From Geosiphon pyriformis uo1 (lineage: Eukaryota > Fungi > Glomeromycota), in the NCBI GenBank assembly GCA_016748015.1, contig JAAOMT010000481.1, positions 5,061 through 69,060 on the forward strand: DNA of 64,000 bases. Direction: 5' to 3'. The translations under genes and the position numbers were made by a program. Shown in pieces: positions 1-64,000 of the stretch (position 1 is the stretch's first letter; each line of letters starts with the position of its first letter). Under the pieces are notes generated by a model. The model was given only the letters and a program-made list of their open reading frames with translations, searched no databases and was not told the origin of the DNA.

Positions 1-150
1 CAATTCTTATCTACAATTGGTTATTGGACAAGCTTGAAAATTTAGAGAAAGGGGCAAGTGCCAATGTTAAGACAGGAATTTGGAAAGCAATTGACAAGCT
101 AAAAACTTAATATATTAAGACAGATTCTTCTGTTTATACAATTGCGACAG
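1..150 (+). mobile_element. hAT-family transposase relic (internal fragment, continues off the window start)
   Basis: Frame 3 reads ILIYNWLLDKLENLEKGASANVKTGIWKAIDKLKT*YIKTDSSVYTIAT, then a G|GTAAG donor at 150/151. This resembles the hAT segment 'IPIYNxLLDxLE...KLxxYYxKTD..VYxIAT(VLDPR)'. There is an in-frame stop. Confidence 0.6.
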
Positions 151-169
151 GTAAGGTTTAATCATGAGC

Positions 170-312
170 ATGTGGTAATGGTGGTGATGGTAGTGGTGGT
201 ATGATGTCATGGTCGTAGTCGTTGTCGACATGGCTGTGGCGGTGGTCATGGTCATGATTGTGGTTGTGGTTGTGGTTGTGGAATCGTGATTGCAATTATG
301 TCGCAGTGGTGG
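170..312. repeat. Degenerate (GTG)n/(GTGGTT)n low-complexity tract, probably inside the hAT intron
   Basis: Visible gtggtg/gtggttgtggtt iterations. They explain the spurious His/Thr-rich ORF at 115-327. Confidence 0.8.
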
Positions 313-689
313 TTTTGGGGTGGCCAATTTGATATTAATGATTTAAAAAATTTAGTGTTTCATTTTTTATGCTTCTTAATATCTAATCATTATAGCTTGT
401 TTGTAATAATCATGCATTACATGTTGTATATTTTTACAAAAAACAGTAAAAATGTTGCAACTTTTTCTACTTGATAAATAAAAAAAGTCAACCAGTTAAA
501 AATTTACCAAAAACCCAATTAATTGACAAATATAACACATAATTTTTATTATACAATTCCAATTTTTTGTAAATTGTTTAGTTTTTAATCAATTATAATG
601 TGTTAATTATGACAATTATATCAATATTTTTAATTATTTTTTTTTTAGTAATTATTTTCAATTCTATAAAAAGCAAGCTTTAATTGCAT

Positions 690-1430
690 ATTCTTATTAA
701 ATATTTATTATATAATAATGAAACAAAAAAATATAAAGACTCATATTGCATATAATACAAATTTGATACAAACTAAATTACAATATAATTTCTATGTGTA
801 TTATTTACTAAATTGATTATTCTGAGTATTAAAAATTTTTTAATATTTTTTATTTTAATATTAATGTTAAACTGGCTTAAATATATTATAACTTTATTAA
901 AAAACTGCAAATAGCTAAATTAAAGACTTTAATTAATTTTTGTAAATCTGCAAAGCTAAAATTGTTTTTTATAATTTTTTTTAATATTTATATAAAAAAT
1001 AAAAACTGTGTTATAAATAAAGTATTGATATAATAATTAATAATAAGGTTTTTAAATATTATAGCTAAATATTTTTATCGTTGAATTCATTTTATTTTTA
1101 TTATTATTTAAGAAAAATTCTGAACTTTAAACCTTTTAAGTAGTTATTATAGTGTTATAAATAATAAAAGCTTTGTTTTATAGATAAAAAAATATATTTT
1201 AATAATTGGTTTATTTTTTATATATTTAAGAATTGGCTTTATATTTTGAATATGTTTTATTAAATATTTAAAACAAATAATAATCAATTAATCCAATCTT
1301 TTTTTGTCTTGAAAAAAAAATTATCTTCAAAAATAAAAAAATATAAACATAATCTTTGTAATGATATTTATTACAATTAAAAATACTATTTATAAATTTT
1401 TTTTATCAACATAATATTTAAAAAAGCAAA
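690..1430 (+). mobile_element. Heavily decayed pogo/Tigger-like transposase relic
   Basis: Faint remnants only: 'aaatctgcaaagctaaa' (~945) resembles 'aaaactgcaaagcta' in the clearer pogo relic at ~36207. Nearly all G/C has been lost. Confidence 0.3.
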
Positions 1431-3865
1431 AAATTCAAGTAATATATTTAGATAAAATAAAAAAAATTTAAAAAAAATTTATACTTTTAATTTTATGTAA
1501 ATTATTAACTTGTTTTTTTACCCAAAAAAATTTAAACTTTAGTCTTTTAAAGTCATTATTCAAAGATTCTCTGCACAATCAAAGCTTTATTTTGTGCATA
1601 AAATTTTTTTTTATATATTCAAAAATTGATTTTAGATTTTTAATATTTATATTAATAAGTATTCAAAGATCCGAAAATAATTAAATTAAAAAAAGTTTTC
1701 TTTAAAGATAAAAAACCAAAAAGTAGTATTTATAATTAAACATATGATATAATAAAAAAATATCAATTATAATTTTTACTAAATTAATTAAAAAATAATT
1801 AATATAAATAAAACACAATATAAAACAAGTAATAATGATTAATTTAAAATATATTTTTTTATTAAAGTTTTATTTGTTTTTCTTCTGTTTATTTTATTTA
1901 TTTATTTTACTGTTAAATTTAATTTTTTTTTCTTTTATTATTTATAATTTTTTTTTATTTAAATTTGTTTTTTTTTTATTTTTCAAAAAATTATAAATTT
2001 AAAACTTTTAAAATAATTTATTAAAAATCTATAATAATAAAATAAAATAAATATATTAAGAAAACATGTTAGTTTATGTGTGTGATTTGGTTATTTGCCA
2101 CAAAAAAACCATTTAATTGCCCAATTCTAAGTTAAAAGTAAAATATAAAAAAAAGAGTTTAGTTGTAAATAATAAATTTATAATAGTTAATATATAGAAT
2201 TTGTTTTATGTATATTTTAAGATAATTATATAGAAAAGCAGTTTAATTAAAAATATTTTGGTAAATTTTAACTTTAGTAAAAGTATTAGTTTTATTTTTA
2301 ATATTTTTTAAATACGAAAATGTCATACTTTCGCGTGTCTTATTCTTGTATTTTGCTAACTTTGTCACACCTTTTATCTTATGACTAAAAAATTATGTAT
2401 ATTCTGTTTTTTATAAAAATATAAGTAAAATTTGGTCAATTTTTCTATTTCATAACTTTATTCTTTCAAAAATTTTTGGAATTTAATAATGTTTTAATAG
2501 GTTTGGTAATATTATTTATACATGTGAATCTGAAGTTTAATTTCCATCTCATCTCACAAATCGCCTTGGTATTTGTCATTGAACTTCAAATGAGCAAATA
2601 TAGAAAATCAGAATATCTGCCAACTGTTTTTTAATAGCCTTGTTTAAAAAAAATTCAGCCCAAAAATGCAAAAGAAAATTAACTCAAAATCTTGATTATT
2701 GTGACTTTTGCAAATTGGTAAAACTTGTCCAAGTTGTCAATATAGAGATATGAATTTTTGTTGATGGTCTTTGAGATCTGAATTTCAAAAAACATACTGG
2801 GGTTCTGGTTTGGAGGTACCAGATGTTAGATAGCACTAAGTATGAGTCAATAATTTTTAATTGGATGATGATAAATGAGTATTTATTGGCTGGCTGCAAG
2901 AGAATTATAATGTTTACACCTTATTAATTATGTTTAAGAATCACTGCACAAAACTTTTTCTTAACATATACTTGAAAGTGGAAAGACACTCAATAAGGTT
3001 TTTTTCCTCAGCTATAATTGAAAACACTGCTTCTGTTAAGAGAGCCTGAAGAATATCGAATCAACAATCATTCTGTTTTCTGACACTATAATATATGTTG
3101 TCATATGTGAGCCAATAAGATTAAAAGTGAGCTTTAATTGTGATGAAATCTCTAGACAAATTTGTAATAATAACAAGGCAATGCTAAACATTTACATTAC
3201 TTTCTTTAAAGAATATGCTCTTTTAAAAAACTTTATTATCAACAGACCTATAAGTTTTAAGAAAAGTTCTTGGAAGGAAGAGCCATTACTCTGCAGATAG
3301 CTAGTTTCCCTAATGCAAGATTTTGATTTTTCTAGAGACATTTTCTGAAATTAATTCATATTCTTTGAAGAAATCAGTCATTGTAAATTAAAAAAATTTG
3401 CTGAGTGTGTCTAGAAAGATACAAAGAAATTATTCCGGCTAATATTTCTCATACCCTCTCTAAAAACTCAAAATAGGATACTATATTGTAAGTACTTTTT
3501 CTTATATTTCCAATAGCTAAACAATTCGGTTAGATGAGATATTATTCAGCATATTGCATTCATCATTTTTTAGACAAAGAGTTTGTATATATTAATTTTT
3601 AAGAACTAAAATTAAAATGTCTAGAAAGTTTTGACAATTAATATTTTTTATCAAAGTGATTCTTATTTTGGCTAAAAATCTTGATACTTTAAGTGATCAA
3701 AAGTGCTTTAAATATATTAAGTTTAATTTGCAAATAGATATTAAATTATAAACGACTTTGAATTTTAAAAAAATGCTAAATATTTTATCAATTAACAAAA
3801 TTAAAAATTTATTTATAGCTTTATTATAAGTTATTGTTAGATTGCAAGTTTTTATTACATAATTC

Positions 3866-4021
3866 TTTTTCTGAAATATTTTGTGGTGATTTCTCAAGAT
3901 AGTCATAGAGGTGATCTGAAATTATCTCGGTCCTGTTGCGTGCACATTTTTCTTCAATGATTGCAAATATAACCTTGATCATGTGGCAATACTCATATAT
4001 ATATAATTTTTTTAAAGATGA
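3866..4021 (-). repeat. Inverted partial copy of the ~300-bp tandem repeat unit
   Basis: The reverse complement (tcatct...tatgagtattgccacatgatcaagg...gaagaaaaatgtgcacgc...gatcacctctatgactatcttgagaaatcaccacaaaat) aligns with the repeat units at ~4248-4392, ~4552-4700 and ~4834-4985. Confidence 0.85.
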
Positions 4022-4139
4022 AACCTTGAGAGCGATAATGTTCATTATAAAAAGTTCTTAGCATTGCTTTATTTATGTCATGTTTTATAATGTACAATAT
4101 TTTAATTTTTAATTTTTAAATATAAATTTTTTACTTTTT

Positions 4140-5090
4140 AACAAGTACAATACCCAACGAAAATTACTTTAAAAAAGTAACATCGGAACAAAGAGAGAGA
4201 AAGGAAGAACAGGAAGGGAGGACGAAGGATTTTTGCCATAAATAAGTCATCTATAAAAAAATTGATATATGAGTATTGTCAATGATCAAGTTTGCATTTG
4301 CGATTATTGAAGAAAAACATGCACGCGATAAGTAAAAGATATTTTTAGATATCTATAATTATCTTGAAAAATCGCCACAAAATTCTTCAGAAATCTTTTT
4401 TTTATTGTTTTTTATTTTTTATTTTTTTATTTTTTTAACTTTTTAACAAGTACAATACCCAGCGAACCTCACCTTAAGGAGGTTACATCGAAACAAAACG
4501 TGAAAGAAGAATGATAGGAAGGGATGACGAAGGATTTATGCCGTAAATAAGTCATCTATAAACAAAACGTATATATGAGTATTGTCACATGATCAAGTTT
4601 GTATTTGCGATTATTGAAGAAGAAAATTGTGCACGCGACAAAAGATAATTTTAGATCACCTCTATAATTATCTTAAAAAATCGCCACAAAATCCTTCCGA
4701 AAAAATTTTTGTTTCTTTTTTTTTGTAACGTTTTAATTTTTAACAAGTACAATACCCAGCAAACATCACCTTAAGGAAGTTACATCGAAACAAAGCGAGA
4801 GAGGAAGGACGAAGAACTTTTGCCGTAAATAAGTCATCTATAAACAAAATGTAGTTATGAGTATTGTCACATGAACAAGTTTGTATTTGCGATTATTGAA
4901 GAAAAATGTGCACGCGACAAGTAAAAGATAATTTTAAATCACCGCTATAATTATCTTAAAAAGTTATCACATAATCCTTCTGGAAAAATTTTTATTTTTT
5001 ATTTTTTATCATTTATTTTTTAAACTTTTTAACAAGTACAATACCCAGTGAGCCTCACCTTGAAAAGTTGGATAGAAACAAAGAGAGAGA
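4140..5090 (+). repeat. Tandem array of ~300-bp units (3 full, 1 partial)
   Basis: The anchor AACAAGTACAATACCC occurs at 4140, 4445, 4742 and 5031 (spacing 305, 297, 289). Unit bodies align throughout and are separated by T-rich tracts. Confidence 0.92.
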
Positions 5091-5235
5091 GGAGGACGAA
5101 AAAAGGAAATAAGGAAGAAAAGGAGAACGAAAAAATGGAAGAAAGAGAGGCACAAAGAAAGAAAGAAAGAAAGAGATGAAGGAAGGAACGAAGGAAGGGA
5201 AGTGATAAATGGAAGCAAGGGAAATTTGAGATGAA
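5080..5235. repeat. Purine-rich (GA/GAAA/GGAA) low-complexity tract
   Basis: Almost only A and G on the + strand. This generates the spurious Phe/Ser/Leu ORFs at 5009-5294. Confidence 0.85.
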
Positions 5236-5565
5236 AAAAAAGGCTGTTTTTTATATATAGATTTTTCAATTTTTAGGTTATTCGTTATAAACATAGCCCC
5301 CTTCTAAATGATGTAATTATATATAATGTCGTGTTGTTTTGATCAGGATCTTTAATTTTAATTATTAATCACTAATTTTTCAAAATGTCTATCGAAATCT
5401 GTTTTACGCTATCAGTGTCAAGTTACTAAATTGGCGTAAAGTACGAACTCTCCCTGCCATATCCCTGCTATCCTTGTTAAATAATCATTATTGTTCATTA
5501 TTTTATTGTTTGTAAATAATATTCACTATTAACTTTTACTATTAAAAAAAAGCCGGAATCTAAGT

Positions 5566-5660
5566 AAGGTTACCGTAGAGCACTGCCTATAGTACCCGGT
5601 CGTAATTATGAGGAGTACTATAGTAAGGGTATATCATTGGAAGTGCTCTAGGGTAATCTT
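5566..5660. other. Two-tier stem-loop (imperfect palindrome), function unknown
   Basis: Outer arms AAGGTTACCGTAGAGCACT (5566-5584) and AGTGCTCTAGGGTAATCTT (5642-5660). Inner arms CTATAGTAC (5587-5595) and GTACTATAG (5615-5623). Confidence 0.6.
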
Positions 5661-8349
5661 GATATTTACTGTTTTCACAAAGATTATCGTGTTTAAGTTT
5701 CGTTATAGATTTTTCATATAAGCCATAAAGGTGGTTAGCTTGGTGTTACGGTTCTTTTTTTTCCTCGAAACGAGATAGAAACAAAAAATTATTTTTACAT
5801 CAAGTGAAATATAGAGTAAAATAATGATTTCTTGTTTTAAATTATATTATCTCAGTAAAAATAAAATATCAGAAATCCTTAAAGATTTAAGATAAATTAA
5901 ACAAGTTAATTTCTTACTTTGATATACTTTTGAATGGTCAAAAGTATACTATTTCCTTTTGATTTGTTTGAAATCGTAATTTCCAAAGAATTTGGATTTT
6001 TTCTCCGCAAATTTCGTGTTACTATCATAATCTATAGTTTTTGAGGTCATCAAGTCGCTCTTAATCTTGAAGTGCCAAAATAAATTTATTTGTTGAATTT
6101 AGACGATTGGTTTACAAATAAAATTGATCGAAATTACTTTTCGATAAATATATCTACCCAATTAATTTCTTTTATATCTATTTTTAGCTCTTATAATATC
6201 ATTTAATCTTTCAGACATAATATTAGTTTATATAACATATAAAACTTTATCACAGTTCATATAAAAAGCATAGAAATATAAAACACTAATAATTGAGACT
6301 TTTAGATTTATTAGAATATTTTTTGAAAATATTTATGGTAAGATTCAATCCTCATTCTGCTTATGAAAATGGGTAGATATTATCATTTTCTAGTTGGCTA
6401 ATTAGAAATCAGTAAAAGTCTTCATTAAATCATTCGCTAGTGAGAAATACGTTCGCTTTTCCTATAAATAATTAGTTTATATTCTTTTTTTAATAAAGTT
6501 TTTATCAAACTAATTATATTTCCAATTACACCTTCCCCTTGAATATACTCCACAGATTTTTGTTACATACTATACATAAATTAGTCTTGTAAACTAAAAA
6601 TTTATAACCTTTATAAATTAAATTAGGTATTAGTTTTAGGATGTATAAACTTTTATTTATTATCATCAGGATTTTTATTCATTGTAAAATTGAATATATT
6701 TAGGTTGTAGGTATTTTGTTTTTCTTATCATCAAGGTAAAAGGATTCAAAATATTTTATAAAAAATAAGTCCAACTCCAACCGCTCTTATAAAGCTACCG
6801 TCGGAGCTCTGGGTACTCAAAAAATAAGTTACAACAAAAATTAGGTCGTTCAGAAATTACTAGTTATTCTTACATGTATATGTACAATGTTATTTGATTT
6901 CATTCCAGTTTAGCGTTTAATCATTTATTTAAATCATGAAAATTTTAATTGATTTACCCTTGGAACACAAACCTGAAGTGCTTTTAAAATTCTCGTATGA
7001 TAATGTATTCCCCTTTTTTTAAATTATATAACCGAAGTTTCTACAACATTGACTTTATTAAGAGCAAAAGATGGTAAGTGCATCTTTAGCCTCGAAAAAA
7101 AGTAGGCCCTATGTTTGATTTTGCATTATACGATCCAAAACTTAAATTTTGTAAAACCGAAATTGGTTTAATTTTTGAAACCTGCTAAAATGAAGTTATC
7201 AATCGAAAGGAATGAATAAGTTAGAAGGGTGTTTACTATAGCGATGGGAACATACCGCTGTCATACTCTCAAGCAATGAATAATATACTAATATTTGAAC
7301 TTATATTATTCATTTTATGGTAGAACTGGTTTTTTAATTTTGAAGAGCGTTTTACTTTGGAGTATAAAATTGAATTTTCTTTTCATAAAAGTTTTTGAAA
7401 AAAAAGGCGTGCAATTATGATCATGAAATAAAGTTCGTTGGCTAAAATATACTTTATCAATAACATATTTTTTAGTTTAAATTGTTAAATGTTGGATTTA
7501 TTGGTTTCTGTATTAATATTTTTATAACTAATATAAAGTTTTAACATAATAAAATGACTTATATTTAAAATTATTTGTTCAAAAAATCAATTAATACCGT
7601 TATAGTCAGTTAAAAGTTTTATTCATTACAAAAAAGTTTTTTAATAGTTTCTAAATATTAATTTTTTCAAAGCTGTTAAAAAACAACGAATGAAATTTTA
7701 TAATTAAAAAACTAATTAAAATACCCGAAAATTATTAAGTTATTTTTAATAAAATGCTTTTAGTTATAGTTCTAGCAAAAATAATAGTGAATAGCTTTTT
7801 TTATATATATTAATATCAATTTTGTAATATACATAAAAACTAATACAAACTATGAAATTTTTTAAAAACAGTCCAATGAAATTGAGATATGAATATATAA
7901 TATTTATAACAAAGATAACATAAAATTTACTTAAATCAATAAAATAAATTTACACCGATTATAACTTTTTGAACTTTACTAATAATATAAGTTTTTTTTA
8001 ATCAAAAATTTTATAATCATTGTTATATTTATATAACATAAAAATAATTATTTATCTTTTTGGCAATTCTTAAAATATCATAAAGTTTTGAATCATAAAA
8101 TCAATTTTATTTTTGACATGCCCTTTACCTAGTAAAATAATTTATTTTGTTGATTTTAGCTTTTTTTCAAAAATAGCTTTCATATAACTATTTTTATTTG
8201 TTAACATGTATTGTTAAATGTTAATAATTAATAAAAATATCGAATAAAATGTTGAATTATTTATTCATATGTATTTGACAAAGGGGCACAATATTCTTAA
8301 ACATGTTATAAAAAATTATTTAATATCTATTTAATTTTCAAATTTAAAG

Positions 8350-9045
8350 AAAATCATTATTACAGTATAGATGGATTTCTCCCAACAAAAAAATAATTAT
8401 TAAGTGTATATAAGAGAGAGGCAGGATTCTATTTCGGGGAAACAAAGTGAAGTTAAGAAAATTTCTTTTGAAATGTCTTAAAGACAGCCAAAAGATCGAA
8501 GATATCAAATGAGCTGATGTATTTTCTTTCAAGAAACTATGTTGTTTTTATTATCGGTATTTCCTTGTAACATTGAAGATTGTATCTTCATATTTGCGCA
8601 TTTTTGTCATGCCTACTGCAAATATATCATTGAATGCTATGGAATCACAAAAGAGTTACAACCAATGGAGTTAGATTTTAGATGAGATTTCGGTGTTAAA
8701 CAGATGTTTTGGCATCTTATTGCTAGAATTTTTTAATTTCCCGAACTGGATCTAGAACATTTATCAAAAATAAAATTTTCACCACAATTATTCTTTAAAA
8801 AAACTACTATCTTATTTAATGTTAATAGTTTAATACAAGTAGCAGACCATTTAATAATTCGCAACTTTATGTAACAGATATATTCTGAAGTTTTTTATTC
8901 ATTATTTATCTTAGTATTCAAAACAAGACAATCTTGCATGGTAATTCTAAGTGAATTAATTGAATAGTGGGTTACCTCTATATCAGGGTATCATCATAAT
9001 ATTAAATATTACTAGAGACTTAATATTTTCTCATTGTGGGATGGG
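8350..9045 (+). pseudogene. Strongly decayed tyrosine-kinase-like (TKL) protein kinase relic
   Basis: Fragments LLKCLKDSQ (~8465), KYIIECYGITKE (~8620) and SGLPLY (~8967) lie in kinase subdomain order. There are many stops and frameshifts. Confidence 0.45.
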
Positions 9046-9282
9046 AGTTTTAAGAAATAATATAAACAATAAATGATAAATAGGTTTTTAGCATTCTATC
9101 ATTTTATCGTATCCTCTAATATAAAGAATACAAAAGTGATAGCTAACTTCTAAAGCTCATTATTAAAATTAATTTTTTTTTGATATATAGGACTTTTGAA
9201 ACCAAAAGTTTCACTCATTTTGGGTAATAAAATAATCTGTACTTTGTGGGAAAGGATCTCACTGATTTCTCATACTTTATCA

Positions 9283-11061
9283 ATGGCACCCAAACAATTC
9301 TTTCACGCTCTATCTAATGATTTCGGGAATTTACTAAATAGTCAGAAATTTTCTGATGTTAAGATTTTTATTGTAGAAGCGCCCAATATTAGAACTTTTC
9401 ATGCTCATTCGCAAATTTTAGCAGCAAGATAACCATATTTTACTGTAGCACTCTCTAGTAATTGGGTTAAAAGGGAAAACAATGCCATTATCTTCACTGA
9501 ACCTAATATTTCACCTAATATTTTTGAAATAATTCTCAGGTAAGGGTTTTCTTTAGCTTCAAAGTATTTTGGCCAACATAAATTTTTATTTTATTTTCCT
9601 GTACAAATATATTTATAACGGGGAGATCTCTCTTGTTAAACATGGAGTGCTTGTCACCGCTGACGAACTTATTCTAAAGAATCTCATTGATCCTCTTGAA
9701 GACCATTTGATTGAACACCGTGCAAAAGAACTAGAAGAAAATTTCGGCACTTTGCAGAGAACGTCATTAATGCATGATTCTTTCAAAAAGTTACAAAACT
9801 TTTGCACAGAAATAGCTCCTAAAAATCCAGCCATAGTCTTCAATTCCCAAGATTTTACCTCCTTTAGTGAAAATGTTCTTTCCTTAATTTTAACCAGAGA
9901 TTATCTAAATATAAGAGAATCTGAAATATGGGAAAAGATTGTGGAATGAGGTGTTGCTAAATTGGATAATAATATTTGGATGAAAGAAGCTCTTTACTGG
10001 AGAGATCAAAACTTTAACGCCTTTAAGGAACCCATTGAAAGATTTCTACATTCAATCCGCTTCTTTACCATATCTTCAGTTGACGTCTATCACAAAGTAA
10101 CACCATATAAGGATATAATAAATACCCGGCCAAATACTCGATGATTAGTTGAAAGACATAGCAACGATGAAAAATTTGTTTTCCTTCGATAACTGAGATT
10201 CTGAAAATTATATTATTATTATTTTCAAGGAAAGGGTGTTAAATACGACCCTTTAATATCATATTTTTATTATATATCTTTTTAAAAACTATTTTTAGCA
10301 CAATAAAATCATCTTTAATAAAATAAATTAAAAATATTTTAGTCAGTCACATTCAAACCTCAAGCTTTGAGCTTTGAGCTTTTCTTCCCTTTTTTTTATT
10401 GATTTTAGCTAATTTCATTTGCTAGAATATTACCTGGAACTTAACATGAAGATCTTTTACATCAATATCTCGTATCGGGTAGTCAACAATTGTCTGTAGA
10501 CGTTCAGGCATTACGATCAAACATTGATTCAAAGCTTCTTAAATCGCATAATATAAAACAGCTAGATCATTGGATTCAAGGCAATAGTAATTTTGAAGAT
10601 TAACTTGGAAATTAATTTAATTTGTTACTTCGAGGCATTCAAGATGGATTAACTCCAGCTGATTTTCATCGACTATGTGATAATAAAGGAGCAACAGTCA
10701 GCGTAATCAAAGTGAAAGGAACTGGTCAGCTAATTGGTGGCTATAACCCATAATTGTGGCATTCTAAGAATAAATATTTAGATGGAAAAGAAAGTTTTAT
10801 TTTTTCACTTGAAGATGGCAAAGCTGGAAATGCTAAACTTGGCAAATTTATTTGCAAATATGAACCTTATGGTGGGTCAAATCATGGACCCTTTTTTGGA
10901 GATGGCATTATTTGGTGTATGTCAATGACTTTAAAAGTCGTCCAGGGTGCTTTTGTAGAAAGACAGCAGATTATGAGCATGCTATAATGCCTGAGTCAGA
11001 AAATCAACTGATGGATTCCTTTATCGAGGAGTATGAAGTTTTACAAATTATAAAAAGATAA
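9283..11061 (+). pseudogene. BTB/POZ-BACK-TLDc domain protein pseudogene
   Basis: ATG at 9283. BTB segment: SDVKIFI...FHAHSQILAAR*PYF..ALSSNW...PNISPNIFEIILR|YIYNG. BACK segment: ESEIWEKIVE*G...IRFFTISS. TLDc segment: FNLLLRG..DG....FHRLCDNKGATV.VIKVKGTGQLIGGYNP...ESFIFSL...GPFFG...IEEYEVLQI*. Stops at 9430 and 9947 with more downstream. The intron-1 acceptor is AA rather than AG (9605-9606), and there is a late frameshift. Confidence 0.9.
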
Positions 11062-11741
11062 AATTCGTTTTATTCAATTTTTTATAACATATTCGGATGA
11101 CTACTAACTAAAGAATTTCAACTGTCAGAATATTCTATAGGATAATATTTTGAGCTTCACAATAAAGTGCAAAGAATAAAAGTTAATCTATTTTAAAAAT
11201 CAAGAATACTTAGGGAACTTTAAAGTCGTTCTAACAAAAAGTGATCTCTAAATTTTAGATTTTTATCACAGGCTAGAACCATAAACGCTTTTAGCTAGAA
11301 ATATAAATTTTAAATGCATAAATGCATTTCTCGTTAATCTAGGTTATAAAATTCAGATAATTTTTATCGCATTTTAATGATGAGTCTTGAAATATGTCAC
11401 TAGTTAAGTTTTTATATTAAATATTTAAATAATTTTTATATGATAAATAATTCAAATTTTTCATTTAGAACAAAAATAAACAGTTTCTATTGATTAAAAT
11501 AGAAATACAAAATATAAAAAACCCTAAAGTCCCCCTGATTTAATTAAAAAAAGTTTGTGATATTTACAGACAATACAATAACCCAACAATACATATGTGA
11601 AAGAAATTCCATAAAACTCCAAGCCAAAAAAAATATCCCGCTATAATAAAATATGACTAACAATCCCATCTTAGAAAATTTACAGCAAAAGTAGTTCAAG
11701 AGCTACCCATTAAATATTTTCATCACTTTTGCTAAGATTTA

Positions 11742-13345
11742 TCATAATCGAAGAATTTGTGACGAGAACCATCCTAAAAGCATGAAAGAAATTTTAAACC
11801 AATGGAATGAGGAACCTTCCAATAGTTTATAAGAGATTGCAGATGAAGATACATTAAAGCTGTTCAATGGAGGCGGTGTGGATGGAGGCGGCCTGTATGG
11901 GTTGGGATTATCTTGTGTTGCATATCTGATAAAAGAAATATACGTCAAAAATTTGTTATATTTTTTAAATATCAAATATGAAGAAATCTATTTACCCTAA
12001 AGTTTCTAAAACCATCTTCAACTTCGGTCCGATTGCTCCTCCTTTATAATTGCCACCAGCCAAAATAGCGTCTTGTAAGGAAACACAGTCATCTTGCATA
12101 AATCTCATCAAGAAATCACTTGAATTTGTATAAGTTTGGTAATCCACATGACCTATACTTGATCCTTGTTGATATGTACCGAGACCAGTCTCAAGGATAA
12201 GGGCATCTTTAATATCTTTTTTTCCTCGCGGCAAAAATCCGAGAGAATTCTTGGTGATAGAATGTTTATACATTGTTTTTGCAGTTTCATATTGTGGTGA
12301 TTTTTCAAACGCATTCCTAAAACTTTTTAAACTACTGAATCCTGTGCAGGAATTGGTTGAGAATTTATTCAATATATCTGTGTATGACGTGACATTACGG
12401 TTTTGTGGAATCACAATCATATACTGGTCGAAAGCCATTTCAATAAATTGACTACAGCCGTTCTTTAATATATAAATTGGGTACGGTATCAAAGCTTCAG
12501 TTTCATCGCCCAAGTAATTGCTCCAACCTGAAAAAAACCCTAGGCCGTGCATCAATTCATGAACTATGACTGATAAAAAGTCGATCTGTGTTGCTTTGAT
12601 TGGATTTGGATCACTGTCAAACCAGAAATTTATTTTAGAATTAAATTCTGCAAAAATATCATATGCTTTGAATTCTTGGTGCGTATTATAACCGAATTGT
12701 TTTACGAGTGCTTGTGGATAGAGTCGTTGTTTTCCGTCAAGATCTTGAATTAGGATTGATCGAGCTGGAATAGCACCTCCTGTAAACAATAAATAATTTT
12801 AAATATGACCACTTCATGGGATTTATAAAATTATAATAAAGTATTGAAAAAATTAAGCAAGCAACATAGAACAAATATAAAATGCCACTCTAAAAATTTC
12901 TTGCTTATAAAAAGAATAATCACTTACCCAGTGTCAAATATCCGTTTAAACTTGAACATTCGCCCTCTAATTCACAAAAATCCGAGAAAGTTGCTTTTAC
13001 TATGATTGGAGACGTGAGTATCAAAGTGGTGGTGATGATTTTTCCGGCAGTCACAAATGCATTTCTCACTTTCTTGCATGTATTATCATCATTCATATCC
13101 CAATTTAAAATGAGCTCAAACATATTAGTCGAATTGGCCACAGTCAATAATTTTTCTTGCTTTTCTAAAGATGATTTGAAATCTGTGACTAATGGACAAT
13201 AGACTTGTCTCCTATTTTTCATATCCAGTGAATCGTAATCAAAACATTGTGCTATTGCTTGGGATGGAAAGACAATTAATAAGAGGAATGTAGTAGGAAA
13301 CAAGAGCCAGACGGGTAAGCCCTGTTTTCGTAATATTAAGTTCAT
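11742..13345 (-). CDS. Secreted or surface HExxH zinc-metalloprotease-like protein, 461 aa, 3 exons (13345-12928, 12779-11996, 11925-11742)
   Basis: GT-AG introns with matching phases give 418+784+184=1386 nt. It has an N-terminal hydrophobic signal (VWLLFPTTFLLLIVFPSQAIA), the motif DFLSVIVHELMHGLGF, later GSSIGHVD and DFLMR, a Pro/Ser-rich linker and a hydrophobic C-terminus. Confidence 0.88.
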
Positions 13346-14029
13346 TCTTGTTTGATATTCTACTAGCAAAAATCCCAATATTCGGGAAACGAGAATAAGA
13401 GCCTAAATGAGTAAAATCTTTAGAGTATTCTGATGATGTTTGTTTAGGAGTATGCTGCTAGCTGGTTTCCTTTATACTTATTCAAGTAGTGTATTGACGA
13501 ATCAAACCGTTCTTTGCTTTAATGAGAAAATAAAACATGTTTTTAAGTGCACACGGCAATTTAGGTTTTAATGTTATTTTTTATAATAGATTATCTTTGG
13601 CAATTCCTTTTCTTGTTACCCTATGTAACGGAATATTAGTTAGATTTAATTCCCCCATTGAAGCAAGCTGCATTTATATTGTTTTGTCATATAAAATTTA
13701 TATACGTGTATTGTCTATGAAAGAAGGACTATTGTATTCGCTACAGTTTCGGAAGTAATACAGTAGTTTTCTTCGACTAGGGGTGATTCAGCCTTCAATA
13801 TTGGGAATACCTATTTTGTAGGGTCCTTCATGAATATAAGCCAAAATAATTGTAATATTCAAGAAGGGGAAGGTATTGGGAAATTTTAAGACATACCTAC
13901 GTGAAAGGGGAATTTGGGAAATTAATCTGATAATGGCTGATAGGTGTGATTAGTAAAGTAGATTGATTGATTGGTTGATACCTTTTATAATAATTTAATA
14001 GGATGCTAGTAGTAAAAAGCCCGGATCAA

Positions 14030-14525
14030 ATAAATTCAATTAGAAAAAATTTAATGTGCAAAATTAGTTTTATAAATATTTTAGTTAATATTCGTTTTAA
14101 AAATAACAAAAAAATCTAAAAGTAGAAAAATAGTTATATTATTAATACAAAATAACAAACTAATATAATTTTATGATACATGTTAATATTTTATAAAATT
14201 TAATATTAGGTATTAATTTTTTTTTTCAATAAATATTTATTTAATATATTTTACAAAAATTAAGAAAAAAAAATAAAAAAAAATAAAGAAGTTAGTATTA
14301 TTATATTGATTTTTACTTTAAATGAATTTTAATCTGAATATAGATTTATTTTCTATAGTTTTAGAAAATTATATATATATATTCTCAAAAAAAAATTAAT
14401 AATCAGGTTAATAATTACATTAATGACTATTTTTAAAAATAAAATAATTAGCTAATAATATCAATAATTAATACATATAATTAACCATAACTAAATAAAT
14501 AAATAAAATTAAGAAAAAAAAGTTT
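14030..14525 (+). repeat. Dispersed AT-decayed repeat; an inverted homologue lies at ~45270-45870
   Basis: For example, 14030-14115 'aaattcaattagaaaaaatttaatgtgcaaaattagttttataaatatttttagttaatattcg...' matches the reverse complement of 45780-45870. Similarity continues along both segments. Confidence 0.65.
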
Positions 14526-14544
14526 TAACTATAACAATATAATT

Positions 14545-15400
14545 AAATAGTTAATTTGTGTTAAATTTAATCTAATATATATAAATTAATATTATAACAA
14601 ATTTTGTTTTTAAAAAAACATTTAAAAAAACAGTAAACAATTAATTTCTTTTAATATAAACAACTATTATTATATATTTAATAATTAATTTATATTAAAC
14701 TTGATTTAATGTATACAAATAAATATTATAATAATACATGCTTTAAAAAAACATTTAAAAACCAATAAACAATTAAATATTTCTAATATAAATAATAATT
14801 ATTATATATTTAATAGGTAATATATATTAAATTTAATTTAATACATATAAATTAGCATTGTAGCTACTTATATTTTTAAAAAAATATTTAAAAACCAGCA
14901 AACAGTTAATTTTTTCTAATATAAACAATTATTATTATATATTTAACAGTTAATTTGCATTAAACTTAATTTAATATATATAAATAAATATTGTAAGAAC
15001 TTATATTTCCAAAAAAAAACATTTAAAAATTTTGTAAATAATTGATTTTTTTAATATAAACAACTATTATTATAAATTTAACAATTAATATTTACTAAAT
15101 TTAATTTAATACATCTAAATTAACATTATAACAATCTATGTTTCTAAAAAAACATTTAAAAAATCAGTAAACAGTTAATTTTTTTTAGTATAAACAATTT
15201 TTGTTATATGTTTAACAGTTAATTTGTATTAAATTTAATTTATTATATGTAAATAGGTATTGTAACAATTTATGTTTCTAAAAAATATTTAATAAATTAG
15301 CAAACAATTAATTTTTCTTAATATAAACAACTATTATTATATATCTAAGCAGATATTTAAAAAATTAACAAAAAGTTAATTTTTTTTAATATAGACATTA
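14545..15400 (+). repeat. Tandem array of 133-bp units (~6 copies), AT-decayed
   Basis: The anchor a(c/t)atttaa occurs at 14618, 14751, 14884, 15019, 15152 and 15285 (spacing 133,133,135,133,133). Each is followed by the aligned 'aaaca(a/g)ttaattt...aatataaacaa'. Confidence 0.85.
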
Positions 15401-17925
15401 ATTTACACATATTTTCATTAATTTATATATTAATTATTTTAATAAAGTAGCAATGATAAAAATTTAATACAAAGTATTCAAAATATAATTGAATTATAAA
15501 ACTTACAAACGTTACAAAAACATTTAATTTTACTATTTGACTTGCATATTTAGTTAAATATAATTTAGCAAGTTTTTTTTTGTATTTTTAAAATATTTAA
15601 ATTATTATTTTCACTTTATATTTTCATATTTTTAAACTTTTTTGCACAAAATATTTATATATCATAATTTTACAATTGAATTATTTAAAAAAACTTATAA
15701 AATAAAATAAAATAAGATTACATAGATTAATGATATTATAAAATAGGTAATAAAATTAAGAATATAGATATTAGATGTTTATATAATAAAAAGTTGGAAT
15801 ATAAATAAGTGTATAATTCAAAATATAACTTATATTTGGCTTAATAATTACAGATTATTTTATGTGAGATGGTAGTTTTATTATGACATGCAAATACCAA
15901 AAAAAATCAGAATTTTTTTATTTATTTAATGTGAAATATAATATTTTTTTGTATGCTTTTGAAATTTATAATGGAATTTAAAGTTATAACAGTTTTAGTA
16001 ATTATATAACTTCATTTTCTGTTAAACTAAATTTTTTTTTTGGTGTAAGCGGACAAAATTAATCGTTTTTATTTTTGAAATTTTTAAAAGAATGCAATGC
16101 ACCAAATTTTTTTTGAAACCTTTTTATATTTAAATACTCATAATTTTTAATTATTCTAATTCATTTAAAAGATTACACAAATACAGTAAAATTGAAATAT
16201 ATATATATTTGTATATTCAAAACAGAAATTATCCTTTTGAACTCGTATTAATTCTTTTTAAAAAAAAATATTTAAGTTTAGTCATTCCATTTAATTTTTT
16301 AATATAAAAAATTTGAAAAAATTGTGTTTGAAAATCTAAATTATTGTTGTTTGAAATTTTTGATTAAATATCATAATTTTGAAATAAAGAGTTTATTTAT
16401 TTGTGTATTTTTATTAAATATTAATAATTACTAATAACAGCAATATCTAAATTGCAAATATTTTTAAAATCTGGATTCTCTTTTTATTTGTTATAATTTA
16501 ACCAATTTTTTGTAAATAAGTCAATTTTTTCAAATGAATTCTCAACTTATAAAATTTTAAATTATTTTTAATAGAAATTTATAGGAAAAGTACATTTACA
16601 AATTTAATTTACTCTGGAATGAAACAAAATGTTTCTAATTATATATATATCGTGATTTTATATATACAATTTTTTTTATTTTTTGTGATATAGTTTTATG
16701 CATATTCATGATATATAACTATTAAAGAATTGCATTATAAAATGTATCACATTTAATGTTTCTATTAATATTAGCTGAAAGTAGAAAAAAATATGGTATT
16801 CATTTTACTGAAAATGGTTGGTAAATTTTCAATGAATAATAACGTTTTTATTATACTTGAGTTGATTGCCGATCTAGAAAAATTATAAAAATTTTGGACA
16901 ATTTTTCTTTTTAATTGAAAAATTATAACTGTTGACAAATGAGTAAATTTTTTTTCCTTTGAATTTTGATTTCATAAAAAAATTTTGAATGAACGAATGA
17001 ATGTGAAAAATATTTTTATTAACTCATTACATTTTCTATTTTTATTTGTAAAGTAATTTTAGAAAAATGAAAGTTAGTCAGAGATAATTTTTAAAAGATA
17101 AAAATGTTGTCCAATTTAAAAAATCTTTTAACTCAAATATTGATCATATCATGAAAATTTATATACTTTCATCATCAAATTTTGCGTTGATAATGGTGGG
17201 TGATTGTTACTCCAGAATAAACATGAAAAATTTTTTATGCTGCATATTTTAAAGATTTTTGACTAAATAAAATGTCGACTTTATAAATAACTTCACCCTT
17301 AAAAAAAATTAAAAATTAGCTCAAACAAAAATTTTTTCTAAAAATAAAATACTTTGTTTGGATGCAGTTAGAATCTATAAATAAAATTTATTATTTTGCG
17401 CGATTTATGAAATTTCCAATTTTATCAAGATTATTGTTGATCTCATTGAAAAATCTCTATTAGAAATTTGAAATTCAAAAATAACAAATATTTTGATTTG
17501 ACATTTGTGTTCCACTTACTAGAGCGAAAATGTATTCTAAAATGGGCAATGATAAAGGTTCCGAACATTATTGTTTCTATTTTTATTATTATTCCTCTAT
17601 GACATCATTATCATCAAAAACTGTGCCATTAAAATTATGATGATAATAATAGTTATTCCCCTTATTTTATTTACTTTTTAATAATAATGATTATTGATTA
17701 TTTTCAATGCAATCTATTCTCTTTAACAGATTATACCCCCTCTTCTTCATTCAAATTAATTTTAAAATCTCTTACTTGACCCTTCTCTCTCTATATATTT
17801 TCAAAAATTTGCTTTCGAAACACAAACAATAACTTGAGAAATTTTTTCTCAAATTAAAATTTTAATCTATGATTAGATAAATCAGTCACATATTCTAATC
17901 ATAAAACGAACAATTACAGAGTAAT

Positions 17926-19078
17926 ATGTCTTGCAGAGGTTTCTTGGGAACCAAAAGCTCAATACGACGTAAATTGGTACTTTTAGGGGATGCTACCATT
18001 ATAAAGGCTTCTTTATTAAATGTCTTTACGCAAGGTTATTTCTCGCAGGTATGTAATTTCTAGTTTAATTTGGAAAAAGGGTCATCTTACTATTATTTAA
18101 TAAGAAAGAATTTTTTGATTAAAATTTTATAAAAAATTAATGATATATATGTATAATATGGTAGCTTTTACTCAAATTTTCTCGCTATTATCGAAATCAT
18201 ATAACTCATTAAACAATTTTTAGCCTTTTATTAACTTAATCCATCCATCCATCCATTCATTCATCTATCCATCGACGTTTCTTTTTATTTTTTCTAGATA
18301 TATGAACCAATTATTTTTGAAAATTATGTACACAATATTCAGATTGATAATAAAATTATTGAACTTGCATTATGGGATACCACAGGTAAGTCGTAGAAAT
18401 TCTCGAATCATTAATAAATAAATGAATACAGTTTTTAACTTTACAAATTCTTTTTTTGACAACACAACAGGACAAGAAGAATTTAATCACCTTCGGAAAC
18501 TATCTTACGCGGATGCACATGTCGTTATGTTATGTTTCTCAGTGGATAATCGAGACTCTTTAAAAAATATTGAATCAAAATGGATAGAGGATATTATGGA
18601 ACATTGCCCAAGTGCAAAAATCATATTGGTAGCTTTAAAATGTGATCTGAGAACAGATGAAAATATCACACGTAATATGGCTCGATATGGGCTTAAACCC
18701 ATTTCCTACGAAGAGGTCAATATAAATTTTGATGAATATTTTTATTTTCCCCTTCTAAAATGTTTTTTAATAAAAATATAATTTTCATACTGAGTGCCTT
18801 TTTTCATTAAAATAAATTTAGGGATTAACAGTAGCAAAAAATATAAAAGCATCAGGGTATATAGAATGTTCCGCCAAACAGAATTGGGGTAATATGATTA
18901 TTTAGTAAATTTTCAAAATTCTTCTGCTGATATACTTCCATTATTAACAAAAAACTCACTGTAAATCTCTTTGATAGGAGTGAAAGAGGCCTTTGAAGAA
19001 GCAGCACGGTTAAGCTTATCGGTAAGACCAAAAGGTGTGTCAAATGACCCAAAATTTTTATGTTGTTGTATACAATAA
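17926..19078 (+). CDS. Rho3-like small GTPase with degenerate G1/G2 motifs, 207 aa, 5 exons (17926-18048, 18298-18385, 18471-18715, 18822-18888, 18978-19078)
   Basis: Four GT-AG introns with matching phases give 123+88+245+67+101=624 nt with no internal stop. The protein reads MSCRGFLGTKSSIRRKLVLLGDATIIKASLLNVFTQGYFSQIYEPIIFENYVHNIQIDNKIIELALWDTTGQEEFNHLRKLSYADAHVVMLCFSVDNRDSL...LVALKCDLR...YIECSAKQNWGVKEAFEEAARLSL...CCCIQ. LLNVFTxGYF, ENYVH and VALKCDLR are Rho3-subfamily features. Confidence 0.92.
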
Positions 19079-19265
19079 GCCGAATGTAGAATCCTTGAGC
19101 ATTGAATTTAATTTAACCATTCTATATGTTAAAAAACCATATTTTATTGTAAATCTAAACGGTTTTATTATTCAAGCTAACGGGAAAAAAGTAAAATGAT
19201 TTGAGAATATATAAATTATATATAATTAGAAAGCTAAAAAGTAGAGGATTTTATTAAAAAAAAAT

Positions 19266-20422
19266 TTAATATGATATTTTTTCCCTCTTATTCACAATTA
19301 TCATCTCACAACAATTTTTCATTGATCCCACTAATCCAATTAGGGTAGATTGGAGAATATCTAGCCACTCTTCCTTCATAAACTGTTCTAATTCATCCCG
19401 ATTTTTGGCCATACGCCTCTCTACATTTCTTTTCACAATGCCCATAAGTTTTCAATGGAATTCAAGTCAGAACTATTAGATGGCTAAGTTATAACTTCAG
19501 GCATATTCTCTTGAAGAAAGGCTTTGGCTAGACGGCTTGTGTGCTTTGGGTCATTGTCCTATTGAAACCGTCACTCATTCCCTAACATTCCAATTATCCC
19601 AGGTAAATGTTTACGAATAATTTCTACATAGAACTTAGCATTCATTATTTGGGTAAAACAAAATAAACTTACCTTTTCTTTCTCATAAAAACCACCACAC
19701 ACCATAATTTTTGTCCAATTTTTTTGTATAGCACGAATTGGTCACTGGCCTTTATATTAACGTTTTACTGTAATTCGGAATAGACAAAAAGCTGTTTTAT
19801 CTGAAAAAACAGTTCTTTTCCAACTATCATTGAGATGTTCTTGAGCCCACTTTACACAATTTTTCTTGTGGAGATTGGTGAGCATTGGAGTTGCCAAAGG
19901 CAAGTCTTTTTTATATCCATGATTAATTAAATGCCTTTGGATAGTACTAGAAGAAACGTCTACATTCTTTTTTGCTAATTTTATTTTCAAAGTCCTCAAA
20001 GATATTAAAGAATTCCGACAGAGGTATTGTCTTAATGTTCGTGATGCATCTCCTTTAATTTTTCGCAGCCGACCATTTCCACCCGCGTGCACTACCATTC
20101 CTGTTTTTTCGAGTTTTTTAAGGATATTATAAATAATAGAGCATGGTACATTTGTTCGCTGTTTTATTTCAGTTGCGTCTCATATCCCTTCATTCCAAAA
20201 ATATAATACGGTCTGGCGCTGTGTTTCTTGCTTGGAAGGTAGGATTATGCAAGAAAATTTCAAAAAAATTATTAGTAAAACGCGCGAAAAAAATTTATCA
20301 TATTTAGCCATTTATCTTAGCATTCACTTCCTAATTCAACCGCCACAAACTAACTAAAATTAGTTAAACTGTATCAAATTTTGTGATGCGCATTTTTGTC
20401 CAGTTTTTTTTGCAACACACTG
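19266..20422 (-). mobile_element. Tc1/mariner DNA transposon with an inactivated transposase and one TIR
   Basis: HTH region and VKWAQEHLNDSWKRTVFSDKTAF, then QxDNDPKHTS and xPSNSSDLNSIENLW motifs, with stops and frameshifts. Terminal TA|CAGTGTGTTGCAAAAAAAACTGGAC at 20424-20398. The other TIR was not found. Confidence 0.9.
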
Positions 20423-20514
20423 TATACTACATAAAGACGCCAAACAAGTTTCTGATTGTCTCATTGTTTGAACGAGTATTTCAATTTATTTATTTGCAGA
20501 ACACTAGCAACAAC

Positions 20515-20517
<3 letters not shown>

Positions 20518-20562
<45 letters not shown>
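20518..20562. repeat. (ATA)n microsatellite
   Basis: About 15 perfect ATA units. Other short arrays are (CCAT)n ~18240-18272, (TAT)n ~31920-31950 and (ACTT)n ~49965-50000. Confidence 0.95.
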
Positions 20563-20563
<1 letters not shown>

Positions 20564-22249
20564 CCCATTTTTTGAAAATTAAATTAAATTAAAAGATTTA
20601 ATTTTAAAATTGAAATAAAAGTTTTAAAAACTGAAATAACATAAAAGAATTTATTCATTTATTAAAACAAAGCAAAATAATATATTTGTTTTATAAATTT
20701 AATATTATTCAACAAACTTTTACTATTTATAAATTCATCTAAATAAATAAAGTATTTTCACGTTTATAAATCAAAATTTTAATATACATTATTAACAATA
20801 AATTATAATTATTTTATCGCTAATTAAAGTTTAAGTCTAATTCCTATTTCACATTAAAATAGCAAGATAAAGAAAAATAAAGTTGCCATTTTTACTTATT
20901 TCAGCGATAATTACCTTCTTAGAGATAAAAATTGATAATACTATCTTCAAATCATTGTAAAAACCTTACAAGGGTTTATAACCACTATCTTGAGTCAGAG
21001 ATTTTTTCAACGGAAGATCTTGAATAAAATATGAATGTAATTAATTTCATTAAATTCTGGTGCTAAAACCTAATAATAGAATTAATATTAATTAATTTGT
21101 CTAACTAGCTTCTCGACTAAAGAATTAGATTTTATCAATTTTTTTATAATCCTTTAATTAATTTACCTTTGGTAGATATCGAGTTAGATAGAGGCTCGCC
21201 ATTTAAATAAAATTACTATAGTTAAAAAAATTATCTCTTTTCAAGGTTTAAAAGTTAAAGGCTCAGAGCAAAAGATCTTGATATCATTTGTACAAATCTA
21301 ATTTTTATTACATTAACTTTAAATCACCTGAAATTTTAAAAAATAAAATGTGAAAGATTTAGAAAATACCAAGTTTTCATAAAATTTATAAAACTTATCT
21401 TTTAGAAATTGTGTTAAACTTACTAAAAAAATATTCAAAATAATTTTCTAAATTGAATTTTCCTTTATTCTATTAAATAAATATTCCAAAAACAGTCATT
21501 TAAAAATAAAAAATACATTTCTTTAATAAAAGGCTGCGCAAAACCCTAAAACACTTGTTAATAAGATTGTAATATAGAAACATAGATGATCAAATATTTA
21601 CTCAACAAATTAACTATATCATTCTAATAGTTTAATTTACACCCTAAAAACCACTACAATGTATGCATTTATTGAACATGCAAATTCTAAACAAAAAATA
21701 CATTTGAAATAATTACAGGAAAGGTTCAACAAGAATTTTATATTTAAAATTAACTAGATTTGTTGTTAATTTGATTAACTGATTTAATAAATTCAATAAG
21801 ACTAAACCGATTCTGAGGTAAACTCTGGAAACCCACCATATTGTCATGTATATAATAGAACCATCAAGCAAGCACATTTAATAAATCGAATAAAGATTAT
21901 TTTGTTAATGTTGTCATTGGTAATAATTTTCTCAAAGATGAAATATAATGAAGCATCAGAGAAATCCATAGAAATATTTCGTTTGTATCAATTTAAATAT
22001 CATTTAATACTTATTTCTTTAACTATTGATTCTTTTCCCAAATCTTTGAGAAGAAAACAAACTAAAATTAATTGCATTTACTATTATTGCATTCATTATA
22101 ACAATTCTTCTATATTTTATTAAAAAAAGAAAATTTCTTGGGTATTTTACCTTTTTTCACAGCTTTATTATATCAACTATTATTATTAAAATTTTTAAAT
22201 TAATAAATATATTAATTTAGAGTAACATAAAAATTTTTTGGTTTAATAA

Positions 22250-23050
22250 GTTGACTGCCATTATGTTAATTGTGAAAATTCTTAGCACAATAATTGAGAA
22301 CAGAAATTTATTTAAAAGCATGTTTATAAAAGGTGGACAGATTTTTAGTATCTGATCCAGACTTTTTAAAGTGATGACTGGCCATACCAGAAAGGTTTAT
22401 TGAAAAGAGATGATATCAGATACATGAAATTAAACAATTTAATGGTAATAAAGTTTAATTGCAGGTATGTATTAATCTAAAAGTTCAAACGTTGAAATTA
22501 AAAGCTTAGAAGATTTTTTACAGCTGGTATTCAAATAATAATATTATCTATATAAAAGGCTTAAAAATTGGAAATTTTCTCATTATTTTTGTTAAGATTT
22601 TTGTCTAAATAAGGCTTACAGCGAGCCAAATTCAGAATTTATTATCAGATTTGGTAACAAAAGTTTAAAACAGATAAGAAATCTTTGTTTATATGGTTAA
22701 AACTGTTGTAAGATGAAAATTTTTCTTCTTATTAGCCTACCAAAAATTATACCCAAAAGTTCAAATAAGAGTAGTCACATTCAGCAAATCCCATCCAGGT
22801 GACCAAAATTTTGCATCACATATTTTTTCAACAGATGTAAAGAGATATTAACATCTACATACAAAGTATTAGATTTTCTAGTATAGCAATTGTGATACTT
22901 GTGATAAAAATTTGCCACTTTTAAAATGCTCAGAACTTCTGAAAAAACATAGAATTTTCAATTTGAATATGTAAAAAAGATTACTGTGAGTATTAATGTT
23001 CGAAATCTGAGATTTTTGAGTTGTAATTATTCAAATTCATTATTTTTTTA
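22250..23050 (+). pseudogene. Decayed class 3 lipase-like gene
   Basis: ~22730-22905 reads LAYQKLYPKVQIRVVTFSKSHPGDQNFASHIF...Y*HLHTKY*IF*YSNCDTC. This resembles the lipase-3 'VTFGxPRxGDxxFA' and 'YxHxxxEYWI..C.C' motifs. GxSxG was not recovered and the boundaries are uncertain. Confidence 0.45.
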
Positions 23051-24309
23051 AAATTACAATGCAGAAAAATACAGCTTAATTTAAAAAAACTAAATAGATT
23101 CATATTTTAGAATGATATGAATTGTGACTATAATCAGAAAAGCTTTGAACTAAAAATCTTAATAAATTTACAATTTAATCTTGGCAATATTTTAGAAAAA
23201 TTCTTAATAAAAAATGTTTTGAAAGAATTTAATAAAAGGAATTACAGCTAATTATAATCTTTGATAAATATTTTATCTCTAAATTGAATTTATTTTTATT
23301 TATAAGTGTTTAATATTAACCTTTATTTACAGTTTTAAATTTATTAATATGATATAAAAATTGATATAAGATCTTTAACATCAATAATTAAATTAGCAAA
23401 AAAAGCAAATAATTTAATTTCAAGTGGATCATAATAAATATACATTTATTTTAATCTCTTATCATCTGATTTTCATTATCAGAATAAAATTTGATGATGG
23501 TAAACTCTTAATTTGGAAAAATATTATAAAATATTATTCAAAAAAATGTTTTTTATAAATTTTTGCCTTGATAAATATTAGAAAATTTTAATTATTAATA
23601 ATTTAAACTCTTTTATATATACCAAGTTTTAAACAATAAATCATGTAAGTTAAGATTTAATAATAAGGTTTTGAAAAAAATTACACATAGTAATAGACTT
23701 GGGCACTATTATTTACAAACCAATTTCATATTTTTAATTTGATAAATTAATAAACAATTTTTTTTGGTTAATTTTAAAAATATTTTCAAAATTTAAAAGC
23801 AGTAATTATTATAAGACAACCCTTAAATTTGAACACTTAAATTATAATTATAATTTTCATTATTTTTAAAAATTTAATAAAAAATTTAACAAAAATAGTT
23901 AATATGGCAACAAAAAAAAGTTATTCAAAAATATATAAATCTTACATATATCAAAAACATTTTTTTCTTCAAATATTATTTTAACTCTTTTTAAATAGTT
24001 TATAATAACTATTTCTTAAAATTATTACTCTTATAAAAAAAACATAAAAAGTTATTTTGGAATTTATTTACCAAACTTTTAAAACAAGCTTTAAAAAAAC
24101 ACAATATTTAATTTTATTAATATTTTAATAGTTATTATAATTTAATAAAAACTTTAACAGTGTTTTAATAAACAAAACAATAATTATATTTTTTACATAA
24201 AAAATACTTAATAAAAAAACAGTGCTTAAAACAACAAAAGAAAATATTTAATAAATTTAAAAATAGTTGAATTAATAAACATTTATTACAAAATTAGAAC
24301 AGCTTTTAA

Positions 24310-26634
24310 CTTATTACTAATTTTCTGTCTTTTTGTGACAGTTTTTTATGGGTTAATAACAAAATACACTCCAATATTATCTTTGATTATTTTTGTTTTC
24401 GATTATAAGCAAAGCATCTAAATGGTTTTTTATTTAATAATTATAGATTATAAGAAAAATATTTGAATATTATAATCAAAAAAAAATTTTTCTATGCTAA
24501 TTAAAAAAAAGTCTGTTTTGGGACTAAAATAATTTTTTTTATAACTGTTTTGTCGTTTTATTGCTGATTACTTTGGGTATTACAATAACTGATAACCAAT
24601 TGGTTCTTTTGTAATACTTTTTGATTTGTTTACCATGAACAAGTCGATTATTAAATATTAAACCATTTTAGTTTGATTTGTATTCAAAAAGTGTTTTATA
24701 TGTTTTTTTTTTCTTTAGTTTTTTTAAAAAAAAAATTATTTTTTTGTATACTATTTTTTTTGCCTTTATTAAAGAATTTAGAATTGTTTCAAGTTTTTAT
24801 AGTAAAATGTTTTTATAATTAAGTTCAGTTATTTTTTTAAAGAGTATTGTTTTGATATCTGTTTCAATTAATAACATTGCTATATATTTATAAAATAAGT
24901 AGAAAAGTTTATAATCAGTTATGTTATAATTTACTCTTCTATAAGCAAAGAAAGCTAAAGCAAAATTTTGTTCTATAGATTCGTTTTTTTATTGGTTTTT
25001 GCTAAAGTTTTACAAAGTGTTTGGTTGAAATGTTCCATTAATTTATTGGTTTATAAATGATAAAGGGAGAAGAATTTGTAATATACTCTAAGTTTTTTTA
25101 ATAGTTCTTCTACTAATAAAATAAGAAAAGCTTTTTTCTGTCTAAAAGCAGTTTTTAAAGACATTTATGTCTACATTTAATTTTCTCATAGGTAAAGTTG
25201 GCGATTGAAATAACTGTTTAATTTGGTATTGTTTTTGTTTCTATTCATTTTGTTAAATAATAAGTTGCTGTTATAATATATTTATTTCTATCAAAAGTTA
25301 CTGTCAGAAATCCAATAACATTAATTCCAATTTTGTCAAAAAGTTTACCAATAAATATAGGATAAATGTTTTTTTTTATTGAATTTTTTTTTTATTAACA
25401 GATATTACAAGTTTCAATATATTTTGTTATATTTTTTTCTAATGTTGGTCAATAATATCTTATTAATGTTTTTTGAATAGTCTTTGTTTTTTCAAAATGT
25501 TTTGTTAAAGAATCAGTATGCATATTATATATATGATTTTTTTTTCTCAAATTGGTTCTAATAAATCAAATAAAAATTTGATTGTTTTCACAAATGTTTT
25601 TTTTGCTGTCAATTATATTCTGATAAATTTTTTTTATCCAAAAATTTAATTAGTGCTGAATAGTTTTTCAAGTTTATTTGTTAGTTGTTAATTTAAGCAA
25701 TTAATTAATGATTAATTTAATTGGTTTTTACTAAGTAACCAATCAAGATAAAACATCTGTATTATGATTGCTTATTTTTTTTAATATTTAATGTTGTAAT
25801 TAAATTCATCTAAGTAGATAATTCAATAGAAAAGTTTTTTATAATCCAATTTTATTTTGTTTTTTAGCCAAATTAAAGCTTAATGATCAATATATAAATA
25901 GAATTTTCTTTCTATAAAATACTTATTCCAGTAATCAATAGATTATACTACTGCTAAGCATTTTTTTTTAGTTATTGTATAGTTTTCTCTGCTTATCTTA
26001 GGATTTTATTATTATAGACTATAACTTGCTTTTTTTTTCTTTATTTTTTTGTGATAAAATAGCATCAAGAGAAACATCAAAGACATTAGTATGAAAAATG
26101 AATGGCTTGTAAAAATTAGGTTGTTTTAAGATTGGCTTAGGAGTTAGTTTTTTCTTAAGAGTTTTAAATGCTTTTTGTTAAAAAATACTTTAATAATAAT
26201 TAATATTTTTCTTTAGAAGCTGATTAAACAGATTTGCAATTTTAGAGAAATTTTTAATGAACTTTTAATAGTATGAAACTAATTCCAAAAAAAATTATAG
26301 CTCAGAAATATTCATCAATTGTCTAAGTTTTTGTACTTTTTTAATTTTGGTTGGGTCTAGAAAGATTCTATTTTTTGTTATAAGATGTCTTAAAAACTGG
26401 GAAGACTGTTTTTTGAAGAATATTTTGATAAAATTGATCATAAGTTTGGCATTTCTTAGAAGATTGAAAACTTTTTAAAGATATTCTAAGTGTTTATTTC
26501 AAGTTTTCGAGTATACAATTATATCATCAAAGTACACAAAAATAAACTTTTGATGTTCTAATCCAAATACTTTATTCATTAATCTTTTAAATGTAAGTGA
26601 GACATTTGTTAATCCAAAAGACATTACTGTGAAT
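24310..26634 (-). mobile_element. Ty3/Gypsy LTR retrotransposon pol relic (RT C-half, RNase H, integrase)
   Basis: RT: EFTVMSFGLTNVSLTFKRLMNKVF...FIFVYFDDIIVYSKT. Connection/RNase H: QKAFKTLKKKL..KPILKQPNFYKPFIFHTN. Integrase: NKYIITATYYLTK*IE, YHL*TNKLMEHFNQTL and RLVHGKQIKKYY. The RT-RH-INT order indicates Gypsy. Many stops. Confidence 0.88.
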
Positions 26635-26851
26635 TCGTGTTCCTTCATAGCCGTTGGTGAGCAATCTTCTTCATATTCGCAATATACTTTTGCAAAATTT
26701 ATGTCGCTATTCATTATCTCTCAAATAATCGCTTGTACACGCATCGCAGACGCTAAATAATGATTTTGCCTATTCCATACCTTTGGTGTCGATCCTATAT
26801 CTTTTAGATCCAAATTTGGGTTACTGGTTTGGTTATAGGGAGTACGTCGCC

Positions 26852-29305
26852 ATGGAAGAAGCTTTTTCGGACTCGGAATACTGCGATCCTTGTGACGTTG
26901 CCAAAGATTTCTGCCAACACGTTGACAAAAACATGACGGAGTGGGATCCGACAGAGTACGACTCACCGTACTGTGACCTGATACAAGCTTCCGGCTTTGG
27001 AAAGTCTCGACTGATGGTAGAGATCGGGAAAATTTTACCCATTTCGTATGTTTGTCTTCGCAAAGAAGACAGTGGCGGATATCCACCTCGTTGTCCAATT
27101 GCCGATATCTTGACCGGACAGAGAAAGCTTAACGATGGGACCGGACGAGATGCCGACATGGTCAAAGTATATGTTGCATATTTTTGTGCAATATTTGAGC
27201 GCATCCAGTTCTTTTTCCATGAAATGATCGCCGAAGGATTGGCGGAACGCTGGATCCAAAAACAAATTTCCAAAAAATCATCAAAGGTTTTTTGGTTCGC
27301 AGTGGAAGCGAAAATGAGAGAAATTATTGTACAGCTTCCGTCTTTGACTGCAAATGCGAATGGCCCCACATATTTCACAAAATTAAAAATGGTTGTGTCT
27401 AAATACTGGAAGTCAACGAGAACATGCTTGGAACGACCCTGGAGAATCGATGGTTATGAAGTCAAATCACGGTTCTTGTTTGTTTTTGACGAAGCAAGGA
27501 TCCTAAATGAAAAGAAAGGACAGACCTGGAGTAACTTCGAGTGGTTGCGATACGCCATGGGGACACTTCCTGTAAACGGTGATGGTGGAGGAGTGTTTTG
27601 TGTTTTCTTGGACACTACTTCCAAGATCCATAATTTCAGTTCATTTCGTCTGCAAGAAAAAGGACGCAAACTGTTTCCTCCATTCACTGAAGTCGCGTTT
27701 GTCGATCTTTCTGCCACAGACTCGCCGCAAACCTTGGCTGAATCAGCTCTACCACAGCACTTTTTTAAATTCGGAAGACCATTATGGACGGCTTTGCATA
27801 GATCTGGCCATCTCGCACCAGCCAACGTCATATCAATCGCGAGAAGCAAGCTAATCGGTGGCATGGATTACAACGGCTGGCTAGATAAGAAGAAGGGAGA
27901 ACGGATCAATGATCTGGAGTGCCTTGCAATTCTTGGTCCTCGTCTTTGTCTGGACATTGTTCCTCAAAGCGAATTGGCCTCAACACTTACTGTAAGCTAC
28001 ATGCGCCCTTGTTTCTTCATCAACGACACACGAACCACAATTTTATGCATAACAGAAGCTACAATCGCAGAAGCTTCAGCGCAAATCACCGGTGAGTCTG
28101 AAGGGGTTGGGTTGGTAAGAGTTCTGAATCCTCTCATAAACATGATGAAGGAAGGACTGGTCGAGAGAGGATACAGAGGAGAAGTGGTTGCGCGCCTTAT
28201 TTTGTTGCATGCGTGGGACCGTGCTTGTGGTGCATTGCAGTCGTTGAATAGCGAAGAGAGTTCGAATTGGTTTTCTCGTCCTATGCCTCTGGTACGCTAT
28301 CTGAGATATCTCCTTAATTATAATGTCTACTGCGAGGTAATTTCTAAGATGGCTGAAGACGACATTAAGAAGAAGTTGTTGAAGGCATATATTCGATTTA
28401 ACCATTTCGTTGCGATCACCTATACACCGCCTCCCGAACATATTCTTGAAACGCTTAAGCGCGGCATTGCTTTTGTCTGCAAGCGATATCAACAAGGGAC
28501 AGACTTAATCATTCCTTTGGTAATGGACATTGGGATTCATGACCTTATGACGTTAAACAATATTTCTTATGTTCTGGTCTCTGTGAAGAACTATCAAAAG
28601 AGCAAAGATAATAACTACTTCAATCCGTCAAATGTCGGAATCGAACAATTACCCACCTTGCCTTTCTTATCGCTATACATGCAATTCGGTGCTAACGTGG
28701 CAGGTGTAGATGAGGAATATCACTTCCCTCAAGTTGGTACAATCACTGGAACCACCGAGGCAAAGATAGTGGGGATTCAAAGGCGTGAAAAAAATGAAGG
28801 ATTTTCCGGGAGTTTGCTACGGAAACGGAAATGCGAGTCTAATTCTGAAGAGAAAAACAGCCATGAGCTTGCATACAGACATTGTTATCAGTTTGCAGTC
28901 GGATTGTTTGGTCTCACTGCATATGATTTTTTGCAGGAAAATGATAGCGGAAATCATTTGCTGAACACTGTTCGACGATTGCTAGTGGCTTGGCAGGATC
29001 CTGTCGATTGTCAAATGGATGAAAATGATCATTTTCTGCTTCTGCAGATGCAACCATTGGTGTATACGTCAGAAGAGCCTGCTATAAGTTCGCGATCCCA
29101 GTCGACCAGCCAGTCGACAACTCCCAGAGTGAAAACTAGTGTTCATCGTGAAATCGTAGAAACCGGAAGTTCTTTGACACCAGCCTCTTTTGATTCAATA
29201 GACCAAAAACTTATTCCTAATCAGCAGAAGCTTGAAACGGACATCGCACAAGCCATTGAAGAAGCCGAGAGGTACCTCCAGGAGAAAGCAACAAAGACAA
29301 CATAA
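26852..29305 (+). CDS. Crinkler/RHS-type P-loop NTPase + PD-(D/E)xK-like nuclease protein, copy A (817 aa from ATG 26852; the ORF track starts at TTG 26783)
   Basis: An uninterrupted ~2.5 kb frame. Walker A IQASGFGKSR, Walker B FLFVFDEAR, then VFLDTTS, LFPPF, FGRPLW, GYRGEVVARL, FNHF and GTDLIIP...VLVSVKN. It is clearly paralogous to 54948-58358. The family call is from motif recognition. Confidence 0.8.
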   Translation: MEEAFSDSEYCDPCDVAKDFCQHVDKNMTEWDPTEYDSPYCDLIQASGFGKSRLMVEIGKILPISYVCLRKEDSGGYPPRCPIADILTGQRKLNDGTGRDADMVKVYVAYFCAIFERIQFFFHEMIAEGLAERWIQKQISKKSSKVFWFAVEAKMREIIVQLPSLTANANGPTYFTKLKMVVSKYWKSTRTCLERPWRIDGYEVKSRFLFVFDEARILNEKKGQTWSNFEWLRYAMGTLPVNGDGGGVFCVFLDTTSKIHNFSSFRLQEKGRKLFPPFTEVAFVDLSATDSPQTLAESALPQHFFKFGRPLWTALHRSGHLAPANVISIARSKLIGGMDYNGWLDKKKGERINDLECLAILGPRLCLDIVPQSELASTLTVSYMRPCFFINDTRTTILCITEATIAEASAQITGESEGVGLVRVLNPLINMMKEGLVERGYRGEVVARLILLHAWDRACGALQSLNSEESSNWFSRPMPLVRYLRYLLNYNVYCEVISKMAEDDIKKKLLKAYIRFNHFVAITYTPPPEHILETLKRGIAFVCKRYQQGTDLIIPLVMDIGIHDLMTLNNISYVLVSVKNYQKSKDNNYFNPSNVGIEQLPTLPFLSLYMQFGANVAGVDEEYHFPQVGTITGTTEAKIVGIQRREKNEGFSGSLLRKRKCESNSEEKNSHELAYRHCYQFAVGLFGLTAYDFLQENDSGNHLLNTVRRLLVAWQDPVDCQMDENDHFLLLQMQPLVYTSEEPAISSRSQSTSQSTTPRVKTSVHREIVETGSSLTPASFDSIDQKLIPNQQKLETDIAQAIEEAERYLQEKATKTT

Positions 29306-31916
29306 GTTGTAGATGCTGTGTATTTCCAGACAGTTATTGGTGCAACTCAAAAATAAAGTCACTTTCAGTTTTAATATATATTACTTTAAAGCAGTTCTTA
29401 ATTGGTTGCCTATTCATTATTGGATTACCCGTATATGAAAAGTTCTAATAATAACAGTTTTTACCGAATGAAAAGGCAATATGTTTCTTGGATTTAGGTT
29501 GTGATTGTCGTTGCTCAAAAAGAATTCTAAAAGAAAAGTTTGCCAAATTACGTAAGGTATTTCAAGCTCTCTCTAGATCTAAACAAGATATATTTTTAAT
29601 ACCAGTTCAAACCAATAAATAGTGGAAAAATAACTGCCAGCCAATATGTTAAAAATAAAATGCATACTAAGCGAACATTTTACTACTGAGATCACAATAC
29701 ACTGCTTTGTCAGAAAACATATCTCAATATGTTGAAAAATATCAGAAATTATCTAACAACAAATAGCATAATACCATGCATTTATAGTAACATAAAATGA
29801 ATGCCATAATGAAAAACCAAGATAATTATTGATAAAATTGTTGCTACATGAAGAATCTTTTCAAAAATTATGTTAAAATACCTAAATTACCAAGTCCTGG
29901 TAGAAATTTTAACCAAATACTTGATTACTTATACTTTTTTCAGCTAAAATAAGTTATAAATTTTATTTATTATGATTTTATTACAGGTTACAAAAGCAAT
30001 AGCATGTTAAAATTGAAAAAATATTATATATTTCACAAGCTATAACATCAACTAATGCTTTATATTCAAATTATAAATCCAAAATGAATTATGTAATACA
30101 TGTTCACATTTTTGATATAAATTATAATACAATGACTACAAGAAAAAAAAGCAAAAAATCTACTAATAAAATATAAAAAACATCTGATTAAAGTTAAATT
30201 GAAGAAATAATTATAACAAAAATATAAAATTAGCAAAATAATAAAATAATTAGTAGATAAATATTTTATGATAAGAGATAAAGCTTATTATTATAGCATT
30301 AATATTATAGTTTATTATAGCTATAATTGAGATATAAATAAAATTTATTATTTTAGTCTATGTAAAGTATATTTATTTGGTATTTAAGTTAAGACAATAT
30401 GTAAACAAATTAATTATATTTTTGATAAAAACAAAATCATAAGAAAAAAATTTAATAGCATATTAAACATAATATTTAATAAAATTAAAAAATTGAATAA
30501 AAATAAAAAACATTTAAAAAATATTTTTGATAATATAAAAAAACAAAATAATAATAAAATTACCATTTGATTTTATTTATATTTAATAATTTGCAGCTAT
30601 TATAAAAGTATTGAAAAACTTATTAAAAATAACTATTCAGTTTACAAAAGTTTTAGCATTTTCTGTTTAGCAAAGCCAATTTTGATGTAATCAAAATTTA
30701 ATAGTTTTTTTTAGAAATTCAGATTTTTAAAAATTGGCAATTCAAAGTTTTAAAAAGTAAAAAAAACAAATTTTTTTATTTTCTGTGTTAGTGTTTTCTT
30801 TAAAAAAGTATAAAGACACAAATATCTTTATAATTATATTAAGCTTTTTTTTAAGATATATTTAAAAATTAAATAATATTTAATTAAGCAAATTAGTCAA
30901 CAAAAAAATTCTCTAATTAAATTAATTGCTAACAGAAATAAAATTTTGTTTTTTTTTGTTCAAAATATATTTATAAATTTGGTAAATTATTTTAACAATT
31001 TTTTAAAAACTTTAAAAAAAAACAAATATATTCAGTTTTAATTTAAAAAATGATGTAATAAATGCTTAAAAAAATTTATTTTTGATAATACTATTAAAAA
31101 AAATAGTTTTAACTTATGCTAAATTACAAAATAAAAAGAAAAAACATTTTGAAAAAATAATTTTAAGTATAAAAAACTTAAAGTGAATTTTAAACTTGAT
31201 ATTTCTTTTTTTTAACTAAAAAAATTCTGTTAACTTTACAAAAAAATTTAATTAATAAATTATTAGTCTTAAATACTATTTATAAAAAAAAGCTTATTTA
31301 GTAAAAAGCCAGCAATTATCAATGCAAAAAAAAATTTGCTAATTTTTTAATATAAAATTAATATATTAAAAATTAATAATAAAACTTAATTTCACTATTG
31401 AAAATAAATCAAAAATTATTTTTTTAATTTTAATTTATTAATAATAATTATTTTTTAATTATTTCTATTTATAATTATTAAAAACTTAATAAATATTATG
31501 TTATATTAAATTATAAGTATAATCAACATATTTAAAAAAATAATATCTATTATATATTATTATCAATATTAGTAATTTTAAAGATAAAAATTATGTTAAC
31601 ACTATAAAAATATAAACAAAAAGTTAATTTTATGTATTGAATAATAATATGTATTTATTTTGTTTAATTTTATTACAATATGTATTATTTTCTGAATATT
31701 AATTTTAAATTAAATATAATTTATGCATAATCTATATATAATTTAATATAAACTTAATTAAAGATAAATTATAATAAAAATTTATTATAAACAAATATTT
31801 TTATTTCTAATTATATTACCTATTTATTTACTAATAATTTTGGCAGTTAATTTAATTGAAAAAAACCATTATAGAATCTAATATATTATAATTAATAATA
31901 ATATTATTAATATATA

Positions 31917-31953
<37 letters not shown>

Positions 31954-32099
31954 ATTAAACAAAATTTGTTAATTTTCAAATTTACTTTGTAAAACTTATT
32001 ATTAAAAATTATAAGATTTTTTTAATTATAAAATACTTTTTTTTCAATTTAATATATAAAACAGAAAAAACATTAAGCAATTTAAAGATTAAAATAATC

Positions 32100-33500
32100 A
32101 AAGTATTAATAAATTTTATAATAAATTTAATTAATAAAACTAATACAACTAAGTTAAACTTTAAAAACACCAATTAAAAACCAATTTTAAAATTAATAGC
32201 AGTAAAAATAATTATAGATATAATAATAAGAAAAATTAATATTATAAAACTCTTAATATATAATTTAATATTAACAAAAAAAATTAAATCTTAGAATTAT
32301 TTATAGTTTTAAATAAAAACTTAAAAAAAAAATGAAACCATTTTATAATTTGTGACCAAATAATCTGAATTTTAATATTTATAACTATAATAATATTTAA
32401 GAATTTTTTATTAAATATAACTCTTATATAAAATATTAGTTTTAAAACTACAAGATTTAAAATCTTTAATAACTTAAAAATTATAACAGCAAAAAATTAA
32501 TAATAATAAAAATTAAGAAAATAAAGAATAAAAAAATTTTATTTATTAATTTGAAAAATCATATTACTAATTTTAAAATCTGTACAGCCAAAAAAATCGA
32601 CTAACTTGGTTTTAAAATTTTTTTTTAAGATAATATTTTTTTTTAAATAAACAAAAAATTTTTAAATTAAATAATAGCATATTTTTATAAGCTTATAAAT
32701 TTCAAATAAATAAAAAAACTTTATTAAAAACATTCAATGCATTTTTAATATTATTGAAATATATATTAAGAAAGATAATATAGAATACAACAAAAAAAAA
32801 GCACAAATCACGACAAAAAACTTTATAATTTTAAGTATAATTAGAAAAAAAATTATTAATAAAAATTTTAGTAACAATTAAGAAAACTTCAAAGACAAAA
32901 TTTATACAAAACAATTTATTATTATCTTTTAAAACTGATTTAAATTTAATATAATTAGATCTTAACTAAAACAAAAATTTAATAAAAGCAATATAATCTT
33001 AAAAATAATATCAAATATTAAAGTAAAAACTATTTATTTAAAAGATTTTTTATATCAAAAAATTGTTTTCTAAATATTATCAAAAGCAGTATTAAATAAC
33101 AAAAAAAAAATAATTAATTTGGTTTTTATTTAGTTATTTTAATTTTTAAGATTAAATAATCTAATAAATTGATTAATTAAAAACACACCTAAAAATATGT
33201 CTTGTTTTGCTTCTAAAACCAGCAATAATCTGTTAAAAAACATCATACTTAATAATATATATTGTTATTATTATTGTTTAAATTAAAAAAAATTAATTAT
33301 TATAATAAAGATTTTATTTAAAATCTTATTAAATACTTTAAAGCTTTTAAAAAAAATAAAAACAACACTAAAATTAATTCAAGTATGCTTTTTGAAAGAA
33401 TTTTAAGTAAAAAAAACTACCAATTAAATGAAAAAAATGCTTTAAAAATTGTTAAAACAGCTTTATATTATTAATATTTAAAGAATATATTTTTAAAATA
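32100..33500 (-). mobile_element. Strongly decayed copy of the LINE ORF1 at 37150-39330 (its counterpart in copy B is ~61150-62400)
   Basis: 'atcaaatattaaagtaaaaactatttatttaaaagatttttt...ttttctaaatattatcaaaagcagtatta' (33010-33093) aligns with 'accagacaccagagtagaggccacctatccagcaaactttt...tttcccaagcatcaccagaagcagtacta' (38572-38656), differing mainly by C>T/G>A. Confidence 0.65.
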
Positions 33501-34029
33501 TTTTGCTTAATTGTTTTTACAATAGAAAATAATTTTTTTGTTAAAATTTTGTTAATATTATAGAAAAAATAATATATAAAACTTTTTATTTTTGCTTTAA
33601 TTATAGTTATAAAAATAAAATAAAAAGGTTTTTTTAATTAAATTTTTATTTTATTGTTTTTATGTTTTATTATTTTTATTAATAAATTTTAAATATTAAT
33701 AAAATAATAATATTATTATTTAATACTTAATAAAATATAATTTAATTGTATTTTATAAATATAAAGATAAAACATTAATATTATATTTTAATAATTTATT
33801 TAAAATCAATTAACAAAATTTTATTATTATTAATATGTATATTTTAATATTATTTATTTAAAAACAACAATAAAGTAGTTAAAAATAAATAAAATTTATA
33901 TATTTTTTATATATAGTAAACTTTTTTATGGTTTTTTTTGGTTATAGTTATTATTTTTTATAATCACATTTTTTTAAAAACCAAAACTATTTATAAATAA
34001 TATTATCGTTTTATAGTTATTTTTACTAT

Positions 34030-35497
34030 ATATTTTTTTTTATAATGTTTATTTTTATAAACACAATTGCAAAATATAAGTAATTTTTATTTTTTATAAT
34101 CATATTGTGGCTCAAATGTTATTTTGTTTTAAATATTATTATGTAAAATATTTCAGATATTATAAAGTGTTTTTAATTATAAAAAATGCTCCAAATATTA
34201 TTTTAAAATGCCAACTCTATTTTGTATTTAAGTATTATAATAATAAGACTTATATTAATCTATTATTGTTTATTTTATTCATAAATTTATTATTATTAAT
34301 ATAATTCTAAAGATTATAATATGCTAATTATTGTAAAATAATATATTTTGCTTGGTCTTAGTGGTAAATATTAAATAATTGCTTAAGAATTTAATTAGCA
34401 TTACTATAATAATTGTTATAACTATTCAAAAGTAAATTACTATTGCCATATTAATTTTTAAGACTATTTAAAAATAAGTAAATTTAATTATTATTGTTGT
34501 ATTAATTATTATAGTTATTTAGAAATAAATAAATTTGATTTATATTAATATTAATTGTTATAGCTGTTTAGAGATAAGTAAAATAAATATTATTACAGTA
34601 TTGATTATTAAAGCTCTTTAAAAATAAATAAATCTGACTATTATTATTATATTAATTGTTAAAATTATTATTATTATATTAATTATTAAAACTGTCTAAA
34701 AATAAGTGAATTTGATTATTATTAATATATTAATTATCAAAACTGTTTAGAAGTAAATAAATCTGAATACTATTATAATATTAATTATCATATTACCAAT
34801 TTTATAAACAGAATTTATTGAAATTATAAACATATTATTAAGTGTTTTTAAAATAAAAAAATAAATTATTAAATATTTTTATTAGCTATAGTGTTTGGAT
34901 AATTAATATAGGTATTTTTGTGTTTAAAAAATTTGTAATATAATATTATACTATTTTTTATGCAATTATACAAGTATACAAAAAATCAAATTAACAGCTT
35001 TTATTATTAATTATCAATTGTAAATAAAAATAGACAAGAGACAAAAAGTATTACAAATATATTATAAAAATTAAATTTTTTTTACCAAAAATTTGTTATT
35101 TTTTATACTTAAAATTCTATAATTCATATGATTTTATTTGCAAAATAATATTAAAAAAAGTTTTTTATTATTAAGAAAATATTACAAAATTCAATTATTA
35201 TTATTAAGATATTAAAATATCATATATTTAAAATAAATTAATAATAGAAAATAATAAAACTAATTTGTTATTAAAAAACATAATTATACAAATCCAAATA
35301 TACTGTAAAATATAAAATATTAAGTATATTAAATTAAAATCTTTATTTTTATAATTTGAAGCATTTTTTATAATTTAAAATATTTTATATGTCAAATTAA
35401 ATATAAAGTATCTTAAATAATATTTAAAGCAAAACAATATTTGAGACACAATAGATATATTAATACACTATAAAAACAAAATATAATAAAAAGTATA
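34030..35497. mobile_element. Decayed non-autonomous element with long inverted ends and internal tandem repeats
   Basis: 34103-34200 (tattgtggctcaaatgttattttgttttaaatattatt...aattataaaaaatgctccaaat) matches the reverse complement of ~35352-35453. Internal iterations such as 'aattattaaaactgtctaaaaataagtgaatttgattattatt' occur at ~34400-34790. Confidence 0.5.
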
Positions 35498-35499
35498 TA

Positions 35500-36960
35500 A
35501 ACCAAAAACTATTGCTTTGTTCTTATAATATGCCAAAAAACACAAACCAAAAACAAGCAGCAGTTTTCTTAAAAACTAAAAAAAATTTTTGTTAATACAA
35601 ACTAAAACATTTTTATTACTTAATACAAACTAATTAAAATATTTAACCTAAAAATTAATCACTCTATTGTGACAAAAACACTTATAAAATTAAACTAATA
35701 ATTTAAAAAATATATATTTAACAACTTTGATTAATTAACAAAAGACAGAAAAAAAATGTTTCTAAAGATAAATAATATATTAAAAGAATAAATATTTAAA
35801 ATACTAATTATTAATTGTAATTTTATAAAAAAAATTTTACAAATAAATATATTTAAGTTTGCCCAAAAGTTTTTGAAAGAAAATAACTTTAAAACATTAA
35901 ATAATTGATTAGAAAAGTTTAAAAAATGACATAATTTGTATTATATTAAGATATATGACAAAGCAAACAGTGTTTTTTTAAAAATTTTACCAAAAAAATG
36001 AGAATAATTGTATAAAATTATCAGTAAATATAATCTAAATAATGTTTATAATACTAATAATATAAAATTATTCTTTAAAATATTATTAAATACAACTTTA
36101 ATAATAAGATCTACTTTTAATATCAAGCATAATAAAAGTCAGATTATTATACTTTTTGTTTATAATACAACAGATAGTATTAAGTTGCAGTTCTTATTTA
36201 TTGACAAAACTGCAAAGCTATAATTTTTTTACAATATTAACATAAATATACTTCTAATTACTTATTACTACAATATAAAAACATAAATGCAAACAGATAT
36301 TTTAATGAATAACTTAATATATTAAATAAAAAAATATGCTGTTAAAAAAAAGTTATTATTGCTCAATAATATTAGTTTTCATAATAAAAAATTTTCTATA
36401 TTATTTAATATTATGAATAAATATTTACTATTCAATACAACATTCGATTTACAATTATTAAATGTAAAAATTATTGTATTTTTTAAGACATAATATTAAA
36501 AGCTGTTTTTTTATTATTTTATTAATCAGTATAATAACAAAATTTCAGTATTGACAGTAATATTAAAAAATATAATTGACTTTTTAATTGATACATGGTT
36601 AACAGTAATAATAATTGCAATCCAAAACTGTTGATATTATACAGAAATTTTGGATAATAGCCAAATTTTAGTTTATCTATTAGATATTAAACAAAAACTT
36701 TTACAAAAAGTATAGATTCTTATTAAGCATGTTATTATTAACAAGCTGTTAGCAATAAACTTTATTAATATTAACAAATTCGAATTATTATTTACTTATA
36801 TCTTAGAAAATAAATTATGAATCTTATTAATAGCAAATATAATAGAAATTTTAATGCAAATGAAGATTTAAAAAGTAAAAATAAACTTATATTATTGCTA
36901 TCTATATATTAAAGTAAAATTGCACTTAAAGATATACTACATTATTGTAAAAAACAATAT
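35500..36960 (+). mobile_element. pogo/Tigger (CENP-B HTH + DDE_1) transposase relic
   Basis: FKTLNN*LEKFKK*HNLYYIKIYDKANS corresponds to FKASNGWLxxFKxRH...HGE. NVYNTNNIKLFF corresponds to NVYNADETGLF, and LLFNTTFDLQLLNVKII to LPPNTTSxLQPLDxGII. A possible 5' terminus is at ~33913 (tatagtaaac...). Confidence 0.8.
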
Positions 36961-37149
36961 AGTAAAAAGTTGGCTCAAATTTTCTTAAAACTTTAAGAAT
37001 ATGAATTCGTGATACTGTTTTTAAAGTTTAATAAAAAAAAAACAGCTGCAAATTTTTTTTTTATTTGCTTAACAAGTGCAGTCCAAAAACAATCTAGTAC
37101 TATACATCAAAAAAATGATCTAAACTAGATGTTAATCATGCATTTTCTA

Positions 37150-39330
37150 CACGTGACTAGTCATTCAGACCAATCAAGAACACACTGTGCTAAAACAATA
37201 TGAAGTGAAAATAATCCCAACTCACGAATTTTTTTAATAATACCATTCAGATTCCTAGAATCAAAAATAAACTCACTAAAAAATAATCTAGTAAATTCAA
37301 TACTACTCCTAATCTTAGCACCTGACATCTACCACAAAGCTATAACATGCTCAACAGTGTTTTCACTCAAAAGAGAAGGTTTGGTGGCTTGTATATCATC
37401 ATAATCCATGCCACCAAAGTCAACTTCAGATCTAAGACAAGCAATGTTCTTAGACACACCAACCATAAAACTGGCAAAATTATTAGAAGCATATTTCATA
37501 GAAAGGAGATCTTTTTCAATCTGAACAGCTTTAACAGCATTATTATCAAAAAGACAAGATACCAAGACAACCAAAGAGCCAACAGGCTTAACAATAGACT
37601 TTACCAAAGCAGCCAAATCCGAAATTTGCTTTTCCGAAAAAGTTCAATCTGAACCTAACAGCAGGATCAACAATAGCCACAGAAGAGGCAGAAGCCACCA
37701 AAGAAGGAAATTCAGACATAACAGAAGGAGCAGATGCCTTAGCATAAGACAAAGAACCAACAAAGCATGGTTTAAACATCTTGGGAGCCTTAAGAAAAGG
37801 AGATAAAGCAACTTTACAATCTACAACCAAGTGACCTGTTTCTTGACACCAAAAACAATGCTGACAATCAGGAGTCTTCCACCAAATACAGCACTTTCTA
37901 AGTATACCAGTTTTGACAACAGCAAGATCCAAATCAGCTTGGGAGCCAAACATAACCAGAGCAAAGCGGAAATGATGACCAGAATCAGAAAACTGAGGAA
38001 TGAAACAAAACTGGCCACCAACCTGAGAAATCATATCACTGATTTCAAAGACAGTACAACCAGAAGGAAGGTTGACCAACTTGGCCTTAAACTTATTATG
38101 AGACAAAATAGTCTCATTTTAATTTACCAGAGAGAGAATTCTAATACTATCCTTGTCCACCAAAACTGACCAATGATTCAAAGCAGATACAGCAGAGTCC
38201 AACTTTTTAAAATAAACTACCACATACTGCCAAACACCAGCAGGCTTTAGCACAACACAAGTAACACTACCAAACACACTGAGAGCTGTCTTAATGTCAG
38301 CAGCAGACATACCCAAGGGCATATCACACAGTACAACAGCAGCAAAAAGGGAACCAGACTCAGAAATTATTAAAGACTTGGCAATTTTGAGGGAGGCCAA
38401 ATGTACAGAGCTTGTAAGCTCAACCAAGAATACAGCTTTCAAAAACACTTGAGAAACAAACTCCACATAAAACAGCTTCACATTGTCTTTTAATACTGAT
38501 TTCGCACTCAAAAAACCATGTATTGACTGAAACACAGTCTTAACATAAGCCAATTTGATCTTAAAAGTAGCACCAGACACCAGAGTAGAGGCCACCTATC
38601 CAGCAAACTTTTGACGACTAGTAATAGTTTCCCAAGCATCACCAGAAGCAGTACTAGAAATTAGAAGAGAAGATGAATCAGTTTCTATTTGATTAGTCCA
38701 GTTCTCAAGAACAGGTGACTCAACAGAAGGAGATTGTTTTGCTTCCAGAACCAGCAAAGATCTGCCAGAAGACTCCACATTTGGCAACACAGCCAGTAAT
38801 TAATCTTGGCCTATCTTGAATGACATGCCAGATGATGCTCTGAAGATCTTATCTAAGATTTCATTGGAAACCACAAAGGAGTTTGGTGTAACAATAGCAA
38901 AGGCAAGTGACTGTCCCCACTTCTCTGAACTTTTGGTCTTTTTAACCATTTTTTTGAAGAGGTGGTATTAGCAACACCAAGTGTTGAATCTATAGAAGGA
39001 AAAACCAGCTTATTTACTGGTCTATTATTAAAAACTTTTGGGCTCTTGGTTGGGGTGGAGGCAACACTGGGACTAACCCAAGTGTGTTTCTTTGAGGGAA
39101 CTTTGACTGGTAAAAAACCAGCCAAAGATGAGGAAGTTGCTTCAATGGTCACCAAAAGCAGCTTATTACGATTACTGGGTAAGAAGAAAACTTCTAAAAC
39201 GTTTTGCCTAGTTGTTTCTACAACAGAGAAAGCTTCTCTGGTTGAAATTTTATTAGATATCTCAGAACAGATATCAGATGCAGCTTTTTTACTCTTTGCT
39301 TTGGTCGTGGTCATAAAATTAAGAAGACAA
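37150..39330 (-). mobile_element. Non-LTR retrotransposon (LINE) ORF1 region, relatively well preserved, ORF2 not seen
   Basis: Consecutive ORF pieces (39314-37329) broken by a few stops and frameshifts. They include RRM-like segments (VVLCDMPLGMSAADIKTALSVFGSV...WQYVVVYF; KAKLVNLPSGCT...FALVMFGS) and the CCHC zinc knuckle CFWCQETGHLVVDC. Confidence 0.8.
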
Positions 39331-39457
39331 AGAGTTTTTTTTTTTTAATTTTTATTTAATTAATTATAAAAAATCTTGCAAATAAATAGCTTTTTCGAAT
39401 ATTAAAAATAAAAAATATATTAAATAAATTAAAATTTACACTTTTTTTTAAATATAA

Positions 39458-39684
39458 TACATCAAAAAGTTTTAAAATTAATAAATAACTGGTTAAATAT
39501 TTATGTTACTGTTTTTATACTTTTTATTAATATGTTCATTTTTTAAAAATAAATAATTTGTTAATCAATATTATTAATATCTTATTATTCAACTTAAAAA
39601 AAATGAACATACTAATAAAAAGTATAAAAACAGAAACAAAAATATTAAACTTGTTATTCATTAATTTCAAAACTTTTTGATGTA
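39458..39684. mobile_element. Foldback MITE (~90-bp inverted arms, TA|CA...TG|TA ends)
   Basis: 39458-39546 'tacatcaaaaagttttaaaattaataaataactgg...atgttcatttttt' is the near-perfect reverse complement of 39595-39684. Confidence 0.75.
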
Positions 39685-41049
39685 GTTTTATAAATATTTA
39701 ATATATTTAATTAGTTATTATATTATACATATAATATATAAATTATATAACAAGATATTAATCATTTTCTATGATTGTATTTTTTAATAGTTACTATAAA
39801 TATACCAACCAAAAAATGTAATTATAAAGAAAGTTTACAATATAACTAAACATAAATTTAATTAAAATTAAACTATATTGAATTTACAAAAAAAACTTAA
39901 TTATAATTAAATTTTTACTATTAAAATACAAATTAAATAACTATATAATAAGTTTATTTGTATTTAATTTAATATTAAATGCTTAAAGCTTTCAAAAACT
40001 ATTATTTTAATAAACTTTTTTTATTAATAAAAAAATTTAAATTATTATTAAATATAGTATTATTTAGTAAATTATTTATATTATATTTCATCTTAAGATT
40101 AATAATTTTTTTACTTATATTATTAACAATTTTTTTAAAAATAATAACATTTTTTCAATTACAAATATTTTTATTTTAATTTTTTAAAAAAATATAACTA
40201 AGAAAACCAAAAAACCAATTGAATTTAATTTAATTAAGTTAAACTTTAAAGAAATCAACATAGAATTAATTACAAATTTACAACAAAAATAATAATTCAA
40301 AATTTAATACTTAAAACAACATTAATATTTAAACATTTTTTATTAAATACAACTTTATTTTTAATACCAGTTTAACAATAGTAAAATTTAAATTAATTTA
40401 TAAACCAAAAGTAAAAATAATATATTTTAATTATTAACAAAATTAAAAACCAATTTGCTAATTTTAAAAGCAGTATAATTAACAAAAATTTATTAACTTG
40501 TTTTTAAATATATTATAAAAAACAAAAATTTCAATATTATTTTTTATTATCAAAACTAATTTGCAAACAAAAATCGCTTTACCAGCTATAAAAGTTTTAA
40601 ATACATAATAACATATTGTTATTAGCCAGCAAACTTTAAATATTTTTCTAAAAATTTTACCAAAAATATGTAAATTAATAATTTTTAAAATATTTTTTTA
40701 TCTTTAATTAGTGGTATTTTTTAATCAAAGTTTTTTTAAAGAGATACATTAAGATTAATTTCAATATTGTTTTTATATTTTTAAGAATTTCAAAGTTTTT
40801 AATAATATGCTAGTTAATAAATTAATCTTTTATTGTTTTTATTTTTATTATTACTATTACTTTACAAATAGCCAAAAAAACTAAAAACTTCAAAAAACAA
40901 TAGCAGTTATTTATATTTACTATTGTTATATTAAACTTTTTTGTAGTTTTAGATAAAATTTTGAATAAAATTACTTTATTAGTATTTAATTTTTTTTCTA
41001 ATATAAATAATAACAACAATAATATATCTTTTAAAATAAATCAAAATTA

Positions 41050-41900
41050 ACTACTAATTATATTATTAAATATTATGTTTTTTAGCAGATTATTGTTAAT
41101 TTTTAAAGCAAAATAACTTATTAAATTATCTAATTTTAAAAATTAGACTGATCAAATAGAAACTAAATTGACATTTCTTTTTTTGTTTTTTGGTATTATT
41201 TCTGATAATATTTAAAAACAATTTTCAATTATTAAAAATTTTTTAAGTAAATAATCTCTATTTTAATGTTTAATAATATATTCAAAATTAAATTAAATTA
41301 CTGTCTGATTTTATTAAGCTTAAATTAATTTCAAAAAACAATGTTAAATTGTTTTGTATGGATTTTGCTTTTAAATTTTTTAATTGTTAATAATTTGTTT
41401 TTAATTATATTTAAGATTGTAAAATTTTTTGTAATATATTTTAATTTTTTTATTTTTGCTGTACTTTATAATATTTTTTTTGACATATCTTTTAATAACA
41501 TTAAAATGTTTTTGGTATTTTTGGTATTATTATTTTAGTTAAATTAAAGTTTGCTGATTTGTGATAATATGTTGTTCATTTTAAAAAAAAATTTTCTGTT
41601 GTTACTATTTTTAATAATTGATCTGTACTAGTTAAAAAAAATAGTGTTAAATTTTTTTCTTTGTTTAACCAAAAAAAGTTATTATCTCAAAAAATTTTTA
41701 AAATTAAATTGTTTAATCTTTTTTTTAGTTGTATTTTCTACTTGTTCTAATACTTATAAAGTTTTTTTTCAAATAATATAATATTAAAACAGTTTTTAGC
41801 TATTGTTAAAACACTGTTTTTAGTTTTAAATTAGAGTTTTTTCTATTTAAAGTTTTTTTAAGCAATTAATTAGAATTTATTTTAGTATAATTATTATTAT
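41050..41900 (+). mobile_element. Decayed copy of the same LINE ORF1
   Basis: SRLLLIFKAK*..NFKN*TDQIETK...KTIFNY*KFFK*IISILMFNNIFKIKL aligns with GRSLLVLEAKQ...LENWTNQIETD...ETITSRQKFAG*VASTLVSGATFKIKL of the 37150-39330 copy. Confidence 0.7.
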
Positions 41901-42249
41901 TATTATTATTAAAAATTCTAGAATTATAATAATAAATTAATAATAAGACTGTTTTTTCTTTATATTTTTTGTAAATATTCAAAAAAGCAAAAAACAATTT
42001 TTTTAAACTTTAAATCCTAACTTAAAACAACTAATTTTTTTGAAATACTAAAAATATTGTTCTTTTTGGTGTTTTTTAAAACACTATTTTTACTTTAAAA
42101 CTGTTTTTTTAATAAAAAATAAGACATTAACTTTATTCAATTTTTTGGTATTTACATTAATTTTATTGCAACTGTATTAATTTATATTGATTTTCAATCG
42201 GACTGTAAATAATATTTTTTTATTTATATAATAGCAGTAACAACATATT

Positions 42250-43100
42250 TGTCAAGATTGGTTCTAATTAGTTTATGACTAAATTGCTTAATACATTAAA
42301 TTTTTGTTAATTTTAATCAATTTTAGAAGCCAAACATATTATGTTTTTGTATAATACTTTAATAATTAATATATTAAATTTTTAAATTTTTAAAATTAGA
42401 CTAATCTAATAAAAATTAAAGTGCTTTTTCTGTTTTTAAGAATATTATCTCTGGTAATATTTAAAAATTACTATAAATTGGTTAAAGTTTTTTAATTAAA
42501 TGGCTTTTATTTTAGTGCTTAGTAAAACTATTAAGATTAAATTGGCTTATATTAAGATTATTTTCTAGTTTTTGTATAGTTTTTTGATTTAAAATTAACA
42601 GCAAAAAAAAAGTCAAACTTTTTTATATAAAATTTGTATTTTAAACTTTCTTAAATGCTGTTTTGCTGCTAAATTACTTTATTTTTGGTTTAAAAAATAA
42701 AAAAGTATTTATTAAATTAAATCTAAATAATCAATTATGTATTGTAAATAAACATAAGTCAAATCTATAGTGTATCATTTAAAAATAAAAACAATATAAA
42801 TTTTTGGTAAGATTACACTTAATTAAAACAAATAAATAATAATTATTATTATTGTTTTAAAAATTATTTTTAGAATTTTTAGAACCAAAGTATTTTGTTA
42901 TGAGATTTTCTACTTTAATAAAAAGCTTTTAAAACTATTAAAAATTAACAAGCAAATAAATTAAAACTAATTAAAACAATTCTCTAAGACTTAAATTATC
43001 AAATTTTTTATGATTAAAACTAGATAATAATTGGTTAAAAAACTTGGATTTTATATTAGTCTATAATAATTTTTTTAACAATTTAAAAATATATTGTATC
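42250..43100 (+). mobile_element. Further decayed copy of the LINE ORF1
   Basis: The reverse complement of 42480-42560 (cttaatataagccaatttaatcttaa...cactaaaataaaagccattt) aligns with 38539-38600 (cttaacataagccaatttgatcttaa...caccagagtagaggccacct). Confidence 0.6.
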
Positions 43101-43894
43101 ATTAAAAACAAAGAAATTATTAACAATATTTGGTACTTTTTCCGAAAATTAATATATTTAAGAAATTATACAAAATAACAACTACTTTCAAACAAAAACT
43201 TAAAGTATTATTAACAATTTTATATTTATTGCATATAAAAATTTAGAATTTTAAATAAAATTCTAATTATAAAATCCACTTTTTACAATTATCTTGAAAA
43301 CAAATTTAATTCTTAATTTAAAATCAATTTTAAAAATACATATCGAAAAAAATAGAAAGCAGTTCAAAATTTTATAAAAGTAACAACCAATACATGAAAA
43401 CTGACTGTTAAAAACCAAAAGCTAAATTAAATAAAACAATACTTGCAATTATTTTATTTTTAATATTAAATATTTAAAAAAAATAAAAAGTAAAAACCCA
43501 AAAAACTTAGAAAAAAGCTTAAAAAAAGTAAAAGTATAATTATTTTATACTATATTGCCAAAATTTTCGAATTTTCAAAAAAAATCTTTTAATTAGCTTT
43601 TAAAAATAGTTAAATAAAGTTACAAATGCCATTAAAGTTAATAGATAGAATTTAACCAAAGTCTTTAAAATAATTTTTTACTTTTTATAAAGAATAAACA
43701 GCTTTGTTTGATACTTAAGATGCTTTTTATAAATGGCAATAATTATATTACTTTCAAAATTGGTTTAAAAACATTGAATAACAAAAATCAAATTACATTT
43801 AATAAATACTTTTACTAATACTATTAAAACAAATTTACAATAAAATAATTAATCTTTTTTGTTTAGCAAAATCTTATAATACACAATTTATTTA

Positions 43895-44065
43895 GGGAAT
43901 TGCTAAATCGACCCACTCGCAACACGTGATATTAATATATATTTAATTTTTTATTATGCCTTAACTAATTTATAATTAAAAAACACTTCGTTAATATATA
44001 GTTGAATACGAAGCTATGACGTAAATAATATCACGTGTTGCGGGTGGGTCGATTTAGCAATTCCC
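43895..44065. mobile_element. Young 171-bp MITE with 40-bp TIRs and an 8-bp TSD
   Basis: TIR GGGAATTGCTAAATCGACCCAC(T/C)CGCAACACGTGATATTA at 43895-43934 and inverted at 44026-44065 (1 mismatch). It is flanked by TTTATTTA at 43887-43894 and 44066-44073. Confidence 0.95.
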
Positions 44066-45269
44066 TTTATTTATATTTATTTAGATTCAAATATTTAAAA
44101 ATAAAGCATTAAAATTTTTCAACCAATATTCTTAATAATTCAAATATTTTTTCTTTTAAATTTAAAACTAATAAATTTTAATAATACAGTAATATTGTAT
44201 TAAAAAACTAATATAATAATATATACTGAATGTAATAGTGTAAAAAAATGATTAAAATAAATTTAATTATTAAAATATTATTATTTATAATTAATAAAAC
44301 AACTAAGCCAAAATATTAATAAATTAGCTCAAAAAATTACTGTTGTAACAAATAGTAGAAAGAAAATTACAATTATAAAATTAATTAAAATTTTAATAAT
44401 AATTTTTTATAATAGTAAATATTACTTAAAAATAATTGTCTTTTAAAGTAAATATCAATTCAAATTTTTTATACAAAAACAATTTATAAAAATACAAAAT
44501 ATTTATAATATTTTTAATAAATATTTAAAAAATGTTTTCATATTTAAATTTGAAAAAAACCAATTATAAAAACATTTTTAAAATTATACTTATAAATAAA
44601 TAAAACAGAATATATATTTTTTAAGAATTTATTTTAAAAAAACTACATATATATCATATTGATTTCAAATACCAATTGGTAATAATTAATTTTATTCAAA
44701 TTATGTTTTAATAATAATTAAAAAAACCATAATTTAAAAAAATTATAAAATTTATACATATTATTATTTTAAAGCCAAAAATAAAATAATTAAATAATAA
44801 TATAATAAAAAACTAAAAAATTCAATTATAATAATAGTTTAATATAATATACATTAATTCAAAAAACATTATAAATTTTAAAAATTGGCTATTTTTCTGG
44901 TTTTTTGAATTTAATTAATAATCAATATAATATAATTACTATTTAAATATAATTATATATAACTAAAACTTAAGTATATTAATTATTAAAAATAGATTAA
45001 ACTTCTTAAATGTTTTAATTTAAGATTATAATAATTTTTAACAATTAAATATTATTAATAATTATAATTAAAACTTTTATTAAATAATAATTATTTTAAA
45101 TAAAAATTGTCTATTTTATTAGTGATTATAGTATAAATATTACATAATTAATTTATAATTTAATTAGTTTATAAATTGTTTGATAATAATACTATTTATT
45201 AAACTGTTGTTTAAAATAAGTTTAATAAATTAATTATTAATTTTAATATTAGTATATATATATGTAACT

Positions 45270-45870
45270 TTTACTTTTTAATTTTACTTCCTTACTTAAT
45301 CATAAGTAGTTATATATATTAGTTAATAATGTAATTAATTAGCCATTTTATTTTTTAAAAAAATTATTAATGTAATTTTAACTTAATAAATAATTTAATT
45401 ATTGATTTAATTATTAACTTGATTATTAACTTAATTATTAATTTGATCATTGATCGAATTATTAATATAATTACTAATTTGATTATTAATTTTTTTTAAA
45501 AGTATATATATATAACTTTTCAAAGCAATAGAAATTTATTTTTACTTAGATTAAATTTATCTAAAACAAAAATCAATTCAATAATATATACTTTTTTATT
45601 TCTTTTTACTATTTTTTTGATTTGTATATTTATTAGTTTTTGTGAATATATTGAATAAATATTTACTAAAAATACAATTGATACTTAATATTGAATTCTA
45701 AAAGCATTAACATAAGATACAAAATTATACTAATGTATTATTTTTTATTAATAGTATAAACTACTCTTTTATTTTCAGACTTTTTTGTTATCTTTTAGAA
45801 AGAATAGCAACTAAAATATTTATGAAACTGATCTTGTATATTAAATCTTTATTAATTCAATTCATTTATA
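45270..45870 (-). repeat. Dispersed repeat, inverted homologue of ~14030-14525
   Basis: Reverse-complement alignment as described for 14030-14525. Confidence 0.6.
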
Positions 45871-47229
45871 AAAGTTGAATTACATTTTTATTATTTTTTT
45901 AACTATATAATACTATTCTTCTTTGTAATTTATTAGGATATTATATCTAATTATAATATAAAAGTAGTATTTTCTGTAAAATTGGCAAGTTCTTAATCTA
46001 TTTATTATTATATAAATAATTACTTTTTTATCACAAAAAATTCAAGATTATATAATAGTTTATAATCAAAATAATTTAGTTTACATTAAACTTAATTTTT
46101 TTTATTCTGTTTTATTTGTTTTTTGTTAAAAAACAGTTTTATTAACAGTTCAAAATTTTTGAAATTAGTTTTTAATTAAGCATTTAGTCGAAACCTATTC
46201 AGTTTCTACTATTTACTTCTTTGATTAAGCATATTTTGAGAAAAAATTTGAAACAAGAAACAATTATATCAATTAATTAATATTTTCAGCTATTTTTAGG
46301 CAATATTTTCTTGAGTTTAAAGTTTTAAAATAATAAATTCATAATTTGAAAGGTTATTTTTTATTAACAATTAGTTTATGTTTTTTTTAAACAATTAATT
46401 TGTTTTATATAGATTTTAAATTCTGTATTTTTCTTTTTAAACTATTTTGCCTTATTTAATATTTAAATCAAAATTTTTTTATAATCTGAATAACTTTTTA
46501 AACATAAATTTGAATATATTAAATACATAATTTGCAACAAATATTTAAAAGTTTAAAACATTAATTCGTAAAAAATTTGTATTTACTATTATAATTTTTT
46601 TATTTTGATTATTTAAATATACATATTTTTAAACAATTAATATTATCATATTATGAATAATAAAATTATAACACTAAATAAATCTTTTTTATAGTTAATT
46701 GCTTAATTTTTTAATAGAAAATTCAAGTAGATAATTTTTAATTTTACTTGATTTTATGAATTTAATAAACAAACCTCTGATAATGTATAATTATTTTGAT
46801 TATCATATTTATTTCTAACTTTATTAACAATTTATAATTTATTAATTACACTATAAAAATATGTAGTAAACTCTAATTTGACTCTTAAATGCTTTATTTA
46901 TTTAAGACTATTTGCCTTTTTTATTTATACTATACTATTTGAAAGTTCAATGTTAAAATGAATAAAAATTAAACTTCATATCTAAAAACACCTTGAAAAA
47001 CTTCTTTATTGTACTTAATACAAACTATCAATATAACAAAAATATATCAAGTTTTAACATATATCCCTTCAAATATAAGCATTATAAAAAAGCAGTTAAA
47101 GAAATAATTGTTTAAAAAGATCAATATAGTAAGATATTAATATTTTTTGCAGTATGTTTTCGTGCAATTAATGTTTTGAAATTACTCTTTTTGAAAGTTT
47201 CTAGTATTGAATTAAGTAAATAGCATATC

Positions 47230-48030
47230 TTTTTAAACTCAGGAAGGCAACCACTTCATGATTTAAAATGTATCAAGTTTTTATGTTCACTTGAATATAT
47301 ATGTAAATTGTATGTAACGTGGTAGATAAACACCTATAATGATTTCAAGTAAGAATAAATATATATAATACATTTAACCTTTTCTGTTTCTATTAGGTTT
47401 ATTTCTAGTAGTTGAAATTGGAGCCAGAGTCAATCTAAAAAATAAAGATAGCTGAAATAGTATTTATCTGGATTTAATAAAAGGTTAAATTTATCAATCT
47501 TGGCTTTATAATACATTAATATTAATATTCATGTTATAATTAACTATAATTTCAAGGTCATCTAGCTCTTGTAAAATACTTTACATTACTCTAGCCAAAC
47601 ACTGTATTCACACAAAGTAATTCAGGCCGATTACCAAATACACATTGCTGCATTCTATTTTTTCTAGAATATTTCCCAAATTCTAATCTTTTTTGCTATA
47701 GTGCTGCATATTTGGATATTTTTTAATGCATTTGATAATTCTGGAATTAACCTTTTTCAAAATGCTACAATATTTGGGAAATTAACATCTTATTAAAATG
47801 CTTTAGAAACTTATAAAATTATTCTCCATACAAAGAATAAATTGGCAAGAACGGCGATATATTATTCTGTCATAACTATAAATGCAAGGGTTATCAAATT
47901 TTTATTAATAAACAAACAGAAAAGAAAAAAAAGTTGGAGGTTGATGTTGATACTAAAGATGCATTGTTGGTTAGCCAATATGAGCTTCAAAAAGATATTA
48001 GGGATAGTCATGGGAGAACAGCATTAGATG
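47230..48030 (+). pseudogene. Ankyrin-repeat protein pseudogene
   Basis: Ankyrin-like pieces SGRQPLH, VEIGARVNLKNKD, GHLALVKY, NAFDNSG, KNKLARTAIYYSV...VIKFLL and DIRDSHGRTALD, with intron-like gaps, stops and frameshifts. Confidence 0.65.
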
Positions 48031-49129
48031 TAAGTATAGTATGTAGAAATTCTAATCTTTTTGATATTTTTTTAATGGTTTGGCAGGGGATAATATTATT
48101 AGTCTTATTTCATTTCAAAATTTACGAGTCCAAATAAACTTTTAGATTTTATTTTATTCAATTAAAAAAAAATTCAGGAATGTAATTCTGACAATCGATC
48201 GCAGGCGAGAGCAGCATAAGGTCCAATTGCAAAAAAATAGTTTTTTCTGCTTGGGAAACTCATTTTTTATATCCTTTATGGAAATCTTATGTATTGAATC
48301 CGAAATTTTGCGATGAAAACTCACATTCAAACAAAAAGTACATTGAAATATTATATAAAAGTTTTGATAATTTGACTTTTATTATATTTATTTTAAAAAT
48401 AACATCAATGAATTAAATTTTAATTTCATTTAATATAATTCACAAATTTTTTCAACAATTATTTTCAAAAATAGACCAAAAAAATATTCTATTAAATTTT
48501 TAAAACTGTTAGGAATATTCTCAATATTTCCAAAGATTTTACAGAACTCCAATATCGTTATTCTTTCATTACCAAATTTGATTGTTGTTCAGTTTATTTA
48601 AAATACACCAACAATATGACTGTCTCTCACCAGACACAAATAGTAATAATTTATTTTTAATATTTAACCGTTCAAGTTTACTTGATTAGTTTCTTAAAGG
48701 TAATTATTTTAAATTGACAAGTTATTTTTTTTCCTAAAATTTAGAAACTCGCTCATCATTCTAACCATCATGATCATTCATTTCAAGAATTTTAAAAAAT
48801 GCAAAGGTTGACAGGAATGATTATATTGATTGGTTTATCATTATATATTATAGGTTTGTCTAGGTGCAAGAAGAAAAAAATTATTATATGTCATGCCATT
48901 AAAATATTTGGTATTTTAATTTGATAACAGGAAAATGAGTATAAAATATCAAAAAAATATTCTGTAAAGATAAAATCAACCTCTTTTTGCTCTTAATGAA
49001 CAAATGAGAGAGTTAAAAAATTGTTTAATTTTATAGTTAACTTTTCTGTAAGTAAATTATAACTATAAAGTATAAAGTATAAACAATTTAAAATTCCTTG
49101 TCCCTGTCTTTTTTTTCTAAAAATTTTCA

Positions 49130-49291
49130 CTTAAATTTGAACAACCATTGCTAAAACGAACAAGGAAGTTAATAGAAGAAAGGCCAGAGACCATTTTAAC
49201 ATAAATCTTTTCAAGAAAAATATATCTTTTGGTGCATTGGATAAAGCACAATGATTATTTTTTTCCGTCCAATTTTTTTTGCAACACACTG
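49130..49291 (+). mobile_element. Isolated Tc1-family terminus (same TIR family as 20398-20422)
   Basis: 'gtccaattttttttgcaacacactg|ta' (49267-49293) matches 'gtccagttttttttgcaacacactg|ta' (20398-20424). The upstream extent is uncertain. Confidence 0.7.
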
Positions 49292-49769
49292 TAGCTACTG
49301 AATTTTTTTTTATAGTTAAACTTGTGTAATCAATTTGTAGCGACATTTAATTTCTTAACATAGGGGAACAGCAGTATAAATAGGGACTCTGCCTTTAAGA
49401 AATTACTTACTTTCTAAAACGTACTATTAATAAAAGATTTAAAAAAGCTCTCTTCGAATTATAACCTATTCACATATAAAATTTTATTCAGAAATACATG
49501 ATTGCAACCTGTGTTCACCCTGTCAAGAGAGTATTATAAATAATAATTCTAATCGTTGAAGCTCATGCTGGTTCATATTTTTTGAAAAACTTTACCACGA
49601 CTTTTGAAGCAGCAATAAAGTAGTCAATGAAATAATTAAGAATCCAATCTATATTCCACCTAATCGATCTAATATTCATAAGGCTAATTTTCATTACTAT
49701 GAATGGATTCCATGGGAGCGTTTGTCGAATATCAACGAAATTGCTAGGGGAGGATTCAGTAGAATTATA

Positions 49770-49962
49770 AAGCAACCCTAATTGATGAATTAATTAATAA
49801 ATATATTATGAAAAATCATGGTTTCATAGAATATAAAAGATGGGGAGTAGAGGAGGAAGTAGCAATAAAAATTATGCCAACAAACAGTGAAGACGTGTTT
49901 AAAAAGGTAAACAAAAACTATTATTATTTTATATTTATATTTATTATTTTATGTATTATTAT

Positions 49963-50001
<39 letters not shown>

Positions 50002-50870
50002 TTTTACACTGTGTTGACAGTTAAATATTCAAAGAGTTATTGAAATTAATAATAGTGGATATATAAGTGATTATATCACTTCAATCTATGGGATTACGCA
50101 AAATGCTGAAACAGTCAAATATGGAATTGTGATGGAGTTTGCTAAACATGGAGATATGCGAAAATATTTATCAAAAATTTTCATTATATGAGTGGGTTGG
50201 AAAAATTAAGGATCGCATGGAAAATAGCTAATGGACTTTCTTTAATTTATACTTATCGTATGGTTCATCATGACTTGCGCTAGGGCAACATCCTACAAAA
50301 GGATCTACAATCGGTACGAATTGGAGACCTCGGATTATCTCAAGCAATAAACTATGAAGCAACAACAACAGAAAAAAAAAAGATACATGGAGTTATTCCA
50401 TACATTCAACCAGAAGTCTTAAGAAAAGAAAAGCTTACTTCAGCTGATAATATTTATAGTTTTGCCATGTTATTATGGGAATTAGCAACAGAAAAGCCTT
50501 CTTTTCATGATCGTTTTCATGACCACCTTCTTATAATGGATATTTTGAATGGTTAAAGACCTAAGGTTACTTCCTCACTTATTCCATTTTGTTTTGCTGA
50601 AATAATTGTAATGTGTTGGGATGCTAATTTTAAAAATCGTCCTACTGCGGAAGAAGTTGGGAGAATTTTGGACGTTCTATAAGTGGTGCAAGTATAACTC
50701 TGGAAATCCGACGTCTAGATATCGAAAGTTTATAGAACAGTCTAAAACTGAGAAAATGGAACAGTTTTTAGTATCAAAAAAATGGCAGAAGGTTAAACAA
50801 CGACAACGAGCATACATCGAGGAGCAGTTTATAGAAGTTGTCTTTTAACTTTGCAAATGATTGATTTTTC
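49770..50870 (+). pseudogene. Tyrosine-kinase-like (TKL) protein kinase pseudogene
   Basis: EVAIKIM, intron 49907-50020, IYGITQ...YGIVMEFAKHGDMRKYL, a frameshift at ~50180, MVHHDLR*GNIL (TAG at 50281), IGDLGLS, GVIPYIQPEVL, IYSFAMLLWELAT and CWDANFKNRPTA. The Gly-rich loop is missing. Confidence 0.9.
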
Positions 50871-53800
50871 TAAAGATTACTATTTTAGAAATCCTGATTA
50901 AAAATTTTCAATAAAAAATGTTTTGAAAGAATGTAATAAAAGGAATCACAGCTAATTATTATCTTTGATAAATATTTTATCTCTAAATTAAATTTATTTC
51001 TATTTATAAGTGTTTAATATTAACCTTCATTTACAGTTTTAAATCTACCAATATAATGTAAAAATTGATATAAGATCTTTAACATCAATGATTAAATTAG
51101 CAAAAAAAGCAAATAATTTAATTTCAAGTGGATCATAATAAATATACATTTATTTTAATCTTTTATCATCTGATTTTCATTATCAGAATAAAATTTGATG
51201 ATAGTAAACTCTTTATTTGGAAAAATATTATAAAATATTATTCAAAAAAATATTTTTTATAAATTTTTGCCTTGATAAATATTGGAAAATTTTAATTATT
51301 AATAATTTAAACTCTTTTATATATACCAAGTTTTAAACAATAAATCATGTAAGTTAAGATTTAATAATAAGGTTTTGAAAAAAATTACACATAGTAATAG
51401 ACTTGGTTACTATTATTTAAGAACCAATTTCATATTTTTAATTTCATAAATTAATAAACTATTTTTTTGGTTAATCTTAAAAATATTTCCAAAATTTAGA
51501 AGCAGTAATTATTATACAATAACGATTAAATTTGAACACTTAAATTATAATTATAATTTTCATTATTTTTAAAAATTTTAGTAAAAAATTTAACAAAAAT
51601 AGTTAATATAGCAACAAAAAAAATTTATTCAAAAATATATAAATCTTACATATATCAAAAACATTTTTTTCTTAAAATATTATTTTACCTCTTTTTAAAT
51701 AGTTTATAATAACTATTTCTCAAAATTATTACTCTTATAAAAAAACAAAATATTTACTTTTATTAATATTTTAATAGTTATTATAATTTAATAAAAACTT
51801 TAACAGTGTTTTAATAAACCAAACAATAATTATATTTTTTACATAAAAAATACTTAATAAAAAAAAACAAAGCTCAAAACAACAAAAGCAAATATTTAAT
51901 AAATTTTAAAACAGTTGAATTAATAAACATTTATTACAAAATTAGAACAGCTTTTAAATTCTACAACTTATTTAATACTTATAAAACATTTTATAAAATT
52001 TAATATTACAACCAATAAAAATTCAATATATTGAAAAGTTTATAAAATTAATATTTTAAAAATTCTCAGACCAAATTGTCTCAATAATTTTGAAAAATTA
52101 CAAACAATACTTTGACTTTAATAAAATTTAGTCATAAAAAAAAATTATATTACTCAAGTAAAAATTAAGTTATTAATTAATATAAAATTGTTTTTATAAT
52201 TCTATTATTAATTAGTATATAATATTATTTTTATTTTATTATTTTTTATTTTATTAAATTATTATATAATATTATATAATACCCAAGTATAACTAAATAT
52301 AATAATCAAATTATATAATATTTTAAATAAAATAATATTTAAAAATTTGCCAAAATATATATTTAAATACCAAAAATTTTATTAAACTATTAGCAAAAAA
52401 ATACTAATAAAATATATAAAAAAAAGTTTTCTTTAAAAAAATTTTAAGTTAGAAATAAACACATAAAATAATTAGTTATTACAAATAAACAAAATAAATT
52501 TTTACTTTTTATAATTATATTGCTTTAAAATTTACAATTTAACTAATATTTTGAAATTAATCAGTTATTAGCTTTAATAACAATTTAACTAACTTCAATC
52601 TAAACAAAAAACTATTTTTTTTGTTTAAAGTCCTTTTTTTTTAAATTATTAAAAAATTTATAGTCAAGTTTCTTATAAAAAAGTTAATTTTTATAACAAA
52701 ATAATTACATATAAAAATTGGAAAAAATTTACAATCAAAGATTTTTGCAGAAAAATTAACTTTATTGCAAAGTAACTATATTAAGTAATTAGTACAGAAT
52801 TGATTATTTTATTATAAGTCTAATAAAATATATAGTTTAAAGTATAAAAAATACTTTAAAAATAAATTAGCTTATTAAAAATTTAACAACTTTTATTAAA
52901 AGCACACAATTAATAATTTTTTAATATTAACAATATCTTAAAAAATGATTAAATATTAAATAATAATATATTATATTATAAACTTTATGTTTTTAAAATA
53001 CAAAAAATTAAACTTATTAAATTTATTTATAACAACTTAAAGACTATTAACATTATTTTTTTGTCTTTAAATAAAAATAAACTATTTTTTTAACATAAAA
53101 ATCTGGTCTTCTGTTTTTTATTATTGTTATTCTTAAATTTTTGTTTTAATCTATTTTAATAAGAAGTATTTTGTATTAAACTTTTGTAAAATATTTGAAA
53201 TAAAAGTTTAATTAAACAATTAATTCTTTAGTATATTACATTTTTTGTTGTGTTATCTAAATTTTGTTTTTTAAATACGTTTTGCTAGATTATTTTACAT
53301 TTATTTGAATTTATTTGAATAAATTCAACAAACTAAAAAAAATTTCTTTTTTTTATAAAAAAATACAACCAATTTTTGTATAAATAATATATTAATAAGA
53401 GATATAAAATTATTTGCTTAATTTAAAACAGTATTAAATAATTAAATAAAAACATATTAAATTAAAACAGTTTTATTAACTTGTATTTTATTGTAACTTT
53501 ATTCTTTACAAATAATAAATAATATGAAAAACTTAATATGCTAAAAGCAAAAAAAAACATAGAGTATTTCATAAAATTGAAAATACAACAGTTTAAATTA
53601 AATGTTTCATAAACAAAAAACATATTATTATATTTACTTTACACTATGTATATATTACTTTATGTTTCTAAATGCAAAAGATTTTTGAAAGAAAAATAAT
53701 GATAATTAAAAGTAATTTTTACAAATTTTTTATTCTATTTTATTTTTCAATGCCCAATTCATAAAGTTATTATTAGTCTTAATTATTTTTATCAATATAT

Positions 53801-54899
53801 TTTGTAATTTTTGTATTTATACTCTTTACTTATTCTTATTTACTTTTAAGTTTTTTATTTCTTTTTTTAGCTTTTTCTTATCCTCTATTTTTCAATTTTT
53901 TGGTTTTTATTATAATACTTTTTCTTTCTCAACTTTTTTTTTAATTTACTTAACTTATTTTTTTTTGTCCAACTTTTTACTTTATTATTTCAGCTTCTTT
54001 ATGTATCTTTTATATTGGGTCATTGCCACTTCTAATTGATGTTTGATAGCTTTAATAGTGGTCGTGATGTTTTGTGTATTTGTTATGATTTGAAAAAATA
54101 TGGTTAATATATGTGTGGTTATGTAAGTAATATTTCAGATCTTTTATCTATTAGTATAAATTACTATTTAGATAACAAAGCCACTTTTATTAAATAGCCC
54201 CTACAGTATGCTTTGTAATATGAATGTTTATTTTAATGTGTAAAATTCATTAATAATATTGTTCATTTTTTTCTCCTGAAGACATAGCCCAACGAATTAT
54301 TAAATATTAGACTGGAGCCAATTAAGACTATTAGTTACCACCACAGCAAACTTTCTATTGGCTACTAATTTCTCCAAATATGTTGCCTATGTTAGTCACC
54401 ATCTGAAACGGCTTGCACATGCCCATGGCTCATCAATATTGTTATTTATTTTTTAATTTAAATATTAAATTAACTTTCAAGTCATTATTGTATTATATAT
54501 TTTTAACATTTAATATTGTAGCATAATAATATTTAAATAATAATATTAAAAAAATATTTGGGGCATGCTGCAACAAAACCAGACAAAGTGAACATTTGAC
54601 GGCATTAACGGATATTTTTAATCCTTGGTTTGGTGGCACAACCGTGGCTCAACATAAATTTATCAACTATTAAAGACAGTTTGATTTACCTCTGAACCCT
54701 TTTTCTTTGACGATAAACAAAGATTACTTCAAACACATAAATCACTAATTAGTATGGTTAGAACTATTCGTACGAATCTAGCCATGTCAAAGGTATGTTA
54801 AAAACATCAATCACAGGGGCAACAATCAGACAATCTGATTTGATGCGTGCGATTGTTCTGCAACGTGATATGCCCCATGATACAAGGGAGCACAGCAAG

Positions 54900-54907
54900 A
54901 TATAAAC
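54900..54907 (+). promoter_or_regulatory. Candidate TATA box of the NTPase-nuclease gene
   Basis: TATAAA at 54901-54906 in a locally GC-richer context, followed by a pyrimidine tract and aacATG at 54948. Confidence 0.4.
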
Positions 54908-54947
54908 GCGCTCACGTTCTTTTGTTTCCTTCTCATAACTTGACAAC

Positions 54948-57900
54948 ATGAACCAAGTCAATTGGGAATTTGTTAATCAATACGCTCGACAGAATCCTAA
55001 GGCTACATACGACGAAATTTACGCAGAGTGCCTCAAGACACAAAAAGGTAAGCAAGGAAGCAATGCACGTTTATTAGGAAAATGTTACGAATCTTGACAA
55101 CACAATAGTTGGGACGAGTTGAATCGTAGCAGAGCTAGGTTATATGTAAACTCATTTCAAAGGTGAACTGGAGGAGACAAGAGACATTATGGGTTAATAG
55201 AGGAGCAACGGGGGTTCGTAGAATAGCCATGGGGGTCTACAGAGTGAGAATAGTTGGAATGCATTACGACACGCACGTTGAGAGGAGTATAGAATAGAGC
55301 ATTGTCGTAAAGGTTAGGTTATACGTAAACTCGTTACAAAGATAAACTGGAGATATACTATTTATGCGTTTGGGTTAAATAGAATAGGAGCAACAGAGGG
55401 AGAATAGTTCGAATGCTGTTAGAATAGGCGTAGCAGCGCGCAATGTTCTTCTATTTTCATTTATTTGAGAACGTTGGATATTAGTTCGAAGAGTAGTCGA
55501 AACGCGTTACTGGGCATTTATTTGATCACTCATTCTGATATTTTCGTCGTATTCATTATATCTCTTCCTACATATTCATCCGTCGTGGAAATTTATTGAT
55601 ATTTTGACGCTACATTTTTTCGGTATATTGCGTAACATTCGTTTCTATCCATACTCGTGTTCCTTCATAGCCGTTGGTGAGCAACCTTCTTCATATTCGC
55701 AATGTACTTTTGCAAAATTTATGTCGCTATTCATTATCTCTCAAATAATCGCTTGTACACGCATCGCAGACGCTAAATAATGATTTTGCCTATTCCATAC
55801 CTTTGGTGTCGATCCTATATCTTTTAGATCCAAATTTGGGTTACTGGTTTGGTTATAGGGAGTACGCCGCCGTGGAGATAGCATTTTCGGACTCGGAGTA
55901 CTGCGATCCTTATGGCGTTGCCAAAGCGTTCTGCCAACACGTTGACAAAAACATGACGGAGTGGGATCCGACAGAGTACGACTCACCGTACTGTGACCTG
56001 ATACAAGCTTCCGGCTTTGGAAAGTCTCGACTGATGGTAGAGATCGGGAAAATTTTACCCATTTCGTATGTTTGCCTTCGCAGAGAAGACAGTGGCGGAT
56101 CACCTCGTTGTCCAATTGCCGATATCTTGACCGGACAGAGAAAGCTTAACGATGGAACCGGACGAGATGCCGACATGGTCAAAGTATATGTTGCATATTT
56201 TTGTGCAATATTTGAGCGCATCCAGTTCTTTTTCCATGAAATGATCGCCGAAGGATTGGCAGAACGCTGGATCCAAAAACAAATTTCCAAAAAATCATCA
56301 ATTGTTTTTTGGTTCGCAGTGGAAGCGAAAATGAGAGAAATTATTGTGCAGCTTCCGTCTTTGAATGCGAATGCGAATGGCCCCACATATTTCACAGAAT
56401 TAAAAATGGTTGTGTCTAAATACTGGAAGTCAACGAGAACATGCTTGGAAAGACCCTGGATAATCGATAGTTATGAAGTCAAATCACGATTCTTGTTTGT
56501 TTTTGACGAAGCAAGGATCCTAAATGAAGAGAATGGACAGACCTGGAGCAACTTCGAGTGTTTGCGATACGCCATGGGAACACTTCCTGTAAACGGTGAA
56601 GGTGGAGGAGTGTTTTGTGTTTTCTTGGACACTACTTCCAAGATCCATAATTTAAGTTCATTTCGTCTGCAAAAAAAAGGACGCAAACTGTTTCCTCCAT
56701 TCACTGAAATCGCGTTTGTCGATCTTTCTGCCACAGACTCGCCGCAAACCTTGGCTGAATCAGCTCTACCACAGCACTTTTTTAAATTCGGAAGACCATT
56801 ATGGACGGCTTTGCATAGATCTGACCGTCTCGCACCAGCCGCCGTCATATCATTCGCGAGAAGCAAGCTAATCGGTGGCATGGATTACAACGGCTGGCTA
56901 GATAAGAAGAATGGAGAACGGATCAATGATCTGGAGTGCCTTGCAATTCTTGGTCCTCGTCTTTGTCTGGACATTGTTCCTCAAAGCGAATTGGCCTCAA
57001 CACTTACTTTAAGCTACATGCGTCCTTGTTTCTACATCAACGACGCTCGAACCACAATTATGACAGGATGCGTATCAGAAGCAACACTCGCAGAAGCTTC
57101 AGCGCAAATCACCGGTGAGTCTGAAGGGGTTGGGTTGGTAAGAGTTCTGAATCCTCTCATAAACATGATGAAGGAAGGACTGATCGAGAGAGGATACCAA
57201 GGAGAAGTGGTTGCGCGCCTTATTTTGTTACATGCGTGGGACCGTGCTTGTGGTGCATTGCAGTCGTTGAATAGCGTAGAGAGTTCGAATTGGTTTTCTC
57301 GTCCTATGCCTCTGGTACACTACCTGAGATATCTCCTTAAGTATAATGTCTACTGCGATGTGATTTGTAAGATGGATGAAGACGACATTAAGAAGAAGTT
57401 GTTGAAAGCATATATTCGATTTAACCATTTCATTGCGATCACCTATACACCGCCTCCCGAACATATTCTTGCAGCACTTAAGCGCGGCACTGCTTTTGTC
57501 TGCAAGCGAAATCAACAAGGGACAGACTTGATCATTCCTTTGGTAATGGACATTGGGATCCATGACCTTATGACGTTGGACAATATTTCGTATGTTCTGG
57601 TCTCTGTGAAGAACTATCAAAAGAGCAAAGATATTAACTACTTCAACAATGCGACAAGCATAAATTATCCGTCAAATGTCGGAATCGAACAATTACCCAC
57701 CTTGCCTTTCTTATCGCTATACATGCAATTCAGTACTAACTTGGCAGGTGTAGATGAGGAATATTACTTCCCTCAAGTTGGTACAATTACTGGAACCACC
57801 GAGGCAAAGATAGTGGAGATTCAAAGGCGTGAAAAAAATGAAGAACTTTCTGGGAGTTTGCTACGGAAACGGAAATGCGAGTCTAATTCTGAAGATAGCG

Positions 57901-58358
57901 AAGTGAACTACAGCGATGAGCTTGCATACAGACATTGTTATCAGTTTGCAGTCGGATTGTTTGGTCTCACTGCATATGATTTTTTGCAGGAAAATGATAG
58001 CGGGAATCAGTTGCTGAACACTGTTCAACGATTGCTAGTGGCTTGGGAGGATCCTGTCGATTGTCAAACGGATGAAAAGGAGCATTTCCTGCTTCGGCAG
58101 ATGCAACCATTGGTGTATACGTCAGAAGAGCCTGCTATAAGTTCGCGATCCCAGTCGACCAGCCAGTCGACAACTCCTAGAGTGAAAACTAGTGTTCATC
58201 GTGAAACCGTAGAAACCGGAAGTTCTTTGACACCAGCCTCTTTTGATTCAATAGACCAAAAACTTATTCCTAATCAGCAGAAGCTTGAAACGGACATCGC
58301 ACAAGCCATTGAAGAAGCCGAGAGGTACCTCCAGGAGAAAGCAACAAAGACAACATAA
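54948..58358 (+). CDS. Crinkler/RHS-type P-loop NTPase + PD-(D/E)xK-like nuclease protein, copy B (exons 54948-55047 and 55828-58358, 876 aa; possible 6-nt micro-exon at 55671-55676)
   Basis: Exon 1 MNQVNWEFVNQYARQNPKATYDEIYAECLKTQK ends at G|GTAAGC (phase 1) and joins in frame to CTTTTAG|AT at 55828, giving 100+2531=2631 nt. Motifs are as in copy A (QASGFGKS, FVFDEAR, GRPLW, GYQGEVVARL, NQQGTDLIIP, LVSVKN). Confidence 0.82.
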
Positions 58359-61300
58359 GTTGTAGATGCTGTGTATTTCCAGACAGCTATTAGTGAAACT
58401 CAAAAATTAAGTCACTGTCAGTTTGTAGAAACTAATCTAATTACATGCATAAACCATGAAAGGATATAGGATTATAAGTATATATATATATTACTTTAAA
58501 GCAGTTCTTTATTGCTTGCATATTCATTATTGTAATTGCAAAAAAGAAAAAGTAATAAAATTTATATATAGAATTACCCGTATATAAAAAGTTCTAATTA
58601 TAACATTTTTTACCGAATATGAAATGGCAATATGTTTCTTGGATTTAGGTTGTAATTGTGGTTGCTCAAAAAGAATTCTAAAAGAAAAGTTTGCCAAATT
58701 ACGTGAGGTATTTCAAGCTCTCTCTAAATCTAAACAAGATATATTTTTAATGCTAGTTCAAAAGCAAAAAATAGTGGAAAAATAAGTGCCAGCCAATGTG
58801 TTAAAAAGAAAATACATACTAATAAGCGAATATTTTACTACTGAGATCACAATACACTGCTTTGTCAGAAAACATATCTCAATATGTTGAGAATTGGCCA
58901 CACTCATTTGGAAAATATCAGAAATTATCTAACAACAAATAGCATAATACCATGCATTTATAGTAACATAAAATGAATGCCATAATGAAAAACCAAGATA
59001 ATTATTGATAAAATTGTTGCTACATGAAGAATCTTTTCAAAAATTATGTTAAAATACCTAAATTACCAAGTCCTGGTAGAAATTTTAACCAAATACTTGA
59101 TTACTTATACTTTTTTCAGCTAAAATAAGTTATAAATTTTATTTATTATGATTTTATTACAGGTTACAAAAGCAATAGCATGTTAAAATTGAAAAAATAT
59201 TATATATTTCACAAGCTATAACATCAACTAATGCTTTATATTCAAATTATAAGTCCAAAATGAATTATGTAATACATGTTCACATTTTTGATATAAATTA
59301 TAATACAATGACTACAAGAAAAAAAAGCAAAAAATTTACTAATAAAATATAAAAAACATTTAATTAAAGTTAAATTGAAGAAATAATTATAACAAAAATA
59401 TAAAATTAGCAAAATAATAAAAAAATTTGTAGATAAATATTTTATGATAAAAGATAAAGCTAATTATTATAGCATTAATATTATAGTTTATTATAGCTAT
59501 AATTGAGATATAAATAGAATTTATTATTTTAACTCATGTAAAGTATATTTATTTAATAAATTAAGACAATATATAAATAAATTAATTATATTTTTGATAA
59601 AAAAAAATTTAATAGCATATTAAACATAATATTTAATAAAATTGAATAAAGATAAAAAACATTTAAAAAATATTTTTGATAATATAAAAAACAAAATAAT
59701 AATAATACTATTATTTGATTTTATTTATATTTAACAATTTGCAGCTATTATAAATGTATTAAATTAAATATTATAATATTTAAACATATTAAATTTAAAT
59801 ATAATGACAATTTTAGATTAATTAAGAATATATATTACAAAATAACTGTAAATTTTATGAATTATGTAATTAAAGTTATAAAAAAGTCTAATATTATTAG
59901 AATAAATAAAGCATAATATTATAATAATAAAGTTAATTTTTAATATTTTGATATTATAAGTAATTTGAAAATTTATTAAAATAATTATTTAGTTTATAAA
60001 AGTTTTAGCATTTTTTGTTTAGCAAAACCAAATCTGATATAATCAAAATTAAATAATTTTTTTAGAAATTCAGACTTTTAAAAATTGGTAATTCAAAGCA
60101 AAAAATCAAAATCTTGTTATTTTTTGTACTAGTGTTTTTTAATAAAGTATAAAAGACAAAAATATTTTTATAATTATATTTAGCCTTTTTTAAAGATATA
60201 TTTAAAAATATTACTTGTTTAAAATTATAAAATAAATATTAAAAATTTAATTAATAAATTATTAGTCTTAAATACTATTTATATTAATTAAAATAAAAAA
60301 AGCTTATTTTAATAAAAAGTCACCAGTTATTAACGCAAAAAAATTCGCTAATTGTTTTAATATAAAATTAATACATTAAAAAATCAATAATAAAAATTAA
60401 TTTTACTATTGAAAATAAATCAAAAATTTTATTTTGATTTATTAATTATAATAATTATGTTTTAATTATTTTATTTATAATTATTTAAAATTTAATAAAT
60501 ATTATATTATATTAAATTAAATTAAAATTACAATTAATATATATATAAAAATAATATATATTATATTATTGTCAATATTAGTGATTTTAAAAATGAAAGT
60601 TTTTGTTAAAGCTATAAAAAAATATAAACAAAAAATTATTTGAAAAAAATAATAATAAAAAAATATAAAAACAAATAGTATTAATTTATTTTTTGGCTTA
60701 ATTATTCTAATTATTTTAAATTATTAAAAAATTTTATAAAAAACAAAAAAAGTAAACTTAATGTTTTAAATAATAATATATGTTTATTTTATTACAATAT
60801 GTTTTATTTTTTGAATATTAATTTTAAATCGAACATAATTTATGTATTTTCTATATATAATTTGGTATAAGTTTAATTAAAACTAAATAATATTAAAATT
60901 ATTCATAAAAATATATTATAATTAATAATAATATTATTAATATATATATTTTTATTATTATTAATATTATAATTAACATAAAACTTACCAATTTTTATAT
61001 TTATTCTGTGTAACATACAATAAAAATTATAATATTTTTCTTAATAATAAAAACATTTTTTCTAATTTAATATACAAAACAAAAAAGTATCAAGCAATTT
61101 AAAAATTAAATAAATAAAAACACTAATAAGTTTTATAATAAATTTAACTAATAAGATTAATACAATTTTAAAAAAACCAACTAAAAACAAATTTTATAAT
61201 TAATAATAATAGCAGCAAAAATAATTAAAGATAAAAATATCTTATAATTTATGACCAAATAATTTGAACTTTAATATTTATAACTGTGATAATATTTAAA

Positions 61301-62699
61301 AATTTTTATTAAATATAATTTTTATATAAAGTGTTAATTTTTAAAACTACTATATTTAAAATTTTTAATAACTTAAAAATTAGAACAGCAAAGTATTAAC
61401 AATAATAAAAATTTAATTACTAATTTAAAAATCAAATTATTAATTTTAAAATCTGTGCAACCAAAAAAAAAATTGATTAACTTAATCTTAAAATTATTTT
61501 TTGATTGAACAAAAAAAAGTTTTTAATGCTGTTTTTTTACCAATACAAATTAAAAACCAAAAGCAACAGCAATAAAAAATTTTTTAAACTAAATAATAAT
61601 ATATTATTATAAATTTATAGATTTTAACTTAACAAAAAACACTTTATTATTAAAAAATATATTAAAAAAATATTATAAAATACAACAAAAAAAAAGATAA
61701 ATAAATTATTACAGAAAACTTTTAAATTTTATACATAATTAAAAAAAATTATTGATAACAATTTTAATAATAAAAACCAAAAAAATTTGAAAATAAAATC
61801 TATACAAAACAACTTAATATTGTTTTTAAAAATTAATTTATATTTAATCCAATTAAATTTTGAATGTATATTAAGTATTAAATTAAAAACTATTATTTAA
61901 AAAATTTTTTATAACTAGAAATTGTTATTTAAAGGCAGTATTAAAAAACAAAAAAAAATAATTAATTTGGTTTCTATTTAGTCAATCTAATCTTTAAAAT
62001 TAAGTGATTTTATAAATTGATTAATTAAAAATATATTTAAAACCATATTTTGTTTTGCTTTTAAAATTAGCAATAATTTGTTTAAAAATATTATATTTAA
62101 CAATACAATTAATAGTTAATTTTGGTTTATAATAGAAAATATATTATTATTATTATTGTTTATATTAGAAAAAAATTAATTTTTATAATAAAAACAAAAA
62201 AAACCAGTTTTTTAATTAGTTTATTATTAAATATTTTAAGGCTTTTAAAACAAGTAGAAACAACATTAAAACCAATTTAAATTTGTTTCTTTAAAAAAAT
62301 CTTAGCTAAAAAAATACTAGTCAAAGAAAAAAATGCTTTAGAAGTTGTTAAAAACAATTTTATATTATTAATATTTAAAAAACATATATTTAAAATATTT
62401 TGCTTAATAAAAAATGTTTTTTTTGTTAATACTTTTTTAATTAATTTTTATTTTATTGTTTTTATGTTATTATTATTTTTATTAACAAATTTTAAATATT
62501 AATAAAATATAATTTAAGTGTTTTTTACAAACATAAAAATAAAACATTAATATTATACTTTAATAATTTATTTAAAATTAATTAACAAAAAATTTTTATT
62601 TTTAATATGTATAATTTTATTATTATTTATTAAAAAACAATAGTAAAATATTTAAAAATAAATATATTGGTTAAAGAAAAAAAACTCTTTTTCTTGTTG

Positions 62700-64000
62700 A
62701 TTTTTTGGTCATGATAAAAGAATAAAGTTGTCAAAAAAATAGCTTTTCTTATTTTTTTTTTTGGTTTTTAGTTATTTCTTTTAATACATCTATTTTTGTT
62801 GCTATAAAACCAGTAAGCTTTTCTGCTGGTGGTTCTAGTTCTGGTTCAGCTAGGTTAAAGACCCAGTTTGGCACTAAAAAAAAAGCATATATTAAAAATA
62901 TTTACTTTTGTAGTCTCTTATATAAGAAGCCAAAAAATCTAATATTTTTAATAATATGGTGGAATTATTAACTGGCCTTTTATCTGTTGACATATTGTAA
63001 ACTAATAAAAATAGACACAAGAAATCTTGAAGTAATAAGGTAAATAGCAAGGAAGCCAGTATTAGTAAAGTATTAGATATTTAAAACATAAAAAACACAA
63101 TTGTAGAAAAAATAAATTATGTGAATTCTAATACTTTTGAAATGAATAACATAATAAACAATACAACTCTAAAGAAAATATGAATAAAAATGTATGTTTT
63201 AAAGTAACTGTTGGGTCTTTCTTTAAAGTTTTAAGTAACAATAATAATATCAAATTGGTGTTTCTAATGTCTAGGTTTGTTGGTTTCAAAAAATTGCTAT
63301 TAGTTGAGTCACAAAGTAAAAAGATTAAGAATTTTGGTTTGATAAAGTTTTTTGTTCTGGATTTTAAACTTTTTGTAATGCTTAACAAAACTTCTGAAAA
63401 TAAGCTTTTGTTTATTAAAAAAAATTTATATCATGTCAATAGTTTTGAGGGCATAAACTTTCTTAAAATTTTCAATTATCATTAGATTAATTTTTACTTC
63501 CAAACTAAGCTTAAACAAAGCTAAGGAATTGGCTATTAATGAAAAAATTTTAGTAAATAATAATATTAAAAGAACAAACAGTCACACAAATCGGACAATA
63601 ATTGTCAAAAAAATTCCAGTAAATTTTTTTAAATTGGCAATAAAATTAGTTTTCTTTAAATTTAGTAAGATAATTATAATCAAAATGCAACTAATTGGTC
63701 TTTAGCAAAAAGTCTTAGTAAAATATCAGTTTTTATGAAAAAAAATTCTGTGCATATAATATTGGCTGTCAATAATAAACAATCTTAAGTATCTAGAAAC
63801 TTTTATTGGGCTTTGTTATATACTTTGCCTGTTGGTACTACTGTTTATAATTTTTCTGATTTATTGAGATTATATAGTAAAAAAACATGTTTTATTAGTT
63901 ACAATCTAAATTTATATGTGTATAATAGATATGTTATTATTTGTTTTGCTGATGAAACATCCAAAAAGACTGCTATTAGTTCTACTCTGATTTTTAAAAA
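62700..64000 (+). mobile_element. LINE ORF1 relic of a second subfamily (runs off the window end)
   Basis: IVKKIPVNFFKLAIKLVFFKFSKIIIIKMQLIGL*QKVLV and WALLYTLPVGTTVYNFSDLL..YSKKTCFI...YVIICFADE parallel the two RRM-like segments of the 37150-39330 ORF1. There are stops and frameshifts. Confidence 0.7.

What the first reader, a model, noticed from the sequence alone, without database searches (positions are those of the whole stretch)
26635..58358. Two GC-rich NTPase-nuclease (Crinkler/RHS-like) genes on an ~11 kb duplicated block: effector, defence or selfish mobile module
Seen: two paralogues ~29 kb apart in the same orientation, roughly 90% or more identical by eye. Each has a ~2.5 kb intron-free exon that is visibly richer in GC and CpG than the host genes nearby. 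Motifs: Walker A (QASGFGKS), Walker B (FVFDE), a sensor-like DTTS, and a C-terminal E...D...(S)xK arrangement (GEVVAR / GTDLIIP / LVSVKN). Established: eukaryotic Crinkler-RHS proteins often combine a STAND/AAA+-related NTPase with a restriction-endonuclease-fold domain and have been proposed to derive from transposons. Inference: this member lacks a recognisable LxLFLAK ubiquitin-like header and has a short novel N-terminal exon. Its composition and its duplication together with its flanks suggest recent acquisition or mobility, and a role in conflict (toxin, non-self response or drive).
Basis: partly seen in the sequence, partly recalled or inferred. Interest (0 to 1): 0.75.

Follow-up and report, generated by a model that had tools for sequence, protein, structure and literature searches.

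The report
Duplicated fungal ATPase-nuclease conflict genes
A soil fungus carries two nearby copies of an unusually GC-rich gene whose product is predicted to be an ATP-switched DNA-cutting enzyme of a widespread eukaryotic conflict-protein type; one copy has lost its predicted front end, and the pair looks like ordinary local duplication rather than a self-moving element.

Summary
The two genes are real: ORFs 26729-29305 (A) and 55749-58358 (B), 91% identical in protein, GC3 0.44 against 0.29 in neighbouring host exons. A database labels B as a Geosiphon pyriformis hypothetical protein. Models give a STAND/ORC-Cdc6-like NTPase, a winged helix, and a C-terminal domain with restriction-endonuclease topology and conserved E, D and K; the fold scores are low (Z up to 5.5). 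The family is large (1,740 clusters); its named members are fungi, an oomycete and an amoeba. This is the architecture of Crinkler-RHS (CR) proteins, without the LxLFLAK header. Corrections: the duplication is not one continuous 11 kb block. A lacks B's predicted first exon and promoter and is joined to a Ty3/gypsy-like relic. Contig depth favours two loci, not haplotypes. I found no terminal repeats or target-site duplication, and a neighbouring host gene is multi-copy too. New details: only A and B, of 108 aligned proteins, have the conserved sensor loop cut to 8 residues. The closest named relatives (64-81% identical) are Paraglomus and Funneliformis fragments rather than Ambispora (41%), so transfer between mycorrhizal fungi is possible but unproven. 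Verdict: a new member of a known kind.

The parts
54555..54947 (+). GC/CpG-rich upstream region of copy B (likely promoter). A short multi-copy repeat starts at about 54555.
   Evidence: GC 0.38, 12 CpG. 8 contigs begin here with differing upstream letters; bin depth 3043.
54948..55047 (+). Predicted exon 1 of copy B: a 33-residue header with no signal peptide and no Pfam match
   Evidence: ATG and GT donor in the sequence; same exon in database model P0001; Pfam none; hydropathy
55048..55827 (+). Predicted 780-nt intron of copy B, GC 0.38 with 39 CpG. Its last 173 nt are shared with A, and part is shared with the decayed copy P0004.
55828..58358 (+). Exon 2 of copy B: NTPase, winged helix, nuclease-fold domain and low-complexity tail
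56004..56027 (+). Walker A of B (QASGFGKS)
   Evidence: K in 97 of 100 aligned rows with a residue
56496..56510 (+). Walker B of B (FVFDE)
   Evidence: D in 108 of 108, E in 106 of 108
56628..56666 (+). Sensor-like DT and the S-x-R motif (likely arginine finger), with a spacer of 8 residues instead of the family's 15
   Evidence: spacer 15 in 91 of 108 rows and 8 only in A and B; low pLDDT there
56790..56798 (+). GRP motif, in the position of the STAND GxP motif (name recalled)
   Evidence: G in 106 of 108
57204..57611 (+). Predicted nuclease active-site residues of B: E486 (57204), D593 (57525), S-x-K621 (57609)
   Evidence: E 109 of 111, D 109 of 111, K 77 of 101; they lie on helix 1, strand 2 and strand 3 of the model
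57864..57875 (+). RKRK basic patch, a possible nuclear localisation signal
   Evidence: function inferred
26635..26807 (+). 3' end of the intron kept in copy A. Homology to B starts at 26635.
26808..29305 (+). Copy A long exon, open frame. First in-frame ATG at 26852 (GTG in B) would give a headerless 817-residue protein. In-frame deletions of 2, 7 and 3 residues relative to B.
24313..26634 (-). Stretch that replaces B's upstream region in A. Its 3' 0.6 kb (26019-26636) is a decayed Ty3/gypsy-like pol relic, cut inside the reverse transcriptase at the junction with A.
   Evidence: RVT_1 E 8.8e-08 at 26502-26636 and RT_RNaseH_2 E 3.5e-11 at 26022-26177; junction; the rest of the stretch was not assigned
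23196..24312 (+). Upstream duplicated block of A (partner 50900-51960)
   Evidence: 4.6% substitutions
50900..51960 (+). Upstream duplicated block of B
29306..30628 (+). 3' flank of A, duplicated with the gene (partner 58359-59776)
   Evidence: 4.6% substitutions
58359..59776 (+). 3' flank of B
30629..33945 (.). AT-rich tail on the same diagonal as 59777-62712 but much more diverged
   Evidence: 16-27% substitutions

Best explanation
Copies A and B are two genomic loci of a gene predicted to encode a Crinkler-RHS-type conflict enzyme, a STAND-like ATPase that likely switches on a C-terminal restriction-endonuclease-fold DNase inside the fungus's own nuclei, and they likely arose by ordinary local segmental duplication. 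Shown: the two loci, the motifs, the large family and the shared flanks. Predicted from models: an NTPase, winged helix and nuclease fold. Inferred: ATP binding drives assembly on DNA, as in ORC/Cdc6, TnsC or Avs proteins, and licenses cutting by E486/D593/K621; the protein has no signal peptide and has a basic patch, so it would act in the nucleus, killing or damaging nuclei or DNA treated as non-self in the shared cytoplasm. History, inferred: a family member lost 7 residues of the sensor loop, then spread to several loci; one duplication at about 4.5% divergence made A and B; a later rearrangement replaced A's promoter and first exon with DNA that holds a gypsy-like relic; other copies decayed by C>T and G>A changes. 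B is the complete gene. A is probably on its way out.
For: Fold: pLDDT 86.5; best matches Avs3 Z 10.7 (278 aligned, rmsd 5.0), archaeal Walker-type ATPase 2qen Z 9.0, ORC subunits, NLRs, TnsC and MuB. C-terminal model: helix, three strands, helix, strand, with E, D and K at the canonical places; 12 of the top 30 matches are titled restriction, nicking, resolving or repair endonucleases and I recall 14 more as PD-(D/E)xK nucleases. Conservation. Family of 1,740 clusters with named members in Glomeromycotina, rusts, a polypore, a blastoclad, Phytophthora and an amoeba. A feature-neighbour cluster carries the Crinkler header in 19% of members (lead only). SAM-like headers in two relatives (below cut-off). 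Selection: dN/dS 0.64, p 0.03; 4 of 4 ORF indels in frame; no stop after 98 substitutions, p 0.013 in simulation. Two loci: depth 116.7 against 116-147 expected for two loci and 58-73 for haplotypes. Host neighbour also multi-copy.
Against: No activity, expression or localisation data. Nuclease fold Z is at most 5.5, and Foldseek found nothing at E <= 0.001. No Pfam or PADLOC match for the core. Selection is weak: dN/dS is about 1 in the helical and tail regions, 5 of 11 indels in the non-coding flank are also multiples of three, and the open frames are why the genes were noticed. Both copies carry the shortened loop; B also lacks one residue in a conserved G-x-P-x-R motif and A lacks a helix after the catalytic lysine, so either may be inactive. 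The third catalytic position is S (12 of 101 rows) rather than Q (73 of 101). The GC-rich intron and promoter and the close Paraglomus and Funneliformis fragments are not explained by plain vertical descent.
Confidence: 0.55

Rival explanations
1. Both copies are young pseudogenes of a disabled sub-lineage. Only the SAM-headed, full-loop paralogue (P0003) is functional, and A and B have simply not decayed yet.
For: Shared 7-residue loop deletion, unique among 108 rows and also present in decayed copies P0004 and P0173. Further deletions in conserved motifs in each copy. A has lost its promoter and exon 1. Exon divergence of 3.9% is close to the 4.6% of the flanks. Other copies show mainly C>T and G>A changes, 411 of 593 places.
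Against: dN/dS 0.64, p 0.03, and 0.44-0.48 in the two enzyme domains (p 0.05-0.09 each). No stops or frameshifts. CpG o/e near 1, against 0.15 in a decayed retroelement nearby. All Walker and E/D/K residues kept.
Confidence: 0.2
2. The gene is a selfish, horizontally mobile unit: a GC-rich 3.8 kb module that moved between mycorrhizal fungi and spreads by cutting DNA or by killing nuclei that lack it.
For: The whole B island, intron and promoter included, is GC 0.38-0.44 in a genome of 29% GC (PMC9453076 Table 1). The window clade holds Paraglomus (81% over 201 aa; 64% over 128 aa) and Funneliformis fragments (63-67%), while Ambispora members are 41%. AU tests reject a Geosiphon+Ambispora clade and a Funneliformis clade (p about 2e-05 and 4e-05). 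Paraglomus occultum has higher GC (36.8%). Family sequence is annotated on five contigs of this genome. Related CR elements include the beetle Medea1 killer (PMC11342252 passages).
Against: No terminal inverted repeat or target-site duplication. A and B were copied with unrelated flanks. Sister subclades also cross orders at 62-70% identity, so ancient paralogy with losses fits the tree. Paraglomus may be sister to the Geosiphon-Ambispora clade (not rejected in PMC9453076). The fragments are short (15-22% of columns), and the 50% clustering can hide closer relatives. The clades tested were chosen after seeing earlier trees.
Confidence: 0.15
3. It is an exported effector aimed at a partner or competitor, such as the cyanobacterial symbiont, plants or other microbes, like the secreted Rhizophagus CRNs.
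For: Secreted CRNs with REase and NTPase domains occur in Rhizophagus irregularis (PMC6131194 passages). A neighbour cluster has Crinkler headers in 19% of members.
Against: No signal peptide, LxLFLAK or HVLV motif. No Crinkler header among 114 relatives scanned. The paralogue's header is SAM-like with basic patches.
Confidence: 0.07
4. A and B are two haplotypes of one locus, assembled in tandem by mistake.
For: Same orientation and contig, about 4.5% divergence. No record spans both copies.
Against: The contig that mixes A and B letters has depth 116.7; two loci predict 116-147 and haplotypes 58-73. The run may be the assembly's own sample, and the tool warns that depth is not a copy number.
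Confidence: 0.03

Closest known systems
Crinkler-RHS (CR) proteins of the NTPase + HTH + REase type (Zhang et al. 2016, read only through PMC5289972 section 11 and passages of PMC11064341 and PMC6131194)
   Same: Header, P-loop NTPase, helix-turn-helix and C-terminal REase-fold nuclease in that order; lineage-specific expansion next to transposon relics; presence in fungi, oomycetes and amoebae.
   Different: No ubiquitin-like LxLFLAK header and no signal peptide; a 33-residue predicted header in B and none in A; S-x-K instead of Q/E-x-K; shortened sensor loop. Which numbered CR-NTPase or CR-REase clade this is could not be tested.
Rhizophagus irregularis RiCRN proteins (PMC6131194, passages)
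   Same: Glomeromycotan CR proteins with REase and NTPase domains; RiCRN1 has predicted NLS motifs.
   Different: Those have an LFLAK-like header and a predicted signal peptide. Sequence relatedness was not tested.
Bacterial Avs3/Avs4 STAND defence nucleases and NLR NB-ARC modules
   Same: Best structural match for the NTPase module (8dgc Z 10.7); nuclease domains of both Avs3 and Avs4 appear among the C-terminal matches.
   Different: Nuclease is C-terminal here and N-terminal there; no repeat sensor domain; 12% identity; no PADLOC match.
Tn7 TnsC / Mu MuB AAA+ regulators and ORC/Cdc6
   Same: Fold matches at Z 7.6-9.0; CR NTPase-REase pairs are linked to prokaryotic transposable elements (PMC5289972).
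   Different: No DDE transposase and no element ends were found here.
Tribolium Medea1 (CR-NTPase8 + CR-REase7; PMC11342252, passages)
   Same: NTPase + REase architecture in a selfish killer.
   Different: Clade identity not tested; no evidence of drive here.

Membership tests
CR (Crinkler-RHS) NTPase-HTH-REase proteins | P-loop NTPase of the STAND / ORC-Cdc6 type | tested here: met
   Walker A, Walker B, DT and GxP conserved; Avs3 Z 10.7, 2qen Z 9.0, ORC Z 8.4-9.0. 'ORC-Cdc6 STAND clade' as the CR definition is recalled.
CR (Crinkler-RHS) NTPase-HTH-REase proteins | Helix-turn-helix between NTPase and nuclease | tested here: met
   Helices plus a beta hairpin at model residues 350-411, inside the span aligned to Avs3 and 2qen; not searched as a separate domain
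CR (Crinkler-RHS) NTPase-HTH-REase proteins | C-terminal restriction-endonuclease fold with E, D and (Q/E)xK | tested here: met
   Topology, conservation and a match list dominated by such nucleases; best Z only 5.5 (rmsd 4.5, 136 aligned); window copies have S-x-K
CR (Crinkler-RHS) NTPase-HTH-REase proteins | An N-terminal header domain of some CR type | tested here: inconclusive
   33-residue predicted exon in B with no match; SAM-like headers below cut-off in P0003 and P0070; PF20147 in 19% of a neighbour cluster
CR (Crinkler-RHS) NTPase-HTH-REase proteins | Match to the numbered CR-NTPase and CR-REase profiles | not testable with these tools
   Paper and supplement not held
Classical Crinkler (CRN) effectors | Ubiquitin-like LxLFLAK header ending in HVLVxxP (PF20147) | tested here: not met
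   No motif, no Pfam match
Classical Crinkler (CRN) effectors | Secretion and translocation into a host cell | not testable with these tools
   No hydrophobic N-terminus
Autonomous DNA transposon | Terminal inverted repeats and target-site duplication | tested here: not met
   None around either copy; left-edge motif has no inverted partner, 147 and 153 of 300 shuffles score as well. Flanks of the copies on other contigs could not be read.
NLR / Avs STAND receptors | C-terminal repeat sensor (TPR, WD40, LRR, ankyrin) | tested here: not met
   C-terminus is a nuclease fold and a short tail; no repeat family in Pfam
Ty3/gypsy-like LTR retrotransposon relic upstream of A | Reverse transcriptase followed by RNase H | tested here: met
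   RVT_1 32.5 bits and RT_RNaseH_2 43.5 bits, both above cut-off, in that order on the minus strand; Ty3/gypsy assignment rests on recalled motifs

The most novel reading that the evidence does not exclude
A GC-rich ATPase-nuclease module has jumped between distantly related mycorrhizal fungi (Geosiphon, Paraglomus, Funneliformis) and acts as a Medea-like nuclear killer in their multinucleate cytoplasm, with the short-loop and headerless copies serving as tamed or antidote forms.
Probability: 0.12. Interest if true: 0.8.

Novelty: new member of a known kind. Interest (0 to 1): 0.36.

Why it matters
CR-type NTPase-nuclease proteins outside pathogens have few tested functions. This family has 1,740 clusters and no Pfam model, and the locus offers a natural series for a direct test: a complete gene (B), a headerless copy (A), a SAM-headed full-loop paralogue and decayed copies. 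If the module also moves between mycorrhizal fungi, it would bear on how nuclei compete and how genes are exchanged in these coenocytic, apparently asexual symbionts. If not, it is one more case of birth and death of conflict genes in a repeat-rich genome.

Tried and rejected
Whole genome not held, so copies and flanks elsewhere could not be read. Pfam, PADLOC and PDB sequence searches gave no match for the core. Foldseek gave nothing at E <= 0.001 in PDB or viral structures. Scans for related loci in metagenome, prokaryote and viral contigs gave 4, 2 and 1 loci with short weak matches (31-38% over 56-93 codons), treated as chance and not followed; these scans find close relatives only. Rfam and tRNA scans of the window: none. 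No RNA holder listed, so expression is untested. Runs X2 and X3 barely cover the locus. Terminal repeats and target-site duplications: none. Exon 1 header: best other match P0027 at E 0.48, not significant. A regular-expression count of the loop length mis-cut some rows and was replaced by the alignment count. The 62-row tree is the quick version and left out 85 of 147 eligible rows. Earlier findings of the scan: nothing. Seven paper searches listed no paper that I could tie to this family or locus; I saw listings for most hits. No complex prediction was run.
Full report
Observation. The window is AT-rich eukaryotic DNA with two GC-rich peaks at 27-29 kb and 55-58 kb. They hold + strand ORFs of 858 codons (A, 26729-29305) and 869 codons (B, 55749-58358), 791 of 870 residues identical. 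A protein search returned B at 100% with the source label 'hypothetical protein [Geosiphon pyriformis]', and two further paralogues with that label. The long exons have GC 0.44, GC3 0.44 and 47 CpG/kb, against 0.35, 0.29 and 22 in seven pooled neighbouring host exons.

The duplication. Self-comparison gives three segments on one diagonal, not one block: 23196-24312 with 50900-51960, 26635-30628 with 55655-59776, and an AT-rich tail to 33945/62712 at 67-81% identity. Substitutions are 4.6% upstream, 3.9% in the exon and 4.6% in the 3' flank, which fits one event; the tail is 16-27% diverged. Between the first two segments the copies are unrelated. B has a GC-rich upstream region, a predicted 33-codon first exon (54948-55047) and a 780-nt intron; the database model uses the same exon, with two extra residues at the joint. 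In A the DNA next to the junction is a decayed reverse transcriptase and RNase H on the minus strand, cut at 26635. So A has lost the predicted promoter and header. Its first in-frame ATG (26852) is GTG in B and codes for V in P0003 and P0004, so it is derived and could give a headerless 817-residue protein.

Two loci or haplotypes. In DNA run X1, a 572-nt contig carries A letters at some sites and B letters at others, at depth 116.7. The four exact-match contigs between 15 and 23.3 kb have depths of 71-90. With 347 of 542 words shared, and single-copy depth 71-89, two loci predict 116-147 and haplotypes 58-73. The tool warns that depth is no copy number, and X1 may be the assembly's own sample. 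Contigs over the 3' half of the gene have depth 426-486, and 411 of 593 variant places over the B region are C>T or G>A, so several decayed copies probably exist. Family sequence is annotated on five contigs. The neighbouring metallopeptidase gene has depth 427, so duplication here is not special to this gene.

The protein. Pfam has no match for the core. A full search found 1,740 clusters at E <= 0.001. Of 30 hits looked up, the named ones were Glomeromycotina, Puccinia, Fibroporia, Sorochytrium and the amoeba Soliformovum, and the rest were unnamed; Gigaspora and Phytophthora rubi came. The model of residues 45-800 has pLDDT 86.5. Its N-terminal 425 residues match Avs3 (Z 10.7), an archaeal Walker-type ATPase (Z 9.0), ORC subunits, NLRs, TnsC and MuB. 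The C-terminal model has a helix, three strands, a helix and a strand, with E486 on helix 1, D593 at strand 2 and K621 on strand 3. E is kept in 109 of 111 rows, D in 109 of 111 and K in 77 of 101; the position two before K is Q in 73 and S in 12 of 101, including A, B and P0003. The best structural matches are weak (MspJI Z 5.5), but 12 of the top 30 are titled restriction, nicking, resolving or repair endonucleases, and I recall 14 more as the same fold. Foldseek found nothing significant. B has no signal peptide and has an RKRK patch. P0003 starts with a SAM-like domain below cut-off.

A shared lesion. Between the conserved DT and S-x-R motifs the spacer is 15 residues in 91 of 108 rows and 8 only in A and B. 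The decayed copies P0004 and P0173, which were not in that alignment, share the short form, and P0003 does not. By analogy with AAA+ ATPases (recalled) this loop positions the arginine finger, so hydrolysis or assembly may be altered. B also lacks one residue of a conserved G-x-P-x-R motif; A lacks 2, 7 and 3 residues elsewhere. Selection since duplication is weak: dN/dS 0.64, p 0.03; 4 of 4 ORF indels in frame against 5 of 11 in the flank; no stop in 98 substitutions, p 0.013, though open frames were the reason for notice. Amino-acid changes split 24 on A and 24 on B, with 18 ambiguous.

Origin. Trees give three glomeromycotan subclades. The window clade (100/100) holds Paraglomus brasilianum (81% over 201 aa), P. 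occultum (64%) and Funneliformis fragments (63-67%), while Ambispora members are 41%. AU tests reject a Geosiphon+Ambispora clade and a Funneliformis clade; I named them after seeing trees. PMC9453076 (passages and Table 1) gives 29.25% GC for Geosiphon and 36.77% for P. occultum, and does not reject Paraglomus as sister to Geosiphon-Ambispora. B's intron and upstream region are GC 0.38, against 0.22-0.32 in five nearby non-coding stretches. This fits transfer between mycorrhizal fungi, but sister subclades also cross orders at 62-70%, so old paralogues with losses fit as well. No donor is claimed. I found no element ends.

Mechanism. Most likely (0.55) a nuclear, ATP-switched DNase used in conflict within or between mycelia, duplicated with its flanks, with B complete and A decaying. 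The fold is predicted; oligomerisation, cutting, location and role are inferred. Rivals: both copies dead (0.20), mobile selfish unit (0.15), exported effector (0.07), mis-assembly (0.03).

Comparison with what is known. The review PMC5289972 (section 11 read in full; passages) describes CR proteins with NTPase + HTH + REase, diverse helical headers, and occurrence in free-living eukaryotes. PMC6131194, PMC11064341 and PMC11342252 (passages) add Rhizophagus CRNs and Medea1. PMC8647823 (passages) shows CpG methylation of repeats in Rhizophagus, which would explain the decay pattern. PMC10512289 and bioRxiv 10.1101/2025.06.16.659975 (passages) added nothing decisive. The primary paper by Zhang et al. 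and its supplement were not held, so the numbered clade is untested. The gene works like a CR protein and is probably one; it is not a classical LxLFLAK Crinkler, an NLR or a recognisable transposon. A feature-neighbour cluster with Crinkler headers in 19% of members is a lead only.

Verdict. Observation partly confirmed, interpretation partly supported. New member of a known kind; interest 0.36.

Noticed in passing
window 54555-54600: A short repeat that many contigs share from this point with different upstream DNA (8 loose ends, bin depth 3043 in X1). It marks the left edge of B's GC-rich island and has no inverted partner in the window.
   Followed up: partly
window 9184-13402: BTB/BACK-type gene (+) and a zincin-like metallopeptidase gene (-, HELMHGLG). 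Contig depths of about 190-510 suggest several copies of this stretch.
   Followed up: partly
window 37329-39344 (-) and 63451-63998 (+): Decayed gag-like retroelement ORFs with weak RRM and zinc-knuckle matches and CpG o/e 0.12-0.15; related sequence is fused to the decayed paralogue model P0004.
   Followed up: partly
window 19757-20179 (-): Tc1/mariner transposase relic (HTH_Tnp_Tc3_2, E 2e-11)
   Followed up: no
window 18422-18781 (+): Ras-family (Rho-like) GTPase exon, apparently single copy (depth 79); used as a depth control
   Followed up: partly
window 49763-50860 (+): Tyrosine-kinase-like gene, possibly broken, that ends just before the duplicated block of B
   Followed up: no
window 3866-5103 and 14527-15366: Decayed tandem arrays of about 140-310 bp units, the first with inverted copies
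   Followed up: no
window 30-36 kb, 40-47 kb, 59-63 kb: Long stretches of only 10-17% GC with few CpG, partly homologous to each other in both orientations; probably extremely decayed repeats
   Followed up: no
window 55136-55436: Direct repeats of 38 and 24 nt inside B's predicted intron
   Followed up: no
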